Made by a program: the position numbers and the translations under genes
NCBI GenBank assembly: GCA_016932045.1
Contig: JAFGDO010000011.1
Location: forward strand, 5,997 to 69,996
Source of the DNA: Candidatus Dojkabacteria bacterium
GTDB taxonomy: Bacteria; Patescibacteriota; Dojkabacteria; JAHIVN01
Direction: 5' to 3'
Length of the DNA: 64,000 nt
Notes under the pieces: generated by a model
Told to the model about the DNA's origin: nothing
Database searches by the model: none
What the model saw: only the letters and a program-made list of their open reading frames with translations
Part shown: piece by piece, positions 1-64,000 of the stretch
Layout of the letters: the number at the start of each line of letters is the position of its first letter
Position numbering within the stretch: the first letter of the stretch is position 1

Positions 1-8
1 GATATTTT

Positions 9-1343
9 GTGGTTCAGAAAGAATTTAGTACTCTTGAGAACAACGTAGAATTCTCCGAGCTTAAACAGTTAAATATAGCCTGCTTTAAAGAAAATGAAGA
101 AGAAATAAAGAATCTTCTAGGAATAAATGAGATTTCTCTGATAGAAGGTGATGTGTATGAATGGATGAAGAAACAAGATATTTCTACATTTATCTTATTA
201 GAACCAGCAAGAACTGATTTCCGATTAAAAACTCTATCTATTGATGGTGTTTATATATGGGAGAAGGGAGCAGATCTAGCAAACTATCCACTTTATTATG
301 AAGAATCTCAACAGATTGAAAAAAGTAAAGCGGAAGAGTGGGTTGAGACAAATTTTGATAGTTCATTCATCACAACTTATGTAGCAGCAGGGGAGATCAT
401 ACCTTCTCGTGCAGTTGCTCGTAAGTTTAGAAGAACAGGTGATTATAAGTACCCCTTTTATAATGTACAGGATTTATTCTGGAATGCGGATTTCTCTTCG
501 GCAGTACTGGAGAATTCTATGCTGGGAATGCCTGAACCCTGTTATGGCTGTACTTGGTTTACAAGTGATGAGGCCTTTATGGAGGGGCTTGTGTATTCTC
601 AAATTGACGTTCTAACCCCGGGAAATCATTTTATGGATGGAGGGATAAAGGCTGTTTCGCGAACAATTGATTTGCTTGACGAGGCTGAGATAAAGCATTC
701 GGGTTTTAGTAAGACTGATTTGGATGATGCAAGTCAACCTGCAATCTATGAAGTTGACGGTTTTAAATTTGCATTTCTAGGCTATGATGATGTTGCTTGG
801 TTTCATTGGGCAGGTCCTACATGGGGCGGTGTTGCTACTGTTTCACAAAGATTTGATAATGGTACTAAGAAAATTCTTACAGATAAAATTGAGTCAGACG
901 TCAAAAGGGCAAAGGAGCTTGCTGACTACGTTATTGTTATAATGAGTTGGGGAGATAGAGAATATATAAATTGGCCGCTTGAAAACCAAAAGCAGATGGG
1001 ACATGCATTTATCGATGCTGGTGCAGATCTTGTTCTCGGAACTCATCAACATTGGGTGAATACAGTTGAAATTTATGACGGTAAATTTATCTTTTATGGC
1101 ATGGGCAATTTTGTCTTTGATCAGACTCATACTGATCCGACACGCCAGGGAGTTATTTTAGAATTTTATTTCTTTGAAAAAAGATTAGTTAGTGCTAAAA
1201 TTATTCCACACCAAACCTGCGGGTATCATCAAACACAAGTTGATGACGAAAACTGTACCCATTTCCAACCCCAGATATTGGATGAAACTGATCCAGTTTA
1301 CAAAATAATTTGGGATAGGATGTTTGAATATTCCGAGATCTAG
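9..1343 (+). CDS. CapA/PgsA-family metallophosphoesterase (poly-gamma-glutamate synthesis-like); the GTG at 9 may not be the true start and the gene may extend 5' of the window
   Basis: The motifs GTHQHWVNTVEIYDGKFIFYGMGNFVFDQ and SWGDREY are typical of the CapA/YwtB calcineurin-like phosphoesterase family. The ORF is long and uninterrupted. Confidence 0.6.
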   Translation: MVQKEFSTLENNVEFSELKQLNIACFKENEEEIKNLLGINEISLIEGDVYEWMKKQDISTFILLEPARTDFRLKTLSIDGVYIWEKGADLANYPLYYEESQQIEKSKAEEWVETNFDSSFITTYVAAGEIIPSRAVARKFRRTGDYKYPFYNVQDLFWNADFSSAVLENSMLGMPEPCYGCTWFTSDEAFMEGLVYSQIDVLTPGNHFMDGGIKAVSRTIDLLDEAEIKHSGFSKTDLDDASQPAIYEVDGFKFAFLGYDDVAWFHWAGPTWGGVATVSQRFDNGTKKILTDKIESDVKRAKELADYVIVIMSWGDREYINWPLENQKQMGHAFIDAGADLVLGTHQHWVNTVEIYDGKFIFYGMGNFVFDQTHTDPTRQGVILEFYFFEKRLVSAKIIPHQTCGYHQTQVDDENCTHFQPQILDETDPVYKIIWDRMFEYSEI

Positions 1344-1415
1344 TCGAATCTTTTTGTAATATCGATTTGATATGAAATAAAAGTAGAATATACAGATCAA
1401 CAAAACTACGAGAAA

Positions 1416-2750
1416 ATGGCAGATATAAAATTACCACCACAAAGTAAAGAAGCAGAAAGAGCTGTTATTGGCTCTCTACTGTTGGATGAAGATGCAATTA
1501 TCAAAGTTGTTGATTTTCTTAAGCCGGATCATTTTTATGATCCTAGGCATGGCATGATCTACGAAAATATTACAAATCTTTTTGAGCAAAGAAAATCTAT
1601 AGATGTCCTTACGCTTACAAATCTTTTGAAAAGGAAAAAACAACTTAAGAAAGTGGGGGGAGTCACATATCTTTCAGAACTTGTCGGTGGTGTACCTAGT
1701 GCTTCTCATATAGAAGAATACGGTCAAATCGTAAAAGAAAAAAGCATCCGCAGAGGACTAATCCACGCCTCTTCATATATCAATGAAATGGCCTTTAATG
1801 AGGAGGAGGAGCTTGATAAACTTCTTGATAATGCAGAGCAAAAATTATTTTCAGTTACAGAGGAAAGTATAGAAAGAGATTTTGTTCATGTTTCAAAGCT
1901 TTTAGAGCAGGCATATGAGAGGGCCGAGGATGTAGATAAACAGAGTGATAAAATTCATGGAATAAGGACTGGTTACGCTTTGATAGATGCTATCCTTGGA
2001 GGGTTCCAGCAAAGTGATTTAATAATACTGGCTGCACGTCCTTCTGTTGGTAAAACTGCATTGGCTTTGGATATTGCTAGGCATATGGCCACCAGGGAGA
2101 AAAAAAATGTCGGCTTCTTCTCTCTTGAAATGTCAAATATGCAGCTTATGGATAGGCTACTTGCCATGCAAGTTAACGCAAATCTTTGGGACTTAAGGAT
2201 GGGAAAATTGCCGGATGAAGCCTTTGAAAGATTAGCTGATGCGATGGGTGTCTTGTCCGAATCTGGTCTTTTTATAGATGATACACCGGGTTTACATATC
2301 ATGGAGATGAGGACAAAGGCTCGCCGGATGATGGCAGAGTACAAGTTAGATTTAGTTGTAGTGGATTATCTCCAACTTATGCAGGGGAGGACTCGGGAGA
2401 ACAGAGTTCAGGAAGTCTCTGAGATATCAATGTTTCTAAAAAATTTAGCAAGAGAACTCGATATTCCAGTCCTTGCCTTGTCACAACTTTCTAGGGCAGT
2501 TGAAGCGAGAACAAGTAGGATACCCCAACTATCGGATCTTAGGGAGTCTGGTTCTTTGGAACAAGATGCGGATGTAGTAATGTTTATTCATCGGGAAGAG
2601 CTTTACAATCCAGAAACAGATAGAAAAGGTATAGCAGATTTGGTGATAGCAAAACATAGAAATGGTCCTACGGGTACGGTCGAATTGTACTTTGTGAAGG
2701 AGCAGGCAAGGTTTAGAGAGCTTGAGAAGAGGAGAAAGGAAGGGGAGTAG
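1416..2750 (+). CDS. dnaB: Replicative DNA helicase DnaB
   Basis: The N-terminal DnaB motif LPPQSKEAERAVIGSLLLD is present, with Walker A ARPSVGKTALALDIA and the RecA-like C-terminal domain. At 444 aa there is no intein insertion. Confidence 0.95.
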   Translation: MADIKLPPQSKEAERAVIGSLLLDEDAIIKVVDFLKPDHFYDPRHGMIYENITNLFEQRKSIDVLTLTNLLKRKKQLKKVGGVTYLSELVGGVPSASHIEEYGQIVKEKSIRRGLIHASSYINEMAFNEEEELDKLLDNAEQKLFSVTEESIERDFVHVSKLLEQAYERAEDVDKQSDKIHGIRTGYALIDAILGGFQQSDLIILAARPSVGKTALALDIARHMATREKKNVGFFSLEMSNMQLMDRLLAMQVNANLWDLRMGKLPDEAFERLADAMGVLSESGLFIDDTPGLHIMEMRTKARRMMAEYKLDLVVVDYLQLMQGRTRENRVQEVSEISMFLKNLARELDIPVLALSQLSRAVEARTSRIPQLSDLRESGSLEQDADVVMFIHREELYNPETDRKGIADLVIAKHRNGPTGTVELYFVKEQARFRELEKRRKEGE

Positions 2751-2754
2751 TTGA

Positions 2755-2800
2755 AAATTAAGAATTAACAATTAAGAATTAATAATTAATAATTAATGAT
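2755..2800. repeat. AT-rich CAATTAAGAATTAA-type motif array, copy 1 of 3
   Basis: The sequence aaattaagaattaacaattaagaattaataattaataattaatg lies directly after the dnaB stop. It is similar to the sequences at 39051-39115 and 54625-54690. Confidence 0.4.
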
Positions 2801-2911
2801 TTGGAACTTATTCACAACTTTTATTTTCTTCTGATTTTTACTTATCCCACTGTTTACTTTTCGTCTCTTGGATTGTAAAATTACACTAATTTAATTTAAG
2901 CAATTATTTAT

Positions 2912-3226
2912 ATGGATTTTACACAAAAGGACCCAAATGTTATGACTTTTATGATGCAAATAGTTCAAGAGAAGCACGGGGATAACATTGATAGCAAGTT
3001 TTTAGAGGAGGAAGCTTCAAAACTCTATGATGAATTTGGCGATAAACTAGTAAGTTATTTTGAACCCATGCTAACAGAAGAACAAAAGACTCAGTTTGAC
3101 GGTCTTGTACAGCAGGGAGCAGATAAAAATCAATTGTTGGAATTTTTAGTCGGAGCTATAGATAATCTTGAGCAAAGGATACTAGATATTCTTATGCAGT
3201 ATAAGAATGACTATCTCAGTCGATAA
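2912..3226 (+). CDS. Hypothetical acidic protein (104 aa)
   Basis: ORF in an intergenic gap; I recognise no motif. Confidence 0.35.
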   Translation: MDFTQKDPNVMTFMMQIVQEKHGDNIDSKFLEEEASKLYDEFGDKLVSYFEPMLTEEQKTQFDGLVQQGADKNQLLEFLVGAIDNLEQRILDILMQYKNDYLSR

Positions 3227-3312
3227 TTATTGAGACCAGATAGAGGAAATTGTATAACGATCTAGCTTGACTTCATTGCAAAACTTTACATTAACTTTTT
3301 ACCTTAATTGTT

Positions 3313-3807
3313 GTGCCTATAGGGATGCCAACTCCTTCATTTGAGAGAGCAGCTGAACAAATAAAGCAGCAGGCTCATGAAAAACAAACTCAGGTGAGGG
3401 AACAACTATCAAAAACTGATCAGGGAATTGAGCAGCTTCAACAGAAGGCAAATTCTATAAAGTCAGCTATTAAAAGTATTCAGGGGGCGATGGCTAAACT
3501 TCAAGTCCAAGCTCAGCAGAATCCCCAGCTTAAACAACATCCGACTTACCAACAAAGGATGTCTGCATATAGAGAAAAACTTGATGAATATAAAGATGCT
3601 CTAAAGAAGGTTGAAGGCCAGATAGAGATGCTCAGAGGCAGAAAATTTCAACTGAGAAACGCGCTTATCCGAATTGCTGGACAAGCGTCTTCGCAATTGT
3701 CACAGGTGAGGAAAAAGCAGGATGCTGCGAAACAGCAAAAGGCAGCCCAAGCCCAGCAGACAAAGAAAAAGACGGGAAAGGGCGAATCAGGGAAGGTAAG
3801 AGGATAA
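3313..3807 (+). CDS. Hypothetical Q/K-rich coiled-coil protein
   Basis: 164-aa ORF with heptad-like Q/K/A-rich composition. Confidence 0.4.
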   Translation: MPIGMPTPSFERAAEQIKQQAHEKQTQVREQLSKTDQGIEQLQQKANSIKSAIKSIQGAMAKLQVQAQQNPQLKQHPTYQQRMSAYREKLDEYKDALKKVEGQIEMLRGRKFQLRNALIRIAGQASSQLSQVRKKQDAAKQQKAAQAQQTKKKTGKGESGKVRG

Positions 3808-4023
3808 TTATCTATCTCCACATATTTGAGAACTATATCCAATATTTAAACGTGTAATACCTTCGGGTATCTATGAAACACAATACTTATTATGGGACTT
3901 AAGATACAGGGCGATAACAGCCGAGTTATGTGAAACGGCATTTTGTATATGATAAACTTGTGGCTTCGTCTTGTTTTGCAGTATAATTTCTCTCATTATA
4001 ATGAGAGAAATTAATTATTTGCT

Positions 4024-4109
4024 GCCGGAGTGGCGGAACTGGTAGACGCGCACGACTCAAAATCGTGTCTTCTTTACAGGAGGTGAGGGTTCGATTCCCT
4101 CCTCCGGCA
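4024..4109 (+). tRNA. tRNA-Leu(CAA), type II with a long variable arm
   Basis: The sequence is GCCGGAG UG GCGG AACUGGUAGA CGCG CACGA-CUCAAAA-UCGUG ... GAGGG-UUCGAUU-CCCUC CUCCGGC A. It is a near-identical scaffold to E. coli tRNA-Leu. The anticodon loop reads CU-CAA-AA. No CCA is encoded. Confidence 0.85.
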
Positions 4110-4131
4110 TATTTGTTTACATTTCAAGTCA

Positions 4132-5085
4132 ATGAATCAAGAAGCATATATCTATACAAGAATCGAAACAAGGGGATCAGCTGTGCAGGAGCTGGGCAAT
4201 ATGAGCTCAGGAGATTTCAGTACTCGATTCGAAGATGGATCTATTCAGACATTGGTAGCTAGAGATTATCCTGAACTTAGGGAGGCCAATCTATCAAGAG
4301 CAGGTTATGAAGTAATCCATAGTATCGCAAGGCTGGGAGAGTATATAGATCAGCGATTAGCGGGTTTGGGTGAGGAGATCAAGTTTCAACTTATAAGAGT
4401 GGTAGAGGAAGCTTTCTTACATGCTATATTAATTAGAAGGACTTTGGCAGAAATTCGTGCTAAAGAATCTTTTGCAATCAGAATGTGTGGGTTAAGACCT
4501 ATCACTAGTGGTGAATTAGATGTTATTTCTGAAAGTCTTTTTGGAGATAGAACTCTACTGAGTAGATCGAGTGAAGGAATTATCCCAGCTATGAGGGCTT
4601 TTGTAGATGCTTCATTCCTGCAGAGCATTGCAAGATTCCTTGGTGCTCGTGGGGTTGATGCAGAACGCCTTTTAAAAGTGGGCCTTTATAATAGAGATCA
4701 TGACACCAGGGAGAATATTATGGTAGAGTGTGGATTAAGAGGGCGGGCATTGTCTACTAATGAGGCTAGGTCCGATCCTTTAAAGAATATTGTAATAATT
4801 CCGATTTTACAGATTGCAAATTTACTGAGTCAGCATCCCGAGAAAGTAGATCTTGCTGTAAGAATTATAAATGCACAACTTAACGGAAGAGTACTTGCAA
4901 GAAGAGCACTAGATATTGCAGGCAAAGAAGAATATGATAAGAGTGGACTTAACCTAGTTTTCTTTTTAAAAGGAGGTATTTTCTGGTTTGGTGAGGAAGA
5001 TGTTGCCGGAACAATTGGGAAAAATATTAAAGAGCTAGGAGAATTGGCAAAAAGAGAAGGGCAGGTATTGCAGAAGGAACCTTAG
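4132..5085 (+). CDS. Hypothetical protein (317 aa)
   Basis: Long ORF immediately after the tRNA. I recognise no family. Confidence 0.5.
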   Translation: MNQEAYIYTRIETRGSAVQELGNMSSGDFSTRFEDGSIQTLVARDYPELREANLSRAGYEVIHSIARLGEYIDQRLAGLGEEIKFQLIRVVEEAFLHAILIRRTLAEIRAKESFAIRMCGLRPITSGELDVISESLFGDRTLLSRSSEGIIPAMRAFVDASFLQSIARFLGARGVDAERLLKVGLYNRDHDTRENIMVECGLRGRALSTNEARSDPLKNIVIIPILQIANLLSQHPEKVDLAVRIINAQLNGRVLARRALDIAGKEEYDKSGLNLVFFLKGGIFWFGEEDVAGTIGKNIKELGELAKREGQVLQKEP

Positions 5086-5218
5086 GCATAGTCATAAGTT
5101 GCAATACAGGAGAAAGCTAAGTGATCGAACATATGTATTTTGTTCAGCTAAATTTTCTGATAGACTTTATTCTTGATTTTGCCCCAAGCAAAGCTTTTTA
5201 TTTATTATCTTTTTATAT

Positions 5219-5782
5219 ATGGCGACACTTGATAGTACTGAGCTCAGGAAAGGGATAGTATTTAAAGATAGTGGTAAGGTTTTTATAGTACTTACATATA
5301 AACATGTAAAGAAGGGTAGAGGGCTTGCAATAATAAGGGTGAAGGTAAGAGATGTGGAAAGTGGCTCGATTGTCGAAAAAACATATTCAAGCAAAGAAAG
5401 AGTTGAATCGGCTGATTTAGAGCACAAGGATGCACAGTATCTCTATAGTGATGCTGATTATTTCTATTTCATGGATTGTTCTGACTATTCTCAATTTCAA
5501 ATTTCCAGAAAGATAGTTGAAGACTATAAGGATTTTTTGACGGAGGGGTTGAAAATCAAGACATTGTGGCTTGAAGATAAGGTTGTTGGTTTGCAAGTGC
5601 CCAAGAAAGTAGTACTTGAGGTTGTAAGTACAGAACCGGGAATAGTTGGGGATACAGCAGGAAGTGCTACTAAAAATGCTGACCTAGAAACTGGGTTAAA
5701 AATACAAGTACCAATATTTATAAAAAAGGGTGATAAAATTATTGTGAATACTGAGTTAGTTACTTATGTTTCAAAGGAGTGA
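5219..5782 (+). CDS. efp: Translation elongation factor P
   Basis: The segment VKKGRGLAIIRVKVRDVESGSIVEKTY contains the KxGRG loop. Three OB-like domains are present and the length is ~187 aa. Confidence 0.9.
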   Translation: MATLDSTELRKGIVFKDSGKVFIVLTYKHVKKGRGLAIIRVKVRDVESGSIVEKTYSSKERVESADLEHKDAQYLYSDADYFYFMDCSDYSQFQISRKIVEDYKDFLTEGLKIKTLWLEDKVVGLQVPKKVVLEVVSTEPGIVGDTAGSATKNADLETGLKIQVPIFIKKGDKIIVNTELVTYVSKE

Positions 5783-5878
5783 GAACTAAGCAGTACGAAA
5801 AATTTTAAAAAATATAAAATTTTGTTATTATGTAAAGACTTTAATTCTGACTAAGTTATTTTTTAATTATTTACTAAT

Positions 5879-6601
5879 ATGTGGGATTTCTTATTAGATT
5901 TAGTTCAGGCAAATGAGAGCGTTAACTATGCTTTCATACTGGCAGTTGTTGCTTCTTACGTATTTCTCATATGGTTTGTCATATGTATATGGGTTTTCTT
6001 TGATGCAAGGAAGCGTTTTCGATCGGTTATTACCTCTATTCTACTCTCGGTTTTTTCCTTGCTCTTTGGTCCACCTGCATTAATATTCTACATTATGATA
6101 AGGCCGGAGCATACTCTTGAAGAGGAGTATTATATGAATCTTGCTCTGACTGGGGAGCGAGAGACAAGACCTATCTATTTTGAAGGTGAGCAGGGTTTTG
6201 AGATTGCTTTCTCCGTTTCTGTACAACCTAAGAGTGTTGAAGGAGGTAAGCATGAGATGATGATGAACGTATCATGGATGCCGCAAAAGACTGAGAAGAT
6301 AGAAGTTCGCGCAGAGGTCCCACACGAGAAAAAGGCATATTCTGCAGGGGTTAAAGGTGCATTGAAAGGCTTTATGAGGAAACTAAAAGCAAAAGCCAAT
6401 ACGTTAAGGGAGGCAAGACGTGCAAGAATAGAAAAGGCAAAGGAAAGAGAGAGGGATAAAGCAGAGAGAGTGGAGGAGAAAATGCCTAAAGAAAGTGAAC
6501 AGGATAGGGATATTCAAAAGGATATTTCACTGAACCAGAACAATCAGTTTCAAGTGAAGAGATCGAAAAAGAAGAAAAAGAAAAAAAAGAAAAAGAAATA
6601 A
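5879..6601 (+). CDS. Membrane protein with a poly-lysine C-terminal tail
   Basis: There are two N-terminal TM helices. The C-terminus KRSKKKKKKKKKKK is encoded by a long A-rich tract. Confidence 0.45.
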   Translation: MWDFLLDLVQANESVNYAFILAVVASYVFLIWFVICIWVFFDARKRFRSVITSILLSVFSLLFGPPALIFYIMIRPEHTLEEEYYMNLALTGERETRPIYFEGEQGFEIAFSVSVQPKSVEGGKHEMMMNVSWMPQKTEKIEVRAEVPHEKKAYSAGVKGALKGFMRKLKAKANTLREARRARIEKAKERERDKAERVEEKMPKESEQDRDIQKDISLNQNNQFQVKRSKKKKKKKKKKK

Positions 6602-6647
6602 GAACATAGGATTCCCACTAAAGAGTATTTTATCTGAAACTTTTATA

Positions 6648-7952
6648 TTGAGTATTTTGAGCACCCTTGGCAAGGTAAAAAAGGCGGTTTTATCTAGCAG
6701 GAACTTCTTGCTACTTTGGTTAGCTCAGTTATTTACCCAAAGTGCTGTGAGTATCATTACAATTCTTATGGGTATTCTTTCCGATGAAGGTACTCTATCT
6801 TCAGGAACAAAAGATTCTGCAACAAGCATCGGCATAATTGTTAACCTTTCAACACTTCCTGGTCTTGTCATATCTCCCATAGCAGGGGTATTGGCTGACT
6901 GGTTTAATAAGAAAAAGATCATGCTCTTTTCAAATTTATGTAGGTTGATTCTACTTATTTTATTTATATTAGTAAGAGGGTGGGAGAATCTGATTTTATC
7001 TTATTCACTAGTATTTATTCTTTCTATAATACTTCAGTTTTTCATTCCAGCAGAAGGCGGACTTATTCCGAGAGTTGCTGGTAAGAAGTACCTTTTGCTA
7101 GCAAGCTCTCTTTTTTCCCTAACAGTTTATACTACTCTGGCTGTTGGACTTGCGTTAGCCGGGCTTGTCTTGAATGTATTTGGTGTAGGAAGCACATTTG
7201 TCATTTGTGGTTTATTATTTGTGATAAGTGACTTTTTATTGATGCAGGTGAGAGTTCCGCGTAATGGTTCTGAGAGTAAATCATTTAAATATCTTTTTGA
7301 TTTTCTGAAAGAATTGATAACGGATGTTAAAAGTGGTATTTCCTATGCTTTTAAAATTAAACCTCTTAGGTTTGCACTTGTCCATCTTTTGCTTTTGCAA
7401 ATAGTTGCTCTTACTCTTGTAACAATAGTTTTCAGAATAGGGAGTGAAATATATGGGGTCTCCCCTCGAAGTGCAGGAATTGTCGTATTTGCTCCTATTG
7501 TTATCGGTTTACTTGTCGGGATTGCCTCTCTGAATATATTTGGGAAAGAGAGGAACAGGACACATCTTATCTGGGTTGGAACGATTTTTAGCATAATAGG
7601 CTTTGGCTTTATGGCAATGATATCAGCTATGAATGGCATGTTAGAGAAAGTCTTTCTTGATGAGGCTGTGGCAACAATTAGTCTAATTGCGGTGGGGTTA
7701 TCTGTTCCTTTTCTTCTCATTCCTGCTCAAACAATGATACATGAAAATACAAAGTCAAGTTTTAGGGGACGGGTACTTGGAATTTGGCTAGCATTAAACT
7801 CATCTTTTTCTTCTATCATAGCTGTTTTTATGGGAATTATAACTGATAAAGTAGGAGATATCTTTATTACGATTATGACCATTTTGATTTTAGCTATTTT
7901 ATATTCTGGTACTATCTTCTATCTTTATATAGTTAAGAAAAAGACGCTATGA
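6648..7952 (+). CDS. MFS transporter
   Basis: ~12 predicted TM segments. The N-terminal motif RNFLLLWLAQLFTQ is typical of MFS_3-type exporters. Confidence 0.8.
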   Translation: MSILSTLGKVKKAVLSSRNFLLLWLAQLFTQSAVSIITILMGILSDEGTLSSGTKDSATSIGIIVNLSTLPGLVISPIAGVLADWFNKKKIMLFSNLCRLILLILFILVRGWENLILSYSLVFILSIILQFFIPAEGGLIPRVAGKKYLLLASSLFSLTVYTTLAVGLALAGLVLNVFGVGSTFVICGLLFVISDFLLMQVRVPRNGSESKSFKYLFDFLKELITDVKSGISYAFKIKPLRFALVHLLLLQIVALTLVTIVFRIGSEIYGVSPRSAGIVVFAPIVIGLLVGIASLNIFGKERNRTHLIWVGTIFSIIGFGFMAMISAMNGMLEKVFLDEAVATISLIAVGLSVPFLLIPAQTMIHENTKSSFRGRVLGIWLALNSSFSSIIAVFMGIITDKVGDIFITIMTILILAILYSGTIFYLYIVKKKTL

Positions 7953-8935
7953 TTTCTTTTAGGAATTTAACAATCCCTGCTTTCTTGGTTTTTGAGATTT
8001 TGTCAGCTATCATGGTAAGTTTTTTCTTCTGGCGGAAGAAACGTGAGGGGAACTTGAAGAGTGAATCAATATTCGATCTGATTTTTGCCCATATAGCCCT
8101 AAGCATTGTATTGGGAAGAATTCTATATGTGTTAAACAACTCTGATCGTTTTGGTCAACTAAGTTGGTCAATATATCCGTATTATTATGAACCAGGTGCT
8201 GAGAGGGTCTGGTTTAAACAAATGCCATGGATCTTATTGAAGTTCTGGGATAGAGGTATTGAACCTGTAGGTATTATGCTTGGTGGTATTGTTGTCACTC
8301 TTTTATTTGTTCGGATAAAGAAACTTTCGCATAGATTCTATTATACAGTCGTTCTGGGTCTTTGTGTTTCTCAGATTATTCAAGCCATCGGTTTCTTTTT
8401 AGGAAGTGATTATATTGGGAAAATAACCGAGTTGCCAATCGGAATTGCGTATTCTGGTCAAGGCGAGGGTTTAAGGTTTCCTGTCCAGTTTGTTGAAGCT
8501 CTTGTTCTGCTGGTAACAATATTTTTGTCAAACTATTTAAGTAGGATAAAGAGAAACAAAGGAATTTTGGGTTTATATCTATTGACATTTGGTGTTCTTC
8601 AAATTGCAGTTGAATTATTAAAAGATAAAGAAGATGCAATTTCCCGAATAACAATTACACAGATTGTTTTAACTTTTATAGTTTTTATAGGCGTTTTGAT
8701 CCTTATATTTTCTTACCAACAGAAAGAATTATCGGTAAAAAGCGAAGGAGAATTTGTCCCGTCTGGTCCGGTATCGAGATCGGAAAGAGAGAGTGTGTCT
8801 GAGGCAAGAGTTCAGTACAGTTATAGGGATTTTCAGTCTTCATCGAAACAACGCGTGGGGAGCAGTGAATCTTTTTTTACAAGGATAAAGGAAAAATTAT
8901 TCAAAAAGAAGCGAGAAGCATCTCGATCAACATGA
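7949..8935 (+). CDS. lgt: Prolipoprotein diacylglyceryl transferase-like (divergent), with a Ser-rich C-terminal extension
   Basis: LGRILYVL resembles the GGRIGYVLFY motif. [26 protein letters not shown] resembles [38 protein letters not shown] resembles PRHPSQLYELLLEG. The ATGA start overlaps the MFS stop. Confidence 0.55.
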   Translation: [328 protein letters not shown]

Positions 8936-9079
8936 TTCACCTAGTTTAGCAGAAGTGATGCTAACGATAGAATGTGTAGATATTGCACAGTATATATGTT
9001 ATTCTTCTCTTGAGCAAAATTAAGTTTATAATCTAAAACTTAATTTTTTGTCCACGTTTTTATTTATTATATACAGTCT

Positions 9080-10036
9080 GTGTTGTTATCTTTAACTTCC
9101 TCTAATAAAGACATTCAAAAGAGGCTGGATGTATTCTTAAGCGAAAAAATGAGGGATGAGAGTAGGAGTTTTATTCAGAAGCTTATAAGGGCAGGGCATG
9201 TGGGAGTAAATGAGAAGATAGTAAAAAAGGGCAGTTTTAGACTAAAAGAGAAGAGCAAGATTAAAGTAGATGTAAAAAAACATACAGGTGTTGAAACAAA
9301 TATCAAGGCTGTATCTATTCCTCTTGATATACTGTACCAAGATAAGGACCTTATTGTAGTAAACAAGGAAAGCGGCATTTGTGTCCATCCTTCAAAGGGT
9401 AATTGGGATAACACCTTAATAAATGGACTACTCTTTAAGTTTAAAAGTTTAAGTAAAGTTGGAACTCCAAACAAGTTTGGTCTAATTCATAGAATTGACA
9501 AGGATACGTCAGGGTTGGTACTTATTGCTTTAAATAACAAGGCATTGTGGTATTTTTCTCGCCAGTTTGAAGAAAGAGAGGTAAAAAAAGAGTACATAGC
9601 TGTAGTTACGGGTGATGCAGGAAAAATATTCGGAAAAGAAAGTTTCGGAGTTTCCAATTATATCGGCCGGCATCCTATAAAACGGAAAAAGCTTGCTGTT
9701 GTAAAAAAAGAAAGGGGTAGACTTGCAACTACCTACTTTAATTTTTTGTCAGTAATGGAAGCTACAAACCAGAAAAAAATATCTTTAGTACTTGCAAAGC
9801 CAGTAACTGGTAGGACGCATCAGATTAGAGTACATCTTGCACATCTGTCGCTACCGATTTTAGGCGACGCTGTTTATGGGAATATGAAGTACAAACGACT
9901 TATGTTGCATGCTTACAAGATAAAGTTGAAAATGCTAGACGGGAACGAAAGGACATTTGTAGCGCCTGTACCTCGTGTTTTCTGTGAATTATTCAATATA
10001 AAGAACTTATTGCATGAAGAATTTATTTCTGGCTAA
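9080..10036 (+). CDS. rluD: RluA-family 23S rRNA pseudouridine synthase (RluD-like) with an S4 domain
   Basis: S4-like RLDVFLSEKM...IRAGHVGVNEK is present. The catalytic motif HRIDKDTSGLVLIA contains the Asp. GRTHQIRVHLA is also present. Confidence 0.85.
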   Translation: MLLSLTSSNKDIQKRLDVFLSEKMRDESRSFIQKLIRAGHVGVNEKIVKKGSFRLKEKSKIKVDVKKHTGVETNIKAVSIPLDILYQDKDLIVVNKESGICVHPSKGNWDNTLINGLLFKFKSLSKVGTPNKFGLIHRIDKDTSGLVLIALNNKALWYFSRQFEEREVKKEYIAVVTGDAGKIFGKESFGVSNYIGRHPIKRKKLAVVKKERGRLATTYFNFLSVMEATNQKKISLVLAKPVTGRTHQIRVHLAHLSLPILGDAVYGNMKYKRLMLHAYKIKLKMLDGNERTFVAPVPRVFCELFNIKNLLHEEFISG

Positions 10037-10107
10037 AGGGCATAAATAGAAAGAGGGGATATTGAAGTGAAAATGTTTTGCTTACTTAAAGATAAAATTA
10101 CAATTTT

Positions 10108-11460
10108 ATGAAGAATATTTTTACTAAATTAAAAAGAAAATTGAAGTCTATTCCCGGCAAGAGAGGGAAGAGGAAAGGCTTAAGTAGGTTTAGTATATTC
10201 AGCTCTTCAAGAAACATTTTAAATAGAAAAGGAAGGTTTCAAAGCGGAATCAAGAATATGTTATCTATTCTTCTTATTTTGCTTGTAATAGGTTCAATAA
10301 TAGCATGGTTGTCGGTAACAATATATAAAGTGGTGTCAGTTGATTTTGAGCCAGATTATCGTGACAAGTATGTCGAAAAAAGCCAGGAGTGGCGTGGAGA
10401 AGGAAGGCTAAATATTCTTTTGGTAGGGCTTGATAGACGTGAAAGTGAATATGCGTTTTGTGATGCGTTAATTGTTATTATGATTGACCCGTTTGATCGC
10501 AGTATTGGAATATTCGATATAAACCCAGATACCTTGATATACCTTCAAAAGTATAATAAGAATATAAAACTTAGAAATTTATATAACTTCGGAATTTTGG
10601 AGAGTGAAGAAATCCCTGTTGAATTGCTGCTGGAAGGAGTTGAAGATTTAATATCTATTAAAATCAGTCGTTATGTTGTGGTTGATGAAGAAGGAATAAT
10701 GCGGATTGCGGATACCTTGGGAGGGGTTTATGTAAGTAATACATCTGATCTTTCGGACAAAGACATTTCGGACAATGGTAAGAATTTTAGCTTGGGGAAA
10801 GGCAATTTTCGTTTAGGCGGCCAGGATTTACTGAATTTTTTGCGTGCTGATGACGATGGGGTTGAGAGTAAATTTTTAAGACAGATAGCAGGTACCGAGG
10901 GGCTTTTTAAACGTTCTGTTAGTTATTCTGCGATTCTGAGGCTTCCAAATTTCTGGAGTCTACTTTCTCAGGAAATTCGCACAAATTTATCAAAGAAGGA
11001 GATAATGCGACTTGGGATAATGTTTGGGCAGTATAAAGATCTTAAAACAGCCTTTATGTCCATTGAAGCAGCTGAAATAAGGGAGGGAGAGAGCGGACTC
11101 ACCGTTCTCCCTATCTTTGATGAACTGGATCAGGATATACAAAGAGTATTTATTGATAATCGTGTTGGTAAAGAACAGGCTAGAGTAGAGATTTTTAATT
11201 CGACAAATATTCGAGGGCTCGGTAACTTCCGCACAAGGTGGCTCAAGAATATAGGGATTGATGTTATAAGAGTTGGTGATGCGTCACCAACTCTTGCAAA
11301 GACAACTATATATACAAGAGAAGGAGGAGAATATCCAAACACAATTGAAGCAATAGACAAGTCCTTTGATGAGGAAATTGAAGTTTTAGAAGGTGAGCTT
11401 CCTAATTTTGTATGCACAGGAGATGTGATTGTCGTTTTAGGAGCTAATGTTGAGGATTAG
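10108..11460 (+). CDS. LytR-CpsA-Psr (LCP) family cell-envelope phosphotransferase
   Basis: A TM anchor is followed by the LCP core ILLVGLDRRESEYAFCDALIVIMIDP and a C-terminal LytR_C-like domain. Confidence 0.8.
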   Translation: MKNIFTKLKRKLKSIPGKRGKRKGLSRFSIFSSSRNILNRKGRFQSGIKNMLSILLILLVIGSIIAWLSVTIYKVVSVDFEPDYRDKYVEKSQEWRGEGRLNILLVGLDRRESEYAFCDALIVIMIDPFDRSIGIFDINPDTLIYLQKYNKNIKLRNLYNFGILESEEIPVELLLEGVEDLISIKISRYVVVDEEGIMRIADTLGGVYVSNTSDLSDKDISDNGKNFSLGKGNFRLGGQDLLNFLRADDDGVESKFLRQIAGTEGLFKRSVSYSAILRLPNFWSLLSQEIRTNLSKKEIMRLGIMFGQYKDLKTAFMSIEAAEIREGESGLTVLPIFDELDQDIQRVFIDNRVGKEQARVEIFNSTNIRGLGNFRTRWLKNIGIDVIRVGDASPTLAKTTIYTREGGEYPNTIEAIDKSFDEEIEVLEGELPNFVCTGDVIVVLGANVED

Positions 11461-11507
11461 AGATGAGGCAAAAAAGGGCAGAAGGTAGTATTTCAATCAG
11501 TTAGCCT

Positions 11508-11565
11508 TTCGCTATCCGTTATTGGCTATTCTTTTTTTTGCTTAAATTAACTATCCAGCCATCTA
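11508..11565. repeat. CTATCC/CCATCT-type intergenic motif copy
   Basis: cgctatccgttattggctatt ... aactatccagccatctaacc shares ggctatt / ctatccaKCCATCT with the arrays at 39131-39345. Confidence 0.35.
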
Positions 11566-11639
11566 ACCTTTCGTCAATATTACTAGTCTCCAGTCAAACT
11601 CCTACTAGCATTTAGTAGCAAGATTTTATATTATATTGT

Positions 11640-12755
11640 ATGGATCTTGGAACCTATCTCGAACAATTGTATGAGATTTTGACATACATTCTTGATCAGA
11701 TAAACCTGAGCAGCTTGTCTAAATATTACAACTACTTCTTTGTAGCGGTGATTTTCCTTATAGTGATCTTGTTTATCAGCTATGTAATTAAGAAAAGGCA
11801 TGCTTTGGCAGAATATATAGAAGATGGAGTTGCTCTTCTGGTAGATTTTTCACAGATAGGTGGGGAGGGTGTAGAAGTCGATGATATCTTGGCAGACTTT
11901 TATAATATCTTCTATCAAACATATGGAAGGAAACAGTATTTTTCCATTGAATTCTTAATAAGAAGTGAAAAAATCTCGACATTTATTTTCTTCCCGCGAG
12001 GAGTTCTTGAGAATATAAAAAAGGTCCTTGTATCTAGAAGGTTGAAATTTAAGGATGTGACAAGCTTTAGGGAGCGATTTTTGGATAGTCTGGAAAATGG
12101 TGTGATGGGCTTAGACCTCGAGCTTGCAAAGGATTTTATTTTTCCTCTCGGACTTAAACAAAAGTCCTTGAGTCTTGCTAGTATTATAGAGAAGGGGGAA
12201 TGGTTGTTTATACAGTTGCTTTGCAGACCCGCTCATGATAGATGGCGGAAGGCACTAGATCGATATTTGCTTAATTTAAAAAAGGGCAAGGAGGTATTAT
12301 ATTCAGGCTGTTTGGGGGGTTTTTTAAGAGTTGTTTCACCTGTCTTTACATTTATCGCCAACATGCTCACTTTTTTGATTCATGGAAGTTCGGGAAAAAC
12401 TGCAGAAGTCAAAAGAGAGGAGATAGATGATCACCTGAAAAGAAAATTTGATTTAGTTAGCCTGAAGAGAGGAGAGCACGGTTTTGAAACAGCTTTTAGA
12501 GTTTTTGCTCAGGGTTTTGACAAAGAGCGTGGTTATTATATACTTGAGCAATTGCTGGATCTCGTTTCAAATGGAACAAGTTCTCCTGAAACTCAAGATG
12601 AAGAAATGAATTCCTATGTGGCCACTCGTGCGTATGATAAATTCAAGTCAAGCCTTAGAAACGATCTAATACTTGCGAATATGGAGGCGACTTCTGTTGA
12701 TGTTCTAAATAAAAGGGAGTTATCTTCGTTAGTTAGTATGCTAAGGAAACTTTAA
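11640..12755 (+). CDS. Hypothetical membrane-anchored protein
   Basis: 371-aa ORF with an N-terminal TM; no motif I recognise. Confidence 0.45.
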   Translation: MDLGTYLEQLYEILTYILDQINLSSLSKYYNYFFVAVIFLIVILFISYVIKKRHALAEYIEDGVALLVDFSQIGGEGVEVDDILADFYNIFYQTYGRKQYFSIEFLIRSEKISTFIFFPRGVLENIKKVLVSRRLKFKDVTSFRERFLDSLENGVMGLDLELAKDFIFPLGLKQKSLSLASIIEKGEWLFIQLLCRPAHDRWRKALDRYLLNLKKGKEVLYSGCLGGFLRVVSPVFTFIANMLTFLIHGSSGKTAEVKREEIDDHLKRKFDLVSLKRGEHGFETAFRVFAQGFDKERGYYILEQLLDLVSNGTSSPETQDEEMNSYVATRAYDKFKSSLRNDLILANMEATSVDVLNKRELSSLVSMLRKL

Positions 12756-12947
12756 GGATGATCTAAAAGATGAAATCTACCCTCTGTATTCAAGCCTACC
12801 TATGAGTCTCTAAATTAATTAATGGAGGCGGAAAAATTCTCCTTATGAGCATAACACTTGTTGTCATAATTGACCGGATGTATAATCAAAGATAGACATT
12901 TTATATAGAATAGCAATGATTCTTCATTTTAGTTTATATTCTTTATT

Positions 12948-13721
12948 ATGTCAGGGCATTCAAAATGGAAGAAAATTAAAAGACAGAAGGGTGTAGCTGA
13001 TCTTAAGAGAGGAAATCTTTTTACAAAGCTTGGCCAGGCAATAAGTATTGCCGTTAGAGAAGGTGGAGGTGGTGATCCTGATATGAATTTTGCCCTCAGA
13101 TTAGTTCTAGATAAGGCAAAGGACGTCAACATGCCTAAGGATACTATTGAAAGGGCGATTCAAAAGGGACTTGGTCAAGGTGATAGTGGGCCACTTGAAT
13201 CAATAACATATGAAGTAGTAGGGCCGGATGGAATAGCAATCCTTGTAGATTGTATGACAGATAATAAGAATCGAACAATTACTGAGATTAAAAAAGTTTT
13301 AACAAAGACTGATTTCAGTATCGGCGGGGGGAGTTTAAAATGGCAGTTTGAAGAAAAAGGGAGCATTATTCTTGAATCTTTTGAAGAGGCGAAGGAGATT
13401 GTAAAGGGAAAAGAAGAAATATGCTACAAAAGAATTGATAAAGACGAAACTATATTGAAATTAATGGAGATTGATGGGGTAGAGGATGTAATAGAGAACG
13501 GGCAGGAAATTATTGTATATACAGCCAAAAAGAAGTTACAAAGGGTTTTTGGGAGTATAAAGGATTTAGGATTAAAGGTGACAGGGGTCGAGATTATCAA
13601 ATTGGCGAAGAATTATTTAGATATTCAAGATGCACAGAAGAGGAGAATATTATCGCTGATGGAAGAGATAGATGAGAATCCTGATGTTACAGCTACATGG
13701 ACCAATGTGAAATTACAATAG
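12948..13721 (+). CDS. yebC: YebC/PmpR-family DNA-binding regulator
   Basis: The hallmark N-terminus MSGHSKWKKIKRQKGVADLKRGNLFTKL is present. Confidence 0.9.
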   Translation: MSGHSKWKKIKRQKGVADLKRGNLFTKLGQAISIAVREGGGGDPDMNFALRLVLDKAKDVNMPKDTIERAIQKGLGQGDSGPLESITYEVVGPDGIAILVDCMTDNKNRTITEIKKVLTKTDFSIGGGSLKWQFEEKGSIILESFEEAKEIVKGKEEICYKRIDKDETILKLMEIDGVEDVIENGQEIIVYTAKKKLQRVFGSIKDLGLKVTGVEIIKLAKNYLDIQDAQKRRILSLMEEIDENPDVTATWTNVKLQ

Positions 13722-13746
13722 ATAGATAAGATATTATAGATAGATT

Positions 13747-14238
13747 ATGAGGGTGCTGGGTATTGACTGTGGGATAGCTATAACGGGTTGGGCAGTACTT
13801 GAGCGATTGGATGGGATAGGTAATAAGGCGCCGGATATAATTGATTATGGAGTAATTCGAACAGATTCAGGTCAGGTAATGTCGCATCGATTATCGAAAT
13901 TGTATGAAGAGGTTATAGGAAAGATTAATCTTTACAAACCAGAGAGCGCAGCCATAGAAAGCCTCTTTTACTTTAGAAATCAAAAAACCGTTATGAGCGT
14001 GGGACAGGCACGTGGAGTGATTATACTAGCTTGTGCGCATAAGGATCTGCCGACACATGATTATACACCTCTACAAGTTAAACAGGCCGTTGTTGGTTAC
14101 GGAAAGGCCGAAAAGAAGCAAGTACAGAGAATGATTAAGCTGATTTTAAAACTAGAAGAAACTCCAAAACCTGATGATGCTGCCGACGCTTTAGCTGTTG
14201 CCTTATGTCATTTAAATAGTTTTAATGGTAGAAGGTGA
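13747..14238 (+). CDS. ruvC: Holliday junction resolvase RuvC
   Basis: MRVLGIDCGIAITGWAVLE carries the catalytic Asp. Length is 163 aa. Confidence 0.9.
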   Translation: MRVLGIDCGIAITGWAVLERLDGIGNKAPDIIDYGVIRTDSGQVMSHRLSKLYEEVIGKINLYKPESAAIESLFYFRNQKTVMSVGQARGVIILACAHKDLPTHDYTPLQVKQAVVGYGKAEKKQVQRMIKLILKLEETPKPDDAADALAVALCHLNSFNGRR

Positions 14239-14313
14239 AAGGTCTAAGACATAGTGTGGAAAGTGGAAAAGGACGTTAAAATGCATTCTTAACTTAATAC
14301 TTATTACTTAAAA

Positions 14314-14919
14314 ATGATTGGTTATCTTAGAGGAAAAGTTAAATATCAAACAGATGGATATTTATTAGTTGAATGTTCAGGTGTCGGTTATAAGGTTGAG
14401 GTAGGAAAGATTTCCTTGTCCTTGGGAGTTGACAAGGATATAGAATTGTACATATATACTCATATGCGTGAAAATGAACTTCGCCTTTTTGGTTTCGAGA
14501 CTCCTGAGGAGTTATCGCTTTTTGAGATGCTTATCGATATAAGTGGGGTTGGTCCTAAGGTAGCGATTTCTTTACTGAAAGAATTAGGAGTTAAGAAAAT
14601 AGTAAGTAGTATCCTTGAGAAGAAAGCTTCAGGATTAAAGGTGAGCGGGGTAGGGTTAAAGACGGCGGATAAGATAGTTTTAGAGCTACACGATAAATTG
14701 AAGAAGAAGGGGTATGTTATAAGTGAAAGGGAGAAAAAGCAAGCTATAATCGATGACGAGCTCGATGACAGAATAGAAGAAGCAAAGGCAGCCCTAATTA
14801 GTCTGGGGTATTCACTGAAAGATATTAAGGCTGTGATTGCGAATATAAAAGATAAACAAGGGCTTTCAGATTTAAGTTCAGAAAAGCTTGTAAAATATAT
14901 GCTTTCTGAAATGAAATAA
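14314..14919 (+). CDS. ruvA: Holliday junction branch-migration protein RuvA
   Basis: MIGYLRGKV...GVGYKVEV is present. The HhH domain [14 protein letters not shown] is present. Confidence 0.9.
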
Positions 14920-15953
14920 TGGATGATAAGGAAAAGAGTAAAAAATTATCCTCAAATAATTCGGACACTAACGGAGAATTCGAGAGTTCTTTAAGGCCGA
15001 AAAAGTTTACACAGGTTATTGGGAGAAAGAAAGAGAAAAAGAACTTACAAATCATGATTGAGGCTGCTTGTCGAAGGAATGAAGCCCTTGATCATATTCT
15101 ATTTTATGGTCCCCCGGGGCTTGGGAAGACGACTCTTGCAAATGTTGTTGCAAATGAGTTGGGTGTTGATATCTTGGTAACATCTGGTCCGGCCTTAGAA
15201 AGACAGGGCGATTTGGCATCTATTCTAACAAATCTTCCTAAAAGAGGAGTTCTTTTTATAGATGAGATACATAGGTTAAACAGCTCTGTGGAAGAGATAA
15301 TGTATCCTGCAATGGAGGATAAGGCTATTGACATTGTTATTGGGAAAGGACCTTCTGCAAGAACCCTGCGTTTAGATCTTGAGGATTTTACTCTTGTAGG
15401 GGCAACAACTAGAATAGGTCTTGTAAGTTCACCGCTAAGAAATCGTTTTGGTGCATGTATGCGTCTTGATTTTTACTCGCCTGCAGAATTAAAAGAGATG
15501 GTATTTCAGAAGGCTAGAATATTAAAGACAGATATTGAGGATGATGCGGCATATGAGATTGGAAAAAGATCTAGAGGGACGGCTAGAATTGCGATTCGAC
15601 ACCTTAAAAGAGTTAGAGATTATGCACAAGTAACAAATATTAGAAGAATTGACCTTAAAGTTGTAGATAAGGTTTTGAGGATGCATGATATTGACGATGC
15701 TGGACTGGATGATGTTGATAGAAAGATACTTAAACTTGTTATTGAGGATTTTGTTGGTGGGCCAGTCGGAATATCGACAATTGCAGCAGCTTTGTCTGAA
15801 GAAGTATCAACCATTGCAGATGTTTACGAACCGTTCCTCATTCAGGAAGGTTTTATAAAGAGGACTTCTAGAGGGCGTGTTGTAACACCAAAGGCATATA
15901 AGCAGCTAGGAATAGATTATGAAGAGACTGCTAAACAACAGGATTTAATTTAA
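14919..15953 (+). CDS. ruvB: Holliday junction ATP-dependent helicase RuvB
   Basis: [26 protein letters not shown] is the Walker A motif. The TAATG stop/start overlaps ruvA. Confidence 0.95.
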
Positions 15954-15964
15954 CAAAACAAAAC

Positions 15965-16777
15965 ATGAGTCTTAGAACAAAAGCTATCGTTTTAAGTGTT
16001 CTCGTGATTATTATATCTTTAATTCTGCAAACAGTTGACCTTAGCAGTACCATTAGCTTCACTCAAGAGATAGCAAAGGCACTACTTGTTGCGGGAGTAT
16101 TTTTGGTGGGGTTGTATTGGGTCCTAGGTTTTAAAATCAAAGGAATCAGGCTGCTTACTATACTTGGTTATTCTTCCTATATTGTTTTTATTCAAGCATT
16201 ATTTATTGAACTAGTCATATTCCAAAGTGAAGGTAGGATAAGTGAGAGGACATTTTCTTTGCTTGTGCTTTTCTTTTTTGGGATAAGCATATATCTTCTT
16301 ATCCTTACAATGAATATATTAAATATTTCCTATATTTCTAAAATCCCCCTAGCGCAGGCTGCAAAAGCAGCGAATTTCTTGTTTACTTTATTTGGGGCTT
16401 ATTTCTCATTTTTACTTATACTGAGGTCTGGGGTCTTTGTTGTAATAAAGCTCATTGTATTTTCCTTTGTAGTATTCTTACTAACACTAAATATCTTTTG
16501 GTTTAAAAAGGAATCTGCCAGGCAACTTTTTGGTGAGACTGTTGCAGTTGTATTGAGCATTGCAACTGCATTTGTGATTTTTATAATTTGGCCTCTCTCA
16601 GTTGAAGTGGCAACTATGTTTTATGTCATTGTTTACTATATATTTCTCAGTCTGGGGCTTGAGGAAAAAGAAACAACTTCAACAGCAATGAGGGTAGAGT
16701 ACATGATACTGCTTTTCCTGGCAGTATTTCTCCTCTTAAAACTAGCAGTCTGGGGTATTAATGGCGCTTTCATCTAG
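15965..16777 (+). CDS. Polytopic membrane protein of unknown function
   Basis: 270 aa, ~8 hydrophobic segments. Confidence 0.5.
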   Translation: MSLRTKAIVLSVLVIIISLILQTVDLSSTISFTQEIAKALLVAGVFLVGLYWVLGFKIKGIRLLTILGYSSYIVFIQALFIELVIFQSEGRISERTFSLLVLFFFGISIYLLILTMNILNISYISKIPLAQAAKAANFLFTLFGAYFSFLLILRSGVFVVIKLIVFSFVVFLLTLNIFWFKKESARQLFGETVAVVLSIATAFVIFIIWPLSVEVATMFYVIVYYIFLSLGLEEKETTSTAMRVEYMILLFLAVFLLLKLAVWGINGAFI

Positions 16778-17748
16778 ATGTTAATTTTTTCTTATATATC
16801 AGAACACTATCTAAATCCTGTGCTCCGGTTTAATTTGTTCAATATGTTAAATAAATTACTGCTTTATATTTGTCTAATTTATTCACCTGAAAGTCTTGGA
16901 TCATGAAGGCTTGAGTAACAGAGTAGGGGAGCAGGGCAAGAAAAATCCGAGACCAACGATTATTATAGGATAAAATACTATAAGATACACAATATTTTTC
17001 GAATTAGGAGGTTAAAAGAATAAGAAGTTCTAGAAGCAAGGAAGATCCAGATGTTCAAGGTATAACTTGCCCCATTATATTCAGCTGTACTATTTCACAA
17101 GAATGTTTCACAATGGATGATACGATTGTGGATAACTGTGTGGTACTAACGAGGGTGGGTTGTAGGTGACTGTGTAAAACTATTGTGATCAACTATAGAT
17201 AAGCACAAGTCGGTAGTTGGAAATAAAGGGGGAAGAAAATAAGGTTGTGTTCTAATTCGTGCATCTACTCCTCTAGTATAAAATAGGTGCCTAAAGTTAC
17301 AAAGTATATGGTGCGTATAATCACCCTTATATGCAGTAACATAGAGTAGAAACGTGGGGTATACATAATTTTGGAAATTTTTACGGCAAATCAATTTGTG
17401 TCATTTCATTATTTTTAAATTTATAGGATATTTTTTATGTTAATCCTTCTCTAATATTTATATGTGTTTCCAGTATACTTTAGTTTAGTTATACCAGGAA
17501 TTGGGCCAATACCCATTTGATGGTTAACGAGTTTTTCGTTCAAGAGAGGGTATTTTGAGAAATTTTAGTGATAAGATTTGTTTCAGCTTGAAAAAGGCAC
17601 TCCCCCATCGACTACCAGTTCACTCTCTCGCCTTTTTTTGGTAAGCTTATACTATGGATATGTATTTACAATAGTTAATAACCAGAGTAGTCAAACCAAA
17701 TAGATTGAAAAGTGCTGTATCTCAAGCCTAAATTAATAAATAGTATAA

Positions 17749-18792
17749 ATGAAGAATAATTTTTTGCCACATATTGAAGACTTTTTACTGGATCTTACAA
17801 ATAATAATTACAGTTTAGAGACAGTTAAAAATTATAAGAGAGACCTTTTTATTTTTTATAGATTCCTGAAGTTACAAAACCTTTCTTTCAAAAAAACAAA
17901 TAAGAAAACAATAACTTTGTATAAGGGATTCTTAAAAAGTAAAAAATACTTAGAGTTTTTAGAAGGAATTGATGATTATGCCCGAGATGACGGCAATATC
18001 TCAAAATCGAGCTCTAAGGGGCCTAGAAGTGACGAAAGTGATAAGAGTAGACTATCAAGTCGTTCAATAAATCGTATGTTGTCATCCCTTCGGTCATATT
18101 TACGCTTTCTTATCGAATTTGATTATAAGACCCCTCTTGCACCTGATGCTATAAAATTGATAAAAACCGAACGGACTATTTCTCAGGTCGCAGAGTTTGT
18201 AGAACTTGTTAAGCTTGTTGAGTTCCCAAGTTCATTTGAAAAGAATAAATTTATTGCCAAAAGAAACCGAGCAATTTTAGAACTATTATTTTCTTCGGGT
18301 ATGAGAATTTCAGAACTTGTTAATTTGAATCTAGAAGATTTAGATCTTACCGAAGATCGGAAAAATATAAGACAGGGAAAAATTTTTATAATGGGAAAAG
18401 GAAAAAAACAACGATTTGTTTACTTGACCGAAAGATCTAAAAAATATTTATCGGAATACTTAAGTCTGCGAGATGATAGTTTCACAGCGCTTTTTATACC
18501 TACGAAAGGGACAAGGTTAAAAATGGAAAACGTTGAGAAAATACGCATATCAGCAAGATATATACAGGCACGTATTGCCTTGTATCGGAGGTATCTAGGT
18601 ATAATTGTGCCTACGACTCCGCATAGTTTACGTCATGGATTTGCTACATATTTAGCCGAACATGGTGCAAGTCCTGCGGCCATTCAGCATTTGCTTGGTC
18701 ACGAGTCACTACAGACAACAACCAGATATGTACACGCTTCAGATAAGTTTGCTGAAGAATCACATAGGAAGTATCACCCTTTGAAGAAGTAA
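17749..18792 (+). CDS. Tyrosine site-specific recombinase, XerC/XerD family, with an insertion in the N-terminal domain
   Basis: The C-terminus HSLRHGFATYLAEHGASPAAIQHLLGHESLQTTTRYVH has the R..HxxR..Y catalytic box. The N-terminal SAM-like core is ETVKNYKRDL...LSSLRSYLRFL. Confidence 0.85.
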   Translation: MKNNFLPHIEDFLLDLTNNNYSLETVKNYKRDLFIFYRFLKLQNLSFKKTNKKTITLYKGFLKSKKYLEFLEGIDDYARDDGNISKSSSKGPRSDESDKSRLSSRSINRMLSSLRSYLRFLIEFDYKTPLAPDAIKLIKTERTISQVAEFVELVKLVEFPSSFEKNKFIAKRNRAILELLFSSGMRISELVNLNLEDLDLTEDRKNIRQGKIFIMGKGKKQRFVYLTERSKKYLSEYLSLRDDSFTALFIPTKGTRLKMENVEKIRISARYIQARIALYRRYLGIIVPTTPHSLRHGFATYLAEHGASPAAIQHLLGHESLQTTTRYVHASDKFAEESHRKYHPLKK

Positions 18793-18856
18793 TTTCAATT
18801 AAAGTAATCTGAACTACATCAATATCATTGGATTGACCGGCTAAATCTGAGTTGAA

Positions 18857-18890
18857 CTGAATAGCTGGATGGTCAGATGGTCGGAAGGTC
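18857..18890. repeat. CAGATGG/CTGGATGG motif copy, reverse orientation of the CCATCY family
   Basis: aatagctggatggtcagatggtcggaagg resembles tagatagtcagatagctggatag at 36163. Confidence 0.35.
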
Positions 18891-19045
18891 ACATTGTTTC
18901 ATTGCTGCTACTTTGTACTTCATACCTTTAATCATATGCTTTTCTTGCTTTTTTCTTTCTGCCCTTCCGTTTCATGCGTGAAACACTTATCTTACTTTGC
19001 CAAAAAGATTTTCTGTATAAATACAGCTTGCAATCATAACTTATA

Positions 19046-19498
19046 TTATCCTATCTCTTCTATCCTATAGTGGATTTTGCCCTTAGGAGTTTCGACTCTT
19101 ATCTCCTCCCCTACTCTTTTGCCTTGGACAGCTTTCCCAACGGGAGAATTTATAGAGATTTGCCTCTCTTCTTGGGAATATATCTCTTCCACAAGCCGAA
19201 AGCGAACCTCTGTTTTGCTATTTTTGATAAGTATATTATTTCCAGGTTGCGCTTTGTTACCTATTATTGTTTCACCAGTATTTTTGTGATTTTCCGCAAG
19301 CTTTCTTTGTAGTCTTTCCATATATTTTTCGATAACACGTCTTTCCTCGACAAGTTGTTGATAGTCAAGAGCGCCTGATTCACTTGAGTAGTTTCCCCGC
19401 TCATCTTCTAATTGTTTGGTGAGCTGATTATATTTCTCTCTGATGTTGGAAAGTTTTAATTCTAAATCCTTTATTCTTTTATCTGCAGTCTTACTCAT
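19046..19498 (-). CDS. greA: Transcription elongation factor GreA-family protein
   Basis: An N-terminal coiled coil is followed by the C-terminal FKBP-like domain INSPVGKAVQGKRVGEEIRVETPKGKIHYRIEEI. Confidence 0.85.
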   Translation of the reverse strand: MSKTADKRIKDLELKLSNIREKYNQLTKQLEDERGNYSSESGALDYQQLVEERRVIEKYMERLQRKLAENHKNTGETIIGNKAQPGNNILIKNSKTEVRFRLVEEIYSQEERQISINSPVGKAVQGKRVGEEIRVETPKGKIHYRIEEIG

Positions 19499-19679
19499 TT
19501 CAAATACTCCATGTTTATAGAAATTTATAAACTCCTTTTCCTAAACGCAATAGCAAAACAAATATTACAATCTTATATAAACTATATATTTCAAAGGAAT
19601 TGTGTAAGTTTGTATTAAACTCCTAAGCGGATAAATTATAAAAGAGTGTTTTGATATTCTTTTTCTGTTATTTAGAGCA

Positions 19680-20141
19680 TTACATGTATCTTATTTCTTC
19701 GATTCTGTATGGTACCTGTCCTCTTGGTGATTCTACAAGAATTTCCTCACCTAAGCTTCTACCCATGGCAGCTTTACCAATAGGAGAAAGGTTTGACACA
19801 AGTCCATCTGTAGGTCTTGCATCGCAAGCTGATACAATGCAAACTTCTAGGTCATGAGAGTGATTCTTAAGCTTGATGCAGCAGCCTACTTCTACTTTTT
19901 CGAGCGCTTTATCTTTATTTTGTCCCATTCTTTGTTGCAGTTGTATTCTTCTCTTTGTAATTGCTATCTGTTTCGAGATAAATTCTCGTTCAGTCTGTAA
20001 AAAGTACAGACTTTCATTTTCATCTGAGGTCACAAGATCTCTCTCTCGTGAGATTTGTTCAGTAAGTTCCTGATATTTTTCGGCAAGACAGGCTAGGCGT
20101 TCTTCTAAATCTTTTATTTGTAAACATTTTTGAGTATTCAT
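19680..20141 (-). CDS. Second GreA/Gfh-family paralog. Start chosen at the internal ATG MNTQKC; the open frame extends to 20336.
   Basis: The coiled coil IKDLEERLACLAEKYQELTEQ has the tip SDENESLY. The C-terminal domain is LSPIGKAAMGRSLGEEILVESPRGQVPYRIEEI. Confidence 0.65.
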   Translation of the reverse strand: MNTQKCLQIKDLEERLACLAEKYQELTEQISRERDLVTSDENESLYFLQTEREFISKQIAITKRRIQLQQRMGQNKDKALEKVEVGCCIKLKNHSHDLEVCIVSACDARPTDGLVSNLSPIGKAAMGRSLGEEILVESPRGQVPYRIEEIRYM

Positions 20142-20316
20142 ACTAGAAATATAATAAATTAATTCTGAACCCAGTATGAATTTATCAAAGAGAGGAAGCT
20201 GATGCTTGATTTTTATATACTTTATTTCTGACAGGTTGGAAATTCTATATTTAAGAAATGTGCTATTTTGCTGGGGTTTAACGACCTGACGGGAATGTGT
20301 GGTTTCTGACAGAATA

Positions 20317-23283
20317 TTAGGCCTCCTTAATAGCAAATAATCTATTTACCAGTTCTTTTCCCCATGCTTGTGGTGATTGGAAATACTCAAGGGGTTCTCC
20401 TCCTGCATCATCGCTTGCTCTGATCAACATTTCTCTTGATACAATCCCTCTTCTTACTTGAATTTCTATGTGTTCTTCTATTATCCCTTCAACCAATCTG
20501 CCTGCTCTTGCTCCGATTCGAATGAAGCGTACTAGTTCTCCTTCTGTAAGTGGGAGGCTGTATGTTACTGTGGATAAAGCAACTACCATCGCAATGGTTC
20601 TTAGGTCTTTAGCACCACCTAGTTGTCCTGAAATACTTCGAATCTCTTGTAATATTGGCGTTCCTTTCATTAGGTTAGCCTTGATATGGGTTATGTCTCT
20701 TGGCATTATTAGGTCTACTTGTTCTGGAAGCCGATCCAGTTCTTCAACGGTTGTTGGAATTGCAACTTGTGCTTCTACTATGCTATCAAATATTCCATGA
20801 AGCTTTAGTAAATTAATAATTTGTATTCTTGTTTCAAGGGATTGATCGGCTTTGAGTCTCATTGATAGTGTATCTGTAAAAGTTTCCAAGTTTTCAACTC
20901 TTGGTTTTCTCCCTTCAACTCGAGCTAAACCATGATTTTGCGATATGTGCATCGGAGAGTGACCAGATGCGTAAGCAAGGTAGGTTGAGGCGACTATTCG
21001 TGAAAGAGATCTTATTTGTTCAACTTGGGAGGCAGAAAAGGATAGATTTGTACCATGTCTACAAACACTTATGAGTGAGTCAAGTCCCGTTACAGCTGAG
21101 AGTTCAATTACAAAGGTATCTTCAGTATCAAGAAGTTCGGTACGACGAACCTCGGAATCGTCTCTATCTAGTGATTTTGCCGAAGGTCTAAATGCAAAAT
21201 CAACTATATGTGAATGAAAGTCACTTCCAGTTAGTAATCTATTGCCTGCCTTATTATATATTGATCCTCTGATCAGATTTATAACTATGTGCTGAAGCGG
21301 AGGATAAAAACCAATCCCGAAATCATGAGTAAGTCTCTCTAAAGATAAGGCAAAAGCATCCAGTACAGTTTCCCCTTTGATGAACTTAAGTATATTGGGG
21401 TCTGGTCCTATATCAACAACATCTTGTGATTCACCACCTATTGTTACAGCCACAATTAAATTTCCTCTTTCTAGAAGATGGGCTCTTTGTCGAGGCCCCA
21501 AATCATGATAGGCGCAAATGGCACCAATGGAGTCTTGTCTTGGTGATAATTCTAGTCCTAAACCGTATTTTAAGCCCCAATTATATTTGCCATGTTCGTG
21601 GCTGACTATTCTTCTTACAGGGTCGCTAACCATTACTTTTATTTCAAATAAAGCATCAACAGTAAATCCATCGTGTGGAGTTACATGGGGAATACCTGCT
21701 ACAAAATGTACAGCTTCATATCTTGTATCATCTCGCTTGGTTTCAGATGCTTTTAGATACTCATCATTTTGCCTAAAAACCACTAGTCCTAATTGCCTTG
21801 ATAAGAATTCGGCTGTTGGAGTTGCTACCTGCTCTAGAGTGTACCCTTCTTCAAGATCGACATATAAGGTTATACCTGATCCATCTAGTGAGTATCCTTC
21901 AAGGTAACGCTCAAGAAGTTCATCTAATGACGCTTTTCCATTTGCATTTATAGCAGCTCTTCTAATCAATTCTTGGAATTCTGTTAGGGTGATTGGCCTT
22001 CGAGCATCAAAGCCTTCACCTAGGTTTCTATCAGAATTGGCTTTTAGGTATTCATTTAATTCTGCTTTTATTCTTGCATCATATGGACCGACACTTGCTA
22101 CTCCGGGGATTTTAGCTGCTGCATAAAGATCTCTCAATCTAATTGCAGTTCCGTGAAGGAGAATTCTGGCTCTTTGATCTGTGCAGGTCGGTGGGTATCC
22201 ATAAATTCTATAAGCTATACCATTCTGACGCATTTCCATAATGTCTCGGTATGCTCTCCTATCATATGTAAAGAGAGCAAGGGATGTTACCCTATGTTGC
22301 AAGGAGTTCCATTTATGGTATATATCACAAAGTCTATTCCACCAGTATATAGCCCTTTTTGATTCATCATATGCCTCAACAAGGATACGATCATCTTGAG
22401 ATGAAAACTCCTCAAGTGAAATTTTTCCCCACCGAATCATATAGACAACTGTTTCAAGTTGTTTAGGATTTATCCCTCTTGCCATCTCCATAGTTGCAAT
22501 TGAGTCTATTAGTAGTGCTGCCCAAGAAGTGGAATCATTTCCTAAGGCATTAAGACAACGATTGCACTCATGCTGATTGATAACATATGGCTTATGTTGA
22601 CTATATGGATGACGCATATCTAAATCATGTTTTCTTTGTAGCTGTTCAAATCTGGTGGTTTTTTCACCTGAAGATTCATTAATGCCGGAACTATACATTT
22701 TTTGTCGTGTTTCCAAAGCTTCTTGGACATGGATTGATATATGAGAATAGGCAGGAAGTTGTTTGAAAAATGCTGTATTTACAATTACTTGTTGGTCATA
22801 ATCAATAAATGAAGCTCGTATTCCGGAAAGGATCATTGCTGCTATCATGGTTTCTGCTCCTCCTACAAATCCATGCCAAGCTGTTCCATGCATTCCTTTT
22901 CCAGGCAAATCTGTCGGCTCAAGCGGATACGTTTCAAGAAAGATCCTGATAGCCCAAAGCATCTTTAGTTGAACATTTTCCTCTTGTATACTTTCTCCTG
23001 TTGACTCTTTAATGAACGATGGCAGTGTTGTGTATATTGAATGAATCGTATTAACCACTTCTGTTCCAAATACAGTTTCTATCCTTGCAGTGATTGAGTC
23101 TAAAGTGGTTTCCAGGGGTTCAAATGTTGTATGGGGATATTCTCTTTGTACTAATTCCAAAGCTTCTTGGTATGTAAGGAGTAATGGGTGTGATCTTTCA
23201 TATGTTTCACCCTCTAAGACTGCTGATTGTCCTGCTGATTGTTCCGTATTACCTGCTGCAGCAATAAGTTCTCTTAGTTCCAT
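20317..23283 (-). CDS. Large hypothetical protein (988 aa), no family recognised
   Basis: 2.97-kb uninterrupted ORF. GC appears somewhat higher than in the housekeeping genes, from two hand-counted ~64-124-nt samples. No P-loop or other familiar catalytic motifs were seen by eye. Confidence 0.6.
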   Translation of the reverse strand: MELRELIAAAGNTEQSAGQSAVLEGETYERSHPLLLTYQEALELVQREYPHTTFEPLETTLDSITARIETVFGTEVVNTIHSIYTTLPSFIKESTGESIQEENVQLKMLWAIRIFLETYPLEPTDLPGKGMHGTAWHGFVGGAETMIAAMILSGIRASFIDYDQQVIVNTAFFKQLPAYSHISIHVQEALETRQKMYSSGINESSGEKTTRFEQLQRKHDLDMRHPYSQHKPYVINQHECNRCLNALGNDSTSWAALLIDSIATMEMARGINPKQLETVVYMIRWGKISLEEFSSQDDRILVEAYDESKRAIYWWNRLCDIYHKWNSLQHRVTSLALFTYDRRAYRDIMEMRQNGIAYRIYGYPPTCTDQRARILLHGTAIRLRDLYAAAKIPGVASVGPYDARIKAELNEYLKANSDRNLGEGFDARRPITLTEFQELIRRAAINANGKASLDELLERYLEGYSLDGSGITLYVDLEEGYTLEQVATPTAEFLSRQLGLVVFRQNDEYLKASETKRDDTRYEAVHFVAGIPHVTPHDGFTVDALFEIKVMVSDPVRRIVSHEHGKYNWGLKYGLGLELSPRQDSIGAICAYHDLGPRQRAHLLERGNLIVAVTIGGESQDVVDIGPDPNILKFIKGETVLDAFALSLERLTHDFGIGFYPPLQHIVINLIRGSIYNKAGNRLLTGSDFHSHIVDFAFRPSAKSLDRDDSEVRRTELLDTEDTFVIELSAVTGLDSLISVCRHGTNLSFSASQVEQIRSLSRIVASTYLAYASGHSPMHISQNHGLARVEGRKPRVENLETFTDTLSMRLKADQSLETRIQIINLLKLHGIFDSIVEAQVAIPTTVEELDRLPEQVDLIMPRDITHIKANLMKGTPILQEIRSISGQLGGAKDLRTIAMVVALSTVTYSLPLTEGELVRFIRIGARAGRLVEGIIEEHIEIQVRRGIVSREMLIRASDDAGGEPLEYFQSPQAWGKELVNRLFAIKEA

Positions 23284-23440
23284 GATCTAAATAGGCTACC
23301 ATATGGCAGCCTATAGAAAATTTAGTAAAAATTGATAACCAGAAGAGATTATATCAAAATATTCTCTTTCGTGCATTGTTATAGGACTAATTTCAAAAAG
23401 TACACATTTTGATTTTGTCTTTTTGGGAATGTTTGAGAAT

Positions 23441-24820
23441 TTAACTGATAAGCCTCAGTCCCCTGCCCTTTATTGTTTCAATAAACCTAGGAGTAGAAGC
23501 TTTGTCCCCAAGCTTTTTTCGGATTCTGGACAATGTTCTGTCAATTGCCCAATCTGAGTATTTCTCAATTGAATTCTGACCCCATAGTATCTCTGCTAGC
23601 GCCTCTCGTGTTACTATCTTTCCCTTGTTCTTGTACAAAAGTTGCAGGATTTTATATTCATTTGTTGTGGGCTCTCTTTTTAGTGGCTTAGCATCAACAT
23701 AAACCGTTTTAGTTTTAGGGTCGATATAAAGTCCTTTTGTTACCGGAATCTCAACAGTTGATTTTTTGCCTGTTTTTGATTTGAGATAAATTTCTAAAAG
23801 TGGAGAAAAAAGTTTTTTTTCGCCATTTTCTTCTTTGATGACGCCGGTATTTTCAAGATATTTTGCTCGGTGATTGATAGGAGTATTAGGATTCTGTACA
23901 AATTCGATCAGAAAATCCTTGTATTCATCAAGTAGCTTTGTCCAAAATTTTTCGCTCCTCGCTAGTGTTGTACTATGAGAAGCTAGTTTTCTTATATCTT
24001 TCTTGTCCAGAATGGAGGCATCTTTGCCACTATCAAAATAAATTCTACTTAAAGCTCTCATATACCCTGGATGTCCTCCTGATATCTCAAATATACTTTG
24101 CTTAATCTTCGAGGTAAACTTAATACCTCTCTCTCTTTCCCATTCCTCAAGACCAAGAAAAGCATCTTCCTTACTTATTGGTTTTAACCAGAATTGTTTA
24201 TTGAGGAAAAGGTCATACAGTTCATCTAGAATTTCAGGTGTTAAGCTTGTAAGTAGATCACGATCGCTACTAAATGCTAATGTGACCTGCCATTTATTTA
24301 TATTTCTAAGTGCCTTTAGTGAATTAAAAAATTGTTTGTCAAAATCAGCAAGAGTGCCGAAATCATCAATAAGGATGCACAGATTAAAGTTTGCTTCTTG
24401 TGTTATGGTCTTTATGATATCCTCAATAGCACTAAAAATTACAAAAAGATCCTGGCCGTTTACAGCATTATCATGAATTTCTTTTATTTGGCTTTGAATC
24501 TTTTCATCCTTGATATTTGCTGCCACAGTCTTTTGGATTCTTGTTAGAAGCAGTCTGTAAAAACCAAGTGGGGAAATATCAAGAAGCTTTGTGAGATCTA
24601 GAAAAACTACGATAAAGTCAATTTTCTCTTTTGGGAATAATTCCTGCCAAAATTCTATATTCTTATCAAATGTCTGAAAAAGATCAGTTTTCCCTATTCC
24701 GGGCATTCCCATAAGTGTAAATGACTCACCTTGCTTGATCTGAGCTAGAATTGCTTTGAGAAGGTCTTTTTTGTATCCCTTTTTAAATCGGACGAAGTTT
24801 TTCTCGTTATGTCCTGACAA
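23441..24820 (-). CDS. P-loop NTPase (AAA_16/STAND-like) fused to a C-terminal OmpR/PhoB-type winged-helix DNA-binding domain
   Basis: Walker A is LMGMPGIGKTDLFQ and Walker B-like is LCILIDDFG. The C-terminus YKILQLLYKNKGKIVTREALAEILWG...IDRTLSRIRKKLGD...IETIKGRGLRL matches the trans_reg_C fold. Confidence 0.7.
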   Translation of the reverse strand: MSGHNEKNFVRFKKGYKKDLLKAILAQIKQGESFTLMGMPGIGKTDLFQTFDKNIEFWQELFPKEKIDFIVVFLDLTKLLDISPLGFYRLLLTRIQKTVAANIKDEKIQSQIKEIHDNAVNGQDLFVIFSAIEDIIKTITQEANFNLCILIDDFGTLADFDKQFFNSLKALRNINKWQVTLAFSSDRDLLTSLTPEILDELYDLFLNKQFWLKPISKEDAFLGLEEWERERGIKFTSKIKQSIFEISGGHPGYMRALSRIYFDSGKDASILDKKDIRKLASHSTTLARSEKFWTKLLDEYKDFLIEFVQNPNTPINHRAKYLENTGVIKEENGEKKLFSPLLEIYLKSKTGKKSTVEIPVTKGLYIDPKTKTVYVDAKPLKREPTTNEYKILQLLYKNKGKIVTREALAEILWGQNSIEKYSDWAIDRTLSRIRKKLGDKASTPRFIETIKGRGLRLIS

Positions 24821-24940
24821 TCCTGATCTCTTAAGAATTTATTAATTTGACAAGATTATATACCCCTGTCAGGATTACTGTCAAGTAAATGTCAGGGGAA
24901 TGGTCAGGTTAGAATTTGTGCTATAGTTATTATATAAATT

Positions 24941-25720
24941 TTATATCTGCTCAATTTTCCTCTTCAAATTTTTTAAGGTTTCTGTTAAATCCTTTGTTTT
25001 TTTTATTAATCCAAATTCCTCGCAAAGCTCAAGTGATTCTTTGAGTTTTAGCTTTTTTAGCTGTTTCTGATTCCTAGATTTAAGGTCATTTAAGCTGCTA
25101 TCTTGAGAAATAGTGCCATTTAATAAGCCTCTTATCACCCCATATATTCCAATTGTCTGCAGTTTATCTGCATCATATAGGATCTTAGCTCCGAGCCGGA
25201 TTATTTTTCTGGAGTAAGGACCAATTTTAGTTATTCTTTTGAAACCTAATTTGTAACCGGTTGAATCGTGGCAACTTATAATTTTTTTCACTGCTTGAGC
25301 GAAATAACGTTCTGCTCCCCAATTATCTAATTTTTTATAGGCTAAAACTGAACACTGATAGCTGTGCTCGTCTTTTTTCCTATAGGAAGGGTATTTTCTT
25401 GATGCACAATCATGCAAAAGAGAGGAAGCAAAGATTAGGACTTTTAATTTGTTTTGTTCTTCTTTTAAAATTTTTCTTCTGTTTAGTATTTTACCCAAGA
25501 GAGAAAAAGATGTGTTGTGAGCCAAGTATAGATGATTTTTATTGTGAGTTATGTCAAGAACTTTTGAATAGCTTTCGGCATATGTGGTAATATTCTGTTT
25601 CAGTTGGTTTGGAAGCGAAAGAATTACTTTCCTTGACCTGATATTGACAGCGCGTAGAAAATTTTTAGCTTCTTGTTTTGATATCACGGGAGTAGAATTA
25701 AATAATAGTAATGGCAGCAA
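24941..25720 (-). CDS. HD-domain phosphohydrolase-family protein
   Basis: The His/Asp motifs are [19 protein letters not shown] and ILYDADKL. The gene overlaps the 3' end of gyrA. Confidence 0.55.
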
Positions 25721-28316
25721 TTTCGTCTCCTTTATGCAAGCTCATGAGCCTGACGCCTGATGTTTGTCTGCTTCTTTTAGGTAGTTCTTTAGTCGGAATT
25801 TTAACTACCTGGCCTTCCTTACTCATGATAAGGAGCTCACTATCGGGGTGATCAAGAATTCTGGCAGCTGACAAGTTACCGGTTTTTTTAGAAAGGCGAG
25901 CTGTAAAAACTCCCTGCCCTCCCCTACCCTGTTTTGGATACTCTTTTATCTTGGTTGCTTTTCCAAGTCCTCTTTCCGAAACAATAAGCATAAGATCTTC
26001 ATTCTTTCGAATGATATCCATGGATATTACTTCGTCCCCTTTATCTTTGAATTTAATTCCGATAACTCCCATAGTAGCTCTTCCGGTAGGTCGGACATCT
26101 TTTTCTGAGAATCGGATACTCCTTCCGTGTCTTGTGACAAGTATGACTTCATTCTCACCTGTTGTTGGTTTTACCCATATCAGTTCATCATGCTCTGCAA
26201 GTTTTATGGCAATCAGTCCATTGGCTCGGATCTTTTCAAATTCTGAAATTTCTGTTTTTTTCACAATTCCAGTTTGTGTTGCCATGAATAGGAACTTATA
26301 AATTTTACCGCCTTTCTCCTGTTTAACTTGTCCCTCTTGAATCACATCCTCCTCCATAATTCCTTCTTTTGATCTTGTAAGAATGCTTGTGATAAGTTCA
26401 TCTTGATCAATGTTTATAAGGTTTATGATAGCTTGTCCTTTTGCTGTTCTTCCAAATTCAGGAATATCATAAACTTTTATCTGAAATACGCGGCCTTTAT
26501 TTGTGAAAAATAATATATCATCATGCGTATTGCAGCTAAAAACATGAGCAACTGCATCTGTTTCTTTGGTTGTCATGCCGACTTTTCCTTTTCCTCCTCG
26601 TCTCTGAATTTTATAGGTGCCTTCTTTTATCCTTTTAATGTAGCCTTGTTCGCTTACTGTAACAATAACTTCTTCGGCTGCAACAAGATCTTCGTCTGAG
26701 AATTCGTCAGCTCTGCCTTTGTATACTTTTGTCCTCCGTTCATCACCGTATTTTTTCCTTATCTCTTTTAACTCCCCCGTGATAATGTCCAAGACTTTCT
26801 CTGGGGTTTTCAGTATTAATAATAGCTCTTTAATTAAACTCTTTATTTCTTTATATTCCTGTTCAATCTTCTGTCTTTCAAGAGCAGCAAGCCTTCTAAG
26901 CTGCATGTCCAAAATCGCCTGTGCTTGGATCTCGGTCAGTTTAAACTTTTTCATTAAATTTATCTTTGCTACATCAGCATCCTTTGATCTGCGTATAGTG
27001 TTGATAACATCATCAAGGTTAGCAAGGGCGATCATTAACCCTTCAAGGATGTGCTCTCGTTCACGCGCTGTTGCAAGATCAAATTCACTTCTCCGAATGA
27101 CTATCTCTTGTCTGTGTTTGATAAATAATTCTAGAATTCTCTTTAGATTCAATACTCTAGGTTCACCATCTACCAAAGCAAGCATATTGGCGTTAAATGC
27201 CTTCTGCATCTCGGTAAATTTATAAAGCTTATTGAGAATGGTTTTAGGCTTTCCTTCGCGCTTGATGTCAACGACAATGCGAATACCGTCCTTGTTTGAT
27301 TCATCACGGAGGTCTCCGATTCCTTCAATTTTTTTATTCTTTACAAGATCGGCTATTTTAGAGACAAGACGGGCTTTATTCACCTGAAAGGGTATCTCGG
27401 AAATGATAATCTGATACTTTCCTCCATTTGTTTCGTGAATTCCTGCTCTTGCTCTCATAAGGATTCTTCCTCGTCCAGTTGCATATGCATTTGCAATTTC
27501 AGCTGCATCATAGATAGCTGCTCCTGTTGGAAAATCAGGCCCGGGGATAAATTCCATCAACTTGTCAACTGCTACTTCTGTTTCAAAATTTGGGAATCTA
27601 TCATCTGGAAGATCCTTAAGATCTTCACGCGTTTTTATATTATTGAAATAGTCTTTGTTTAAGTTGTCTTCACCATTTGACTCCCATTTATTGCCACTTT
27701 TTATAAGATAGCATAGTGCATCGGCGACCTCTCCAAGGTTGTGAGTCGGGATCTTAGTTGCCATTCCGACCGCGATGCCGTCTGCTCCATTTATTAGCAG
27801 ATTTGGAATAGCTGAAGGTAAAACTTTCGGTTCACGGTAACTTCCGTCATATGTTGGTATAAAGTCAACAGTATTCTTTTCAAGCTCACGAAGCATCTCC
27901 ATGGAAATTTTGGCAAGCCTTGCTTCTGTGTATCGCATTGCAGCTGCACCGTCACCATCAATAGAACCAAAGTTACCTTGACCATCAATGAGCATATATC
28001 TCATTGAAAAGTCTTGAGCCATACGAACAAATGCATCATAGACCGAAATGTCGCCATGCGGATGATATTTACCAATAACATCTCCTACTGTTCTTGCCGA
28101 TTTTCTGTAGGACCTGTTCGGAAGAATGCCTAACTTAAACATGGAGTAAAGAATTCTTCTTTGAACGGGTTTGAGTCCATCTTTCACGTCTGGAAGTGCG
28201 CGTGCAACTATGACACTCATTGCATAGTTGATATAACTTGACCGCATTTCAGAAGAAATGCTCGTTGACACAATATTCCCTTCTTCGCTGTTTATTTTCT
28301 TTTGTTTGGCAGCCAT
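25698..28316 (-). CDS. gyrA: DNA gyrase subunit A
   Basis: The N-terminus [27 protein letters not shown] is present. The catalytic Tyr region [10 protein letters not shown] is present. C-terminal beta-pinwheel repeats are present. Confidence 0.95.
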
Positions 28317-28356
28317 CCTTCTTAGAATTAATTACGAAAGAATTAAAGTATTATCT

Positions 28357-28521
28357 TTATTTTATTTCCTTTTGTTCCTCCAAACTATAACTTTGCCTTT
28401 TCTTCCTATTTCCTTCGCTGTATTTTGTGATTAAATAATATATGCCCAAAACCACAATAATTGCGGATACACTGACTGTTGCAATTATTGTTAATCCCCA
28501 GAATAATGCTTCTATGTCCAT
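28357..28521 (-). CDS. Small single-TM protein (54 aa) not in the ORF track, translationally coupled to the AIM24-family gene
   Basis: Manual translation gives MDIEALFWGLTIIATVSVSAIIVVLGIYYLITKYSEGNRKKRQSYSLEEQKEIK. The ATG overlaps the upstream stop as TAATG. Confidence 0.35.
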   Translation of the reverse strand: MDIEALFWGLTIIATVSVSAIIVVLGIYYLITKYSEGNRKKRQSYSLEEQKEIK

Positions 28522-29369
28522 TACCGATTCGCTAACATATCAAAAAATATACTAGCAAAAATGCATCCAAAGAATAAAAGCGAAATAACACATCCAAGAA
28601 TTTGTCTTGAAGCAAATGATTGGGTTGCATTTTGCTGATAATAATTTCTTCCTGCCAGTCCAAATTTTCTTGTTTGTAGCCATACTTTTCCGGGACCTCG
28701 AAGAACTCCTAGGAAAAATCCTTCACCTCCAAACAACCAATTAAATGGTCCTTTGACACTTTGTATATCAAAATCTACCGTATCTTCATATGCAACAAGA
28801 TTTCCCTGATCAACAGCGATTTCCTGGCCATCTTTAAGTTCATACATGACTGCTTCCCCATCGGCAACAAGATGTACTTTCCCCGCTCCTTCTACTTTTT
28901 GCAAGATAAATCCTTTTCCCCCAAAAAGTCCTGCACTGATCCTCTTTGTAAATGCTATTTTTCTTTCAATTCCCTCTTCACTACAAAGGTAGGCTCCCTT
29001 TTGAAAAATGATTCCAGGAGAATTCGTGTTGAGTTGCAGCGGGATAATTTTTCCGGCTTGATCGGTTGTAAAAGTAACTATTCCTGTCCCGCTTGTACAC
29101 GTAAACTTATTTACGAAAATTGATTCTTGAGTAAAAAGACGTGAGATCATCCTTGAGCATCCTTGTCCGTGTGTTGACATTTCAACATTGTTTGTCATCC
29201 AGCTCATCTTGCCTGCCTCACTGTAGATGTGTTCATTCTCATCAAGTTGAACACTTAATGCCTGGAGAGTTGTTCCAATGGTTCTATATGTGATACCTTT
29301 ACTACCTACTTCACCCTTTTCTACAAATTCTTTTTTTGTGACTTTTGTTACCTGATTTTGGTTTGCCAT
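28521..29369 (-). CDS. AIM24/TIGR00266 (DUF124) family protein with a C-terminal TM helix
   Basis: The family core is ...SAGLFGGKGFILQKVEGAGKVHLVADGEAV...GPFNWLFGGEGFFLGVLRGPGKVWLQT. Confidence 0.7.
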   Translation of the reverse strand: MANQNQVTKVTKKEFVEKGEVGSKGITYRTIGTTLQALSVQLDENEHIYSEAGKMSWMTNNVEMSTHGQGCSRMISRLFTQESIFVNKFTCTSGTGIVTFTTDQAGKIIPLQLNTNSPGIIFQKGAYLCSEEGIERKIAFTKRISAGLFGGKGFILQKVEGAGKVHLVADGEAVMYELKDGQEIAVDQGNLVAYEDTVDFDIQSVKGPFNWLFGGEGFFLGVLRGPGKVWLQTRKFGLAGRNYYQQNATQSFASRQILGCVISLLFFGCIFASIFFDMLANR

Positions 29370-29416
29370 AGTTAATTAGTAGTTTAAGTAATATTATTTA
29401 ATACTGTCATATTGTT

Positions 29417-31375
29417 TTAGGCTACAAGGTCTATTTCCGCTTCTTTAGCATTTGTCTGTATGAATTTCTTTCTTGGTGGCACTTCAGTTCCCATAAGTAT
29501 ATCAAAGGTTCTATTTGCCTCTTCAGCGTCTTCAATCGCGATCTTTTTTAGAGTCCTATTTTCAGGGTTCATTGTTGTTTCCCATAGTTGTTCAGCATTC
29601 ATCTCTCCTAACCCTTTAAATCTTTGGATATTTTTGGGTTCTTTTGAACTCTTCTTTAACTTTGATGAAATCTCTTCTAATTCTTCATCATCTTTAATCC
29701 AGTAAAATTCGTCTTTTGAAACTTCAATTTTATATAAAGGTGGGGAAGCTACATAAAGATACCCCTTTTCAATTATCGATTTTAAGTGTCTAAAAAACAG
29801 AGTAAGATAAAGAGTTACGATGTGCTCGCCATCTACATCAGCATCAGCCATGATGATTACTTTATGATACCTAAGTTTCTCGAGATTTAAGGTCTCTCCG
29901 ATTCCACAGCCAAGTGCGATTATTAAATCCTTTAACTTGTCATTTTGGAGTACTTTATCTATCCTATATTTTTCACTATTAATTGGTTTTCCGAAGAGAG
30001 GCAGAATAGCTTGCGTTACTCTGTCGCGTCCCTGTTTTGCAGAGCCGCCGGCACTATCTCCCTCTACTATAAAAATTTCACTATTTTCCGGATTTCGAGA
30101 AGAACAGTCCGCTAATCTCCCAGGAAGAGTACCCCCATCTAATGCACCTTTTCTTACAACGGCCTCCCTTGCAGCTTTTGCAGCCTTTCTAGCTTTGTGA
30201 GATAAAAGACACTTATTAATGATTGATCTAGCATCTTTGGGATTTTCTTCTAGGAAAATCTTTAATCCGTCTTCAACTACTTTTCTTACCCCAGAGGAAG
30301 CCTCAGGATTATTTAGTTTAATTTTAGTCTGTCCTTCATATTGAGGGTCAGGAAGTTTTACTGACAGGATTGCTGTTAAACCTTCCCTTACATCTTCTCC
30401 TGAAAGTCGTGCATCCTTCTCTTTTTCTGTTGATATTTTTTGTAAATAGTCATTTAGACTTTTTGTTAGAGCGGTTCTAAATCCAGTCAGATGTGTACCT
30501 CCCTCTGGATTTAGGATGTTATTTGAAAAAGCAAGTACGTTTTCTTGTAAGTCGTCAACATACTGAAGAGCAACTTCGACGGTTATGTCTTCAAAGGTCT
30601 CGTTTACGTAGAATACACTGGGATGGATATTTTTCTCTTCCCTATTTAAACTTCGGATATATGATTTAATTCCACCCTCATAATGGAATTTAAGTTTACG
30701 GGGAATATTCTTTTCTCCGTTTGCCCTATCTTCTTCCTCTCGTTCGTCTTGGACAATAATTGTGAGTCCACCATTTAAGAATGCAGATTGCCTGAATTTT
30801 TGAAGAAGTTTTTTAAAATTGAACTTAACATCAGAGAATATTTCTTTATCAGGCTTAAAGGTAACTATTGTTCCCGTCCTCTCTGTTTTCCCGAAGGACT
30901 TTAGTTTAGTTGTGGCATTACCTTTTTTGTATTCCTGTTTGTAAACTTTTCCGCCCTTATGTACTTCTATATCAGCTTTTTCGGATAAAGCATTTACAAC
31001 TGCAAGTCCTACTCCATGTAATCCTCCGGCAACTTTATAGCTTTTTCTATCGAATTTTCCACCTGAGTGTAAGGTTGTCATGATGACTTCAAGTGCAGGT
31101 TTACCCGATTTGTGCAAATCAATAGGTATCCCCCTCCCATTATCATCAACCGTAACAGAACCATTTTTATTCATGATGATTTTTATGGTGTCGCAGTACC
31201 CCGCCAAAGCTTCATCAATTGCATTATCCACAATCTCAACAACTAGATGATGGAGACCATATGAGGAGGTGTCACCAATATACATAGCTGGTCGTTTCCT
31301 GACTGCTGCGAGTTGATCGAGTACTACAATTTTTGATGCATCATATGAATCTGTCTGTGCCATATCAGAATACAT
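29417..31375 (-). CDS. gyrB: DNA gyrase subunit B
   Basis: The N-terminal GHKL motif LHHLVVEIVDNAIDEALAG is present, followed by a TOPRIM domain EGDSAGGSAKQGRDR. Length is 652 aa. Confidence 0.95.
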   Translation of the reverse strand: MYSDMAQTDSYDASKIVVLDQLAAVRKRPAMYIGDTSSYGLHHLVVEIVDNAIDEALAGYCDTIKIIMNKNGSVTVDDNGRGIPIDLHKSGKPALEVIMTTLHSGGKFDRKSYKVAGGLHGVGLAVVNALSEKADIEVHKGGKVYKQEYKKGNATTKLKSFGKTERTGTIVTFKPDKEIFSDVKFNFKKLLQKFRQSAFLNGGLTIIVQDEREEEDRANGEKNIPRKLKFHYEGGIKSYIRSLNREEKNIHPSVFYVNETFEDITVEVALQYVDDLQENVLAFSNNILNPEGGTHLTGFRTALTKSLNDYLQKISTEKEKDARLSGEDVREGLTAILSVKLPDPQYEGQTKIKLNNPEASSGVRKVVEDGLKIFLEENPKDARSIINKCLLSHKARKAAKAAREAVVRKGALDGGTLPGRLADCSSRNPENSEIFIVEGDSAGGSAKQGRDRVTQAILPLFGKPINSEKYRIDKVLQNDKLKDLIIALGCGIGETLNLEKLRYHKVIIMADADVDGEHIVTLYLTLFFRHLKSIIEKGYLYVASPPLYKIEVSKDEFYWIKDDEELEEISSKLKKSSKEPKNIQRFKGLGEMNAEQLWETTMNPENRTLKKIAIEDAEEANRTFDILMGTEVPPRKKFIQTNAKEAEIDLVA

Positions 31376-31657
31376 TTCTTTAAAGAATAATAAGCTCCGC
31401 TAAAGATGCATTTGGATAGTACAATCCTCTATAATTAATAGTGCCTGAATATATGCAACTCTTAGCAGAGCACTTGATTTTATAACATCTAATTTTAATG
31501 TTTTTGACATTTTTATGCAAGTGGGGGAAGGTATAAAGAGAAGGGAAAAGGGAGTAGCTCAGAGCTAAGAGCCATATTGTTGTATAATGAGATGGTGGGA
31601 TAATTTGATGGTCGAACTAATACCTACCTCAGCCCTCTGACTCTTTACCTTCTACTT

Positions 31658-32431
31658 TCAATCATCTCCTCTGAGAGGTAGATTTATCATTAAGCTTTCA
31701 AGAGCCAAACGAACGTTTACATTTTTTTCAATCGCATTGCGTGTTAACTCAATAAGGTCGATAATTTCTACTATCTGTAGAGTCTTTCTCGTATTTTTTT
31801 TATTCTTTATCATTTCTTCACGGAAGTAGGTAAGCATATCTTCAATGAGACTATTTGTGTCGTCGATTACCTTTCCTCTGTTTTTTTGACTTACGATTTC
31901 CTCGGCCAGTTTAAATCTTTCTATAATATTGCTTTCTAATACTTTTCTAAAGGTTGTCAAATCTCTTGCCTTCCCTGCTTTCTCACTTGGGTTAAAGACC
32001 TGACATCGAGATATGATTGTGGGGATTAATTTGTGTATATTCGAAGTAGTTAGAATTAAGAAGGTATTCTTAGGAGGTTCTTCCAGAGTTTTAAGAAGGG
32101 CATTTTGAGATTCCTTCGTCATCTTCTCAGATGAGATAATAATTCCAACCTTAAAGTGAGAACAAAATGGCTTGAGTTGAGTTTTGCGGATAAATTCATG
32201 AATTTGCTCAATCTTTATAGTTTTACTGTTTATATTCTCAGGCCAAATCCCAAAAACATCGGCGTGAGTCTTATATGGTTTTTGAGCAGGGATTAATAAT
32301 ATTTCTCTTGCGAACACCTCGGCCAGCCGCTGTTGCTCTTCTACGTCTTTGTAAGAAATAAGAATCGAGGCAGAATTTCCATCTTGACCTACATTTTTAA
32401 TTATATTTTCAATCTTTACTTTCATTGACAA
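31658..32431 (-). CDS. holB: DNA polymerase III delta-prime subunit-like clamp-loader protein
   Basis: QNALLKTLEEPPKNTFLILTT...ISRCQVF is the sensor-1/SRC region. There is no Walker A. Confidence 0.75.
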   Translation of the reverse strand: MSMKVKIENIIKNVGQDGNSASILISYKDVEEQQRLAEVFAREILLIPAQKPYKTHADVFGIWPENINSKTIKIEQIHEFIRKTQLKPFCSHFKVGIIISSEKMTKESQNALLKTLEEPPKNTFLILTTSNIHKLIPTIISRCQVFNPSEKAGKARDLTTFRKVLESNIIERFKLAEEIVSQKNRGKVIDDTNSLIEDMLTYFREEMIKNKKNTRKTLQIVEIIDLIELTRNAIEKNVNVRLALESLMINLPLRGDD

Positions 32432-32562
32432 TACTGGTCGTTTAGACTACTATATTAGCAAGTATATATATATCATTTTTTGTGATTTAAGTATAATTCG
32501 TCACGTTAAAATGCGAATTATGCTGTTTTGTCATTTTTTATTCATCAAGGTAGAACTGCCCT

Positions 32563-34737
32563 ATGGATAACAATACTGCTCAGAGTCCAGGAGTTAGTGA
32601 CACAACACAAGACGGAAGCAAGTCGCCTTTACTCGGAAGTAACTTTGCTGCTACTTCTCCTCCCTTGCATGATCAGCCGAAAATAACACCAAGTGCTCCT
32701 CAAGTAAAATCTCCATTGGTTGATGTTTTGAAGAATAAAGATGGGGAAGATGCTCAGGTCGGTTCTGTTCCTTCAACTCTTCCTGGAGAAGTTCAACAGG
32801 CTCAAGTCTCTCAAATAGACCCTGTTTCTTCGAATCAAGGAACAGATGCAACTCAAGATATTGCATTAGATGAAAGCAAACAGGGACCTTCATTTAAGGG
32901 TATTACTGTAGATGATTACAAAGGTAAGACGATTGCGGAGATACTACGGGAGAAAGGTAAGTTGAGACCTGAACAATTTGAAGAAGTAAAATTTGAAATC
33001 GCGAGTAGAAAAGGAAGTGAGGAGGAGATCATAAGAAGGAAAGGATGGCTTGAGGAAGATGAGATAGTAAAAGCAAAAGCTGCATCTTATGGTGTTCCAT
33101 ATGTAGATTTAAAAGAAGTTGAGATCCCGCGTGAAATTCTAACAAAGTTGCCTTATGAATCAGCTAGAACACACAAGGCAATTCTGTTTAAAGATGATCC
33201 CAATATTGCTCACGTCGGTATGGAAGATCCTCTGGATATTCAAAGGGTAAGATTTATTGAAAGTATCTTGGGAAAGAGCGTAAAGGCCTATTTTGCAAAC
33301 CCTGGAGACATTAAGGATTATTTGGATACAAAGTATGCAGGCAGGATAGAGACCGAAGTTACTGAGGCAGTAGAAGAAGTCGGAGAAGGTGTTGTGAAGA
33401 TTGAAGAAGGATTAAGGGATATAGCAGAGGTTGAAGACACTATTGCAACTGCACCCGTTGCAAGAATTGTAAATATGGTACTTGAATATGCCGTAAAATT
33501 TAAAGCAAGTGATGTCCACATTGAACCAAGGGAAAAGAAGCTGGTTGTCCGGTTTCGGATAAACGGAGTTATGATGGAAAGACTGCAGCTTCCTCCAACT
33601 CTTATAGCTTCGGTTGTTTCAAGAGTGAAAATTCTCTCAAATCTAAAAATCGATGAGCACAGAATTCCCCAAGATGGGAGGTTTCAGATAAAGGTAGGGA
33701 TAAAGGAAGTAGATCTGAGAGTCTCTATTATGCCTACAGTCCATGGGGAGAAAGTTGTGATTCGTCTTTTAGAGAAAGGCGGTAGTGTGCGGAGACTTGA
33801 GGAAACTGGGATGAGAGGATCGGGTTTTAAGGTTTACCGAGAAGCCTTAGAGGCTACACAAGGAATTCTCCTCGTAACAGGGCCGACTGGTAGCGGAAAG
33901 ACCCAAACTTTAGCAAGTTCATTATTAATTCTTAATAGACCTGATGTAAATATTGTTACCCTTGAGGATCCTGTTGAGGTGAAGGTAGACGGAGTGAATC
34001 AGGTTCAAGTAAATGCTGATGTGGGGCTTACCTTTGCAAAAGGATTGCGATCAATACTCAGGCAAGACCCGGATATTATAATGGTTGGAGAAATCAGAGA
34101 TCAGGAGACAGCTGAACTTGCAGTTCAGGCATCGCTAACGGGACATCTTGTACTAGCAACCTTGCACACCAATAGTGCATCGGGTGCTCTCCCGAGACTA
34201 CTTGATATGAAAGTTGAGCCGTATCTTTTAACTTCCACAGTAAACATTATTGTTGCGCAAAGACTAGTTCGGACTATATGTGATAAGTGCAAAGAGGCAT
34301 ATAAGCCAAGTGAAGAGATAGTTAAGACAATTCATAAGGTTATGGTCGGTCTTGCGGGATTTGATATGTATTCTTTTCCCAAAAGTACAAATCCGCTCTC
34401 TTCTCCGGGACAAGTGAATACTCAAGATCCAAATCAGGTACCTCCCAGGGAGCTTGAAAAGCAACAAGAAGCAAAGCCGGCAAGGGAGGTAATTTTATAT
34501 AGAGGAAAGGGGTGCAGTAAGTGCGGAGATACAGGCTACAGTGGAAGAACTGGAATATTTGAAGTATTAAGGGTGAGTGAGAAGGTCGCACAGCTTATTA
34601 TGGAACACAGGTCTTCTGGAGATATTGAAAGACAGGCGAAGGAAGAAGGTATGATAACTATGGTCCAAGACGGATTTCTGAAAGCTCTTGAAGGGGTAAC
34701 TACAATTGAGGAAGTGCTGAGAGTTCAGAAGAAGTAA
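32563..34737 (+). CDS. pilB: Type IV pilus assembly ATPase PilB (GspE family) with a low-complexity N-terminal extension
   Basis: A GspE_N domain is present. Walker A is LLVTGPTGSGKTQTL. Further motifs are VTLEDPVE and IIMVGEIRDQETAELAVQASLTGHLVLATLHTNSA. A tetra-Cys CxxC...CxxC motif is present. Confidence 0.9.
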   Translation: MDNNTAQSPGVSDTTQDGSKSPLLGSNFAATSPPLHDQPKITPSAPQVKSPLVDVLKNKDGEDAQVGSVPSTLPGEVQQAQVSQIDPVSSNQGTDATQDIALDESKQGPSFKGITVDDYKGKTIAEILREKGKLRPEQFEEVKFEIASRKGSEEEIIRRKGWLEEDEIVKAKAASYGVPYVDLKEVEIPREILTKLPYESARTHKAILFKDDPNIAHVGMEDPLDIQRVRFIESILGKSVKAYFANPGDIKDYLDTKYAGRIETEVTEAVEEVGEGVVKIEEGLRDIAEVEDTIATAPVARIVNMVLEYAVKFKASDVHIEPREKKLVVRFRINGVMMERLQLPPTLIASVVSRVKILSNLKIDEHRIPQDGRFQIKVGIKEVDLRVSIMPTVHGEKVVIRLLEKGGSVRRLEETGMRGSGFKVYREALEATQGILLVTGPTGSGKTQTLASSLLILNRPDVNIVTLEDPVEVKVDGVNQVQVNADVGLTFAKGLRSILRQDPDIIMVGEIRDQETAELAVQASLTGHLVLATLHTNSASGALPRLLDMKVEPYLLTSTVNIIVAQRLVRTICDKCKEAYKPSEEIVKTIHKVMVGLAGFDMYSFPKSTNPLSSPGQVNTQDPNQVPPRELEKQQEAKPAREVILYRGKGCSKCGDTGYSGRTGIFEVLRVSEKVAQLIMEHRSSGDIERQAKEEGMITMVQDGFLKALEGVTTIEEVLRVQKK

Positions 34738-34873
34738 AGGTGAAGATAGTCGGATGGGTTGATTGCCCCTGCCTCGCTGGCAGGCTATGTGATACGTGGC
34801 AGGCGGGCTCCTTGAGCTGGGATTAATAGATAGTTGTATTTTAAAGACAGTGGATTTTAGGTATTAGAAATTC

Positions 34874-34927
34874 CTTTATCTAAATATCTGAATATCTAAT
34901 AACTGATATCTAATATTATCTGAACAA
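34874..34927. repeat. Tandem TATCTRA motif array upstream of pilT
   Basis: tttatctaaatatctgaatatctaataactgatatctaatattatctgaa carries six TATCT(A/G)A units. Confidence 0.45.
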
Positions 34928-34933
34928 ATTAAA

Positions 34934-36148
34934 ATGGCAGAACCAAAAGTTTCACCACTAGGGGAAAATGTAGTTAGTGAGATTTCACCTCGGCCCGCAA
35001 GCCAGGGAGGAGATAGCGCAGTGCCTGCTGACAATCAAGATCAGACTGAGCAGGAAGTAGCTGGAACATTGGGAAATTCAGTGAAAACCGATAACTTAAA
35101 GCTTGGAGATTTGCTCGAGCTGACTGTACGAAATGATGCATCTGACCTTCATATCTCTGTCGGATATCCTATCTTTCTCAGAATAGATGGAAAGTTACAA
35201 AAGTTAGGTGCTGAGATAATCACAAGTGATAGAGCGAAGAATTTGATTTACGAAGTGCTAGATGATCAAAAGCGAGAACTTTACGAAGTGAACAAGGAAA
35301 TAGACTTTTCGTATTCTTTTCAGGAAAAAGCAAGGTTTAGGATAAACGCCTATAATGAGAAGGGAAATCCTGCTGCTGCATTCAGATTGATCCCAACAAA
35401 GATAAGAGCAATTGACGAACTATTCTTACCTAAAATTCTACATGAATTTACAAAACTGCATCAGGGGTTAGTTCTTGTTGTTGGTCCTACTGGACATGGT
35501 AAAAGTACAACTCTTGCTTCGATGCTTCAGGAGATTAATGTCCGGGATGCAAGGCATATACTGACGATCGAGGATCCTATCGAATATCTATATACTCCGG
35601 CACGTTCTCTGGTTGATCAGAGAGAACTTCATCAGGATACACATTCATGGGACATTGCCTTGAGAAATGTTCTGAGACAGGACCCCGACGTTATACTGGT
35701 CGGTGAGATGAGAGATTTTGAAACTATTGCTGCTACTATTACTGCTGCTGAGACAGGTCACTTAGTATTTGCGACTCTGCATACAAATAGTGCCGCTCAA
35801 TCTGTGGACCGTATAATTGATGTTTTTCCAGAACACCAGCAAGCACAGATCCGTATGCAGCTTGCAAATGTGATGGAATCAATAGTATCACAGAGACTTG
35901 TTCCCATCATAGGGGGTGGAAGAAGAGCTGCTTGTGAAGTTATGATCGGGACTGCAGCTGTAAGGAATGCTATAAGAGAGCAAAAGACTTATCAGATAGA
36001 TAATATCATTCAGACGAGTGCCGATGTTGGAATGATGACTCTTGAAAGATCACTTGTTGATCTTGTGAGGGATGGAAAGATTACACTAGAAGAAGCTCAG
36101 AATAACACTACTAAACCGGAGGAGGTATTAAGGTTGGTGAGGAAATAA
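34934..36148 (+). CDS. pilT: Twitching-motility retraction ATPase PilT
   Basis: Walker A is LVLVVGPTGHGKSTTL. Further motifs are ILVGEMRDFETIAATITAAETGHLVFATLHTNSAAQSVDRIIDVFPE and AIRNAIRE. Confidence 0.9.
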   Translation: MAEPKVSPLGENVVSEISPRPASQGGDSAVPADNQDQTEQEVAGTLGNSVKTDNLKLGDLLELTVRNDASDLHISVGYPIFLRIDGKLQKLGAEIITSDRAKNLIYEVLDDQKRELYEVNKEIDFSYSFQEKARFRINAYNEKGNPAAAFRLIPTKIRAIDELFLPKILHEFTKLHQGLVLVVGPTGHGKSTTLASMLQEINVRDARHILTIEDPIEYLYTPARSLVDQRELHQDTHSWDIALRNVLRQDPDVILVGEMRDFETIAATITAAETGHLVFATLHTNSAAQSVDRIIDVFPEHQQAQIRMQLANVMESIVSQRLVPIIGGGRRAACEVMIGTAAVRNAIREQKTYQIDNIIQTSADVGMMTLERSLVDLVRDGKITLEEAQNNTTKPEEVLRLVRK

Positions 36149-36162
36149 ATATATAGTGAGAC

Positions 36163-36210
36163 CTCTAGATAGTCAGATAGCTGGATAGTAAAAATAGGAA
36201 GATAATAGCA
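36163..36210. repeat. Tandem AGATAG/GGATAG motif array upstream of pilC
   Basis: ctctagatagtcagatagctggatagtaaaaataggaagataatag is the reverse-strand form of the TATCT family. Confidence 0.45.
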
Positions 36211-36324
36211 AGTAGCATAAAGCTAGGAGTGAGAGGAATTGCATTATTGAGAATAGTAGTTTATATTTTGCAGTAGGTTAAATATTTTGTAATAAATGAA
36301 TTTAAATTATTAGCAGTATAGGTA

Positions 36325-37536
36325 ATGGCTCTCTATGAATATGTAGCAGTTGAATCATCAGGGAAAACAGTAAAGGGTGACTATGAGGCTAAGGATCGAA
36401 ACGAAGTTGTAGATTTTTTGCATGAAAAAAATCTTGTGGTTGTCCATGTTGATGAAAAGTTAAAGAGGAATCTAAAGGATATTTTTAACATTCAAATCGG
36501 GGGCATTCCACTCACAAACAAAGTTGTTTTTTCCAAACAGCTCGCTACGATGATTTCTGCTGGACTACCACTTCTTCAAGCTCTTGAGGTCCTTGCAAGC
36601 CAAGAGAAGAATGCTCCGTTTAAGGCCTCCCTGGAAAATGTCATACAACTTGTTGAAGGGGGAAGTAAACTATCAAATGCTTTTGCAAAACAGAAAGGGG
36701 TTTATACGGCTGTAGAGTTAAATCTAATTTCTGCTGGGGAAGAAAGTGGTAACCTTGTTGAAATGATTCAGCAGGTAGCAGATAATCTTGAAAAGCAAAA
36801 GGACTTCCAGTCAAAGGTTCGTAGTGCAATGATATACCCTGCAATTATGTTTGTAGCTATTATTGGAGTAGTTGCGCTTCTTATGATTTTTATGGTTCCG
36901 GCAGTTGAAGATCTATACGAGGATTTTGGAGGCGAACTTCCATGGGTTACGAAAGCAATTGTTGCAATTAGCAATTTTATGGTTTCCTTCTGGTGGCTCC
37001 TTGTTTTCATCATAATCTGTGGTCTCGTTGCTTATAGATACTACTACTCTACTCCATCTGGAAGACAAGTGATACACCGGTTAATTTTATCAATGCCTGT
37101 ATTTGGAGATTTGAATACAAAGATTCAGTTAGCCGAGTTCGGCCGGCTTCTTTCGATGCTTTTGACTAGTGGTATTTCAATTATTGAGTCACTAAATATT
37201 GTTTCAGGAGCACTATCAAATGTTCACTTTAAAAAAGCAGTCAAAGATGCTACTTTCGATGTTGAGAAAGGAACTCCTCTTGCTGTACCCCTTTCCAAGA
37301 ATGAGGATTTCCCTTTGATTGTAAGTCGAATCATTGCAACTGGTGAGAGTACGGGTAACTTGGATAAGGTATTAAAAGATCTTGGGAAATACTATCAAAC
37401 TGAAGTAGATTATATGACATCTAACTTGACAAAACTTATGGAACCGATTATCTTATTTATTGTAGGTGGGGTTGTTGCTTTTCTGGCCTTGGTTGTATAT
37501 ATGCCTATTTATAACTTAGCAACTATAGTAGTATAG
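36325..37536 (+). CDS. pilC: Type IV pilus platform protein PilC (GspF family)
   Basis: Two GspF repeats are present, with motifs such as LSMLLTSGISIIESLNIV and ATGESTGNLDKVL. There are three TM helices. Confidence 0.9.
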   Translation: MALYEYVAVESSGKTVKGDYEAKDRNEVVDFLHEKNLVVVHVDEKLKRNLKDIFNIQIGGIPLTNKVVFSKQLATMISAGLPLLQALEVLASQEKNAPFKASLENVIQLVEGGSKLSNAFAKQKGVYTAVELNLISAGEESGNLVEMIQQVADNLEKQKDFQSKVRSAMIYPAIMFVAIIGVVALLMIFMVPAVEDLYEDFGGELPWVTKAIVAISNFMVSFWWLLVFIIICGLVAYRYYYSTPSGRQVIHRLILSMPVFGDLNTKIQLAEFGRLLSMLLTSGISIIESLNIVSGALSNVHFKKAVKDATFDVEKGTPLAVPLSKNEDFPLIVSRIIATGESTGNLDKVLKDLGKYYQTEVDYMTSNLTKLMEPIILFIVGGVVAFLALVVYMPIYNLATIVV

Positions 37537-37566
37537 TATTAATTAAATTTTTAAATTTAAATAAGC

Positions 37567-38058
37567 ATGAAAGTACTAAAAGGGAAGAAGGGGTTTACTC
37601 TAGTTGAATTGCTTGTCGTACTTGCGATTGTCGGTATATTGATCGGACTTGCAGTTGGAGGGATTAGAATTGTACAACAGGTAAACAGAGATACTCAGAG
37701 AAAGGCATGGGCACGAGATGTCCAACTTGCATTAGAGGCAATACAAGAACGCAGGAATCGATATCCAGATGGTATAACTCTTACTGATACCGGGGAGAAG
37801 ATGAAAATAGAAGCTTGTGTTGGAACAGGAGCCAATAAGGTCTGTGATGAAGTCCTCTCGGAAGTAGTTTTTGACATGTCGGAATTCACGACAAATAATT
37901 GTACTGCGGCTGATGTCCCAAGTGAAGTTGAAGACGATGCTGGGCAGATAAGCGGTTGTTATGAGGGTTCTGGTCAAGGTTATTGGTTGTATCTGGACTT
38001 AGAAAGAAGTGGTGAAGGTTATAATGCAAGTAACCTAACAGATCCTCCGACAGATTAA
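37567..38058 (+). CDS. pilA: Type IV major pilin (PilA-like)
   Basis: The class III signal is MKVLKGKKG|FTLVELLVVLAIVGIL with G-1 and E+5. The C-terminal region has two Cys pairs. Confidence 0.75.
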   Translation: MKVLKGKKGFTLVELLVVLAIVGILIGLAVGGIRIVQQVNRDTQRKAWARDVQLALEAIQERRNRYPDGITLTDTGEKMKIEACVGTGANKVCDEVLSEVVFDMSEFTTNNCTAADVPSEVEDDAGQISGCYEGSGQGYWLYLDLERSGEGYNASNLTDPPTD

Positions 38059-38154
38059 AGATTAGGAAAAGAGTGTTCTGAAAAGTCTTTTAAGAGAAGT
38101 CCCTGTTTTATAGGGACTTCTGCTTTTAAAAGCAGAAATTACCTTAACATAGCT

Positions 38155-39018
38155 ATGCTGAAAGAACCTATGTCCTGGCTACTATTCATCTTATTTTTAC
38201 TAGGTTTATCAATCGGTAGTTTTATAAATGCTTTTGAGTACAGATTGCACAAGCGCATGGATTTTATAAAAGCAAGATCCCACTGTCCGAAGTGCAAACA
38301 TGTACTAAAGGCCCAAGATCTTATGCCTCTGCTGTCTTTTGTGCTTATTGGCGGCAAATGTAGGTATTGTGGAACTAAAGTTTCATGGCAATACCCTATT
38401 ATCGAATTTCTCTCTGGTATGCTCTTTTTCGCTTCGGGATGTTACGTTTCCTCTAGAATGCATATCCAAGGGCCTTTCGATATAGTTGTTATGTTACTTT
38501 CTTCTTGTTTTGTAGGTCTTTTGCTTACACTCTTTCTCTTTTTTGCACTATATGATGTGAAACATAAAATAGTTCCACAAAAGGTTATTATCCCAGCTAT
38601 TATTTTTGGTGTTTTCTATGTTTTATTTGTTGCCTTAGGTATGCATTTTAAGCCGCATTTGGATGTTTTCTTGGTATTTGAAGATGTAAGCCTCGTATGG
38701 AACTTTGTCGCAGCACTAATCGGGGGTTCTTTTATCGCTCTTCTCATAATTATCACCAGGGGCAAAGGTATGGGTGGAGGGGATTTGAAACTTCTAGTGT
38801 TTATGGGACTTATTTTAGGTCTAAAAAAGCTTGTTATTGCTTTCTATATTGCAATAATAACAGGATCAATTCTTGGAATATCTTGGGGTGCGCTAAAGGG
38901 GAAAATACGAGGTTTAAAGCTTCCTTTTGCTCTATTCTTGTCTCTCGGATCCATTATAGCTTTTTTGTGGGGGTCGGATATTTATTGGTGGTTTATAGGG
39001 ATTATCTGCTATTATTAG
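38155..39018 (+). CDS. pilD: Prepilin peptidase PilD (A24 family)
   Basis: The N-terminal zinc tetra-Cys is CPKCKH...CRYCG. The catalytic region is GMGGGDLKLL. Length is 287 aa. Confidence 0.9.
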   Translation: MLKEPMSWLLFILFLLGLSIGSFINAFEYRLHKRMDFIKARSHCPKCKHVLKAQDLMPLLSFVLIGGKCRYCGTKVSWQYPIIEFLSGMLFFASGCYVSSRMHIQGPFDIVVMLLSSCFVGLLLTLFLFFALYDVKHKIVPQKVIIPAIIFGVFYVLFVALGMHFKPHLDVFLVFEDVSLVWNFVAALIGGSFIALLIIITRGKGMGGGDLKLLVFMGLILGLKKLVIAFYIAIITGSILGISWGALKGKIRGLKLPFALFLSLGSIIAFLWGSDIYWWFIGIICYY

Positions 39019-39050
39019 TCTGCAGCTGCACAACCATTTGGCCATCCAAC

Positions 39051-39115
39051 AATCATCAATTCTCAATCTTCAATCGCCAATCTTTAATTAAAAATTAAGA
39101 ATTAAGAATGAATAA
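39051..39115. repeat. CAATCNN heptad array followed by AATTAAGAATTAAGAAT, motif copy 2 of 3
   Basis: caatcatcaattctcaatcttcaatcgccaatctttaattaaaaattaagaattaagaatg lies directly after the pilD stop. Confidence 0.4.
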
Positions 39116-39130
39116 ATGCTGCTTTCAGTT

Positions 39131-39345
39131 CCCAGCCTCCAGCTATCAGCTATCTGATTATCTAGTTATCTATCCATCTCCTGTCCGCTTTGGGCAAAAA
39201 CTATCTAGCCGTATAACAATATTTCAACCTCCAATTATTCAAATATACGAATATGCAATTAGTAATTAAAAATAAATAATACGGCTATTGGCTATATGAC
39301 TATCCGACTATCTAGCTATCTGTCTATCTTCCATCCAAGGTGCTT
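39131..39345. repeat. Two clusters of CTATCTGA/CTATCCATC motifs upstream of the minor pilin genes
   Basis: Cluster 1 is ccagctatcagctatctgattatctagttatctatccatctcc. Cluster 2 is acggctattggctatatgactatccgactatctagctatctgtctatcttccatcc. Confidence 0.45.
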
Positions 39346-39473
39346 GTCTGTTGGTAGACAGGGATCCGCCTAGGTCGGAAACTACTTATCTGTGTCCTAC
39401 TTCTTTCCAATTTGAAACTTCTGACAGATATAGTACAATGTTTATGAAATTTTTTGGTTTTTGTAAATTAAGT

Positions 39474-40055
39474 ATGTCGAAACTAGGAAAGAAATTCTTA
39501 AAAATTTACTCAAGGCAATCTGCATATACTATTTTAGAACTATTAATAGTCTTGTCGGTTGTTGGTACGATGATGGGAATTGTTGTTTATGGTGTTGTTA
39601 AGTTTAGGCAGACTGTTATTGTAAGTAATACAGCGAAAGAGATAGTTATTCAGATGAGGAAAGCAAGGAGGTATTCAATTAATAACGTCGTTACATCAGA
39701 TGGATTGAATCCTAGAGGATATTATTTTTATATTGATAATAATACAAATTACTACTTTGGTGAATGCGATTCGGGAGGTTGCACACATGAAGAAAAGGTG
39801 AAATCTGTAGAATTAACAGGAGTTAATGTTTCAGCTTGTAAAGTTGCCGGAGGCAATAGTTATCCAGTAATAAAATTTAACCAGGTGACTGGAGAATTTA
39901 TCTTTGTAGCTAGTTCTGCTTCAAGTGATATTATGGGTGCCACATCCCCTTCCTATAATGAGACATGCATCATAGAAGTAGAGATCGGTGGGACCATAAG
40001 TTCCTTGAGGGAAATTGAAGTTTCTGGTCAGAATAGGACTATTAGAATTAAATAG
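39474..40055 (+). CDS. Type IV minor pilin/pseudopilin. The start is uncertain; alternatives are 39438 and 39351.
   Basis: The prepilin-like sequence MSKLGKKFLKIYSRQSA|YTILELLIVLSVVG has E at +5 and Ala, not Gly, at -1. Confidence 0.55.
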   Translation: MSKLGKKFLKIYSRQSAYTILELLIVLSVVGTMMGIVVYGVVKFRQTVIVSNTAKEIVIQMRKARRYSINNVVTSDGLNPRGYYFYIDNNTNYYFGECDSGGCTHEEKVKSVELTGVNVSACKVAGGNSYPVIKFNQVTGEFIFVASSASSDIMGATSPSYNETCIIEVEIGGTISSLREIEVSGQNRTIRIK

Positions 40056-40257
40056 TAGCGAACTGCAAACAGCAAACAATAACCTGTTTGCCGAATGGAA
40101 ATTGACGATTTAGCATTGTCCTTTGACTAGCTCGACTTGACTGTATTCGTCCCGAGGTCCTTCCTGGCCTGACGTGCAGGACAGACAGACCGAGGGAAGC
40201 TCGTCGCAGGCAGGATAGAAAGATTGTCATATTGTTTATTGTAATATGGGGATTTAA

Positions 40258-40803
40258 ATGAGTAAATTGATAGGTAGTAAAATAAGACATCTTAAGGAAT
40301 TGGTTCGAGGATCAGATGGGCTTGGACTAGTTGAGGTTTTAGTTGCTCTGGCAGTCGTAGGTACTGCTATGGTTATCATTACACAGATTAGCCTCAAGAC
40401 TATAAAGCAGGCGAGGAAAAATGAACTCCAGGACGTAGCCAACCAGGTAGCTGTCGAAGCTTTGGATTTTATGAAACAACCAGGTAATATCACAGTGGAA
40501 ACAATTGGCGGGAGTAGTCCTAATTTAAATGGCGGTTTGTACAGATTGGATGTTGCAAATGGGAAAATTGAGTATAGTTCTTCCCAGCAGGCTGAGTTAA
40601 GTACAAGTAATTGTACTCCAGGGAGTCACTATTTAGATGCAAGTCTTTACTCATCAGGGTACCATGTCTGTCAACAAATTAAACTGACGAAAGTTTCAGA
40701 ATATAGATTTAATATCAAAGTAATTGTGGTATGGCAGACAGTTGGAGGAGAATATGATATTCGCGAATTGGCAGGATATAGGATTGGTGAGATTATTACT
40801 TAA
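40258..40803 (+). CDS. Type IV minor pilin/pseudopilin
   Basis: The class III signal is ...VRGSDG|LGLVEVLVALAVVG with G-1 and E+5. Confidence 0.65.
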   Translation: MSKLIGSKIRHLKELVRGSDGLGLVEVLVALAVVGTAMVIITQISLKTIKQARKNELQDVANQVAVEALDFMKQPGNITVETIGGSSPNLNGGLYRLDVANGKIEYSSSQQAELSTSNCTPGSHYLDASLYSSGYHVCQQIKLTKVSEYRFNIKVIVVWQTVGGEYDIRELAGYRIGEIIT

Positions 40804-40813
40804 GAATAAATAA

Positions 40814-41395
40814 ATGGATATATGTCACAGGCTGTTACAAAAAGTTAAGAGAGTAATATTTTCCGATTCGAGTGGTTTCTCTTTACTTGAACTGTTAATT
40901 ACGCTTGGAATATTTTCAATATTGATGGTAACAGTGACAGCTATTCTAGTTATAAATTTAAATGTTGCAAGAAAGATAAAGGGAAGAACTTATGCAAGAG
41001 AAGAGACGGCTTTTGTTCTCAATATTCTCAAGAAAGACATAAGAAATGCCGAGTTTATAGAAGAAGATTCCGGGAAATTAAGAGTAGTTGTAATTGATGA
41101 AGGAGGAAACAGCCGTACTTATGAATGGTCCCATGATGGTGATGATATAGTTCGCGAGGAAACTATTCCTGACACAAGAGTTACTTATCGAACTCCTGAG
41201 GACGTTGATTTTGAATCATTTAATTTTACGGTAACTGAAAATGAAAATAATTGGCTAGTAAGAATTTCAGTTACAGCATGGAGCGCTGGAATGCCCGGGC
41301 AACCCCTTGAGGATGGGGGCTCATGTAGTAATACTGAACAGCAATGTATCACAAAAGAAGTTGCAATTGCTACTAGAAATTTCGAGGAGCTATAA
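40814..41395 (+). CDS. Type IV minor pilin/pseudopilin
   Basis: The class III signal is ...IFSDSSG|FSLLELLITLGIF with G-1 and E+5. Confidence 0.65.
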   Translation: MDICHRLLQKVKRVIFSDSSGFSLLELLITLGIFSILMVTVTAILVINLNVARKIKGRTYAREETAFVLNILKKDIRNAEFIEEDSGKLRVVVIDEGGNSRTYEWSHDGDDIVREETIPDTRVTYRTPEDVDFESFNFTVTENENNWLVRISVTAWSAGMPGQPLEDGGSCSNTEQQCITKEVAIATRNFEEL

Positions 41396-41462
41396 AGTAT
41401 AGTCTTGGAAATAATTTTGTAGTAATATGTAATCTAGAAAATGATACTATCTTACATTTTGC

Positions 41463-42404
41463 TTGTTTCTTATAATGAAGTTTTTTCTAAAATCGATCAT
41501 AAATAGAATTAAGAAGAGAGATGAATCAGGGCAAATGTTGCTTTTTGTCTTGGTTGTAATTTTATTATTGCTGATCATAGTTCTTGCTATTGTTGTAAAC
41601 GTAAGGGTAGATATAAAAGAAACTCAAATGGAAAGGGAGTATGAGATGGGATACGCTATAGCAGAGGAACAAATTTTTAAAATTGCTTCTCTGGGCTATG
41701 CTGATGCAAAGGCGGAAAATGATAGTGCAAATTCGTGTTATACAAACACAGGTGATACTGGAACATTCTGTCCAGGAACAGAAGGGTGTGCTGGGGGCTG
41801 GGTGTGTACGGCCTATTGCTGCAAGGACTCACCTCCTTCAGGATGTGACTGTGACAGCGGAGATTGTTTTGTTGATAAAGTGTGCACTCACAATAGTATA
41901 TTTGGTGTATCTATAAATCAAGATGAAACTTTGGAAGTCGACCTCGGTGGACAGTCGGTTAGTGACTTTACAGATATATTTATTGATTGGGATACTGCAG
42001 AGGCTATATCTTTAATGGTTGTTTACAAGGATGGCCCTGGTAATTATCTAAATCAAAGGTTAGCAATGTGCAGAGAAGGCAATAATGGTTGCTATACAGG
42101 ATTTATAAACTATGATAATAGTCTGAATCTTGAATCTGACTGGAAAGGTGGCGTTACTATTTCCGGAACTGCAGTACTAATGAGAATAAGAGCGATTGGT
42201 GGTCAGGCAACAAATGTAACTGTTACAGGCAGTAACCTTCCCGTACAAATGGATGAAGTACGAGTTCAAGGTTTTACTGAAGGAGTAGCAGATGCAAAAG
42301 GTTTGTCTGCTCCTGAAGTTACAACATTAGCGATGAAGAATAAAAGGTTACCTGCTCTATTTGATTATGTACTATTTGTAGCAAATGATGATGTTACTAA
42401 ATAG
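41463..42404 (+). CDS. Pilus-associated membrane-anchored Cys-rich protein (PilX-like position)
   Basis: There is an N-terminal pilin-like hydrophobic helix without E+5. The Cys-rich module is CPGTEGCAGGWVCTAYCCKDSPPSGCDCDSGDC. Confidence 0.45.
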   Translation: MFLIMKFFLKSIINRIKKRDESGQMLLFVLVVILLLLIIVLAIVVNVRVDIKETQMEREYEMGYAIAEEQIFKIASLGYADAKAENDSANSCYTNTGDTGTFCPGTEGCAGGWVCTAYCCKDSPPSGCDCDSGDCFVDKVCTHNSIFGVSINQDETLEVDLGGQSVSDFTDIFIDWDTAEAISLMVVYKDGPGNYLNQRLAMCREGNNGCYTGFINYDNSLNLESDWKGGVTISGTAVLMRIRAIGGQATNVTVTGSNLPVQMDEVRVQGFTEGVADAKGLSAPEVTTLAMKNKRLPALFDYVLFVANDDVTK

Positions 42405-42421
42405 TTATATTAATTTTTAAA

Positions 42422-42829
42422 ATGTTTGTACAAATGGCAGAGACAAAAGAAGCTAAAAAAAGACGGGTGTTAATTGTAGATGATGAGCCCGACCTGCGTA
42501 TGATGTTTAAGGACATTCTAGGTACTTTCGGGTACGAATTAGATGAGGCTAGCGATGGAGTTGAGTGTCTGGAGAAGCTAAAAAAGGGCAAATATGATCT
42601 TATCCTGCTCGATCTTATGATGCCTAGAATGGATGGTATGGAGGCTTTAACACGTATAAAGCAAGAGCCAGATAAGTATGGGAGTGCTCCTGTTCTCATT
42701 CTCACGAATCTTACAAGTGATGTGGCTATAAAGGAGGGATTTGAAAGGAAAGCTGATGGCTATCTTATCAAAACAGAGCTGACCCCGGAGCAAGTGGTGA
42801 AAGAGATAGAAAAGTCATTAGGTAAGTAA
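42422..42829 (+). CDS. Single-domain response regulator (CheY-like receiver)
   Basis: VLIVDDEPDLRMM...YDLILLDLMMPRMDG...PVLILT is present, with the phospho-acceptor Asp and the conserved Lys region. There is no output domain. Confidence 0.85.
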   Translation: MFVQMAETKEAKKRRVLIVDDEPDLRMMFKDILGTFGYELDEASDGVECLEKLKKGKYDLILLDLMMPRMDGMEALTRIKQEPDKYGSAPVLILTNLTSDVAIKEGFERKADGYLIKTELTPEQVVKEIEKSLGK

Positions 42830-42887
42830 AACATTAAAAAAACAGTTGTAAAAATACTCTTAATTCGCAATTTCGTTCTACTATTAT

Positions 42888-43439
42888 ATGAAGGTTCTTC
42901 TTGATAGGTTAAAAATGCTTTGTGACAATAAGATAATACTTATTGTATTTATACTCATCCAGCTGGTACTTCTCTATGGTTTGACTTATTGGGGTTATCA
43001 CTCCTCTCGCCTACCCTACTGGTTTGATAACTTTGTGCACGAGACGAGAGTATGGAGGATTTACGGTAGAAAAGATTATAGTGTGCGGCCTGTTAGTCCT
43101 GAGACTTGGTTGGACCCCAGGCTAGGTTTCCTAAAGAAATCTTTTTGTGTACAAGAGATAAATGGATTCTTAAGAGGGAAAGAGGTGGTCAGTGAGGAAA
43201 AGGAGTATTGGTATATTGAATCCAGTGATCATCCAGAGGTAAAGATAGAAGTGAATAAACCCGTTGGTGAGGTTTTCTTGAAAGATTGCCGAGATACTGA
43301 GGATTGCAGCAAAGTTCAGGAAGTATCAGGAAATATTGATGAAGTAGAAGTCGGAGATGCTTTGATTATCCTGCAGGAGGAATCATACGAAGAGGAGCAT
43401 ACGATAAAAACTGGGACTATACGTATAATTAAATATTAA
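42888..43439 (+). CDS. Hypothetical membrane-anchored protein
   Basis: 183-aa ORF with an N-terminal TM. Confidence 0.4.
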   Translation: MKVLLDRLKMLCDNKIILIVFILIQLVLLYGLTYWGYHSSRLPYWFDNFVHETRVWRIYGRKDYSVRPVSPETWLDPRLGFLKKSFCVQEINGFLRGKEVVSEEKEYWYIESSDHPEVKIEVNKPVGEVFLKDCRDTEDCSKVQEVSGNIDEVEVGDALIILQEESYEEEHTIKTGTIRIIKY

Positions 43440-43448
43440 AATGGTCAT

Positions 43449-43826
43449 TTGAAGAAAGTAACTTTGGTGCTAAAAATCATAGCAGTTGTTTTTTTTGTAT
43501 TGAATCTATTTGTGGGTATAGTTATGATTCTCAATGTTGCAAACATGAAGAATAAGTCGTTTTTTTATCTACACAAGTTGAGTAGTGATGGTGGATTGGA
43601 TGAACCAAAGGTGAATCAGTTAATTGAGGATTGTAACTATGCAGATGAAGTGCTTGTATGTAATACGAATAATGATTTTATGATTTGGGGGAGGTATGAA
43701 TATGGTTTGGGGAAATTATCAGCGGGGACTTGTGAAGTTCTTGGGCTTGATAAAAATGGTTTGTCTTACTGTGCAAGAGGCGAAAATTATTTATGGATTC
43801 AGCCCGTTACTTATGAGGAACGTTAG
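43449..43826 (+). CDS. Hypothetical membrane-anchored protein
   Basis: 125-aa ORF with an N-terminal TM and a conserved Cys pair. Confidence 0.4.
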   Translation: MKKVTLVLKIIAVVFFVLNLFVGIVMILNVANMKNKSFFYLHKLSSDGGLDEPKVNQLIEDCNYADEVLVCNTNNDFMIWGRYEYGLGKLSAGTCEVLGLDKNGLSYCARGENYLWIQPVTYEER

Positions 43827-46731
43827 TTGTACTACAAGGAAGATTTTATATTGTTTGACTAGTACTTTTTTGGTGCTGATGTTTTGTGTTTTATTGTTCA
43901 GGGCTAGTGAAGTAAATGCTGTTTGCGGTGATTGTGGGTCATGCGGTCACCAATGCGGCTCAAGTTGCAGCGGCTGTGCATTGTGTTGCGCTTGCGGTGG
44001 AAATCCTTCTTGTGGTACTGGCAGCTACCCTTACTGTTGTAAGGACTGCAATAAAGGTGGGCATACAGATTGCTGCTGTGGAGGTTGTTTTCCTCCTGAA
44101 ACAAAAGTTACCATGGCGGATGGTTCTTTTAAGAATATCGAGGATATGAATGAGGGAGATGAGATCCTTACTTATAATGATGATATAGGAAAGAATGTTG
44201 CTGGAGAAGTACTCCAGGTTAAAACTTTTTCGAGAAATGGATATTATGTAGTGAATGACAATTTGCTAAAAGTTAGCGACAGTCATCCTATATATGCAAG
44301 GAAGTGGTATGGGCGGGAAACGTGGGCAGCTATAAATAAGTTTCAGGGGATTGTTGACTCAGGGTTAACGGAGCTGTCTTCACTTGAGGTTGGTGACAGC
44401 ATTTTGAATCAGGAGGGCGAATGGATACAAATAACATCTTTAGAATATTTTGCTGGAGGACTTGAAACATACACTTTAGTTTCCGACAATGGAACATTTT
44501 ACGCTGAGGGTTTTTTAGTTCATAATAAAGGATGTAGTTGTCAGACACCCAACGGAGTATCTTTAGTTTCTCCTGCAAATGGTACAGTTGAAATTGCATC
44601 GACTAGTGTTACATTGGACTGGACAGACACTTCTGATTGGAAAAAATGTTGTGATGACTGCAGTAAACATTACGAAGTTAGATTGAAGACAACTGGTGAT
44701 TGGTATGAACCAGGCGATTGTACTAATCCAACTTCTTCGACTTGTACTGTATCAGGTTTAAGCTGGTGTACAACCTATCAGTGGCAGGTAAAAGCAGATA
44801 ATGGGTGCAAATCATCAAGTTATACAGGGGTGTGGACATTTAAAACGAACTGTCTTCCGGAAGTTATTTCAGTAACGCCATCAGGGAATTGGTCTGGGAC
44901 AGAAACTGATACGGATAATGCCTCGGGATGTAGTGATAATAATCCTCAGACTTTCCAGATTGAATATAGAGATCAAGATGGGCATGATGATCTGTACTCA
45001 CTGGGGATATGGATAGATGACCAGGCTCCGCATGTGATGCAGATGCACAGCTCAATGCATGGAATGGCATCAAGAAGAGAGGGAGATTGGAGGATGTTTG
45101 GTTGGAGCTGCGATACAAGCAGACATGACACATGCGGGAGTTTACTAGATTGTGATTGTTATCTGAATTGGGATCTTGATGTGCCTTATTATGGTGTTGT
45201 TATTCCAGAGTCAACATACTCAATTTGTTCACCGAAAACTATTACAAATAGATCTGATGAATCACCATGGGATTTTTATGCCTTGTGTGATCCTCAATAT
45301 GCTCCACCAGTGAATTGGACAATATCAAATCTTCAGGGTTTTCCAGCTTCAAATACTAAGCTGGTTGACTGGAAGGTATGGTTTTATGGGGATATTGGAA
45401 CAAACTTAGATATCTATGCTGTAGCTATTGATGAACATGGGGCAAGATCAGGCAACTGGCAGGACATAGGAGACTGGAAGTTGGATCTGGACCTGCCTTT
45501 GGCAGACCCAGCACCACAGCCAAATTCGGCTTCACAAATGAGGGTTGACTGGGCAGTAAGTGAGGCAAAAAGCGGTATAAGAACAATAGACAGAGATTGC
45601 AGGAGTGATTTAGGAAGTAGTGATATTCCTGATTGTGGATGTGCAACAGGATTATGTACAACGTGTGAGAATCCTGCTGATCCACAGACATGTTATAGGG
45701 GGAGGAATACGAATTGGAAGAAAGCAGATGGAACTGATGACGGGGTGGATGACGTGGTAATGCCGGGAGGGACAAGCTGGACACATACGAACTACGATAC
45801 GATAACAGACATATCAAGTATAGAAGACGTACAATACAAGCTGACAGTGTCAGATAATGCATGTAATCAAAATAGGGTCGTAGATGAACAGGAATTGGGC
45901 AAAAGATGGATAAGGACAGATTATGGAGATACATATGCAAGTGGAGGATATAGTCTGCAGATACCGGATTTGATAGCTGAGGATAAAAGAGACAACCTTT
46001 CAAGATTCATATGCTCATCAGGGGTAGCAGTGAATGCATTTAGTCCTGGGGGAGCAAGTGTATATAATTATAGACTTTTTAGTTATGCAGATGAGAATAA
46101 GAATAAGACGTTTTATGATTATCTTGAAGAGATAGTAAGAGAGAATGATGATCATGAAAGCTGGAACATGGGAAGCTTCAGTACACCAGCACAGTGGGAT
46201 GGGATACAAAGCGCAGGGACAGACGGAGTGTATGAATGGACAGCAGGGACAGATTTAAACCTTTCAGGGAAGAATTGTACTGCAAAGACATTAGTATTTG
46301 TTCCATCTGGGCAGCTTATTATAACGCCGAATTTCGGGGTAACTGATGTAAGTGTAGCTGGGAGTGATAATGGATGTGTATTTGTAGTAAGGGACAATAT
46401 AGTGATACAAGCAGGAGGAGTAGGAACAGGATCATATTCCTCACCATATTATCCAGACACTGTACCATATGATTCGGTATATGGATTCTTCATCACAGAT
46501 GGGAATGTGATAATAGATGCTGATACAAACTATGACCAGCTCTTGATAAAGGGAGGGGTGATAAGCAGGGGGGGGACATTTGGAAGGGACTTACTCCTGC
46601 TAGATAATCTAATATTTGCAGCAGAGAGGATAGAGTATGATGCAAGGTATCTGGACATATTGAAACCGTACATAGGAAGTAATTACACGTATAAAGTAAG
46701 AGAATACAAATATTCTGAACCTACCTACTAA
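43813..46731 (+). CDS. Large secreted protein with a bacterial intein-like (BIL/Hint) autoprocessing domain. Start chosen at MRNVSC; the ORF-track start is 43696.
   Basis: The signal peptide is MRNVSCTTRKILYCLTSTFLVLMFCVLLFRASEVNA. It is followed by a ~55-aa Cys/Gly/Ser-rich segment, then the Hint module CFPPETKVTMADGSF...LKVSDSHPIYA...TFYAEGFLVHN at nt 44086-44526. FN3-like and large C-terminal domains follow. Confidence 0.7.
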   Translation: MRNVSCTTRKILYCLTSTFLVLMFCVLLFRASEVNAVCGDCGSCGHQCGSSCSGCALCCACGGNPSCGTGSYPYCCKDCNKGGHTDCCCGGCFPPETKVTMADGSFKNIEDMNEGDEILTYNDDIGKNVAGEVLQVKTFSRNGYYVVNDNLLKVSDSHPIYARKWYGRETWAAINKFQGIVDSGLTELSSLEVGDSILNQEGEWIQITSLEYFAGGLETYTLVSDNGTFYAEGFLVHNKGCSCQTPNGVSLVSPANGTVEIASTSVTLDWTDTSDWKKCCDDCSKHYEVRLKTTGDWYEPGDCTNPTSSTCTVSGLSWCTTYQWQVKADNGCKSSSYTGVWTFKTNCLPEVISVTPSGNWSGTETDTDNASGCSDNNPQTFQIEYRDQDGHDDLYSLGIWIDDQAPHVMQMHSSMHGMASRREGDWRMFGWSCDTSRHDTCGSLLDCDCYLNWDLDVPYYGVVIPESTYSICSPKTITNRSDESPWDFYALCDPQYAPPVNWTISNLQGFPASNTKLVDWKVWFYGDIGTNLDIYAVAIDEHGARSGNWQDIGDWKLDLDLPLADPAPQPNSASQMRVDWAVSEAKSGIRTIDRDCRSDLGSSDIPDCGCATGLCTTCENPADPQTCYRGRNTNWKKADGTDDGVDDVVMPGGTSWTHTNYDTITDISSIEDVQYKLTVSDNACNQNRVVDEQELGKRWIRTDYGDTYASGGYSLQIPDLIAEDKRDNLSRFICSSGVAVNAFSPGGASVYNYRLFSYADENKNKTFYDYLEEIVRENDDHESWNMGSFSTPAQWDGIQSAGTDGVYEWTAGTDLNLSGKNCTAKTLVFVPSGQLIITPNFGVTDVSVAGSDNGCVFVVRDNIVIQAGGVGTGSYSSPYYPDTVPYDSVYGFFITDGNVIIDADTNYDQLLIKGGVISRGGTFGRDLLLLDNLIFAAERIEYDARYLDILKPYIGSNYTYKVREYKYSEPTY

Positions 46732-46855
46732 GGATCAAAACGATTAAGCAACTTAACCTTCATGCATTTAGATCACTTACTTCATTGTTGCTTAATGGTC
46801 CCGAATTATCTATACTGTCTTAGAGTATTTAAATTATTCTTCTTGTGACGTTATT

Positions 46856-47332
46856 ATGAGCAAGAGAAGAATCGGCTATATATTTATTCTTGTTGGTGTT
46901 CTAGTTGCAGTCTTTTCAGGTGTTGTTGTTCTATCACTAACCTTGAAGGAGAAAGAGGAATATAAGGAAATAGAAGAGATTGAGGAGGAAGAAGGGTTTG
47001 AAGAGGAAAGTCCCGAAGAGATAGTAAGGGAAGCTTTTGGAGGGGTTTATCCTTTAAGCGGTGAAATTATTGAGATAGACGTAGGTGAAAAGTGGATAAT
47101 GGTAAAGGTTGATGATGAAGAAAAAAGGTTTGATATTTCAGATAACTTTAAATGCGAGCAAATAGGTATGCCGGGTCAGGTTTGCGAAAGTATGGAAGGC
47201 ACCGGATGTGATTTGGAACCGTTAACTTGTAGGCTTTCTTCTGTCGAAATAGAGAATTCTCTTGGCGTTGATTTGGAGATTGATTCGGATAACGAGGCTG
47301 TATTTTTAAGAGTACATTACATTGCCCATTAA
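46856..47332 (+). CDS. Hypothetical acidic membrane-anchored protein
   Basis: N-terminal TM and a Glu-rich low-complexity region. Confidence 0.4.
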   Translation: MSKRRIGYIFILVGVLVAVFSGVVVLSLTLKEKEEYKEIEEIEEEEGFEEESPEEIVREAFGGVYPLSGEIIEIDVGEKWIMVKVDDEEKRFDISDNFKCEQIGMPGQVCESMEGTGCDLEPLTCRLSSVEIENSLGVDLEIDSDNEAVFLRVHYIAH

Positions 47333-47340
47333 TTTTTCGC

Positions 47341-49422
47341 ATGGCCAAACTGAAAGATAAAGAAAATTATATTCTAGTATTTCTATCCTCTTCTCTTCTC
47401 TTTATAACGATACTATTGTTTTTTCCTGGAAGAATTTTTGCAGCAGGTGCAAATCCACTCGAAAGGCTACCTACTGGAAAAACAACACCTGATGATTTAG
47501 GTTGGACATATATCGGGTCCAGTGTTGGCGGGTATAAGTGCTATGATTTAGCTAGTTATGGTGTAGAAAAGGTCAGATATGTTATGTTCTTAAATGATTC
47601 AAATCAGACTGAATGGGATGTAAGAGGTGCAGATCCTGATGGTGTACTTGTGATACACGCAGAAGATCCTGCTTATAACGGAATCGGAGCAAATGCTGTT
47701 GCGCATGTAAAGATCGGAGACGGGGGTGTAGGCAAGTATGGATGTAATGATGATGGAAATCTAAGTCGCGTTCTGGGAGCTCCAAAAAGATGTGGAGGAA
47801 CTCCGGGATGTGCTTGTGCTCTTGGTCACGATCCGGAGCCGGGACAATACGGCGGAGAAAGTGGGTATGTTATATTGGATGTTGCTTGTGGTACTAATAT
47901 AAATCCACTGACTTGTAGTGGTCCAGAAAGTGAGGATAGTGGAAGGCTGATAGTTGATAGGCCTGGCAATGACTTTTGTGTGTCTGAAGTTGGTTATGGA
48001 GAATCTCATAGACTTTATACATTAGATTACTATGCAAATGCACCTGAAGTAACGGTAAACAAACCCGAGAATTGTGCAAATGAGTTTGTGTTTAGAATTA
48101 CAGCAAGGGATGATGAGGATCAAGGAGTTTCAAAATTTACGCTACTTCTTAATGATAAACGTAGTGGTCCTTGGGTGGTAAGGTCTGACCGTCTAGGAGT
48201 CGATCTGGAGGCTGGCGGTAAAAATAGTCTTGGAGCAATTGTGGAAGATTATAGAGAGCCTTCAAGTAAAGAATCTATACTTGAACTTAAAGTAGGAAAT
48301 TTATCTACAAGATTTGATGAAGAAGATATAGGTGTTTTAGCTGAAGTGGAAGATAAGCGGGGACAAATAGGCAAGGGCGACGGAGGGACCTTTATCTCGG
48401 GTTTAAAGCCAGCAGTGGAATTCTTGAATGATTCCAGGGAGGAAAATACTATAACTTTGAGTTGGCAAGTGAGCGATAATCGGCCACTTGCAACAAAATG
48501 CAATTTTTCGTGTGCTGGAGACGGAGCTTGCAACTGTGGGGCTATTCCATGTCCAAGTATGAATCCAGAGACAGTATCAATTTCTTGTACACTCGAAACA
48601 ATCGGCAGCTATAATTTCGAATATACTGTAGAAAACATTTGTGGTTCTGATACAGATAGTCAGGGAGCTACATTGGGAGCCCCATGGCTTATGACGGCTT
48701 ATGGTGATACTTATGCACATCAGGGGTTTGGTACTTTGGTAATGCAGGATGTTATCGATGATACTATGGTATCTTCCTGGGCTAAAGGTGAGCCTCCAGG
48801 CAGTGGGAATCAAGCATATTTTTCAACATACATAATTTCAAAGTTTGATCAAAATTATCCTAGTAGAACAAGTTTGTTAAATTACTTACTTTCTCCTTAT
48901 GAGGATAGGAATGTATCTAAAGTTGGTACTCCAGATGAAGTTTACCATTTTATGTTTGCTCTTGCTCAATCTAATGAATGTTTTGATTCTGGTTTTTGTT
49001 CGGAAGTTCTAAATAAAGATGTTGATGTTTCCAGTATGAACTGTGAGGCGACGCATGTTTATTTTGTAGATGGGGATCTAAATTTTATTGGCAGTGGCAG
49101 TTTCTTGGCGTCCCCAAATGAAGCGTGTGTTTTTGTTGTGAAGGGAAATGTCACAGTGGGATCAGGGGTCGAAAGAATAGACAGCTTTATACTTTTAGAT
49201 GGACAGTTCGAAACTGAAATTAGTGGTACAACACTTGTTTTGCAAGGGGGGGTAATAACAGATAATTCTCTTTTTAAAAGATCCTTAAGCGGTTTTCAGA
49301 ACAATGATATGCCAAGTGAAATCATTATATATGATGCAAAGTATCTGGATTTACTTCGAGAATATATAAGTCAGGGATACACTGTCAAAATAAGAGAATA
49401 TAGTTATTCAAGTGTTAAGTAA
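47341..49422 (+). CDS. Large secreted protein, paralog of the C-terminal part of 43813-46731
   Basis: A signal peptide is present. Shared blocks are AYGDTYAHQGF, CVFVVKGNVTVGSG and LQGGVI. The shared C-terminal block is YDAKYLDLLREYISQGYTVKIREYSYS. Confidence 0.65.
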   Translation: MAKLKDKENYILVFLSSSLLFITILLFFPGRIFAAGANPLERLPTGKTTPDDLGWTYIGSSVGGYKCYDLASYGVEKVRYVMFLNDSNQTEWDVRGADPDGVLVIHAEDPAYNGIGANAVAHVKIGDGGVGKYGCNDDGNLSRVLGAPKRCGGTPGCACALGHDPEPGQYGGESGYVILDVACGTNINPLTCSGPESEDSGRLIVDRPGNDFCVSEVGYGESHRLYTLDYYANAPEVTVNKPENCANEFVFRITARDDEDQGVSKFTLLLNDKRSGPWVVRSDRLGVDLEAGGKNSLGAIVEDYREPSSKESILELKVGNLSTRFDEEDIGVLAEVEDKRGQIGKGDGGTFISGLKPAVEFLNDSREENTITLSWQVSDNRPLATKCNFSCAGDGACNCGAIPCPSMNPETVSISCTLETIGSYNFEYTVENICGSDTDSQGATLGAPWLMTAYGDTYAHQGFGTLVMQDVIDDTMVSSWAKGEPPGSGNQAYFSTYIISKFDQNYPSRTSLLNYLLSPYEDRNVSKVGTPDEVYHFMFALAQSNECFDSGFCSEVLNKDVDVSSMNCEATHVYFVDGDLNFIGSGSFLASPNEACVFVVKGNVTVGSGVERIDSFILLDGQFETEISGTTLVLQGGVITDNSLFKRSLSGFQNNDMPSEIIIYDAKYLDLLREYISQGYTVKIREYSYSSVK

Positions 49423-49519
49423 GAAGTATTTTTTTTGTTTTTACTAAATATATAGATTCTCTTTTGTACTAGACAGAAGTATTAAAATCTCTTATACTAA
49501 TAGGTAGACAATTATTTTT

Positions 49520-50599
49520 TTGATTAAACATCTTATGAACCTGCCCGATTTTTTTGGCTTAGATATTGGAACTCACTCAATAAAGGTTTGTCAGCTGAGA
49601 TGGCAAGGCAAAAATCCTACCTTGATAGCGATCGGCAATACGGCAACTCCAAGGGGAATACTCGGAAGTGAGAGTGAGGAACATCAGAAGGAGTTAGCAA
49701 GACATATTAAACTTGCGCGTAAAGATGCGGGGATTAGCGTTGATAAGGCAGTTGTTGGTTTACCAGAAGCAAGAATTTTTACCCAGCTAGTTACGGTCCC
49801 AAAAGTAGAGGAAGGAAAGGTTGAAGAACTCATTCACTGGGAGGCAAAAAAGTATGTTCCTATCCCGATTGATGAGGTAAGAATAGACTGGATATTTTTG
49901 GGAGAGAGAAATATAGATGGTCAACCCCATCTTGATGTCTTTCTTATTGCAGCTCCCAATAATCTCATAGAACGATATATAAAGGTGATGAAATATGCAG
50001 GAATAGAACCTATTGGTATAGAGACTGAGTCGATTTCAACTACCAGAGCGTTGTGGTGGCCGACACAGATGGGAGTAAAAGATGCTGATTCTCAAGAATC
50101 ATCATCGGTTATGATCTTAGACTTTGGAGCAAATAGTACTGATCTTTCAGTTGTACAAGCTGGTTCTCTACTCTTTTCACAAAGCCTTGTAACAGGATCA
50201 GATGCGCTTACAAAAGCGCTAGCTTCCGATTTCGGATTGGATGTTCAACAAGCCGAAGAGTACAAAAGAAATTATGGTCTCGATGAAACTCAATTAGAAG
50301 GTAAGATTGCTAACTCCCTAAAGCCTGTAATGCAAGTAATTACAAATGAAGCACGAAAAACACTCGATTTCTTTAAATCAAGATTTGAGAAGAGTACTCC
50401 AAGAAGGCTCTTATTAGTTGGAGATGGAGCAAAATTACCCGGAATCCTGACTTTTATGGCAACTGAACTGGGTATAGAAGCAGCGTTAGCAGACCCTTTT
50501 GCAAATGTAGCGGTTTCGAAAAATGTCGAGAGTAAATTTCAGCAGATCTCATCTGTTGGATATTGTGTAGCTCTTGGTTTATCATTAAAGACTGAGTAA
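49520..50599 (+). CDS. pilM: Type IV pilus assembly protein PilM (actin-like ATPase fold)
   Basis: FFGLDIGTHSIKVCQL is the phosphate-1 motif. LVGDGAKLPG is also present. Confidence 0.85.
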   Translation: MIKHLMNLPDFFGLDIGTHSIKVCQLRWQGKNPTLIAIGNTATPRGILGSESEEHQKELARHIKLARKDAGISVDKAVVGLPEARIFTQLVTVPKVEEGKVEELIHWEAKKYVPIPIDEVRIDWIFLGERNIDGQPHLDVFLIAAPNNLIERYIKVMKYAGIEPIGIETESISTTRALWWPTQMGVKDADSQESSSVMILDFGANSTDLSVVQAGSLLFSQSLVTGSDALTKALASDFGLDVQQAEEYKRNYGLDETQLEGKIANSLKPVMQVITNEARKTLDFFKSRFEKSTPRRLLLVGDGAKLPGILTFMATELGIEAALADPFANVAVSKNVESKFQQISSVGYCVALGLSLKTE

Positions 50600-50711
50600 G
50601 TAATATTTCAGTGGTCGAATTCTCATTCGGATCTGTAGAGCGGAATATATAATAATCTAAGGATCAACTGAAAGCGAAGGATTTTCTATAGTATATCTTT
50701 TATCTAGTATA

Positions 50712-51284
50712 ATGCCAGTATATAAACACACAATTGATTTCTTACCTAAGCCTAGTACAGAAGAGGTTGAAGAACGCTTTAAAGTATCAAAGGCAGGTGT
50801 ATATGCTGCAATTCTTCCGCTTCTTGCTGCTTTAATTTGGCTGGCTGCGGTCTTTATCAATTTCTACTACAGGAATGAGGTGAAACAAGTAGAAGCAGAG
50901 ATTCTTGCTAAACGTGTAGAGGTTGATTCATACTTGGAAACCAGGAGGAAACAAACGGAACTTGTGTTGAAAGTTGACTCATTAACGGACTTGGTTCAAA
51001 AGGATTTTTTTCCTCAAAAATTTTTTGATGATGTTTCAGATACAATTAAATCTACAGGAGATGCTCAAGCGACTATATATGCATACGGTCGAGAAGAAGA
51101 TGGTATGTTTAGTATAGAAGGGCGGGCAAACTCTTATCTTGATCTTGCTAAGATAATGGTTGTTTTTACTGGTAAGCGTGAGTTTGAGAATGTGATTATA
51201 AAATCTATTCACTATAATCCAGAGAGAAATAATGTGAATTTCGAAATAAAGTTTTACTATTCGGGATTATTGGAAGAAGTTTAA
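50712..51284 (+). CDS. pilN: PilN-like bitopic pilus alignment protein
   Basis: A single TM is followed by a coiled coil and a periplasmic-type domain. The gene sits directly after pilM. Confidence 0.5.
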   Translation: MPVYKHTIDFLPKPSTEEVEERFKVSKAGVYAAILPLLAALIWLAAVFINFYYRNEVKQVEAEILAKRVEVDSYLETRRKQTELVLKVDSLTDLVQKDFFPQKFFDDVSDTIKSTGDAQATIYAYGREEDGMFSIEGRANSYLDLAKIMVVFTGKREFENVIIKSIHYNPERNNVNFEIKFYYSGLLEEV

Positions 51285-51360
51285 AAGTATCTTGATTTTT
51301 TTATTCTAGAATTATTAAGTTGTTGGTATAAAACTTTATGATAGTTTTTATGCATATTCT

Positions 51361-52212
51361 ATGCCAGAAGAAGGATTACAAGACAGAAAAAGAGAAAAAG
51401 GAGTCCATGAGCTAGTGAAGGATGCCGAGAAAGGCCGTAAAGCACCACTACCCGAGAAGTTTAAAAAGAGCGGGAAGAATGCGTTAAAGATGATTTTATA
51501 TTATAGCGCTCCTCTGATAAGCATTGCTATATTTTTACTTATCCTTGTGTTGGGTACTATACCGGCGGTAAAAGGGATAGTGCAAAGTAATAATGAGATT
51601 GAAGAAAAGAATGGAGAAATTAAGGAACTAGAGAAACAGATTAAAGTACTTGAAGCCCTAAGGCTGAATGAGGCGGATGTGAATATGGACCTTGCTACTA
51701 TTGATAAAATAGTCCCCTCAGAGAAGACACAAGTTGCTAAATTTGTTGGAGAAATCGAGGAGATGGCAAAGTTATACAATCTTGAAGAATCAAAGTATGA
51801 ATCAGGGGAAACAATAGAAAAGCTAGAGGAAGAGATAGAAGAGGAGTTGAAAAAGGAAAGCGCTGCAATAATTCACATACCAACTTCTTCTGAGTATATA
51901 GCAACATTTGAAGATATCAAGGAGTTTCTAAATGCTTTATACTACAAAGATGATTTTATCATAGTAAGTTCCCTTGATATGCAGGGATATGAAGCTCGTG
52001 AGTATCAGGCAGGTCGTCAGCGTGAAATGGGAGAACAGGTTACAATTGACACAACAATTCCTGTAACTGAATGGACTATGAAGGTGACGTTTGAGAAGTA
52101 TCAATTTAGTGAGGGATTTAGTAAATATCTGGAGGAGAATTTAGTATCTATGCAGAGTAAGCCAAACGAAGAAACATTAATATTTATAAGGGAAAAATAC
52201 AGCAGTCAGTAA
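51361..52212 (+). CDS. pilO: PilO-like bitopic pilus alignment protein
   Basis: A single TM is followed by a coiled coil. The position is after pilM/pilN. Call by architecture only. Confidence 0.4.
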   Translation: MPEEGLQDRKREKGVHELVKDAEKGRKAPLPEKFKKSGKNALKMILYYSAPLISIAIFLLILVLGTIPAVKGIVQSNNEIEEKNGEIKELEKQIKVLEALRLNEADVNMDLATIDKIVPSEKTQVAKFVGEIEEMAKLYNLEESKYESGETIEKLEEEIEEELKKESAAIIHIPTSSEYIATFEDIKEFLNALYYKDDFIIVSSLDMQGYEAREYQAGRQREMGEQVTIDTTIPVTEWTMKVTFEKYQFSEGFSKYLEENLVSMQSKPNEETLIFIREKYSSQ

Positions 52213-52219
52213 AAATTAT

Positions 52220-52450
52220 CTACTCAACCTTCAGATATACTCGAAGATTTCTTTCTCTTGCTAAAATTGAAAGTATTGAACGTATTGCTTTTATATTTGT
52301 TCCTCCCTTTCCAATTATTCTACCCTTATCGTCATCGTGAACTTTGATTTTGTACGTGACAACTAATTCATCCTCTTCAATTTCCTCGACTTCAACACTT
52401 TCAGGTTTAGTGGCTAGTTTTGTGAGTAAAAACTCTAAGAGTTCTTTCAT
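52220..52450 (-). CDS. KH-domain RNA-binding protein (YlqC/UPF0109 family)
   Basis: The KH GxxG loop is IIGKGGTNIKAIRSIL. Length is 76 aa. The position directly downstream of rpsP is typical. Confidence 0.8.
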   Translation of the reverse strand: MKELLEFLLTKLATKPESVEVEEIEEDELVVTYKIKVHDDDKGRIIGKGGTNIKAIRSILSILARERNLRVYLKVE

Positions 52451-52456
52451 TTCTTT

Positions 52457-52906
52457 TTATTTAGATTTATCTTTTTTATCCTCAGTCTCAACTTTTTTTT
52501 CTTTTTCCTCTTTGGGTTTGGACTTTTCCTCGGGTTTAGGCTTTTCTTCCTTTTTCTCTTCTATATCCTTTTTTACTTTCTTTTCTTTTGTCTGCGGTTC
52601 CTTTTGTTTCTCTTCCCCTTTAAGAATTTCTTTTTTAGGTTTCAGAGGAGGTCTCTTTGGTCTTTGTTTCTTTTCAATAAGTTTATGCTTTGCTAATATA
52701 CTCCTTACTGTATCTGTGGGCTGTGCTCCAACAGAAAGCCAGTATTTTGCTCTTTCTACATTTACTTCTAATTTTTTACTGATTGGGTCGAGATACCCAA
52801 GATATTCAACAGCCCTGCCATCTCTTTTTGTCCTTGCTTTTATGACAATGATTCTATACGACGGCTGATTCCTTTTTCCTGTTCTTTTTAAACGTATCTT
52901 TAACAT
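52457..52906 (-). CDS. rpsP: 30S ribosomal protein bS16 with a ~65-aa Lys/Glu-rich C-terminal extension
   Basis: [41 protein letters not shown] is present. Confidence 0.9.
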
Positions 52907-53008
52907 AATCTATATAAGTTAATGATTAAAATGATCTTTATCCGTAGGCCGGTGAGCCTTTGGATCGAATTTACGGTTCAGTCTATGATTTTAACAAAAG
53001 TTTGATAT

Positions 53009-53770
53009 TTAGTCTATACCAAAGTGTTCAGCTATTAAATCTTTCCAATTATCAAGGGCATTGGTTGCTGCATTTTGATGGGCTTCCTGTTTACTTGCTC
53101 CTTTCCCCTGGCCAAAATCCTTATCTTTTATAAGTACTTTTGCTGTAAATATTTTTGCATGATCTGGTCCTGTTGTCCTTATAATTTCGTATATTGGCGT
53201 CTCTCGAAGTATTTCCTGGGATATTTCCTGTAATTTAGACTTGCTGTCAATATCTAATCTTTTATCCACAATCTCGGAAATTTTATAGAAAAGTTCTCTT
53301 GCAAGAAATTTTTGGACCACCGGAAGACCTTGGTCAAGATACATAGCTCCTAGAACAGCTTCAAAAGTATTTGCAAGAATGTAAGGACGCTTTCTTCCTC
53401 CGGTTTGTTCTTCACCTTTACTCATGTAAATATAATCTCCTATTTCGAGTTTTTTTGCTTCTTCAGATAGACTTTCAGTTCTGACAGTTGCTGCTCGAAA
53501 GCTTGTAAGATCACCCTCTGTTCTATCCGGATAAGTTTCAAATAGATACTTGGAAACAAGTAGCTCTAATACAGCATCACCAAGAAATTCCAAACGTTCA
53601 TTGTGTTCTATACCACCCTTCTTATATTCGTTAACGAAAGATCTGTGGGTTAAAGCCTTCTTTAAAAGTTCTAAATCTTTAACACTTACTTTTAATCTTT
53701 TACTCAATACTTTAAGTCTAGAAGCTTCTTTCTTAGTCATAATTTGTTTCCCCTTAGTTGCATAGCTCAA
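53009..53770 (-). CDS. rnc: Ribonuclease III. The start may be the internal Met at ~53740.
   Basis: ALTHRSF...NERLEFLGDAVLEL is the signature. There is a C-terminal dsRBD. Confidence 0.9.
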   Translation of the reverse strand: MSYATKGKQIMTKKEASRLKVLSKRLKVSVKDLELLKKALTHRSFVNEYKKGGIEHNERLEFLGDAVLELLVSKYLFETYPDRTEGDLTSFRAATVRTESLSEEAKKLEIGDYIYMSKGEEQTGGRKRPYILANTFEAVLGAMYLDQGLPVVQKFLARELFYKISEIVDKRLDIDSKSKLQEISQEILRETPIYEIIRTTGPDHAKIFTAKVLIKDKDFGQGKGASKQEAHQNAATNALDNWKDLIAEHFGID

Positions 53771-53813
53771 TAGCTTAATTTGAAGCTCCTGAACTATTCA
53801 ACTTATTGATAAT

Positions 53814-54260
53814 TTATAAGTTATATTTATCAAGATTTGCAAGCAATGTCCCAAGTACACCGTTTACGAATTTACTACTAGCTTCTCCTCCAAATTCTTT
53901 CGCCAGTTCTATAGCTTCATCAATAGCAACTTTGTTTGGAGTAAACTTCTCAACAAAACCTTCTGCAATAGCTATTCTGAGAATTTGAAGATCAATTCGT
54001 GAAACCTCATCGATTGGTCTTTCTGGTGCTAACTTCGCAATTACTTTGTCAATTTTCTCATAGGATTTATTGACAGATGTAAGTATGTTTTCACATAGCT
54101 CTTTATCAACTTTCTTTATCCTGTTGATAGAGCATAGACTTGTTTCTGAAAAATCTAGATGTCTTTTATTCTCAGGTTGATTCTTCTTAAAATTCTGTTC
54201 GAATAGCTTTTGTAGGGCTAGTATTCTTGCTGCATGTCTCGGATCCTGTGAATATTTCAT
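53814..54260 (-). CDS. nusB: Transcription antitermination factor NusB
   Basis: The all-helical NusB-like sequence ...RHAARILALQKLFE...LQILRIAIAEG is present. Confidence 0.8.
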   Translation of the reverse strand: MKYSQDPRHAARILALQKLFEQNFKKNQPENKRHLDFSETSLCSINRIKKVDKELCENILTSVNKSYEKIDKVIAKLAPERPIDEVSRIDLQILRIAIAEGFVEKFTPNKVAIDEAIELAKEFGGEASSKFVNGVLGTLLANLDKYNL

Positions 54261-54341
54261 GGATTTGAAGAATAAAAAGATTTATACGTATTATCCTAGT
54301 TTCTTCACCTAATTAAAGATACAAAGGCCAATTCATATGTT

Positions 54342-54521
54342 TTAATCAGTTTTGATCATATCTTTACCTTTGTACTTGCCGCAGTTTGGGCAAACCTCAT
54401 GTGACCTTTTAAGCTTACCACAACTAGGACATTCAACAAGGTTTAGCTTCTTTAAGGCGTGATGTGATCTTCTTCTTCCCTTTCTCCCCTTTGAAGTTCT
54501 GCGCTTTGGTAATGCACCCAT
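54342..54521 (-). CDS. rpmF: 50S ribosomal protein bL32 (59 aa, below the ORF-track cutoff)
   Basis: Manual translation gives MGALPKRRTSKGRKGRRRSHHALKKLNLVECPSCGKLKRSHEVCPNCGKYKGKDMIKTD. This matches the L32 consensus AVPKRRTSKSR...LVECPNCG...H.VCP.CG.YKG. Confidence 0.8.
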   Translation of the reverse strand: MGALPKRRTSKGRKGRRRSHHALKKLNLVECPSCGKLKRSHEVCPNCGKYKGKDMIKTD

Positions 54522-54624
54522 TTTTTTTAATTAATATTTAATTCTAAATTATAGAAATAACTTAGAAACTATTATACTACAAATATTGATGATTGATAAA
54601 CTGACGAATTATATAAGGAAAAGT

Positions 54625-54690
54625 GTAAATATTCAATCTCCAATTTACAATTAACAATTAAGAATAGAGAATTAATAATTACTAACCAGA
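54625..54690. repeat. CAATYNN array + CAATTAAGAAT motif, copy 3 of 3
   Basis: attcaatctccaatttacaattaacaattaagaatagagaattaataattac lies in the divergent region between rpmF and the ORF at 54757. Confidence 0.35.
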
Positions 54691-54756
54691 GCAAGTTTGT
54701 TACATTTGAGTTGGTGACGCGTTGATTATTTACTGAAACAGATATTACTTTTTATA

Positions 54757-55044
54757 TTGCTAAATATGGAAATCAGTGAATTAGAGGGATTGGCCAGATT
54801 TTTTCAAGATATGCGGGATCCTAGGGGGGCTACTATTCGTGATATGGTGAATGAGTATTGTTATCGGCTTGGAATATGTACCGATGAAGCGCAACTGGCA
54901 GCAGTAGTACGACAAGATCCATTGGTAGCTGCCTTAAATGCTCAAGATGAACCAAAGGTTGAAGTTACTGATGCTGATATAGCAAGACTTGAAGGCGCCG
55001 TAAATAGGGCGATACAAGCTTGGCAGCAGAGAGGGGGAAGGTAA
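54757..55044 (+). CDS. Hypothetical small protein (95 aa)
   Basis: ORF with GC visibly higher than its neighbours (~45%). I recognise no motif. Confidence 0.3.
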   Translation: MLNMEISELEGLARFFQDMRDPRGATIRDMVNEYCYRLGICTDEAQLAAVVRQDPLVAALNAQDEPKVEVTDADIARLEGAVNRAIQAWQQRGGR

Positions 55045-55093
55045 TTATGCGATTATACTAGATACTATTATTCAGTTTTTAATGAGGTATTAA

Positions 55094-55678
55094 CTACGTG
55101 CTGAGTCTATAGAAGCTTAAGCTGGTGATGCCATACTTCCTTTCGTCAATTTTTTCTAGATCCCCTACTCTATCACTTGTCTTCCGGCTGCTTGGGTGCT
55201 CGGCAATCAAGATACCTTTTTTGGATAATAATTTCGCGGTTCCATCAAGAATCTTTTCTTTATAATCGTTATGTGGAGGTGTAAAAAAGATAATATCATA
55301 AACCTGTGTTTCAAGATTGAAAGTCGAGAATTCATCTAAAAATCGAGAAACTGAACCCTTAACAACTTCTGCTAGAGCTTCGAAGCCTGTTTTAGCTAAA
55401 TTCTTATGTATACATTCTATTGCATCGCGTGATTTATCTACAAAAACTGCTTTTTTTGCTCCGCGACTTATACATTCAATACCTAAAGCGCCTGTTCCGG
55501 CGTAAAGATCAAGTACATTTACGCCTATGATTATGGGGTTTATTATTGAGAAAAGTGCAGACTTAACCCTATCAGTCATTGGGCGTGTGTCTCTTCCAGG
55601 TACTTCAAGTCTTTGTCCCCTTGCACTGCCTGTAATTATTCTAGGATTTGTACTTTTGCAACTCTTCCTGTTCGACAT
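55094..55678 (-). CDS. rsmD: 16S rRNA (guanine966-N2)-methyltransferase RsmD
   Basis: RIITGSARGQRLEVP...VLDLYAGTGALGIECISRGA...DIIFFTPP is the SAM-MTase/RsmD signature. Confidence 0.85.
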   Translation of the reverse strand: MSNRKSCKSTNPRIITGSARGQRLEVPGRDTRPMTDRVKSALFSIINPIIIGVNVLDLYAGTGALGIECISRGAKKAVFVDKSRDAIECIHKNLAKTGFEALAEVVKGSVSRFLDEFSTFNLETQVYDIIFFTPPHNDYKEKILDGTAKLLSKKGILIAEHPSSRKTSDRVGDLEKIDERKYGITSLSFYRLST

Positions 55679-55752
55679 ACTATTTTAGTTTAGCCAAACA
55701 TTTAAAATTGTATTTAACTGAAACAAAATCATTCATTTTTGACAACTATAAT

Positions 55753-56931
55753 TCAATTTCTTGCTTCTTTGAACGTTTCTGGATCTTCTCCCCCGAGTCT
55801 CCAGAAGATGAATTTGTAAATCCCATATGTCCCTGCAAGTTTGATTCTCTTCTGTGTTACTTCACTGTCTTGGTACCAAATGACCTTTGTTGTATCACCT
55901 ATCGTATATGTTAACTCTTTTTCAAGAAATTCAGAATTTAATTCGTCCGAAATAATATTACCAGAAGTTTTTATGCGTTGTACATCTGTCCATGCAAGCG
56001 CCTTTGCTCCCTTAACGCCTTCATTCCATTCGTAGGCGTAAAAAGGAAGTCCTAAGACTATCTTGTGTCCTTCAACTTTGTCAGTTGCATAGTCAAGGAT
56101 GGATCGAATCCATTCTCTGGGAGCTATTGGACCGGCGGAATTTCCTGACCCGGTGTAGTCATATGCCATGATTCTAAATTCATCAACATATTTCCCAAGT
56201 GTTTCCCAATCTTGAGCTTTGCGTGATTCTGAAGCGTTTTCTATTACGGTGTCAAAATTGTTTTTCCAAAGGATAGCGATTGTTAAAACTTTTCCGTTTG
56301 AATGCAGCTTTTCGGAGAGTAGTTTTATGAAATTCGAGAATGAATCTCTATCTTGAGCTTTAATATGTTCATAATCAATATCTATTCCATCAAAGTTGAA
56401 GTTATCTACTTCACTTGTGATGGCTTCAATATGTTTATTTAAAAAGATATCATCATTTAACACAACCGATAATTCATCTGCATTTGAGTTTGAAATAGTT
56501 GGAATTATTTTGGTCCCGAATGTTTTTGTAAGATATATAAAATTACTGTTCCTTGCTGTATTTTTAAGTCCTAAAGACCCGTCGGGTTTCAGATAGTACC
56601 AAGTTGGACTTAATGACTCGATATATTCATCATTTTCCTGATATGTAGACACAGCATTGTTGAAGTCCCAATATGCGATCCAACCTGAAAGATATACTGT
56701 TGTGTCTCTTTCTATCTCTTCCACACTATGCTCTTCAGGAATGAAAGCTTCTTCTTCTATAAATGCTTCGAAAACATCTTCTAAGTCATAATTAGTATTA
56801 ACATTGTCGAATTTTGAGGTGTTTTTTTTATTGTTGACGAGCAAGTAAACGTCGATAAGTCCAAAAAGGAGGAATATGATCAGTGTCAAAAGAATGAACT
56901 TTTTAGGTCGCAGATTTTTTCGTGTGGCCAT
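55753..56931 (-). CDS. Glycoside hydrolase family 18 (chitinase-like) protein, membrane-anchored
   Basis: The GH18 catalytic motif is FDGIDIDYEH (DxxDxDxE). There is an N-terminal signal anchor. Confidence 0.75.
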   Translation of the reverse strand: MATRKNLRPKKFILLTLIIFLLFGLIDVYLLVNNKKNTSKFDNVNTNYDLEDVFEAFIEEEAFIPEEHSVEEIERDTTVYLSGWIAYWDFNNAVSTYQENDEYIESLSPTWYYLKPDGSLGLKNTARNSNFIYLTKTFGTKIIPTISNSNADELSVVLNDDIFLNKHIEAITSEVDNFNFDGIDIDYEHIKAQDRDSFSNFIKLLSEKLHSNGKVLTIAILWKNNFDTVIENASESRKAQDWETLGKYVDEFRIMAYDYTGSGNSAGPIAPREWIRSILDYATDKVEGHKIVLGLPFYAYEWNEGVKGAKALAWTDVQRIKTSGNIISDELNSEFLEKELTYTIGDTTKVIWYQDSEVTQKRIKLAGTYGIYKFIFWRLGGEDPETFKEARN

Positions 56932-56963
56932 TATGTAAATTAATTGGGGCTGACTTTATGCCT

Positions 56964-57572
56964 TTAGATAAACATTATTAACAAAAAAGTTAAGCTTGAA
57001 GCTATTATACTAATAAACACCAAAGTTATCGAGGGAAGGATAAAGACTTGCTTGTTCTTTTTTAGTTTATTGGAGAGAATTAGTATACTTGCGACTAAAA
57101 AAAGAATTTCAAGTGCAAAATAAAATGGGGTGGTCAGAAGCTGGAGTACTAAATTATCTGTTTCTATAAAAGGCGATACTTCCATAACAGCTATCATCTT
57201 ATCAGAGAAAGGATAAAAAAGTTTAACATGTCCTGCAAATGCGTCAAAGATCAAGTGAGTGAGAGTTGTCATTAACATTATAAATATAAAACTTAACAAT
57301 AACTTTCTTCTTCTACTCTTTATGAAAAAGGTAAAGCCAAGAAGAATTATTGCTATTGCAATATAAAGAATTGGTCTGTGGGTTATATAGTCGTGATGAT
57401 GAGATCCTCCATTGAAGAATGCGTAAGCAAGATCAAAATCAGGCAGCACACCCGTAATTATTGAGCTTGAGTAAAGAAGTGATTTTTCAAGATCTGAGTA
57501 GTCTTTTTTCTCCCAAACTTTTCTTGTTAAATACGCTGTTGTAAATCCGGCTGCACCGTGTGATAGAAACAT
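56964..57572 (-). CDS. Membrane-bound metal-dependent hydrolase-like protein (YdjM/DUF457-like)
   Basis: Polytopic membrane protein with His clusters (GGSHHHDYITHRP). Weak call. Confidence 0.35.
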   Translation of the reverse strand: MFLSHGAAGFTTAYLTRKVWEKKDYSDLEKSLLYSSSIITGVLPDFDLAYAFFNGGSHHHDYITHRPILYIAIAIILLGFTFFIKSRRRKLLLSFIFIMLMTTLTHLIFDAFAGHVKLFYPFSDKMIAVMEVSPFIETDNLVLQLLTTPFYFALEILFLVASILILSNKLKKNKQVFILPSITLVFISIIASSLTFLLIMFI

Positions 57573-57747
57573 AATGCTAACTTTTATCTTTTATCCCAAA
57601 ACTTATATCTCACAATTTGTATCTCGTAACGAATTTTATGGGTATAAGTACGATTGGTTATTGATAATATAAGATTTCATTTACTTTGTAAAATGGGGTC
57701 TTACATATTAGTTAGCTGATCTTCAACCAATTTAGAGGGAGTTGCTC

Positions 57748-59709
57748 TTAGAACTTTTTAAATGTTACCAGATAGGACTTTTTCTTGAAGAGGATATAAT
57801 AAATAATAAGATCTAAAATTACTATCATTACTCCAGTATATGTTGTGAGAGTAGTCCGTGATCCTGTTTCTGGAAGTCTATCAGTACTGAATCCGCCCGA
57901 ACTTACAAGACCAGAAATTTTCCAGTACTCTACTCCACCCTCTGTACTTACACTTACATTCGTGTTGTTTAAGCTTAAGTAGTAAATGTCTGGACAATTT
58001 GAGTTTATATCGTCAAGAGAAGAGGCACCCGGGCATATACCAATAGCATTTCCATTATTTCTTGGTACATATAAGGTAAAACCGTTCCCTGTTGCTCCGG
58101 GTATAGAATTGAATCCGCCCGGATAGTGGAAAAATGCTTTATTTAGACTACTTCCAGCAGAAATTTGCGACCAATCCCTGTCCTCTGAAAAATCAACACT
58201 TAGGGTTGCAGTTCTATAATTTGATGGATTATGGATAATACCGACTTCCAGATTCCCATTTTGGCCGTTAACTTCAACATCAGTTGCCCAGTCAGATGTC
58301 AGGACAGCTGTTAAATTGCTTGGAATATTTATAAGATTACTTACATAATAGCTATTTAAGTTTAAGATCCAACCAGCGCCACGCATGCTTCCTCCATCAT
58401 CATCTCCCCTTGATCCGACTAAAATATCTTCCATCTTGTCATTATTTATATCTCCAAGGTTCACTACAGCTGAACCGAAATAGTCATCCTCGGTATATGT
58501 TCCTGTGAAATTTCCCTCTGAAGTGTCTATTTTCTGCTCGGACTTAACTGTACCACTTGAATTTAAAAACAAAACCCATACTGCACCGAATTGTCTTGTG
58601 CCATTGTAAACTCCCTCTGCTCCAATAACGAGGTCTGTTACGTTATCTCCATCCAGGTCACCAGCTTGAGTCAGAGAACATCCAAAATAATCATAACTAT
58701 TTAGGACCCCGCTGAAATTCCCTTCCATATCACTTATTTTTTGATATGAACTTACAGTGCCGTCGGAATTTAAAAAAAGAATCCATGCTGATCCGTGGTT
58801 GGATCCACCGTCGTCATCGCCGCTTGCACCTACAGCGATATCCAAAGCTCCGCTAGCATCGAGGTTGCCTAGTGAAGTTATAGACTCTCCAAATAAATCT
58901 CCATTATCAAGAACTCCATTAAAGTTGCCCTGGGTATCACTTATTTTCTGAAGTGAGTTTACAGTTCCGCTAGAGTTTAAGAATAAAACCCAAACAGCTC
59001 CTCTATTTGTGTTTCCATCATCATCTCCCTGTGCCCCTACAGCAATATCTTCAACAGTATCTCCATTGAGGTCAGAAAGACCTGCCATAGAAGATCCAAA
59101 GTAATCATTGTCATCTAATGTCCCGGTAAAAGATCCTTGGGTACTACTTATTTTTTGGTGAGTTCTTACTGTTCCATTAGAATTTAAGAAAAGGATCCAT
59201 ACTGCTCCTCGAGCAGTTCCCCCGTCGTTATCGTACATCGCACCGACAGCTAGATCGGGATTATTATCATTATCAAGATCACCTATAGAAGCCACAGACA
59301 TACCAAATGAATCGCCGTCACTTAAAGTTCCAGTAAATCCTCCCTGAGTATCACTTATTTTCTGATGGGATTTTACTGTGCCATCAGAATTCATGAAAAG
59401 AATCCATACCGCACCATGATTGGTTCCGCCGTCGTCATCTCCGTATGCTCCAATAGCTACATCGGTAACTCCGTCATTATCAAGATCTCCTATAGAAGCA
59501 ACTGAAGATCCAAATTCGTCGTCGTCGGCTAGTATTCCCGTGAAAGAACCATTTGTATCACTTATTTTCTGGTATGACTTAACTGTACCATAGTTAGAGG
59601 ATTGAGCATGGCTGATATCTATGAAGGGCTTATAATAATACCCGAGAAGTATTAAGAATAGTGTTAAGAAAATGAAACTAACAAATGTTTTTTTGAGCCT
59701 TTTCCCCAT
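57748..59709 (-). CDS. FG-GAP repeat (integrin-alpha-like beta-propeller) surface protein with a C-terminal TM anchor
   Basis: There are seven tandem ~65-aa repeats of the form ...FG.S.A..GD.N.DG..D...GA...DDGG...GA.W.LF.NS.GTV.S.QKISDT.G.F.G.L.... Confidence 0.8.
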   Translation of the reverse strand: MGKRLKKTFVSFIFLTLFLILLGYYYKPFIDISHAQSSNYGTVKSYQKISDTNGSFTGILADDDEFGSSVASIGDLDNDGVTDVAIGAYGDDDGGTNHGAVWILFMNSDGTVKSHQKISDTQGGFTGTLSDGDSFGMSVASIGDLDNDNNPDLAVGAMYDNDGGTARGAVWILFLNSNGTVRTHQKISSTQGSFTGTLDDNDYFGSSMAGLSDLNGDTVEDIAVGAQGDDDGNTNRGAVWVLFLNSSGTVNSLQKISDTQGNFNGVLDNGDLFGESITSLGNLDASGALDIAVGASGDDDGGSNHGSAWILFLNSDGTVSSYQKISDMEGNFSGVLNSYDYFGCSLTQAGDLDGDNVTDLVIGAEGVYNGTRQFGAVWVLFLNSSGTVKSEQKIDTSEGNFTGTYTEDDYFGSAVVNLGDINNDKMEDILVGSRGDDDGGSMRGAGWILNLNSYYVSNLINIPSNLTAVLTSDWATDVEVNGQNGNLEVGIIHNPSNYRTATLSVDFSEDRDWSQISAGSSLNKAFFHYPGGFNSIPGATGNGFTLYVPRNNGNAIGICPGASSLDDINSNCPDIYYLSLNNTNVSVSTEGGVEYWKISGLVSSGGFSTDRLPETGSRTTLTTYTGVMIVILDLIIYYILFKKKSYLVTFKKF

Positions 59710-59791
59710 TGGCAGTTAATTCTTTTTGTTATCTTATAGAACTTGTTCAGTCTAGTATAATTTATAATAAATGTCAAAGCAGATCTAAAAT

Positions 59792-61315
59792 TTATGAACA
59801 CTTTACATTATATATCGAGCTTCTATTCAGAACTTTACCGGAAAAATGGTTGTAAAGTTCGAAGTAAAAATCCATTTGTGCGGTAGGTACAACAGGCTGA
59901 CTTTTTTGGAATTGGAAACCTGTTCCTGCTTGACTTGGATTTGTGATAAACCAAGTTTTAATTGCTTCCCACGAAGATCCATTAAAGAATTTTCCCTCTT
60001 CGTTCTGTATGAAAAACCTTACCTTAAGGTGGTCTAAAGGTATGTTATAGTAATTCCCCTTTCCACTAATCGAACCGGTATATGTACCCCCTGTATTTGG
60101 ACTAAAGTCTGCGGGACTGAAATTCCCGCTTGAGAGATCGAGATACTGACCTTGTGAAGTTATGATATTTGTCTGCTTGGATTGATTTACCCCAACTACG
60201 TTACAATAATATGTTACCCCAGAATTTAGACCTACGTTCGGGAACAGATATGTGGGATTGTTTGTATTTGACCAACCTCCCTTATCAGCAGCACCTGGAG
60301 CTGTTCCTATTGAAATCCGATAATATGAAGCATTTTGACTTTGCCAGGAACAGGTCACATCAAAATTTACCTCATTTATTGATATAGTTACGTTTGATAC
60401 TATTGGATCCAGAACAGGAATATTATTATGTTCACCGTTTTCTGTTGATTCGCCTTCTACTTCGCCCTCTTCTACTTGTTCATTTTCAGTAGCATCCTCT
60501 ATATTTATTTTACATTCTAAATGAGATTTATGCTGTTTTAGATAATTTTTAACTTTTTCCGAGTCAGTTTTTAAGATCTCTTCAAAATATTTATCCAAAC
60601 ATTCTATGAATTCATACCAATAGTCTTCCTTTAGAGTTATGTCTTTTTTGAGGGTTAATAGTTCTTCCCGATTTGTTATCTTATTTATTTCAGAATCATT
60701 ATTCTCAAACATTTTCCCGGCTTCAAGTAGAATTTCATTCTCTTGAAACTCTAGGTCTTGAAGTTTTAAGACTATTGTTCCCTCATGAGTATAAAAGGTT
60801 GATGTGTTTTGTTGAGTGTAGCATTCAAATTCAGTCCCCCTTATTACTGCAATTGTATTTGATGTCTCTAACTGATAATCAGCTTCTTTTCCTGTTAGAT
60901 TTACAACTCGTGACCAGGTTCTTCCTATAAGTTGCTTTATTTTCACGTTAAAACTTTCGTCTTCCTCTTTGTGATGGATAATTTCAATTTCTGTGTTGTG
61001 ATCTAGCGAGATTATGCTATTATCGCTAAAAATGATATATCCGAGTCCAGTATCATCTGTTTTTATAACATCGCCCCTGTAGATAGTGACTTCTCCGCTG
61101 GATACTGATATTTCTTGGTTATTTCTAGTTATGCTGATATTCGGTTCGACGATGACAAGTAAGGCTGAGGCATCATCATCTTGTGGGAGATAATTAGCTT
61201 TTTTTGTATCTTTGTCACTTTGTGCAAGTAAAACGAGACCCCATGAAAAGAAGAATACAAAAAAAAATATTATAAAAAATTTGATGGTTATCCTTTTACT
61301 AATTTTGAAAGACAT
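59792..61315 (-). CDS. Secreted protein with a FecR-like domain
   Basis: A signal/TM anchor is present. GEVTIYRGDVIKTDDTGLGYIIFSDNSIISLDHNTEIEI resembles a FecR fold. There is an acidic linker and a C-terminal beta-rich region. Confidence 0.5.
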   Translation of the reverse strand: MSFKISKRITIKFFIIFFFVFFFSWGLVLLAQSDKDTKKANYLPQDDDASALLVIVEPNISITRNNQEISVSSGEVTIYRGDVIKTDDTGLGYIIFSDNSIISLDHNTEIEIIHHKEEDESFNVKIKQLIGRTWSRVVNLTGKEADYQLETSNTIAVIRGTEFECYTQQNTSTFYTHEGTIVLKLQDLEFQENEILLEAGKMFENNDSEINKITNREELLTLKKDITLKEDYWYEFIECLDKYFEEILKTDSEKVKNYLKQHKSHLECKINIEDATENEQVEEGEVEGESTENGEHNNIPVLDPIVSNVTISINEVNFDVTCSWQSQNASYYRISIGTAPGAADKGGWSNTNNPTYLFPNVGLNSGVTYYCNVVGVNQSKQTNIITSQGQYLDLSSGNFSPADFSPNTGGTYTGSISGKGNYYNIPLDHLKVRFFIQNEEGKFFNGSSWEAIKTWFITNPSQAGTGFQFQKSQPVVPTAQMDFYFELYNHFSGKVLNRSSIYNVKCS

Positions 61316-61368
61316 ATGTTTATTTTCGACTAAGAATTAAAAACGATTATAAATTTATAAAGAGTTAA

Positions 61369-63417
61369 TTATTTCGTATACCAATTCCACGATCCGTCCC
61401 AGTTTGAAGACGGTGGAGACTTACTAAAATTTCCTGCTCTTTTGGACATCATCAAAGCTGGATAAAATCTAAATTTGGTGTAAATGTCTTTAAATTTTGC
61501 TTTTGCTTTTTTAAAATCTCTTTTTTGATACAACTTAAGTACATTTTCATATTTTTTCTTTACTATTTCAAGTTTTTCGTTTCTGAAACCCATTATTGAA
61601 TAGATATCTAAAGCGTTTTTCTTGCCCTTGACTCTGACATAATCTAATTTACAGATACTAAATTTTGTAAATTTCTGGTTCCTTTTTAATTCGTTTACTG
61701 TTCCTCCAGTAATAAGTATCTTTTCCCTGTATTCTTTAGTCAATCCTTCCAAACGTGCTGCTACATTCACCAAATCTCCTAAAACAGTATAATCGAATCT
61801 GTCCTTACTGCCGATATTTCCTACGATCATATTGCCTGTGCTGATCCCTATCCCATTTCTTATTATAGGAAAATTATTTGTAGCTGTATATTTTTTATTA
61901 AATAGAATTATCTTTTCAATAATATTTATTGCCGTTTTACATGCATTGTAAGCATGATTGGGGTCATTTATGGGGGCATTCCAAAAACTCATAACATTAT
62001 CTCCTACAAATTTATCTATAGTTCCATTATTCTCAAGGATTTCTTTTGCAATGGTATCAAAATACTTATTCATGAGATAAACTAAATCCTCGGGTTTCAT
62101 GTTTTCAGAAATTTTTGTAAATTTTCTAATGTCCGAAAAAAGAACAGTCATCCTCCGTTTTTCACCTCCAAGTTTTAGGTTTGATGGATCCAGGAGTATT
62201 TCATTCATAACTCGGGGATTTACATAGTGCCCAAGAGCATTGCGGATACTTTCTGACTCATGTTTTTCTTCTAAATATCTTGTTATTAATGAAATTATCC
62301 ATGTAAAAAGTATAGCAAAAGGTGTGAGCAAGACATCCATTATCAATCCTGTATCATATACAACTAGACATATTATCAAATATACTACTGTTATTCCTAA
62401 AGTAAAAAGGAGTGAGTATCTTATGCGTATGATAGACGAGAAAAAAAAGACAGTGAGTAGCAAGACAATTATTATGAATAGTTGAAACTGAAATGGAATT
62501 TGATATAGGATTTCTTTTTCCAAAACCGTGTTTATGGCATTTGCCTGAATTTCAACCCCTGAAATCATTTTCCCGTCCAGAGGATTAATTAAGTTGTCAC
62601 TTATATCCTCGGCGGTAGACCCGACAAGCACAATTTTGTCTTTAAAAAAGTCCTTAGGATACTTACCATCTAGTGCGTCTGTGAAGGGAACTTCCTGGAA
62701 ACTACCTGCTGGACCTGTGTAATTAATTCTTATTATTTCATCTTGTACTTGGATCTCAGTAAAACCCAGTTTTATGGTGCCCTTTTCGCAGTCTATATCT
62801 TTAGCACTCCCAAAATATTCCGACAAAACCTCAAAAGAAAAGCTTGTGGCACATTCGTTATTTATATATTGCAGACCGTAAATGTTTCTTACCTTGCCAT
62901 CTCTATCACATGGAAAATTTACGAAACCGTAGGTAACATACTGTTTATATAAGTCACTTGGGAGTATTTCTTCCCCATTCGATAGTTTCGAGGCAAAAAC
63001 AATATTTGTTTGTGATGTTTCAAGTGCTTTTGCAAAAACTTCATCGCCTTCTCTACTTTCTGCAAATATGATATCAAATCCTATAACCCTTGGTCTTTCT
63101 TTTTCTAAAATTTCTACCAGATCTGCATATTTATCCCGATCCCATGGCCAAGCACCCAGCTTTTCAAGACTTTGATCATCAATTGTAATGATAACAATCT
63201 GGTCAGAGGGTTTTTTTTCCTGCAGTAAGAGGTCACTAAGATAGGTCTGCCATTCAAAGAGGACAACTGGTTTCTTATATATATTAAAAAGGCATACAAT
63301 AAGAACAATGACGAAGATCCATATGAGATTTTTAAACTTATAACCATTAAAGAATTTTCCCTTTGGAATCGAATTTATGAACTTTTTAATAGTATAGCCA
63401 AGGGCAGATTTCATCAA
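61369..63417 (-). CDS. CHASE2-sensor class III adenylate/guanylate cyclase
   Basis: The N-terminal CHASE2 sequence is VIITIDDQSLEKLGAWPWDRDKYADLVE. TM helices follow. The cyclase core is TVLFSDIRKFTKISE...GTIDKFVGDNVMSFWNAP...GISTGNMIVGNIGS. Confidence 0.8.
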   Translation of the reverse strand: MMKSALGYTIKKFINSIPKGKFFNGYKFKNLIWIFVIVLIVCLFNIYKKPVVLFEWQTYLSDLLLQEKKPSDQIVIITIDDQSLEKLGAWPWDRDKYADLVEILEKERPRVIGFDIIFAESREGDEVFAKALETSQTNIVFASKLSNGEEILPSDLYKQYVTYGFVNFPCDRDGKVRNIYGLQYINNECATSFSFEVLSEYFGSAKDIDCEKGTIKLGFTEIQVQDEIIRINYTGPAGSFQEVPFTDALDGKYPKDFFKDKIVLVGSTAEDISDNLINPLDGKMISGVEIQANAINTVLEKEILYQIPFQFQLFIIIVLLLTVFFFSSIIRIRYSLLFTLGITVVYLIICLVVYDTGLIMDVLLTPFAILFTWIISLITRYLEEKHESESIRNALGHYVNPRVMNEILLDPSNLKLGGEKRRMTVLFSDIRKFTKISENMKPEDLVYLMNKYFDTIAKEILENNGTIDKFVGDNVMSFWNAPINDPNHAYNACKTAINIIEKIILFNKKYTATNNFPIIRNGIGISTGNMIVGNIGSKDRFDYTVLGDLVNVAARLEGLTKEYREKILITGGTVNELKRNQKFTKFSICKLDYVRVKGKKNALDIYSIMGFRNEKLEIVKKKYENVLKLYQKRDFKKAKAKFKDIYTKFRFYPALMMSKRAGNFSKSPPSSNWDGSWNWYTK

Positions 63418-63598
63418 TAATGCAGTCTTTTCGGGCTTTAAGTAAATATTGGTATTTTAATTTATTGGTAGCAATCTATTTTAATTAAAACTGATATCTA
63501 AGAGGAAAATTACATAAGAACCTTGATAAATCTATTTTTTAAAGTGTTGACATTGAATTATTTGTGTGAAGTATTATGCTCTTCGGGCTTGTAATGAT

Positions 63599-64000
63599 TT
63601 ATGTTGTTCTAATCTGTCTTAATACTTCATATACTACTACACCACAGCTTGTTGCAACGTTCAAGCTTTCTTTTTGACCATACATTGGTATTTTCACTAC
63701 AGCATCGGATGCTTCGAGGACTTCCTTGGAAACTCCAGTTATTTCATTTCCCAAGACAAGAGCAAGTGGGGTTTTAAATTTAAAATCCCAGAAGTTTTTG
63801 GCGCTTTTTGTTAATTCAACAGATACGATAGCCGTATGATCGGATAGTTTTATAGCTTTTACAGCATCACTTGTGTTTTTGAAGTATTTCCAAGGTACAG
63901 TTTCAACTGCACCCAGTGCGGTTTTAGGGATCTTGTTATGCGGAGGATAGGCGGTTATGCCACACAGGTAAAGCTTTTGTATGTTTGCCGCGTCACATGT
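63599..64000 (-). CDS. SpoU/TrmH-family RNA 2'-O-methyltransferase, 5' end beyond the window
   Basis: Manual translation of the window end gives ...LVLGNEITGVSKEVLEASDAVVKIPMYGQKESLNVATSCGVVVYEVLRQ, the SPOUT motifs. Confidence 0.7.
   Translation of the reverse strand, partial: TCDAANIQKLYLCGITAYPPHNKIPKTALGAVETVPWKYFKNTSDAVKAIKLSDHTAIVSVELTKSAKNFWDFKFKTPLALVLGNEITGVSKEVLEASDAVVKIPMYGQKESLNVATSCGVVVYEVLRQIRTT

Follow-up and report, generated by a model that had tools for sequence, protein, structure and literature searches.

Two neighbouring genes in the window (the whole 64,000-nucleotide stretch of Candidatus Dojkabacteria DNA analysed here) encode divergent members of the GreA/GreB family, which we call GreU (upstream) and GreD (downstream). 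Judging from synteny and sequence relatedness, the pair is an old tandem duplication within the Candidatus Dojkabacteria (CPR/Patescibacteria) lineage, and both copies have been retained. Gre factors are the textbook example of proteins that lend catalytic residues to RNA polymerase (RNAP) through its secondary channel, with the tip residues D41 and E44 taken as defining, and the coiled-coil tips of this pair depart from that pattern. The explanation that we favour for the whole, and consider somewhat probable, is that these are two Gre secondary-channel factors that arose by the old duplication, GreU serving as cleavage factor and GreD as modulator.

Locus and gene starts

Both open reading frames are present on the minus strand where the initial annotation placed them (Table 1), and both are identical to NCBI proteins: GreU to P0001 (153 aa, named "GreA/GreB family elongation factor") and GreD to P0002. 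This NCBI label is adequate for the pair. The spacer between the genes is shorter in relatives (about 17–100 nt) and here contains an SD-like GGAG (19507–19510), 8 nt ahead of the GreD ATG. It also holds a weak promoter-like match (19608–19581), which alone is not significant.

The GreU frame has no stop up to a TTG at 20336, which would give a 218-aa protein; the open extension of 65 codons and its 20-nt overlap with the 988-aa gene had both been described correctly. We assign the GreU start to the ATG at 20141, since the extension contains a promoter-like leader that eight lineages conserve, and the 65 codons up to 20336 are, on this evidence, non-coding. The leader blocks were aligned in seven lineages and the same blocks occur in the deep-branching locus L167, making eight in all; the composite leader motif occurs once in the window, with 0 occurrences expected. 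Orthologs lack the upstream extension and the NCBI gene model agrees, so the Met chosen in the initial annotation was the right one. That annotation had also pointed to 20141–20316 as a place to look for a promoter, and conserved promoter-like blocks were found there.

Table 1. Coordinates of the two Gre genes and associated features in the window.
Feature	Position	Strand	Remarks
GreU	19680..20141	-	upstream Gre paralog, ATG start, 153 aa
GreD	19046..19498	-	downstream Gre paralog, ATG start, 150 aa
988-aa gene	20317-23283		overlapped 20 nt by open GreU frame
GreU-GreD intergenic spacer	19499..19679	-	181 nt, read directly from sequence
GreU leader/promoter-like region, predicted non-coding	20142..20316	-	alignment of 7 lineages + L167
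Conserved leader block CTGTCAGAA	20226-20234, second copy 20304-20312	-	leader alignment
Conserved leader block ATCAAGCA	20203-20210	-	leader alignment
Extended -10-like TGATAAATT	20179-20187	-	leader alignment
GreU coiled-coil tip, residues 37-43 V-T-S-D-E-N-E	20013..20033	-	AF2 loop 37-42
GreD coiled-coil tip, residues 35-42 G-N-Y-S-S-E-S-G	19373..19396	-	AF2 loop 35-39
GreU RNAP-binding motif S119-P-I-G-K-A	19772..19789	-	S, P, G family-invariant
GreD RNAP-binding motif S118-P-V-G-K-A	about 19130-19147	-	equivalent of GreU S119 motif

Family membership and fold

Both proteins match Pfam PF01272, the GreA/GreB C-terminal domain (GreD E 4.5e-14, GreU E 9.4e-15), with scores of 52.6 and 54.8 bits for the two proteins and a gathering score of 26.9. 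They are 34% identical to each other (BLASTP E 9e-22), so their description as tandem, divergent GreA-family paralogs is confirmed. Neither matches PF03449 (the Gre N-terminal coiled coil) at E <= 0.1, and PF01272 is the only Pfam domain in close relatives. The NCBIfam models TIGR01462, TIGR01461, PRK00226 and PRK01885 gave at best 49.8–54.2 bits where their cutoffs are 139–188, so the equivalog level was missed.

Despite the missing PF03449 match, the Gre NTD columns of both proteins align to canonical GreA with hhalign and form a confidently predicted hairpin in AlphaFold2 (AF2) models. When clade profiles were aligned to canonical GreA, about 141 columns were covered, including the coiled coil (prob 99.9; E 4.7e-31 for GreU and 8e-30 for GreD), and this homology is far beyond chance. 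The AF2 models of both proteins consist of an N-terminal two-helix hairpin and a beta-rich C-terminal domain. For GreU (pLDDT 93), helices 12–36 and 43–74 flank the loop 37–42 (VTSDEN), and for GreD (pLDDT 81), helices 2–34 and 40–74 flank the loop 35–39 (GNYSS), with helix 2 beginning at E40. In Foldseek comparisons, both models gave full-length matches to structures of GreA, GreB and Gfh1. The initial annotation would have given up its proposal if the coiled coil were absent, but AF2 hairpins and full-length hhalign alignments indicate one in both proteins.

In the C-terminal domain the two proteins have the motif SP[IV]GKA..G...GEEI.VE.P.G...YRIEEI in common. It had been recognised in both proteins and is present in both, but GreD reads PVGKA, not PIGKA as had been stated. 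Family alignments show little or no variation at residues S119/P120/G122 of GreU and S118/P119/G121 of GreD. The equivalent serine of M. tuberculosis Gre (MtbGre), S127, is needed for activity and probably for RNAP binding (PMC3132773).

Coiled-coil tips

The tip strings quoted in the initial annotation, ERGNYSSESGALDYQQ for GreD and RERDLVTSDENESLYF for GreU, are present in the sequence, and its suspicion that both proteins may be atypical was justified, as both tips are non-canonical. The canonical D41/E44 pair was not found in either protein, the D41 column being non-acidic in both (hhalign). In GreU, V37 falls on D41, S39 on S43, E41 on E44 and N42 on N45, while D40 is an insertion; its tip acids are D40, E41 and E43. 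In GreD, D41 corresponds to S38 and E44 to either G42 or S41; the register of its tip is ambiguous by one residue (hhalign versus the tree alignment). The sole acid of the GreD tip is E40, where the family consensus reads S-S-D-E-G.

Across the family, a diacidic tip of the form S-[DE]-[DE]-(x)-G is carried by all core GreU-type proteins (16/16) and by most GreD-type proteins (17/20), the window GreD with its S-E-S being one of the three exceptions. SDE is invariant in the GreU type (7/7 paired orthologs plus L167), and an SDE / TDE tip is still found in L167 (P0164). Compared with the canonical G-D41-L-S-E44-N, the family tip is shown by these alignments to have one extra residue, a non-acidic D41 column and an adjacent Asp-Glu at S43-E44. 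The DENE spacing is not conserved in GreU orthologs, whose tips read SDExGN and have Gly or some other residue at position +3. Close to the N-terminus, both Dojkabacteria paralog families conserve a C-x11-C pair, which the GreD of this genome has lost; an unsystematic look at the canonical sequences seen here found no obvious counterpart.

The GreU "DxxE" (D40...E43), the GreD "SES" tip and the loss of the GreD Cys pair are therefore, as far as the alignments indicate, peculiar to this genome. It had been proposed that only one of the two proteins has an acidic tip and that the Asp and Glu of GreU lie three residues apart. Both statements hold in this genome, but the first fails at the family level and the second describes a spacing that is unconserved in orthologs; profile-profile alignment puts V37, not an acid, in the D41 column.

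Age and retention of the pair

All related Candidatus Dojkabacteria/Patescibacteria loci with sufficient sequence carry the GreU-GreD tandem. It occurs in 13 loci, which represent 7 distinct pairs, and in L167. The gene order is always gyrB-AIM24-gyrA-wHTH-(~960-aa gene)-GreU-GreD-xer-ruvBAC, and all named family members are from Dojkabacteria or Patescibacteria. Identity between GreU and GreD within genomes is 34–41%, and that between orthologs is 48% for GreU (47.9%) and 51.5% for GreD. The two genes have thus evolved at similar rates, which argues that neither is decaying.

An NJ tree of GreU, GreD and canonical GreA (Gfh1 sequences left out) places the GreU and GreD clades apart from canonical GreA. 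GreD is nearest to its own orthologs, followed by GreU (HMM cross-scores about 200, 120 and 74–91 bits). Since GreU and GreD are mutually closest by both tree and cross-scores, GreD appears to be a lineage-internal duplicate and not a Gfh1 ortholog. The upstream copy had been taken as the more canonical, and this is borne out: it scores above its GreD partner against the canonical GreA HMM in 6/7 pairs, its SDE is invariant, and its E41 and N42 fall on E44 and N45.

Comparison with known Gre-fold proteins

The pair resembles canonical GreA (PF03449 plus PF01272; E. coli 1GRJ) in its length of ~150 aa, its coiled coil and globular C-terminal domain, its SP[IL]G RNAP-binding motif, its full-length profile homology (E ~1e-30) and structure matches, and an acidic residue on or near the E44 column. 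It differs in the tip (S-D-E-x-G on a one-residue-longer loop versus G-D-L-S-E-N), in the undetected PF03449, in its NCBIfam GreA scores of about 50 bits (cutoffs at least 139), and in its conserved tandem arrangement and C-x11-C pair. The greA and greB genes of E. coli are not neighbours. GreA and GreB of Proteobacteria are also two coexisting, presumably non-redundant paralogs, with acidic tips at the family level, but both have the canonical D41/E44, and the Dojkabacteria duplication is, by the tree, independent and lineage-internal.

Rnk (regulator of nucleoside diphosphate kinase; 3BMB) is similar in having a Gre-like C-terminal domain, weak NCBIfam matches and structure matches confined to that domain. 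[quoted passage not shown] The predicted helices of both proteins exclude an Rnk identity, and the 3bmb match covers the C-terminal domain only.

Gfh1 (Deinococcus-Thermus) and Rv3788 (M. tuberculosis) offer another likeness: a second Gre-fold protein beside the cleavage factor that competes for the secondary channel. The best PDB sequence match of GreD is Gfh1 (2etn, E 6.8e-6), but its closest relative is GreU. Gfh1 and Rv3788 inhibit RNAP yet retain conserved acidic tip residues; in Rv3788 these are required for inhibition, and Gfh1-type inhibition involves a pH-dependent domain re-orientation (PMC4598747). An acid-poor tip is therefore not a hallmark of Gfh1-like inhibitors and the Gfh1 analogy is weak, so the step from the GreD tip to a Gfh1-like inhibitor, as the initial annotation had it, does not hold. 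Acidic tips do not separate activators from inhibitors (PMC4598747).

Proposed roles and alternatives

In our preferred explanation, both proteins would dock on RNAP through the C-terminal globular domain with its SP[IV]G motif, and the antiparallel coiled coil at the N-terminus would extend through the secondary channel. Transcription of GreU would be driven by its own conserved leader, which is promoter-like, and the protein would act as a transcript-cleavage/anti-backtracking factor, giving carboxylates to the catalytic Mg2+; it has the invariant SDE and, in this genome, E41-N42 on the E44-N45 columns and an extra E43. Of the two copies, the more conservative is GreU, which is also the better candidate for the cleavage factor. 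However, note that D43N (the D41 equivalent) abolishes MtbGre activity (PMC3132773), so with no Asp in the D41 column the cleavage competence of even GreU is not assured. Gre action is also species-specific, as MtbGre failed on E. coli RNAP (PMC3132773).

For GreD, the derived copy, we infer a non-redundant second factor, either a modulator or a second cleavage factor. With its tip cut down to S-E-S and the Cys pair lost, the GreD of this genome is likely to cleave weakly or not at all, and may instead fill the channel, acting as competitor or modulator. An "active factor plus modulator" arrangement may apply to this genome, but the diacidic GreD tips of sister lineages mean that the tip does not indicate a modulator role for the whole GreD family.

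Those family-wide tips (16/16 and 17/20) also fit a GreA/GreB-like sub-functionalisation, in which both proteins are cleavage-competent, the SES of the window GreD is functional, and the two differ in substrate (short or long backtracks), timing or expression. Comparable purifying selection on both genes is in keeping with this, as are a GreD-clade Tyr aligned to Y48, a position implicated in backtracked-RNA binding, and the fact that MtbGre dispenses with one of two acids (E46R) (PMC3132773). However, the net charge of the coiled coil does not differ consistently between GreU and GreD, whereas GreA and GreB differ in the size of their basic patch, and the GreD of this genome is missing one acid of the pair as well as the two conserved Cys. 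We regard sub-functionalisation as possible but doubtful. Those same losses would suit a duplicate that is redundant and decaying and has no independent function, an idea we give almost no credence: the GreD frame is intact in every lineage, its orthologs are conserved like those of GreU, its C-terminal RNAP-binding motif is invariant, and the pair is kept even in the deepest branch (L167).

It could also be that neither protein cleaves, both being Gfh1/Rv3788-type regulators while cleavage is left to a canonical GreA encoded elsewhere in the genome. The non-acidic D41 column in both families, the undetected PF03449 and the widely missed NCBIfam equivalog cutoffs would suit this, as would the best PDB sequence matches, which fall on Gfh1 or a Gfh1 chimera. 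Gfh1 and Rv3788 demonstrate that a Gre-like protein can be a pure inhibitor despite an acidic tip (PMC4598747). But those Gfh1 matches come mainly from the C-terminal domain, both clades look derived from a GreA ancestor, and there is no third Gre gene in the 64-kb window or in the fetched flanks of related loci. CPR genomes are small, and in some small genomes GreA is the only secondary-channel factor (PMC4598747), so three Gre genes would be surprising. We therefore find this quite improbable. A bolder reading holds that the lineage swapped the universal catalytic D-x-x-E for an adjacent Asp-Glu on an enlarged loop, that the obligate tandem provides its sole secondary-channel proteins, that C-x11-C might serve in redox or metal control or in pairing of the two paralogs, and that the window GreD, having lost this Cys pair and a tip acid, is a pure blocker; taken together, this is unlikely.

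Significance

The pair amounts to a genuine but small departure within a familiar protein family, and known biology is not overturned. Its interest is that both retained paralogs of a whole lineage use another tip, with adjacent D-E, a longer loop and no D41. If this tip is active, it probes the geometric freedom that the Gre cleavage mechanism allows, and if the adjacent-Asp-Glu reading is true, it would be a Gre active-site geometry re-engineered by nature. If the tip is inactive, this CPR lineage handles backtracking differently. That genomes so strongly reduced keep both copies argues for a non-redundant role of the second secondary-channel factor. The degraded tip makes the window GreD a natural allele for studying how cleavage factors become inhibitors, and if it is a pure blocker, it would be that transition caught in the act.

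A divergent tandem of Gre-family genes

Two ORFs lie head-to-tail on the minus strand and encode the GreA-family paralogs GreU (upstream) and GreD (downstream), whose coordinates are collected in the table with those of associated features. All of the sequence strings quoted in the initial annotation were located, and its observation of tandem divergent GreA-family paralogs is confirmed. Its interpretation, an active Gre factor plus a Gfh1-like inhibitor told apart by an acidic tip, is borne out only in part. The proteins share 34% identity (E 9e-22), and both score above the Pfam gathering threshold for PF01272, the GreA/GreB C-terminal domain. NCBI has the identical sequences on a contig of 124,620 bp and labels both 'GreA/GreB family elongation factor [Candidatus Dojkabacteria bacterium]' (the Dojkabacteria were formerly the WS6 candidate division). 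At the family level the pair is already adequately annotated.

Coordinates of the Gre tandem and associated features
Feature	Position	Strand	Remarks
Gene-poor stretch	16778-17748		~970 nt long; precedes the recombinase gene
Xer-type tyrosine recombinase	17749-18792	+	convergent with the Gre pair
GreD	19046-19498	-	150 aa
GreU	19680-20141	-	153 aa from ATG
GreU C18 codon	~20088-20090	-	C-x11-C pair; GreD equivalent N18
GreU C6 codon	~20124-20126	-	C-x11-C pair; GreD equivalent D6
GreU leader region	20142-20316	-	cross-lineage alignment with related loci L001 (9277-9452), L007 (5252-5451) and L167 (5318-5483)
Extended -10-like TG(n)TA(A/T)A(T/G)T	20179-20187	-	reads TGATAAATT; conserved across lineages
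Leader block ATCAAGCA	20203-20210	-	conserved across lineages
Leader block CTGTCAGAA	20226-20234; second copy 20304-20312	-	conserved across lineages
988-aa orphan protein	20317-23283	-	directly upstream of the Gre pair
459-aa protein	23441-24820	-	N-terminal P-loop/STAND-like ATPase, C-terminal OmpR-type winged-helix DNA-binding domain

Fold and family membership

Neither protein matches PF03449, the Pfam N-terminal model, and the NCBIfam GreA/GreB equivalog models align with both from end to end but score only ~50 bits against cutoffs of 139-188. AF2 prediction with family alignments nevertheless shows the full Gre architecture in both. The GreU model (pLDDT 93) has helix 1 at residues 12-36, a tip loop at 37-42 (VTSDEN) and helix 2 at 43-74; in the GreD model (pLDDT 81) these elements are at 2-34, 35-39 (GNYSS) and 40-74. 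In both, the predicted coiled coil is of canonical length and leads into a beta-rich C-terminal domain. Full-length matches (147-162 columns, probability 1.0) were obtained for both models to GreA (9a7t_B; for GreU also 1grj), GreB (2p4v) and RNAP-bound Gfh1 (3aoh/3aoi), while Rnk and the Nitrosomonas short form share only the C-terminal domain with them. When each clade profile was aligned to 25 canonical GreAs with hhalign, ~141 columns including the coiled coil were covered (E 4.7e-31 for GreU, 8e-30 for GreD). The predicted hairpins, the structural matches and the profile-profile alignment through this region all point to a Gre coiled coil in both proteins, and the outcome that would have refuted the initial annotation, its absence from both, did not occur. 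The SP[IV]G motif is also invariant in the family alignments of both; in M. tuberculosis Gre (MtbGre), the Ser of the equivalent motif is needed for activity, and probably also to bind RNAP (PMC3132773).

The coiled-coil tips

Canonical GreA carries two acids, D41 and E44, at its tip (G-D41-L-S-E44-N). The GreU clade has instead the consensus M-I-S-D-E-x-G-N, with an adjacent acidic pair in all 16 of its 16 core members and an exact SDE in 7/7 paired orthologs as well as in the deep-branching relative L167. The GreD clade consensus is S-S-D-E-G-x-[IL]-[DE]-Y, with variants including NDEED, SQEDS, GDDS and TDEL; 17 of its 20 members have the adjacent pair, and the window's own GreD (S-S-E-S-G) is among the three exceptions. 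Aligned by hhalign to G-D41-L-S-E44-N-A-E-Y48, GreU places V37 in the D41 column, S39 on S43, E41 on E44 and N42 on N45, with D40 as an insertion. GreD places S38 in the D41 column, E40 as an insertion and Y46 on Y48, in a register uncertain by one residue (MAFFT and hhalign differ by that amount). Two points are robust: the D41 column holds no Asp in either family, and in both the loop is enlarged and carries adjacent D and E residues near positions 43-44. The D-x-x-E that the initial annotation saw in GreU (D40...E43) does exist in this genome, as does the contrast it drew between the tips (three acidic residues in GreU vs one in GreD), but the motif is not conserved: at +3, orthologs carry G or some other residue.

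A second conserved feature is a C-x11-C pair ('C..IK.LE.RL.CL'), found in 7/7 GreU and 6/7 GreD orthologs and also in the GreU of L167; among the paired sets, only the window's GreD has lost it. Its role might lie in redox chemistry, metal binding or pairing.

Many other metagenome proteins of ~150 aa and PF01272 type also lack the GDLSEN tip (homolog-search matches P0029, P0030, P0032, P0035, P0039, P0043-P0045, P0047-P0050, P0052, P0053 and P0060), with tip regions such as LAESLLEDLEH, SSNSEESIQY and GSDNGLEDIEF. It may be, then, that non-canonical Gre tips reach beyond the Dojkabacteria family studied here, perhaps into other CPR lineages.

Distribution and age of the pair

When GreU alone was used as query in a word-indexed search, it recovered only itself, so relatives were gathered by exhaustive HMM search and a profile query. 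The HMM search of 1.84 billion representatives gave 2277 matches at E <= 1e-3, with a sharp drop in score after ~27 proteins. A profile search of a larger collection showed this break again: PF01272 is the only domain in the close set (E <= 1e-31), whose named members belong to Dojkabacteria or 'Patescibacteria group', while nearly all proteins below it have PF01272, PF03449 and the GDLSEN signature. In a neighbour-joining tree the close set falls into two clades, GreU and GreD, that lie away from the canonical CPR GreAs. No publication on Dojkabacteria Gre factors turned up in the literature that could be searched.

Related loci were located with patterns from the GreD-clade alignment, and Gre-like ORFs in all 167 fetched loci were classed by competing U, D and canonical HMMs. 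The patterns miss the window's own GreD allele (SPVGKAVQGK), so counts of distribution are lower bounds. At 13 loci U directly precedes D in the same orientation, two close-family loci have D only (L087 and L091, both cut by contig ends), and 147 have a single canonical GreA. Two more (L150 and L154) match all three models weakly and alike, at 31-35 bits, and are not assignable.

The shared neighbourhood runs gyrA, wHTH ATPase, a ~960-1000-aa protein, U, D, xer, a 270-aa protein, ruvB, ruvA, ruvC, yebC, and this order is kept in seven distinct pairs and in the deep-branching pair of L167 (300-kb contig). U orthologs average 47.9% identity and D orthologs 51.5%, against 34-41% between U and D inside one genome, so the duplication is older than the split of these lineages. 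U scores higher than its D partner with the canonical HMM in 6/7 pairs and is thus the conservative copy.

Start and leader of greU

No stop codon interrupts the GreU reading frame as far upstream as a TTG at 20336 (218 aa), and this longer frame runs 20 nt into the stop region of the 988-aa gene. The ATG at 20141, chosen in the initial annotation, holds up: it agrees with the NCBI model and with orthologs of 148-152 aa. The 218-aa form is rejected on the NCBI start, the lack of an upstream extension in the related locus L001 and conserved blocks in the leader. Seven lineages share these blocks, within 175 nt, although their proteins have only ~45-50% identity, and the blocks recur in L167. 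A predicted promoter falls inside the 65-codon extension, which argues that it is non-coding. A promoter/terminator consensus scan, including the 181-nt GreU-GreD spacer, did not rise above shuffled expectation, and the promoter is predicted from conservation across lineages instead. The composite leader motif occurs once in the window, with 0 occurrences expected by chance, and two of the four exact CTGTCAGAA copies in the 64 kb are in this leader. In eight lineages, the leader contains a 7-bp palindrome core (CTGTCAG), an invariant TCAAGCA and the extended -10-like TGnTAWAKT. The CTGTCAG and TCAAGCA blocks could be an operator/activator site or an atypical -35 region. A regulatory leader (GraL) is known for E. 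coli greA. GreD has an SD-like GGAG 8 nt 5' of its ATG.

Genomic neighbourhood

Upstream of the pair are gyrB, AIM24, gyrA, an HD protein, the STAND-like ATPase with its winged helix and the orphan 988-aa protein; downstream are the Xer-type recombinase, a 270-aa membrane protein and ruvB/ruvC, with ruvA assigned by position and by the annotation of relatives. The recombinase, ATPase and orphan raised the possibility of a mobile or defence island, which is rejected on synteny from gyrB to ruvBAC in relatives down to ~25% identity and on the absence of a flanking tRNA (the window has a single tRNA, 15 kb from the pair). PADLOC matched neither the Gre proteins nor the 988-aa protein, giving only a weak mad8 match for the ATPase. 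The surroundings are ordinary chromosome. The recombinase and gene-poor stretch resembled an integration scar, but the recombinase and membrane protein are syntenic in all relatives, so the recombinase is probably the chromosomal XerC/D-like dimer-resolution enzyme.

The 988-aa protein has no match in Pfam, NCBIfam or PDB sequences. Its size (962-999 aa) and position are kept in all relatives with enough flank (as fragments in L167), and it is a large orphan of this lineage. The 459-aa protein, also syntenic in relatives, has weak AAA_22, AAA_16 and nSTAND6 matches and a PF00486 winged helix (E 1.4e-16). It is a candidate regulator, and that it might bind the CTGTCAG palindromes is pure speculation. 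In L167 (ENA ERZ1757541 contig_9488), the coding sequences of gyrA, ruvB, the U-type Gre and the 988-aa homolog are broken up or cut short into multiple ORFs, which looks like frameshift errors of long-read assembly, not real pseudogenes.

Functional interpretation

It is very probable that the two proteins are Gre paralogs of the RNAP secondary channel and descend from an ancient duplication in tandem. Both would bind the channel, with GreU as the cleavage factor offering carboxylates to Mg2+ II, as suggested by its more canonical character, its invariant SDE and its E and N on the E44 and N45 columns. GreD would be a second factor that is not redundant with it. The copy in this genome lacks one tip acid and both conserved cysteines, and it may for that reason work chiefly by occupying the channel, in the role of competitor or modulator. 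This split between active GreU and modulator GreD we put forward only tentatively; judged as a whole, paralog pair and split together, it is our best explanation, held with modest confidence.

An acid-poor tip is a weak argument for a Gfh1-like inhibitor. The RNAP inhibitors Gfh1 and M. tuberculosis Rv3788 have conserved acidic tip residues, which Rv3788 needs for inhibition (PMC4598747), and GreD is not an ortholog of Gfh1 but a duplicate of GreU that arose inside the lineage. In MtbGre, cleavage is abolished by D43N (the D41 equivalent) and not by E46R, and N47 and Y50 are thought to contact backtracked RNA (PMC3132773). By that standard even GreU, with no Asp in the D41 column, is atypical, though its inserted D40 could take over the role; GreD keeps the Tyr.

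The adjacent acids common to both clades leave some room for dual cleavage factors resembling GreA and GreB, a reading we consider unlikely; the paired sets show no consistent U/D contrast in N-terminal net charge of the kind expected from a GreA/GreB-style basic-patch difference. The C-terminal domain is more basic in D than in U in 6/7 pairs. Less likely still, both could be regulators alongside a canonical GreA elsewhere in the genome; no third Gre gene lies within the 64-kb window. Decay of GreD, for all the losses in this allele, is highly improbable, since D orthologs are conserved like U orthologs and both copies are under comparable purifying selection. The fixed tandem pair, with its remodelled S-D-E tip and conserved Cys pair, is a lineage-specific and previously undescribed form of a well-known family and would be of moderate interest to specialists in transcription.

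Follow-up and report, generated by a model that had tools for sequence, protein, structure and literature searches.

The 64,000-nucleotide window analysed here, from a Candidatus Dojkabacteria bacterium, carries three consecutive minus-strand open reading frames (ORFs) of 988, 459 and 259 aa, flanked on one side by gyrA (25698..28316) and on the other by a GreA-type gene. All three, placed between greA and gyrA by the original prediction, proved to be real ORFs. The largest (20317..23283, minus strand) is labelled by NCBI as hypothetical protein JW766_02755 of Candidatus Dojkabacteria and encodes a protein that resembles the RelA/SpoT superfamily (RSH). It had been singled out for its size and ranks second in the window; a 1011-aa ORF at 43696..46731 is larger. 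The other two ORFs encode a 459-aa P-loop/winged helix-turn-helix (wHTH) regulator (23441..24820, minus strand) and an HD-domain protein, first called at 259 aa (24941..25720, minus strand). Alignment with orthologues places the most likely start of the HD gene at a GTG at 25687, giving a protein of 248 aa (24941..25687, minus strand) and no overlap with gyrA. Directly downstream of the RSH-like gene is a GreA-family paralogue of 153 aa (paralogue a, 19680..20141, minus strand; PF01272 E value 6e-15), whose most likely start, an ATG at 20141, leaves no overlap with the 988-aa gene. A second paralogue of 150 aa (paralogue b) lies at 19046..19498 on the minus strand (PF01272 E value 4.5e-14). 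Orthologues of paralogue a occupy the same position in the related loci L095 (partial), L096 and L099, and across loci the pairs are orthologous a to a and b to b, which indicates an old tandem duplication.

We searched the 988-aa protein against Pfam, PADLOC, NCBIfam and PDB sequences and found no match, even in segments at E ≤ 10. The Pfam RelA_SpoT model (PF04607) and the NCBIfam models did not recognise it, isolated segments at E ≤ 10 included; a profile of its family against PDB sequences returned nothing, and a full HMMER scan brought up no more than about seven relatives. Because searches of this kind fail, the RSH assignment rests on a structural model from a shallow alignment and on profile–profile statistics, and membership is at the level of remote homology only. 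The AF2 model, which took an 8-sequence family alignment as input, had a pTM of 0.62, with pLDDT of 70-95 over residues 31-600. When this model was compared with the PDB using Foldseek, the top 40 matches were all RSH proteins, led by the full-length SpoT structure 7qpr (E value 1.4e-5) and the N-terminal half of T. thermophilus Rel (6s2u, E value 1.6e-5, TM 0.52 normalised to the target). The matches also included 6yxa, 5xnx and the SAS proteins RelP/RelQ and, among weaker ones, CapRel (7ztb, E value 0.2). Using hhalign, the family aligned with a 12-sequence long-RSH alignment across 271 columns (P 9.3e-5), improving to P 1.2e-6 and a probability of 91% with 10 family members. The score was 50.3, against 13-19 for control profiles (the reversed RSH alignment, gyrA and the regulator) and at most 24.0 for 30 column-shuffles; cross-domain controls gave P 0.03-0.84. 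The remote-homology search proposed in the original prediction thus leads to the RelA/SpoT superfamily, with the model and the profile comparison both demonstrating homology and a predicted RSH-type nucleotidyltransferase fold.

The predicted domain order begins, as in long RSH proteins, with an N-terminal HD-fold domain ahead of the synthetase (SYNTH) domain. This all-helical domain is enlarged (residues ~31-365; 22189..23193, minus strand) and appears to be a pseudo-hydrolase: within residues 1-380 no column holds His or Asp in at least 8 of the 12 members, and the hydrolase ligands and ED motif are absent. The alignment thus demonstrates loss of the predicted HD catalytic residues, a RelA-like pseudo-HD state. 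With the metal-binding H, HD and D and the ED motif missing from the whole family, a bifunctional enzyme is impossible, unlike B. subtilis Rel (8acu/6yxa) and A. baumannii SpoT (7qpr).

The SYNTH (pyrophosphokinase) domain covers residues ~366-600 (21484..22188, minus strand) and carries the full signature: an R-x-K-x7-K helix for the ATP phosphates, a catalytic Asp in the next strand, the acceptor loop Y-x-x-x-H, a catalytic Glu and a downstream His. In hhalign, residues of the 988-aa protein paired with SpoT as R404-R236, K406-K238, K414-K246, D467-D259, Y509-Y294, Y522-Y303, H526-H307, E547-E319 and H564-H338. R404, K406, K414, D467, Y509, Y522, E547 and H564 are exactly the columns that are invariant or kept in 11 of 12 members, demonstrating conservation of the predicted synthetase catalytic residues. 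H526, the YxxxH His, is kept in 9/12 and missing in P0006, L103 and L101, the last being the most divergent member (868 aa); P0003 has Asp at E547. An insert of ~40 residues (417-460) separates the RxKx7K helix from the catalytic-Asp strand, and in this family K/R/H stands where RSH proteins have the Gln of the E-x-Q-x-R-T motif.

A tentative TGS-like segment follows (residues ~601-655; 21319..21483, minus strand). Its D642, within G-x-T-V-x-D, is invariant in 12 members and aligned in hhalign opposite the Asp of the SpoT TGS motif GATPVDFAY (residues 403-411); the domain-only hhalign P value of 0.28 is not significant, and pLDDT here is below 50. The remaining helical C-terminal region (residues ~656-988; 20320..21318, minus strand) is modelled at low confidence (pLDDT <50 for 651-910). 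Per-window identity is 0.13-0.17 at 681-920 and 0.23-0.27 at 921-988, so the last ~70 residues are better kept. We detected no ZFD or ACT/RRM in this region, no conserved Cys and no significant hhalign similarity (P 0.52) to the C-terminal part of RSH proteins, although at this model confidence a very diverged domain might escape notice. As these domains are not detectable, the protein is probably not activated by starved ribosomes in the canonical way.

The 459-aa protein has a Walker A motif (GMPGIGKT, residue 38), a Walker B motif (ILIDDF) and AAA_22/AAA_16 matches at E values of ~1e-4, and its C-terminus is an OmpR/PhoB-type Trans_reg_C wHTH domain (PF00486 E value 1.4e-16, above cut-off), in agreement with its earlier description as NTPase-wHTH regulator-like. 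Its PDB matches were the DNA-binding domains of PhoB, RstA and WalR (E values ~1e-7) and of ToxR. Three orthologues have GKN or IHDF Walker variants. The N-terminus matched no phospho-receiver domain and is instead a P-loop NTPase, so the protein is not a classical response regulator. Matches to nSTAND6, NB-ARC and mad8 were weak; the last, from PADLOC (E value 2.4e-4), was the only one for this block, with nothing for the 988-aa or HD protein.

Four (C)CTGAC(A) direct repeats spaced 11-12 bp apart, followed by TATATAAT, mark the promoter of the regulator gene (24855..24908, minus strand). These repeats overlap a perfect TTGACA -35 element and the spacer of this promoter, whose sigma-70 consensus match is 12/12 (24884..24855). 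They are conserved in 7/7 loci compared, and the regulator promoter is the only place in the 64-kb window with at least three CTGAC within 60 nt. We infer that the repeats are a candidate operator for the regulator. A 24-nt near-palindrome, ATAGGCTGCCATATGGTAGCCTAT (23291..23314, minus strand), lies a short way before the start codon of the RSH-like gene; it is also found in L094, with a compensatory change from G-C to A-T, and in L095; L096, L099 and L100 keep only the CTGCC half-site. An extended -10 element, TTTGATATAAT (23348-23358, minus strand), also lies upstream of the RSH-like gene, and a conserved block, TGTCAGAAATAAAGTATATAAAAATCAAGCA (20203-20233), with two further GTCAG motifs precedes GreA paralogue a.

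The HD-domain call on the 259-aa ORF holds through a weak PF01966 match (E value 0.006) and the conserved residues H59, H68, H103-D104, H151 and D183/D185. A profile of the protein matched 2pq7 (E value 1e-3), 3djb, 3b57, 5dqv (YpgQ) and 3gw7 (YedJ). It shares the H...HD...H...D(xD) metal-site pattern of YpgQ/YedJ-type HD nucleotide pyrophosphohydrolases, though these matches are weak (E values 1e-3 to 1) and only some syntenic loci carry the gene. The absence of an HDxxED motif sets it apart from small alarmone hydrolases of the RSH type. The gene is an optional part of the block: the window, L094 and L100 carry it, and L095, L099, L101, L103 and L106-L107 lack it at this position. The two loci left out of this tally, L096 and L108, have a gyrA truncated at the contig edge.

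The order gyrA-[HD]-regulator-RSH-greA(-greA)-xerC is shared by about 10 related metagenomic genomes, and in each locus the regulator gene directly precedes the RSH-like gene. Across these genomes, pairwise identity of the RSH-like protein is only 21-36%, compared to 72-83% for GyrA and 47-83% for the regulator; between the window and L095 the respective values are 28%, 79% and 83%. Such divergence demonstrates unusually fast evolution of the RSH-like protein, and it runs over the whole length rather than through one sensor domain. The next-closest genomes, L001 (GyrA 70% identical), L003 and L012, lack the block. Conservation of the XerC-like gene extends to relatives without the block. In L004 and L006, which belong to other candidate-phyla lineages, the gyrA/xerC junction holds different cargo.

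The original prediction described the block as an island interrupting a housekeeping neighbourhood, possibly an accessory or defence-type module, and gave the 988-aa gene a modestly higher GC by eye. We found no such excess, with a GC content of 39.2% for the 988-aa gene and 39.3% for gyrA; the other two block genes, at 35.4% and 33.1%, fall inside the 33-44% spanned by ORFs of the window. The GC3 of the 988-aa gene (24.7%) and its synonymous-codon divergence (0.065) are typical for that length, so that by composition and codon usage it is indistinguishable from its neighbours. The proposed synteny check showed the block and the two downstream GreA paralogues to be conserved at the same place in about 10 related genomes, and PADLOC reported no defence system. 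The idea of an acquired island or accessory module is therefore not upheld, and what we found, a known enzyme family in conserved synteny, is essentially what had been named beforehand as speaking against it. The alternative suggestion of a lineage-specific enzyme survives in modified form: the RSH-like enzyme, from a well-known superfamily, is absent from L001, L003 and L012. "A signalling NTPase plus an effector" is, in modified form, a fair description of the architecture: an NTP-binding wHTH protein invariably paired with a nucleotide-signalling enzyme. A diverged RSH relative at a fixed chromosomal place in related Dojkabacteria points to a predicted lineage-specific stress-signalling locus rather than an imported island.

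We consider it probable that the 988-aa protein is a highly diverged, RelA-like, synthetase-only long RSH, probably under the control of the adjacent P-loop/wHTH regulator. Its predicted layout of pseudo-HD, intact SYNTH, TGS-like segment and novel helical C-terminus is RelA-like, and the enzyme would most likely transfer the beta,gamma-pyrophosphate from ATP to a purine nucleotide, at its 3'-OH. The acceptor would most probably be GDP/GTP, yielding (p)ppGpp, though it could differ. The P-loop NTP-binding OmpR-type wHTH factor is encoded directly upstream of the RSH-like gene and co-inherited with it, and the four CTGACA repeats that overlie the factor's own promoter are its probable binding site. 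Such binding would set expression of a transcription unit of regulator and RSH, possibly also greA, and the GreA paralogues may be functionally linked to the RSH-like protein. Alarmone removal would have to fall to a separate hydrolase, for which the neighbouring YpgQ/YedJ-like HD protein, where present, is a candidate.

As in the monofunctional long RSH RelA of E. coli type, a pseudo-HD and then SYNTH make up the N-terminal half, the catalytic signature of SYNTH is kept and a TGS-like element (tentatively) follows. Unlike RelA, the 988-aa protein is ~250 residues longer, with an HD-like domain of ~330 rather than ~190 aa, the 40-residue SYNTH insert, the Gln replacement in E-x-Q and a helical C-terminus without detectable ZFD or ACT/RRM. 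It is also missed by the RSH models of Pfam and NCBIfam, diverges several-fold faster than the neighbouring proteins and is encoded after a dedicated P-loop/wHTH regulator gene. Identities of 21-36% beside a GyrA at 72-83% are atypical for a housekeeping Rel and count against our preferred reading, as do the failure of sequence-only searches, the Gln replacement, the SYNTH insert, the undetectable ZFD and ACT/RRM domains and the missing YxxxH His of L101.

Because of this very fast divergence of a large protein, a role in conflict or defence stays as a minority reading, which we regard as unlikely. The protein would be a growth-arrest enzyme of the toxSAS/CapRel kind, making (pp)pApp or pyrophosphorylating tRNA CCA ends, with variable N- and C-terminal regions as a fast-evolving sensor (of phage or host factors, for example) and the P-loop/wHTH protein as controller. 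Catalytic residues that stay fixed amid extreme divergence form a pattern characteristic of proteins in an arms race, and the STAND-like character of the partner NTPase, the Q to K/R/H change in a catalytic strand and the weak CapRel match are consistent with it. Against this, the gene keeps its place beside gyrA by vertical inheritance in about 10 small genomes, composition is native, PADLOC found no system, no single sensor hotspot stands out and there is no small antitoxin-like ORF. The protein also has a multidomain long-RSH layout rather than the single domain of a SAS, and in its fixed context it lacks the bicistronic toxin–antitoxin arrangement of SAS/toxSAS proteins (RelP/RelQ, FaRel, CapRel).

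There is a slighter chance of a self-contained, lineage-specific circuit, in which a diversifying RSH-derived enzyme with new sensors in place of the ribosome-sensing C-terminus would make an alarmone, possibly not (p)ppGpp, that is read directly by the P-loop/wHTH factor, with output through the two GreA paralogues, or of an episymbiont conflict system that answers phage or host cues. It is improbable that the protein is a pseudoenzyme or scaffold that has kept the RSH fold and binds nucleotide or protein to regulate the wHTH factor or RNA polymerase/GreA. Very fast evolution, the lost hydrolase site, the undetectable canonical regulatory C-terminal domains and the deviations at YxxxH or E547 in four members would suit it; the sole (near-)invariant residues in ~1000 aa, however, are those of the synthetase site that bind ATP phosphate or Mg or stack on the acceptor, and a protein that had lost catalysis would not preserve them. 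Highly improbable is an island of unrelated accessory genes brought into a housekeeping neighbourhood by horizontal transfer. In its favour, the block is missing from L001, L003 and L012, and junction cargo differs in L004 and L006. The block nevertheless matches its neighbours in GC, GC3 and codon usage, no boundary marked by a tRNA, repeat or integrase lies inside it, and the XerC-like neighbour is conserved without it. The island reading is also contradicted by a gene order shared among about 10 relatives (GyrA 72-83% identical) with divergence consistent with long vertical descent, only more distant genomes being without the block.

If the 988-aa protein is indeed a RelA-like synthetase, a whole long-RSH subfamily goes unseen by Pfam, NCBIfam and RSH censuses that rely on HMMs, and censuses that score these Dojkabacteria for alarmone synthetases would therefore miss it. 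With the synthetase site kept and the hydrolase residues, ribosome-sensing domains and most of the sequence replaced or lost, the family may show, as a natural experiment, what a long RSH cannot do without. The family's constant association with an NTP-binding wHTH protein and two GreA paralogues suggests that alarmone synthesis is wired to transcription in a way that, to our knowledge, is undescribed so far. For a conserved "hypothetical protein" beside gyrA in an uncultivated clade, this provides a predicted function-level annotation.

The 988-aa ORF (20317..23283), a 459-aa ORF (23441..24820) and a 259-aa ORF (24941..25720) lie consecutively on the minus strand between a GreA-type gene and gyrA (25698..28316). 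Searching Pfam, we found a weak HD match for the 259-aa protein (E 0.006) and, for the 459-aa protein (the regulator), a strong OmpR-type Trans_reg_C winged helix (wHTH; E 1e-16) with weak P-loop matches to AAA_22 and AAA_16. The ORF calls and Pfam matches agree with the original prediction of an HD protein, an NTPase-wHTH protein and a family-less 988-aa protein. The last, labeled hypothetical protein JW766_02755 of Candidatus Dojkabacteria at NCBI, had zero matches as a whole in Pfam, NCBIfam and PADLOC, and zero in Pfam at E ≤ 10 when cut in four segments. PDB sequences yielded nothing meaningful against the protein (phmmer) or its family profile (hmmsearch), and a word-indexed search of 5.8e9 proteins retrieved the protein itself alone, as it did again with the family alignment. 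Scanning 1.84e9 cluster representatives exhaustively with HMMER, we recovered 7 relatives: three closer (E 1e-63 to 1e-46, 27-29% identical, 960-981 aa) and four remoter (E 1e-5 to 1e-4, 743-1046 aa). Their alignment with the 988-aa protein is collinear end to end and has few invariant positions (R67, G73, P120, P123, R404, K406, K414, D467, Y509, Y522, H564, R600 and D642).

By eye, residues 515-575 resemble the core of the RelA/SpoT synthetase, and R404-x-K406-x7-K414 its ATP-binding helix. We took this likeness as a lead and tested it by structure, profile-profile comparison and catalytic residues. AlphaFold from the single sequence was useless (pLDDT 34); from an alignment of 8 sequences, it gave a pTM of 0.62 with residues 31-600 at pLDDT 70-95, and the fold evidence is that of a model from this shallow alignment. 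When the model was compared with the PDB using Foldseek, all of the top 40 matches were RelA/SpoT homologues (RSH), including full-length SpoT (7qpr, E 1.4e-5), the N-terminal half of T. thermophilus Rel (6s2u, E 1.6e-5, 491 columns, target TM 0.52), B. subtilis Rel (6yxa) and M. tuberculosis Rel (5xnx), followed by the small alarmone synthetases RelP/RelQ. These matches indicate that the HD fold and the pyrophosphokinase (SYNTH) domain, both N-terminal domains of long RSH, are present. Next, we performed hhalign between the family and a reference alignment of 12 long-RSH sequences (E. coli relA and spoT plus ten diverse plasmid/chromid-borne genes), resulting in a P value of 9.3e-5 over 271 columns (query 275-639 against SpoT 136-414); adding two more members found via synteny brought this to 1.2e-6, with a probability of 91%. 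The real score was 50.3, compared with 17 for the reversed RSH alignment, 19 for gyrA, 13 for the regulator and a maximum of 24.0 among thirty column-shuffles, and wrong-domain pairings gave P values of 0.03-0.84. Against a single RelA or SpoT sequence, hhalign found no significant match for the family, the short matches being collinear with the later alignment. Judged from model and alignments, the 988-aa protein of the island described as of unassignable function almost certainly belongs to the RelA/SpoT superfamily as a remote homologue and has the long-RSH (RelA-like) architecture.

The alignment of the family with long RSH was also used to pair residues with E. coli SpoT. The segment DARIKAELNEYLK (R404, K406, K414) corresponds to GREKHLYSIYCKM (R236, K238, K246), SLDGSGITLYV (D467) to MDIYAFRVIV (D259), EY (Y509) to DY (Y294), RYEAVH (Y522, H526) to GYQSLH (Y303, H307), FEIKVM (E547) to VEVQIRT (E319) and HGKYNW (H564) to AAHWAYK (H338); GETVLDAF (D642) is weakly assigned to GATPVDFAY of the SpoT TGS domain. 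In a 12-member family alignment, K406, D467, H564 and D642 are kept in 12/12 sequences, and the columns kept in 11/12 include R404, K414, Y509, Y522 and E547. The best-kept residues of a protein of about 1000 residues and 21-36% identity therefore belong, with few exceptions, to the RSH synthetase active-site set, joined by a TGS-like Asp. Across residues 1-380, no column has His or Asp in at least 8 of 12 members; the HD-fold domain is without the metal ligands of a hydrolase, as is likewise the case in RelA. From about residue 650 onward the model, which is helical there, cannot be relied on; this region lacks a conserved Cys and does not resemble the C-terminal region of RSH, so that neither the zinc-finger nor the ACT/RRM domain is detectable. 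These domains dock Rel/RelA on starved ribosomes. Our assignments of the TGS-like and C-terminal regions are weak.

What is most unusual about the locus is how this protein diverges. Across the syntenic genomes, pairwise identity is 72-83% for GyrA and 47-83% for the regulator, compared with 21-36% for the RSH-like protein; between the window and L095 (L numbers denote compared loci from other genomes), the values are 79, 83 and 28%, respectively. The divergence runs along the full length (mean pairwise identity 0.13-0.31 per 40-residue window) with the catalytic residues alone pinned, a pattern that may reflect either diversifying selection or weak constraint outside the active site. Because the synthetase residues are the sole strongly conserved ones, the protein is most likely an active, synthetase-only pyrophosphokinase, a reading that we consider probable, and its default product might, more tentatively, be (p)ppGpp. 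A conflict effector resembling toxic small alarmone synthetases (toxSAS) is a rival explanation that the fast evolution would favor. A pseudoenzyme is a further rival, to be set against the selective retention of the synthetase residues. Using tblastn, we found no canonical RelA/SpoT/Rel in the window and the fetched loci, which make up a small part of each genome.

The third rival, an acquired island, followed from the original prediction that the block interrupts a housekeeping neighborhood and is richer in GC. The 988-aa gene has no GC excess (39.2% versus 39.3% for gyrA); the 459-aa and 259-aa genes are at 35.4% and 33.1%, and ORFs of the window span 33 to 44%. Codon statistics also show it to be compositionally ordinary, as its GC3 (24.7%) and synonymous-codon divergence from the rest of the window (0.065) are typical for such a length, and its strong GC1>GC2>GC3 gradient indicates a real, native coding gene; native GC, GC3 and codon usage rule out the argument from GC for a foreign origin. 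We then scanned GTDB species representatives with gyrA as the anchor and, separately, compared contigs encoding relatives of the 988-aa protein. The block is absent from the next-closest genomes, L001 (GyrA 70% identical), L003 (60%) and L012, where gyrA runs almost straight into the convergent xerC or ruv genes and the whole 18.8-25.7 kb segment is missing, both GreA genes included. In the closer clade, the block is kept and syntenic: the order holB-gyrB-AIM24-gyrA-(HD)-regulator-RSH-like-greA-greA-xerC(-)-270 aa(-)-ruvBAC is shared by the window, L094, L095, L096, L097/98, L099 and L100, and wherever the contig extends far enough, a Trans_reg_C protein of about 460 aa is encoded immediately upstream of the RSH-like gene. 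A search seeded with the regulator, which is better conserved, brought in L101/L102, L103 (a long-read contig with a frameshift), L107 and L108; L106 and L099 come from one genome. The 868-aa partner in L101 is a family member (hhalign probability 93%, P 2.7e-7), and L104, L109, L111 and L112, with regulators 24-26% identical, have no RSH-like neighbor. Since the same gene order recurs across the closer clade, the block is a vertically inherited, clade-specific locus and not an island.

Several other features of this neighborhood were observed. Cargo at the gyrA/xerC convergent junction varies among candidate-phyla lineages: L001:11949-13145 has a 175-aa ORF, and the unrelated cargo of L004:6150-8535 and L006:7180-14700 consists, respectively, of two ORFs (224 and 221 aa) and of about 7.5 kb that include a response regulator (OmpR-type wHTH match) and other ORFs. 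An AIM24-family gene (282 aa; window 28521-29369) is kept between gyrB and gyrA in the clade, followed by a tiny 52-61-aa ORF in L094, L099, L100, L101 and L103. All syntenic loci keep an ORF-free gap of 750-980 nt between xerC and the gene for the 270-aa membrane protein (window 16778-17748, L096:8394-9137, L099:15413-16305, L101:16572-17550 and L103:16297-17133). This gap contains short patches of strong conservation (GGAGTAGGGGA, ACTATAAGATA..AACTATAGG and GATACGATTTGTGGATAAGT) and an invariant TGCGTATAATnAyCCTTAT (window 17312-17339), had no Rfam match even at E ≤ 1, and may represent either an ncRNA not described before or a long, regulated leader of xerC.

The regulator has a Walker A motif, GMPGIGKT, and a Walker B motif, ILIDDF. 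L096, L099 and L100 have Asn in place of the Walker A Thr (GKN), and the same three loci and L097 have His in place of the first Asp of Walker B (IHDF), while the wHTH (KYSDWAIDRTxSRIRKK) is almost invariant among orthologues; this combination hints at a sensor that would bind nucleotide without hydrolyzing it. A perfect TTGACA-18-TATAAT promoter of the regulator (24884..24855, minus) is surrounded by four direct (C)CTGAC(A) repeats (24855-24908, minus) with 11-12 bp spacing, kept in 7/7 loci compared; nowhere else in the 64-kb window are at least three CTGAC clustered within 60 nt. Direct-repeat operators of this geometry are expected for OmpR/PhoB-type factors, and the repeats are a candidate operator for the regulator. 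In the spacer that separates the regulator from the RSH-like gene, an extended -10, TTTGATATAAT (23348-23358), is common to the window and L095. The spacer of 56-73 nt in four loci makes co-transcription of the two genes likely there. All loci compared have a CTGCC motif a short way ahead of the start codon of the RSH-like gene; in the window (23291-23314, minus, immediately before the start), L094 and L095, it is part of a near-perfect palindrome of 24-26 nt, ATAGRCTGCC...GGCAGYCTAT, with a compensatory G-C to A-T change in L094, and the other loci have the CTGCC half-site alone. The palindrome may be either an RNA hairpin or a protein operator. We see roughly an even chance that the P-loop/wHTH factor is the transcriptional controller of the adjacent RSH-like gene.

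The HD gene is an optional part of the block, present in the window, L094 and L100 and absent there from L095, L099/L106, L101, L103 and L107, a count that leaves out L096 and L108, where the contig end cuts gyrA. In L101:19404-19994, a related 196-aa HD protein (hmmsearch E 1e-10) is encoded between ruvB and ruvA, not beside gyrA, and the gene appears to have moved within the neighborhood. Alignment with two orthologues places the start in the window at a GTG at 25687 (248 aa), and the protein keeps H59, H68, H103-D104, H151 and D183/D185. An RSH-type small alarmone hydrolase was rejected, as HDxxED is missing and the best PDB matches of the profile, though weak, are YedJ/YpgQ-type HD hydrolases (2pq7, E 1e-3, then 3djb, 3b57, 5dqv and 3gw7); a nucleotide pyrophosphohydrolase partner is plausible. 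Directly downstream of the RSH-like gene, tandem GreA-family paralogues of 150 aa (greA-b, 19046-19498) and 153 aa (greA-a, 19680-20141), both minus, have acidic residues at the coiled-coil tip. Their a/a and b/b orthologue pairs occur in L096, L099, L103 and L106; one GreA gene was seen in each of L101 and L107. Upstream of greA-a is a conserved block, TGTCAGAAATAAAGTATATAAAAATCAAGCA (20203-20233), with two more GTCAG motifs. Neither paralogue was found near gyrA in L001 or L003; both are members of the clade-specific block rather than of the housekeeping flank.

The RSH census of Jimmy et al. recognizes 13 long-RSH, 30 small alarmone synthetase and 11 small alarmone hydrolase subfamilies by HMM (PMC7229694), and genes for (p)ppGpp synthesis have been reported to be a general trait of Saccharibacteria (bioRxiv 10.1101/211649). 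The RSH-like family goes undetected by current curated models, and we found no report of it in the literature on RSH in candidate-phyla bacteria or Dojkabacteria. The locus is not a new category of system; its interest lies in the extreme divergence, the pseudo-HD domain, the novel C-terminal region and the constant pairing with both an NTP-binding wHTH regulator and the tandem GreA paralogues.

Follow-up and report, generated by a model that had tools for sequence, protein, structure and literature searches.

Why should a gene of the AIM24/TIGR00266 family and a 54-codon ORF lie between the two gyrase subunit genes of a Dojkabacteria bacterium, and does this position tie their products to gyrase? 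AIM24/TIGR00266 is among the most widespread families of unknown prokaryotic function, and AIM24 ranks among the top conserved uncharacterised families of archaea (PMC6393860). An earlier note on this DNA had remarked that its role in bacteria is unknown, and indeed the literature reports no biochemical activity for any prokaryotic member. Here, we analyzed the locus within a stretch of 64,000 nucleotides (hereafter, the window) and compared it with loci of related bacteria and of archaea. The reading that we favor, and regard as reasonably likely when taken as a whole, is that the two genes form a membrane module in which the small protein (hereafter, the microprotein) is the partner of AIM24 and the gyrase site serves for expression.

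Organization of the locus

The window derives from Candidatus Dojkabacteria (WS6, Patescibacteria), and the minus strand carries, in order, holB, gyrB, AIM24, the 54-aa ORF and gyrA. The features referred to below are:

31658..32431, minus strand, holB (DNA polymerase III delta'), PF13177 E=1.6e-27, first gene of the conserved block
29417..31375, minus strand, gyrB (DNA gyrase subunit B, 652 aa), with HATPase_c, DNA_gyraseB, Toprim and DNA_gyraseB_C domains
29370..29416, minus strand, gyrB-AIM24 spacer, 47 nt
28521..29369, minus strand, AIM24/TIGR00266 protein, 282 aa, with a putatively cytoplasmic double-stranded beta-helix domain and a C-terminal TM anchor
28917..28937, minus strand, conserved Gly-rich loop GLFGGKG (AIM24 residues 145-151)
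28722..28742, minus strand, Gly-rich loop NWLFGGE (AIM24 residues 210-216), N210, G215 and E216 invariant, pLDDT below 50
28530..28625, minus strand, AIM24 C-terminal TM helix (residues 249-280), AF2 helix with block-mean pLDDT ~71-96
28519..28523, minus strand, TAATG stop/start overlap (AIM24 stop TAA, microprotein ATG), one shared base
28357..28521, minus strand, AIM24-associated membrane microprotein, 54 aa
28426..28509, minus strand, microprotein TM helix (residues 5-32), a 28-residue uncharged stretch with the acidic N-terminus MDIE on one side and the basic tail on the other
28360..28389, minus strand, C-terminal linear motif YSLEEQKEIK (microprotein residues 45-54), predicted coil, pLDDT ~57
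28317..28356, minus strand, microprotein-gyrA spacer, 40 nt
25698..28316, minus strand, gyrA (DNA gyrase subunit A, 872 aa), DNA_topoisoIV E=4.6e-156, six DNA_gyraseA_C blades

The earlier note had described an AIM24-family gene co-oriented with gyrB and gyrA and lying between them, and all of its coordinates and sequences are correct. The TAATG coupling that it described between AIM24 and the small ORF can be read directly from the minus strand at 28519-28523. Successive gaps from gyrB to gyrA are 47, -1 and 40 nt, and holB also lies 5' of gyrB in related loci whose contigs reach that far. A terminator-like site was not found in the gyrB-AIM24 spacer or elsewhere on the minus strand between gyrB and gyrA, and the best promoter-like match in that spacer (9/12) is at the level of shuffled sequence. 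With these gaps, and with tight or overlapping junctions in relatives, the co-transcription with gyrase suggested by the note is plausible. G+C around the AIM24-microprotein pair is 0.36, the same as that of the window.

The microprotein is encoded by a real gene

The 54-aa ORF is entered at NCBI as hypothetical protein JW766_02775 and is also a called gene in a Logan assembly. It is short, a single-sequence search returned only the ORF itself, and no family in Pfam, NCBIfam or PADLOC matches it, as might be expected of a chance open frame or an annotation artefact. This explanation is vanishingly improbable, and is refuted by the conservation of position, length, architecture and C-terminal motif. 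The ORF is present in 20 of ~22 related lineages, two being without it, and the gyrB-gyrA slot yielded 18 distinct sequences of 48-57 aa. When a profile was built from an alignment of locus-derived microprotein sequences, the window protein included, a search of 1.84 billion proteins retrieved 45 cluster representatives (E<=1e-3), every one of them with the same layout and a length of 49-61 aa. Amino-acid conservation of the small ORF had been set by the note as a refuting test; the protein is conserved, with NG86 omega of 0.11-0.40 in the closest pairs and mean pairwise identity by codon position of 0.45/0.60/0.37. The Dojkabacteria microproteins end in the consensus [YFIL]-x-[LI]-x-x-Q-K-E-[IV]-x-stop, in which 18/18 loci keep Q, K and E while using CAA/CAG, AAA/AAG and GAA/GAG, and the Leu is encoded by four codons (TTA/TTG/CTC/CTG). 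Since the motif is held through synonymous codon changes and the substitutions are of the coding type, the small ORF is a real coding gene.

The length of 54 aa, the sequence, the single TM helix and the basic tail given for the ORF in the note are all exact. AF2 predicts a helix over residues 2-45, with pLDDT ~89-97 in the TM part, and the tail of the window protein holds seven K/R. Across relatives, the N-terminus carries a charge of 0 to -3, the TM stretch spans 24-32 residues and the tail is charged from +1 to +8. A type I toxin-like hydrophobic peptide was also considered, and was rejected on the chaining into a housekeeping operon, the cross-domain conservation with AIM24 and the conserved hydrophilic tail.

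The AIM24 protein

The larger protein matches Pfam PF01987 at E=5.1e-64 (216.2 bits vs. a cut-off of 25.7), its residues 28-234 aligning with the full model (1-205/205). It passes NCBIfam TIGR00266 marginally (99.0 bits vs. a cut-off of 96.6), and the identical protein is named 'TIGR00266 family protein' at NCBI. Its fold is the double-stranded beta-helix of 1YOX/1PG6. Because G150, G151 and G153 are invariant in 46 aligned relatives while pLDDT falls below 50 at GLFGGKG, this stretch is read from the model as a flexible, conserved loop. The C-terminal TM helix proposed in the note corresponds to the AF2 helix at 249-280, and the C-terminus is hydrophobic in 46/46 aligned Dojkabacteria-type homologues. 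Such a helix is absent from archaeal and other bacterial AIM24 proteins, the archaeal ones ending in a Gly-rich amphipathic tail.

Two longer homologues (P0019 and P0051) were inspected as possible AIM24-microprotein fusions of the Rosetta stone kind; they carry only extra N- or C-terminal residues, with no microprotein inside. As a weak lead from the comparison of AIM24 proteins with and without a microprotein, both lineages that lack it have substitutions at T33 and T95.

Conservation and descent of the gene order

Without exception, the ~22 related lineages recovered from genomes, metagenomes and exact-protein look-ups have AIM24 in the gyrB-gyrA interval. The other refuting case named by the note, absence of AIM24 from this site in all relatives, therefore does not hold. 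The recurrence of this arrangement, together with a coding-type small ORF, is far beyond chance. In 18 Dojkabacteria lineages, the distance from the AIM24 stop to the microprotein ATG is -4 to +16 nt, and in relatives the microprotein-gyrA distance is -4 to +106 nt. The GyrA+GyrB tree and the AIM24 tree contain the same three clades, indicating vertical inheritance; the gyrase linkage is thus a vertically inherited operon position in the lineages sampled. Both microprotein-less lineages are nested within microprotein-bearing clades, and the microprotein was lost twice, independently. AIM24 was kept in both cases, so its partner is dispensable in some backgrounds.

An invariant position in ~22 lineages is also what functional coupling to gyrase would give. 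According to this explanation, AIM24 and the microprotein would act as a membrane tether, assembly factor or regulator of gyrase, with four products synthesized in fixed proportion. The junctions are suggestive, as the microprotein stop overlaps the gyrA ATG in 6/18 lineages and AIM24 adjoins gyrA at 1 and 10 nt where the microprotein was lost. AIM24 is also nearly as conserved as GyrB (56-75% vs. 62-77% identity to the window across relatives), and its TM anchor is specific to the Dojkabacteria-type clade. Against this stand the two losses of the microprotein and more than 130 other AIM24 genes, none of which has gyrB or gyrA as a same-strand flank, as well as the archaeal loci described below, and we consider the coupling unlikely. 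Neither sequence nor fold similarity was found to known gyrase-binding or gyrase-regulating families (YacG, GyrI/SbmC and the pentapeptide-repeat proteins MfpA/Qnr). In two Anaerolineae loci (L028 and L032), gyrA lies 1.5-2 kb from AIM24 on the opposite strand, which was treated as coincidence in one lineage.

The position directly upstream of gyrA raises another explanation, namely that the small ORF acts in cis on gyrA, as a leader or coupling peptide, or that its QKE codons serve as the gyrA ribosome-binding site. Like MifM and SecM, it is a small ORF with an N-terminal membrane-targeting segment (here a TM helix) and a conserved C-terminal stretch, and is coupled upstream of a gene; the conserved residues lie at a fixed distance of two codons from the stop, and in the six overlapping cases AAGGA/AAGGAG occurs in the QKE codons ~9 nt before the gyrA ATG. 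However, the motif is kept with AAA (10/18) and GAA (15/18) codons that weaken the Shine-Dalgarno sequence, with gyrA starts 90-106 nt away and, at the Leu in position -3, through four codons. Two lineages do without the microprotein, and archaeal microproteins carry a homologous tail with fibrillarin, AlaX or no gene following them. RNA folds from motif to gyrA start are like those of shuffles (z = -1.76, for the spacer of the window, and -1.43). In contrast to MifM and SecM, there is no RBS-sequestering hairpin, the spacing to the downstream gene varies, that gene is gyrA and not a membrane-insertion or secretion factor, and the ORF accompanies AIM24 in every context. We know of no published arrest motif that the tail resembles. 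We therefore regard a leader peptide as very improbable. Because the QKE codons vary at wobble positions and lie at differing distances from gyrA, a reading of them as a Shine-Dalgarno sequence alone was rejected. We also set aside a regulatory RNA or attenuator in the microprotein-gyrA interval: an Rfam search gave no match at the gyrB-gyrA region, no terminator-like site occurs there, and the folds are not significant.

An archaeal counterpart away from gyrase

A TM microprotein ORF is coupled downstream of AIM24 in 13/13 distinct archaeal loci examined, at distances of -4 to +25 nt, and none was found at the non-Dojkabacteria bacterial AIM24 loci examined. Aligned by hhalign, the Dojkabacteria and archaeal microprotein profiles match with 95% probability (E=3.6e-8). 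The archaeal AIM24 (arCOG01907) and its microprotein resemble the pair of the window in forming a two-gene module, the small protein consisting of a TM helix, a basic linker and a tail of the form Y-x-L-x-x-hydrophobic-K-E-[IV]. Examples of archaeal tails are YLTLKDLKEIK, YSLRDLKEV, SYKLKDIKE and EYSIDQGEEVK, with L, F or I at the Dojkabacteria Q position. The window protein conforms to the resulting cross-domain family tail, [YFIL]-x-[LI]-x-x-[QLFI]-K-E-[IV]. In a six-frame motif scan of an initial set of loci, such ORFs were confined to the position immediately after AIM24, save for one match that is likely false.

As in the window, most archaeal pairs are wedged between two genes for subunits of an essential complex, with stop and start codons overlapping, in the order nop5-AIM24-microprotein-fibrillarin: nop5 is upstream in 9/13 loci, and fibrillarin downstream in 8 of those 9. 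The remaining pairs stand alone. The archaeal pairs differ in being flanked by nop5 and fibrillarin or by unrelated genes, with no gyrase gene near any of them, and in that the archaeal AIM24 has no TM helix. Since archaea carry the same pair at sites apart from gyrase, either alone or between nop5 and fibrillarin, the microprotein belongs with AIM24, and is probably the partner of AIM24 and not a gyrase factor, judging by the comparison of loci. By the same token, a functional tie to gyrase is unnecessary to explain the arrangement, and the gyrase position most likely serves co-expression only.

The two contexts do allow a broader idea, in which the pair would be a membrane-bound factor for newly made multi-subunit nucleic-acid enzymes (in Dojkabacteria, gyrase A2B2; in archaea, the heterodimer of Nop5 and fibrillarin). 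It might, for example, retain nascent subunits and their polycistronic mRNA at the membrane, or gate assembly. If true, this would account for independent placement, chained by codon overlaps, between subunit genes in two domains; we consider it quite unlikely.

Placement between subunit genes in two domains (gyrB/gyrA and nop5/fibrillarin) would also suit a cassette that is or was mobile or selfish, since between essential, co-transcribed genes it would be expressed and hard to delete. Free-standing homing-endonuclease genes lodge between subunit genes of essential enzymes in this way, as in T4, where mobE lies between nrdA and nrdB; the likeness is that of a foreign gene between co-transcribed essential subunit genes. 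Further, the nop5-fibrillarin gap holds other inserts, including a LAGLIDADG-like ORF (L139:4052-4768) and an RNase_H_2/WYL ORF (L036), and the distribution of the partner, in archaea plus a single bacterial class, implies that it crossed between domains at least once. Unlike homing-endonuclease genes, however, the pair has no nuclease domain, nor does it contain a recombinase or repeat, and the agreement of the AIM24 and gyrase trees points to long vertical descent. Local G+C matches that of the window, and with two insertion contexts known, coincidence is possible. PADLOC returned nothing and PHROGs a single weak match (E=0.0026), between the microprotein and a family without assigned function; on these searches, a defence-system or phage origin was rejected as well. 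Overall, a mobile cassette seems distinctly improbable.

As to the source of the AIM24-microprotein module, an NJ tree of 156 AIM24 sequences resolved no sister group for the Dojkabacteria clade. Microprotein-bearing archaeal sequences make up 8/15 of the nearest non-Dojkabacteria AIM24 sequences, at nearly tied distances. The pair was probably acquired from archaea, insofar as this poorly resolved tree can indicate.

Discussion

The favored reading of a membrane module can be put together as follows. The first gene would supply a tail-anchored AIM24/TIGR00266 beta-helix protein and the second a translationally coupled, single-pass microprotein, with its N-terminus presumably outside and its C-terminus in the cytoplasm. 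In the cytoplasmic tail, a basic linker would lead into an unstructured motif at the C-terminus. We hypothesize that the TM helix of the microprotein lies against the AIM24 anchor, and that its tail motif binds the beta-helix domain of AIM24 at the inner membrane face; prediction of the motif as coil with low pLDDT fits a docking motif. Archaeal AIM24 lacks such an anchor, and there the partner could itself hold the protein at the membrane. Insertion into the gyrB-gyrA interval probably took place in the ancestor of the sampled Dojkabacteria lineages, after which the pair would have been inherited vertically inside one holB/gyrB-to-gyrA transcription unit. This position would provide constitutive, growth-linked and translationally chained expression, and a gyrase-specific function would not be required.

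We propose the AIM24-associated microprotein as a previously undescribed partner family. It gives AIM24 a first conserved partner, a membrane microprotein of ~50-70 aa with a short C-terminal motif, and it links archaea with one class of Patescibacteria. Across the class, the locus is also a case of apparently foreign genes fixed inside the gyrB-gyrA operon, paralleled by the archaeal nop5-fibrillarin operon, and so bears on how acquired genes may be expressed in very small genomes. It cautions, too, that operon position alone is a poor guide to function.

Among known members of PF01987 (formerly DUF124), PA3696 (PDB 1YOX) and SpyM3_0169 (PDB 1PG6) are soluble products of structural genomics, whereas the AIM24 of the window has a C-terminal TM anchor, a dedicated microprotein partner and a site in the gyrase operon. 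Eukaryotic members are also attached to membranes. In plant AIM24-B, the C-terminus is extended by a segment containing one or two TM helices (PMC10203443), and yeast Aim24 is associated with MICOS and the inner mitochondrial membrane. These proteins belong to organelle membranes and have no described microprotein partner. The plant AIM24-B proteins PAWH1 and PAWH2, components of the ER Hrd1 ERAD complex, and yeast Aim24 are presented as accessory or stabilising subunits of membrane complexes and not as enzymes (PMC6677890). Like them, the window protein has an AIM24 domain held at a membrane, judging by its C-terminal TM helix, and our findings support the idea that AIM24 acts at the inner face of membranes.

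Gene order and its conservation

The window comes from Candidatus Dojkabacteria (WS6, Patescibacteria), and the gene order of its gyrase region, with the basis of each assignment, is as follows:

32431..31658, minus strand: holB (Pfam)
31375..29417, minus strand: gyrB (Pfam)
29369..28521, minus strand: AIM24, 282-aa ORF (PF01987 and TIGR00266)
28519-28523, minus strand: TAATG, AIM24 stop and small-ORF start (sequence reading)
28521..28357, minus strand: 54-aa ORF (ORF coordinates)
28316..25698, minus strand: gyrA (Pfam)

Coordinates and Pfam matches agree with an earlier note that placed an AIM24 gene and a small ORF between gyrB and gyrA in the same orientation. The AIM24 domain (PF01987, E=5.1e-64) is present at full length in the 282-aa protein, which narrowly clears the TIGR00266 cut-off (99.0 vs. 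96.6 bits). The small-ORF sequence given in that note was an exact match, and the TAATG overlap it described was read at 28519-28523, so that one base belongs both to the stop codon of AIM24 and to the start codon of the small ORF. NCBI lists proteins identical to AIM24 and to the 54-aa product, both from a Dojkabacteria MAG; the smaller is labelled 'hypothetical protein JW766_02775'. A Logan assembly also has gene calls for the two, and the small ORF is thus already annotated, albeit unnamed.

Relatives were drawn from a one-genome-per-species scan, a metagenome scan and exact-protein look-ups, and ~22 distinct Dojkabacteria-type lineages were recovered (AIM24 identity 53-78%). By tblastn with the window proteins as queries, holB-gyrB-AIM24-gyrA occurs on one strand in all ~22 lineages where the contig reaches, confirming conservation of the gyrB-AIM24-gyrA order. 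None of >130 AIM24 genes from other bacteria has a same-strand gyrB or gyrA flank; in two related Anaerolineae, gyrA lies 1.5-2 kb off AIM24 on the opposite strand. Neighbor-joining trees of GyrA+GyrB and of AIM24 share the same three clades, indicating that the insertion is old and has been inherited vertically, and AIM24 is nearly as conserved as GyrB (56-75 vs. 62-77% identity to the window). In one relative (L164:6021-8639, 300-kb contig), gyrA is called as three successive ORFs (510, 165, and 195 aa), probably reflecting assembly frameshift errors and not a split gene.

Several neighboring features were also observed. A 259-aa ORF (24941-25720, minus strand) overlaps the gyrA 3′ end by 23 nt; its sole domain match, to HD, is below threshold (E=0.006), and tblastn found it in no other related locus, so that it is specific to the window's lineage. 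A perfect sigma-70-like promoter (TTGACA-18-TATAAT, 24855-24884) precedes the gene for a 459-aa protein (23441-24820, minus strand) with an AAA+/STAND-like NTPase domain, a C-terminal winged-helix Trans_reg_C domain and a weak PADLOC mad8 match (E=2.4e-4). One Dojkabacteria clade keeps this gene downstream of gyrA; others have GreA in its place. Adjacent GreA-like paralogues (19046-20336, minus strand), one of 218 aa and extended at its N-terminus, the other of 150 aa, adjoin a 988-aa ORF without a Pfam match (20317-23283, minus strand). Divergent from holB is a type IV pilus cluster (32563-39018, plus strand) encoding a PilB-like ATPase with an MshEN domain, a second T2SSE-family ATPase, PilC (T2SSF), a pilin with an N-methylation motif and a prepilin peptidase; the divergent pilB-holB junction is kept across related loci. 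A 1011-aa protein (43696-46731, plus strand) has a near-N-terminal match to a Hint (intein/hedgehog-type) module and a fibronectin type III domain.

The small ORF

The small-ORF slot is filled by 18 distinct sequences of 48-57 aa, starting -4 to +16 nt from the AIM24 stop and ending -4 to +106 nt from the gyrA ATG, with overlap in 6/18. All share an acidic N-terminus, a 24-32-residue uncharged stretch and a tail whose net charge is between +1 and +8, and all end in [YFIL]-x-[LI]-x-x-Q-K-E-[IV]-x-stop. QKE is unchanged in all 18 despite codon variation (CAA/CAG 13/5, AAA/AAG 10/8, GAA/GAG 15/3), and the motif Leu is encoded by TTA, TTG, CTC, and CTG; this synonymous variation indicates that the peptide, rather than a gyrA ribosome-binding site, is under selection. 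Identity by codon position is 0.45/0.60/0.37, and NG86 omega for the closest pairs is 0.11-0.40, with dS saturated. The amino-acid-level conservation that the earlier note had proposed to check by dN/dS was therefore found, and a chance open frame is excluded. A profile search of 1.84 billion representatives returned 45 microproteins at E<=1e-3, all 49-61 aa and alike in layout, a few of which vary at the motif K (QRE, QNE, QVE, QTE) or carry SKE. Two divergent matches were looked up: P0164 is flanked by genes annotated as AIM24 and gyrA; P0162, on a short contig, overlaps the ORFs on either side, its flanking genes having no Pfam record.

The ORF is missing in two lineages, in which AIM24 abuts gyrA at 10 and 1 nt; as both are nested in ORF-bearing clades, these are independent losses. 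Such losses, together with the variable spacing to gyrA, the synonymous variation in the motif, non-significant RNA folds and the existence of the motif where gyrA is absent, mean that an explanation of the ORF as a MifM-like leader or gyrA ribosome-binding site fails. Judged by its sequence conservation, the small ORF is a real gene. AF2 models its product as a single long helix (residues 2-45), with the last nine residues, comprising most of the motif, as coil (pLDDT ~57), a predicted state that would be expected of a linear docking motif. A 45-aa relative of the L007:7857-8009 microprotein, P0130, occurs on three contigs and ends in ...KKLTLKS exactly where the L007-type sequence runs on as QKEIK; it may be a natural truncation removing the conserved tail.

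The pair in archaea

When regions downstream of non-Dojkabacteria AIM24 genes were inspected in fetched loci, a small TM ORF, coupled to AIM24 and bearing a related tail, followed it in 13/13 distinct archaeal loci and in none of the other bacterial loci. The archaeal loci are MAGs labelled Woesearchaeota, Nanoarchaeota, Altiarchaeales, 'Methanosarcinales' and 'archaeon', together with three metagenome contigs on which nop5 and fibrillarin are found; several MAG taxon labels ('Saccharibacteria' and 'Methanosarcinales', from automated binning) are probably loose. Their tails include YLTLKDLKEIK, YSLRDLKEV, YNLKSLKEIK, SYKLKDIKE, and EYSIDQGEEVK. In the loci then collected, a six-frame regex scan found the TM-plus-motif pattern solely at the post-AIM24 position, bar one likely false match, and profile-profile comparison of Dojkabacteria and archaeal microproteins aligned the TM end, linker and motif at 95% probability (E=3.6e-8). 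A TM helix is lacking from the archaeal AIM24 proteins, whose C-terminus is a Gly-rich amphipathic tail.

Nop5 lies immediately upstream in 9/13 archaeal loci, and fibrillarin downstream in 8/9 of these, mostly with ATGA overlaps and sometimes with one extra inserted ORF; in archaea, one operon normally contains both nop5 and fibrillarin (PMC5558902). The AIM24-microprotein pair stands by itself in Altiarchaeales. The pair lies within the normally contiguous operon at L036:5251-8693, L017:5985-9264, L139:3175-6603, and L029:5946-8602, with similar placement at L041, L054, L113, L147, and L015. Other ORFs in this gap, which resembles a hot spot for insertion, are LAGLIDADG-like (L139:4052-4768), RNase_H_2/WYL (L036:6213-6992) and AlaX-like (L017:7911-8615). 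Variant AIM24 partners occur at L175:4001-4893 (Altiarchaeales), L038:3970-5095, L059:7001-7932, and L069:6986-7974, none of which has adjoining nop5, fibrillarin or gyrase genes: a 70-aa ORF ending EYSIDQGEEVK, a multi-TM ORF of 111 aa that has NKYKPFQQQEVGK close to the C-terminus, and two 71-73-aa ORFs ending SYKLKDIKE and SYSLKKVK, with a longer hydrophobic N-terminal region and possibly two TM helices.

In both domains the pair sits between subunit genes, an odd parallel that, like the further insertions in the nop5-fibrillarin gap, would fit a selfish cassette, but the pair has no mobility gene and its inheritance is vertical. A direct role in gyrase function is possible because retention between gyrB and gyrA is absolute; this position is nevertheless its sole support, and the archaeal contexts speak against it.

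Proposed function and origin

The finding is recast as a module of AIM24 plus microprotein that lies within the gyrase operon. The cautious interpretation offered earlier is supported, since gene order is kept in relatives and the small ORF is conserved. In the most economical mechanism, the TM helices of AIM24 and the microprotein would pack together and the microprotein tail would dock on the AIM24 domain; in archaea, the microprotein would supply the membrane anchor absent from AIM24. The gyrase position most likely gives constitutive, translationally chained expression. Between gyrB and gyrA, we found no minus-strand terminator-like site and no Rfam match, and promoter-like matches were no commoner than in shuffled sequence. 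GLFGGKG and NWLFGGEG, the AIM24 loops with the strongest conservation, have low-confidence models and may be flexible loops with a function. AIM24 T33 (29271-29273) and T95 (29085-29087) show conservation of at least 91% across the clade and are substituted in both microprotein-less lineages (S/P in P0065, E/A in P0070); as a weak lead, they might mark a docking surface. Confinement of the partner to archaea and Dojkabacteria makes an archaeal origin of the pair likely. In a poorly resolved AIM24 tree, 8/15 of the nearest non-Dojkabacteria sequences are microprotein-bearing archaeal ones.

Our searches of the searchable full-text literature found no description of the microprotein or of a gyrB-AIM24-gyrA or nop5-AIM24-fibrillarin arrangement and, in line with what the earlier note said of bacteria, no function for AIM24 in prokaryotes. 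AIM24 has been reported in association with clusters of ter (tellurite-resistance) genes (PMC5822837, citing Anantharaman et al., 2012), and yeast Aim24 with MICOS and respiratory supercomplexes. Plant AIM24-B proteins (PAWH1/2) have C-terminal TM helices (PMC10203443) and are members of the Hrd1 ERAD complex (PMC6677890).

Follow-up and report, generated by a model that had tools for sequence, protein, structure and literature searches.

A type IV pilus locus without pilQ and pilP in Dojkabacteria, with a conserved accessory block and candidate tip proteins

The closest described systems are the type IV pili of the Microgenomates Ch65 (PMC7143001) and T4P-1 and T4P-2 of Nanosynbacter lyticus TM7x (PMC11623550). 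With these the locus described here shares, according to excerpts of the two accounts, a single locus carrying PilB, PilT, PilC, PilD, PilM and major and minor pilins without pilQ, large PilX-type proteins that have no PilD-type signal and are proposed as tip adhesins, and an episymbiotic lifestyle. That CPR pilus loci lack pilQ has been reported before (PMC7143001). ComZ of Thermus thermophilus (PDB 6QVI) is a tip pilin with an ice-binding protein (IBP)-like solenoid (PMC6561018), and the solenoids of cyanobacterial PilX are proposed to take the place of PilY1 at the pilus tip (10.64898/2026.02.12.705559). The PilY1 gene sits together with those of the minor pilins, and more than one paralogous set is often present (PMC7541494).

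The present locus lies in a 64-kb stretch from a member of the Dojkabacteria; the whole of this stretch is called the window below. Dojkabacteria are the candidate division WS6.

Pilus machinery and pilins

Positions 32563-52212 of the plus strand encode PilB, PilT, PilC, the major pilin, PilD, three minor pilins, a PilX-like protein and a lone receiver, followed by small N-anchored proteins, two large secreted paralogs, PilM, PilN and a PilO-like protein (Table 1). A preliminary description of this DNA had read it as a type IV pilus locus with the order pilB-pilT-pilC-pilA-pilD...pilM-pilN-pilO. This reading was borne out: every element listed there was found in its place on the plus strand, and the domain annotation of ORFs that it had suggested, run against Pfam, recognised PilB, PilT, PilC, PilD, the receiver and PilM.

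Table 1. Features of the pilus locus (positions of the window; a slash marks the predicted prepilin cleavage site)
Feature	Position	Strand	Size and evidence
PilB extension ATPase	32563..34737	+	724 aa; Pfam T2SSE 431.9 bits, MshEN 54.8 bits
PilT retraction ATPase	34934..36148	+	404 aa; Pfam T2SSE 151.7 bits, without MshEN
PilC platform protein	36325..37536	+	Pfam T2SSF, two domains, 198 bits
Major pilin	37567..38058	+	Pfam N_methyl 34.7 bits; 9-aa leader MKVLKGKKG/FTLVELLVV
PilD prepilin peptidase / N-methyltransferase	38155..39018	+	Pfam A24_N_bact 96.2 bits, Peptidase_A24 45.5 bits
Minor pilin 1	39474..40055	+	N_methyl 19.8 bits; MSKLGKKFLKIYSRQSA/YTILELLIV, Ala at -1; orthologs known
Minor pilin 2	40258..40803	+	N_methyl 16.6 bits; 21-aa leader ..RGSDG/LGLVEVLVAL; orthologs 46-53% identical
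Minor pilin 3	40814..41395	+	N_methyl 27.7 bits; 21-aa leader ..FSDSSG/FSLLELLITL; orthologs present
PilX-like non-canonical pilin, candidate cap	41475..42404	+	Conservation, position; analogy to TM7x PilX1/PilX2
Single-domain response-regulator receiver, CheY/PilG/PilH-like	42422..42829	+	Pfam Response_reg 92.8 bits
Small N-anchored companion 1	42888..43439	+	183 aa; one TM-like segment, residues 8-37
Small N-anchored companion 2	43449..43826	+	125 aa; one N-terminal TM-like segment
Solenoid protein A	43813..46731	+	972 aa; source-contig gene call, fn3 28.1 bits, A2 HMM 296 bits
Cys-rich N-extein of protein A	43924..44085	+	Residues 38-91, 16 Cys in 54 aa
Putative Hint / bacterial intein-like (BIL) domain	44086..44526	+	147 aa; C92 FPPETKV .. 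VSDSHPIY .. FYAEGFLVHN238, then Lys
fn3 domain of protein A	44572..44817	+	Pfam fn3 28.1 bits (cut-off 25)
C-terminal solenoid of protein A	45907..46728	+	BLASTP against paralog E 5e-22; A2 profile; ends ..YDARYLDILKPYIGSNYTYKVREYKYS
Acidic N-anchored companion	46856..47332	+	158 aa, pI 4.2, 24% D+E
Solenoid protein B	47341..49422	+	693 aa; AlphaFold2 full-length model, orthologs
Two Ig-like beta-sandwich domains of protein B	48034..48675	+	Residues 232-445; pLDDT 85-97; Foldseek matches tandem Ig folds
C-terminal solenoid of protein B	48676..49419	+	Residues 446-693
PilM, actin-like	49535..50599	+	Pfam PilM_2 165.1 bits
PilN-like bitopic protein	50712..51284	+	Pfam PilN 16.4 bits (sub-threshold, cut-off 22.8); one TM segment
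PilO-like bitopic coiled-coil protein	51361..52212	+	Position, topology (one TM segment), homology to L017 homolog

In PilB, about 110 low-complexity N-terminal residues precede the MshEN domain, and the Walker A motif is GPTGSGKT; in L007-L009, which are more distant, tblastn finds the protein at 51-59% identity, the closest related loci beginning downstream of pilB. PilT carries the Walker A motif GPTGHGKST and the motif AVRNAIRE and is 75-84% identical in L002 and L003, and PilD carries CPKC..CRYC and GGGDLK. The start of PilM was placed by its orthologs and the gene call on the source contig. The PilN and PilO identities are putative and come from weak or indirect matches. The N-terminal ..IDFLPK.. 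of the PilN-like protein is the counterpart of FNLLPKK in its orthologs, and a profile search of PDB sequences returned no match. The PilO-like protein gave no direct family match in Pfam or NCBIfam; it is 30% identical (E 8e-20) to its homolog in L017, which has a weak precomputed match to PF04350 (PilO).

A motif scan of the 64 kb found only four prepilin motifs, those of the major pilin and the three minor pilins, and minor pilins 1-3 each show [GA]/[FYL]xLxE followed by a hydrophobic helix. Because the Pfam N_methyl cut-off is 21.2 bits, minor pilins 1 and 2 fall below threshold; all four pilin calls of the preliminary description thus have the motif, and only those of the major pilin and minor pilin 3 also have an above-threshold domain match. 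Minor pilin 1 has weak NCBIfam matches of the GspH/ComGC type. Leaders of about 17-21 aa for the minor pilins and 9 aa for the major pilin had been proposed; the two of 21 aa and the one of 9 aa stood, and the 17 aa of minor pilin 1 depends on the start codon, being counted from the ATG at 39474, whereas the ATGs at 39438 and 39444 give 29 and 27 aa. Its ORF opens at 39351, and no SD favours any of the candidate starts. The Ala at -1 ascribed to one minor pilin was confirmed (SRQSA/YTILE) and is common among prepilins of this lineage.

No Secretin or PilP family match was found among ORFs of at least 100 aa in the 64-kb window, in line with the reported absence of pilQ and pilP from it. The monoderm/CPR-like setting proposed earlier also held, with a Dojkabacteria source, to which NCBI assigns one of the proteins by name, related loci that are all from Patescibacteria, and LCP and Lgt (wall functions) encoded in the same window. 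The data support a complete type IV pilus cluster without pilQ/pilP in a monoderm/CPR-like organism; given a monoderm-type envelope, a secretin and PilP would not be needed. The fuller reading is of a Dojkabacteria cell, monoderm-type in its envelope, whose single pilus locus is type IVa-like and retractile (PilB plus PilT); taken together with the accessory block and tip proteins discussed below, this reading seems to us evenly poised.

A conserved accessory block between the minor pilins and pilM

The accessory block consists of a PilX-like pilin without Glu5, a CheY-like receiver and one or two cassettes, each made of small N-anchored protein(s) and then a large Sec-exported protein. Its gene order in the window is common to L002-L004, L010 and L013 as far as each contig extends (those of L003 and L013 stop before pilM), and the same order was found in L015, L016, L020 and L021; the downstream khpA-rpsP-rnc-nusB flank is retained in L010, L015, L016, L020 and L021. 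The pilus locus is rearranged in L005-L009 and L017, the PilX-like gene lying directly 3' of the solenoid gene in L005-L009 (with a 4-nt gap in L007), and in L011/L012 the solenoid gene is directly upstream of pilM-N-O. Synteny was thereby compared with other Patescibacteria loci, as the preliminary description had proposed: in a sample biased toward relatives of the query, 16 solenoid-gene loci other than the window are pilus-linked and two are not. These two hold the distant members P0142 (L018) and P0104 (L019), which sit among housekeeping genes with no pilus gene within 10 kb and are accompanied only by their own small companion ORFs, so that a cassette need not be part of a pilus locus.

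The genes that separate the minor pilins from pilM had been described as non-canonical inserts. Because the PilX-like protein, the receiver, the small anchored proteins and the large proteins have the same positions in 16 other loci, they are conserved lineage-specific components and not foreign inserts, and the term remains apt for the 147-aa Hint domain of protein A only.

The PilX-like protein is kept in every related pilus locus. It has 12 Cys in 309 aa, a conserved N-terminal helix (..SGQMLLFVLVV..) and a Cys-rich insertion of about 25 aa specific to this genome. Searches of Pfam, NCBIfam and PDB sequences gave no match, and a pilin fold was not found in this way; as a candidate cap, its analogue would be PilX1/PilX2 of TM7x, judging from an excerpt of that account (PMC11623550). 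The lone receiver, correctly recognised earlier, is one of the best-conserved genes here, with 75-87% identity between loci, and by analogy probably tunes pilus extension and retraction as PilG/PilH do. The three companions also agreed with their first description, two as small membrane proteins with one N-terminal TM segment each and the third as an acidic protein. Neither of the former two matched Pfam or NCBIfam; companion 1 has positional equivalents in L020 and L021, and the acidic companion has a 46%-identical ortholog at the same position in L010.

The large solenoid proteins and their possible role

Protein A, the start of which is uncertain (43702, 43813 or 43879), consists of a signal peptide, a Cys-rich segment, the Hint/BIL domain, fn3, a middle region and a C-terminal solenoid; Cys-rich caps homologous to its own occur in P0147 and P0084. 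Protein B, for which no Pfam or NCBIfam match was found, has a signal/anchor, a Cys-containing head, two Ig-like domains and a C-terminal solenoid. The two are paralogs, as had been suggested (26% identity, E 5e-22). The solenoid-domain family comprises 1065 representative clusters at E≤1e-3, and in 132 of 152 proteins the domain lies no more than 10 aa from the C-terminus, a conserved C-terminal module being joined to highly variable N-terminal parts. We infer a common plan in which a signal peptide is followed by a Cys-rich head that varies, a stalk of Ig/fn3 domains and a conserved C-terminal beta-solenoid of about 250 aa of the ice-binding-protein type. The solenoid-domain model has a pLDDT of 89.6, and the invariant tail, ..YD(P/A)(K/R)Y..(I/V)REY.YS, has the lowest values (62-72 in the domain-only model and <50 in the full-length model, both of monomers). 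That the most conserved stretch is modelled with low confidence fits a putative partner-binding motif.

Residues 90-238 of protein A align end to end with residues 4-148 of 6Y75/6TMM (E 1.8e-4; phmmer, PDB), which upholds the earlier BIL call; all Pfam Hint families scored below their curated cut-offs, and a search of a protein collection returned no close relatives. The domain is missing from the positional orthologs, which are contiguous there, and from 151 other family representatives. Since these orthologs are contiguous without it, the domain, judged by sequence, is the sole true insertion of the locus, placed between the Cys-rich cap and fn3. The structure 6Y75/6TMM is BIL2 of Tetrahymena, which ligates onto a lysine amine (PMC8616854), and BIL domains have no +1 nucleophile and mostly cleave (PMC7664689). 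After export the domain would most likely process itself, Cys92 undergoing an N-S acyl shift and Asn238 cyclising, and the 54-aa Cys-rich cap would be either cleaved off or re-ligated onto the Lys239 amine.

We favour, at somewhat less than even confidence, the view that the large proteins are pilus-tip adhesins or "plugs" that replace PilY1 and are encoded as separate Sec-exported proteins. The solenoid would dock onto a priming complex of the PilX-like protein and minor pilins, and the large protein would then ride on the pilus tip, in the role of PilY1 in Proteobacteria and of the built-in solenoids of ComZ (Thermus) and cyanobacterial PilX; two paralogs with different heads may confer two binding specificities. 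Counting against a tip position are the Sec-type N-termini without a pilin domain, unlike ComZ and cyanobacterial PilX. Beta-solenoids are frequent in adhesins generally. The same proteins might be free-standing surface adhesins or enzymes, held to the membrane or wall outside the filament by the small N-anchored companions and merely co-located and co-regulated with pilus genes, the pilus drawing a host near and the adhesins locking on. We consider this unlikely, and nevertheless a real rival because two distant family members lie away from pilus genes; moreover, one or two small N-anchored ORFs precede each large gene inside and outside pilus loci, and Sec-type signal peptides without a pilin domain would suit such proteins. 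The pilus linkage of 16 of 18 other loci, in two locus architectures and in some cases next to the PilX-like gene, argues against it, as do the companion sequences, which are not conserved between loci and would be odd as dedicated anchors of an invariant tail.

That the large proteins are instead cargo secreted by the pilus machine, with the C-terminal domain or tail recognised by a tip pilin and the head released as an effector against a host bacterium, appears improbable. TcpF and CofJ are cargo of type IVb pili, and a conserved recognition-like module with highly variable N-terminal parts, encoded within a pilus operon, would be in keeping with such a route, as would the lack in CPR bacteria, to our knowledge, of a secretin-bearing type II secretion system. 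However, Sec-type signals are already present, Ig/fn3 stalk-like domains are typical of displayed and not released proteins, Pfam and NCBIfam detected no toxin or enzyme domain in the heads, and we know of no precedent for a 250-aa solenoid as a secretion signal. It is very improbable that the solenoid proteins functionally replace secretin and PilP by forming a collar in the envelope or a conduit across the wall or S-layer. The appeal of this reading is positional, the genes lying immediately ahead of pilM-N-O, which in diderms would be followed by pilP-pilQ, and the conserved C-terminal module could conceivably oligomerise; highly variable heads and duplicated, divergent paralogs fit a structural conduit poorly, the solenoid is modelled as a monomeric fold without membrane or pore features, and monoderm (Gram-positive) type IV pili, as far as we know, need no conduit.

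Comparison with known systems

Excerpts of the Ch65 and TM7x accounts describe no separate Sec-exported solenoid family, receiver gene or BIL (PMC7143001, PMC11623550), and in an excerpt of the latter PilX1/PilX2 differ from the proteins described here in that the pilin itself bears jelly-roll or beta-propeller domains (PMC11623550). From ice-binding proteins and the DUF3494 family the solenoids are set apart by the lack of a sequence-level match to any Pfam family at E≤0.1 and by their context, since they are encoded among the pilus genes of a mesophile-type MAG; we do not suggest that they bind ice.

The Hint domain resembles BILs (BIL2 of Tetrahymena BUBL1 and A-type BILs of secreted bacterial proteins) in being a mini-Hint of about 147 aa that begins with Cys, contains an SxxH block B and ends in HN, without Cys/Ser/Thr at +1 and without an endonuclease domain, and in its host, a variable secreted protein. 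Similarity to known BILs is low in sequence (E 1.8e-4); the +1 residue here is Lys, the amine of which is the ligation target of BIL2. We found no publication that describes a BIL in CPR bacteria or in a protein encoded at a pilus locus.

ComZ and cyanobacterial PilX carry the solenoid as an insertion in a pilin fold of the GspK/PilX-like kind, which has a hydrophobic helix at its N-terminus, whereas the solenoid described here forms the C-terminal domain of a protein of its own with a Sec-type signal, the PilX-like pilin being encoded by a neighbouring gene. The comparison gives a sequence identity of only about 14%, with weak Foldseek support. The large proteins gave no Pfam match to the PilY1/Neisseria_PilC family, and PilY1 has a beta-propeller as its C-terminal domain in place of a beta-solenoid. 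We claim no homology and propose an analogy in architecture and possible role: like PilY1/PilC of Proteobacteria and Myxococcus, these proteins combine a Sec signal and a variable N-terminal, putatively adhesive part with a conserved C-terminal domain that may serve in docking.

Core pilus genes and envelope markers

The 18 ORFs of the pilus locus were all on the plus strand and ran head to tail (see table). Pfam annotation of the ORFs recovered the core pilus families: PilB matched T2SSE (431.9 bits) and MshEN; PilT matched T2SSE (151.7 bits) and carried an AVRNAIRE motif, with MshEN found only in PilB; PilC matched T2SSF twice (198 bits); the bifunctional PilD matched A24_N_bact (96 bits) and Peptidase_A24 (45.5 bits); and PilM scored 165 bits. 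The features of a type IVa machinery were present, namely extension and retraction ATPases, the PilC platform and the PilD peptidase. PilN matched its family weakly (16.4 bits against a Pfam cut-off of 22.8), and its orthologs had an FNLLPKK-type N-terminus. The bitopic PilO-like protein gave no direct family match in Pfam, NCBIfam or a profile search of PDB sequences; it showed 30% identity (E 8e-20) to a homolog in L017, one of the loci from other genomes, which carries a weak precomputed PilO match. When profiles of PilN, PilO and the PilX-like protein, a candidate cap pilin, were searched against PDB sequences, no meaningful match emerged, and the Pfam scores of companion, PilX-like and PilO orthologs taken from other loci stayed at noise level. 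In a promoter and terminator scan, shuffled sequences scored equally well. The elements listed in the preliminary description were borne out.

Within the 64-kb window, which comes from a 72.9-kb metagenomic contig, the Secretin and PilP families, the markers of the diderm form, were not matched by any ORF of 100 aa or longer, in agreement with the earlier reading of a CPR-like locus lacking pilQ and pilP. A 693-aa protein identical to protein B is assigned by NCBI to Candidatus Dojkabacteria, which corresponds to candidate division WS6, and the related loci were all from Patescibacteria. The Lgt lipoprotein diacylglyceryl transferase and the LCP-family (LytR_cpsA_psr) wall ligase encoded in the window fit a monoderm-type wall. 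Since two reports describe secretin-less pilus loci for CPR (PMC7143001; PMC11623550), the core of the locus had been read correctly but is already known biology, and as a pilus locus it is unremarkable among CPR.

The major pilin had a 9-aa leader (MKVLKGKKG-FTLVE, the hyphen marking the -1/+1 junction), and the three minor pilins had [GA]-[FYL]xLxE ahead of a hydrophobic helix, with N_methyl scores of 19.8, 16.6 and 27.7 bits, two of them under the Pfam cut-off of 21.2. A motif scan of the 64-kb window found prepilin motifs in these four proteins only, and all four carry the predicted class III features: a short basic leader, Gly or Ala at -1, a hydrophobic residue at +1 and Glu at +5. The leader lengths reported previously hold for the major pilin and for two minor pilins (21 aa each), while the third is 17 aa only if translation starts at ATG 39474; the upstream sequence does not settle this start, and the Shine-Dalgarno pattern was no help for start codons. 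Ala at -1 in one minor pilin is real, yet it is not peculiar to that protein, as it recurs in related loci and is common among the prepilins of L002-L009, major and minor alike (KAKKA-FTLLE, NEKA-FSLVE, NKNAA-YTLLE), which suggests from sequence that Gly and Ala are both acceptable to this lineage's PilD.

Features of the window and of compared loci (window positions unless a locus is named)
Feature	Position	Strand	Remarks
Lgt	7949-8935	+	
LCP-family wall ligase	10108-11460	+	
Tyrosine recombinase	17749-18792	+	Phage_integrase 119.5 bits; at strand switch
988-aa ORF	20317-23283	-	no Pfam or NCBIfam match
459-aa protein	23441-24820		AAA ATPase region and Trans_reg_C DNA-binding domain
Pilus locus	32563-52212	+	18 ORFs
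PilB N-terminus	32563-32900	+	~110-aa low-complexity Ser/Pro/Gln-rich extension ahead of MshEN
PilX-like protein	41475-42404	+	
Companion protein	42888-43439	+	
Companion protein	43449-43826	+	
Protein A	43813-46731	+	972 aa
N-extein of protein A	43924-44085	+	Cys-rich
Companion protein	46856-47332	+	
Protein B	47341-49422	+	693 aa
GH18 glycosidase	55753-56931		
Three-gene run	57748-63417	-	FG-GAP repeat protein; FecR-like protein; CHASE2 sensor fused to adenylate/guanylate cyclase
Distant solenoid-family member	L018:4656-10589		1977 aa; outside a pilus locus
Distant solenoid-family member	L019:6360-9197		945 aa; outside a pilus locus
Companion protein	L002:10864-11865		LPETG motif

Elsewhere in the window, GC skew tracked the coding strand, at +0.2 to +0.3 over the plus-strand blocks (1-17 kb and 32-52 kb) and largely below zero across the minus-strand blocks. 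The lowest-GC stretch (16-18 kb, GC 0.33) adjoins the tyrosine recombinase, and the 459-aa protein adjoins the 988-aa ORF. The three-gene run near the end of the window may represent a cluster with surface or signalling functions.

Synteny of the middle genes

Synteny was compared with Patescibacteria loci found via the large paralog, with relatives of the query over-represented in the sample. In the window, the minor pilins are followed by the PilX-like gene, the receiver, small N-terminally anchored companion protein(s), large protein(s) and PilM-N-O. The same order was found in L002, L003, L004, L010 and L013 as far as the contigs reach (L003 and L013 stop before pilM), and in L015, L016 (on an 844-kb contig), L020 and L021 with far more distant members of the large-protein family. 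The gene flanks of the window locus are housekeeping, with gyrB, gyrA and holB upstream and khpA, rpsP, rnc and nusB downstream; the downstream flank recurred in L010, L015, L016, L020 and L021. A second architecture, with PilO-N-M on the opposite strand, was seen in L005-L009 and L017, and in L005-L009 the PilX-like gene directly follows the large gene (gap of 4 nt in L007). In L011 and L012 the large gene lies directly ahead of PilM. Only small N-anchored companion ORFs accompanied the distant members in L018 and L019, which lie among ribosomal and replication genes. The context common to these two loci comprises rplS, rnhB, a SufBD-like gene, dnaG and rpmH, with one or two of the small ORFs preceding each family member. 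Altogether, 16 of the other loci were pilus-linked, two were not, and one was too short. A single metagenome scan contributed only two loci, of which one was too short for use.

The middle genes form an accessory block that is conserved within the pilus locus. Their origin as a mobile insertion was ruled out by the conserved synteny, flanks included, and the earlier term "non-canonical inserts" does not apply to them; within the block, the only real insertion is the Hint/BIL domain of protein A. The receiver (Response_reg, 92.8 bits) is predicted to be a CheY-like single-domain response regulator, with the acidic pocket, phospho-acceptor Asp, Thr and Lys read in its sequence (VDDE, LLDLMMP, LTNL, YLIK), and at 75-87% identity across loci it was among the most conserved genes. 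The PilX-like protein carries a Cys-rich insertion of ~25 aa that is missing from its orthologs. This insertion weakly resembles the N-extein of protein A (shared YCCKD, BLASTP E 0.005); the similarity was rejected as a sign of homology, being too weak and perhaps merely compositional.

The large proteins, the solenoid family and the BIL domain

Proteins A and B have in common only their C-terminal ~250-300 aa (26% identity, E 5e-22), which upholds the paralogy proposed for them, and this shared part was not recognized by Pfam or NCBIfam. A five-sequence profile searched against 1.84 billion proteins retrieved 1065 representative clusters, 296 of them at E<=1e-10. Across the family, the domain was essentially always at the extreme C-terminus and had a conserved tail (..P(A/S)E.I.YD(P)(K/R)Y.. 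(I/V)RE(Y).Y(S)), and the N-terminal parts were variable and frequently Cys-rich. A sortase-type LPETG motif, which is usually C-terminal, was located ~15-25 residues after the N-terminal TM helix in three family representatives (P0004, P0005 and P0029) and in a companion protein of L002.

The full-length model of protein B had two confident Ig-like domains (residues 232-445) ahead of the C-terminal domain, and a Foldseek search with it gave generic Ig matches only; the C-terminal domain was therefore modelled alone, with 119 sequences (pLDDT 89.6, pTM 0.88). Because the Foldseek matches of this model were not significant (best E 1.9e-3, ComZ 0.23, TM <=0.35), its fold is given as likely, not certain, to be an IBP-like triangular beta-solenoid.

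The preliminary description had also named a BIL protein, and residues 92-238 of protein A (972-aa numbering from 43813) gave an end-to-end match to Tetrahymena BIL2 (6Y75/6TMM, E 1.8e-4) and contained the Hint/BIL motifs C92, VSDSHPIY (block B) and LVHN238, followed by Lys239 at +1. Pfam Hint models scored at most 24.2 bits, all under their cut-offs. The segment has the predicted hallmarks of a Hint fold (N-terminal Cys/Ser, block B (T/S)xxH, C-terminal His-Asn) and, under the definition of BIL domains (PMC7664689), would belong to these: it lacks a +1 nucleophile, spans 147 aa without an endonuclease, and sits in a putatively secreted host with a signal peptide and variable homologs. A canonical (class 1) intein was rejected, as Lys occupies +1 and the domain sits in a lineage-specific surface protein instead of a conserved site of an essential protein.

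Among 152 family representatives, the Hint/BIL domain was found in protein A only. Protein A reads ..CCCGG-[147 aa]-KGCSCQTPNGVSLVSP.. at the BIL site, and the positional orthologs read across it uninterrupted, as ..GGG-GCGCSNPGAVSLLAP.. in L020 and ..GGG-GCDCKRPNTTSLSSP.. in L021, pointing to a clean insertion. The segment was not compositionally foreign (GC 0.383, GC3 0.32, like the host gene). BIL domains, which lack a +1 nucleophile, mostly cleave (PMC7664689), and BIL2 of Tetrahymena ligates onto a lysine amine (PMC8616854); after Sec export, either outcome would be possible for protein A. Protein A would then be a naturally occurring example of an exported pilus-locus product that processes itself outside the cell.

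Proposed tip role and known systems

The leading candidates for the means by which CPR episymbionts find and hold host bacteria are type IV pili. To our knowledge, the contact-making pilus parts of these episymbionts are largely unknown. What the locus adds is a conserved accessory block, the clean BIL insertion, and a concrete, widespread, unnamed solenoid family that is likely tied to the pilus tip. Beyond the observed gene content, synteny, domain architecture and modelled fold, we infer that the solenoid docks on the priming complex of PilX-like protein and minor pilins, which would leave the variable head at the tip of the pilus, carried by an Ig/fn3 stalk. In the monomer models, confidence in packing was lowest at the invariant tail, as is expected of a partner-binding strand.

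The strongest competing reading is that of a self-contained surface-adhesin cassette held in place by the small companion proteins; the two family members outside pilus loci (L018 and L019) favour it. In most of the loci sampled the family lies within the pilus locus. A tip role in its fullest form is put forward only tentatively: this unannotated family (at least 1000 clusters at 50% identity), with its C-terminal IBP-type solenoid, might be the Patescibacteria counterpart of PilY1/ComZ, a detachable Sec-exported tip module whose interchangeable Cys-rich heads recognise host bacteria, with one member here matured extracellularly by its BIL domain, the Cys-rich cap being removed or re-ligated via a lysine amine. 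If these proteins are tip adhesins, the variable heads would be host-range determinants for a large part of CPR.

With the DUF3494 ice-binding family, the window solenoid shares only a similar fold; at E<=0.1, Pfam gave no family for 47341-49422 and none of the DUF3494 kind for 43696-46731. PilY1/PilC adhesins have a C-terminal beta-propeller, whereas the large proteins had no Pfam PilY1 match and their modelled fold is a solenoid; the architecture is nevertheless PilY1-like, with a Sec signal, a variable N-terminal part and a conserved C-terminal putative docking domain. The ComZ solenoid is IBP-like, and it has been argued to lie at the tip of the pilus in contact with an adjacent minor pilin (PMC6561018); cyanobacterial PilX proteins are all reported to carry such a solenoid, proposed as a substitute for the PilY1 "plug" (2026 preprint, 10.64898/2026.02.12.705559). 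The window domain is likely, from its model, to share this IBP-like triangular beta-solenoid, which would connect the family with the pilus-tip modules of Thermus and cyanobacteria. In ComZ and cyanobacterial PilX, however, the solenoid lies within a pilin fold with an N-terminal hydrophobic alpha-1 helix, whereas in the window proteins it is C-terminal, after a Sec-type signal, head and Ig/fn3 domains, and the pilin motif is absent. The tip module would thus combine a PilY1-like architecture with a ComZ-like fold on a separate polypeptide, and this split arrangement, if the proteins are tip adhesins, would add to a growing view that outside Proteobacteria PilY1 is replaced by beta-solenoids.
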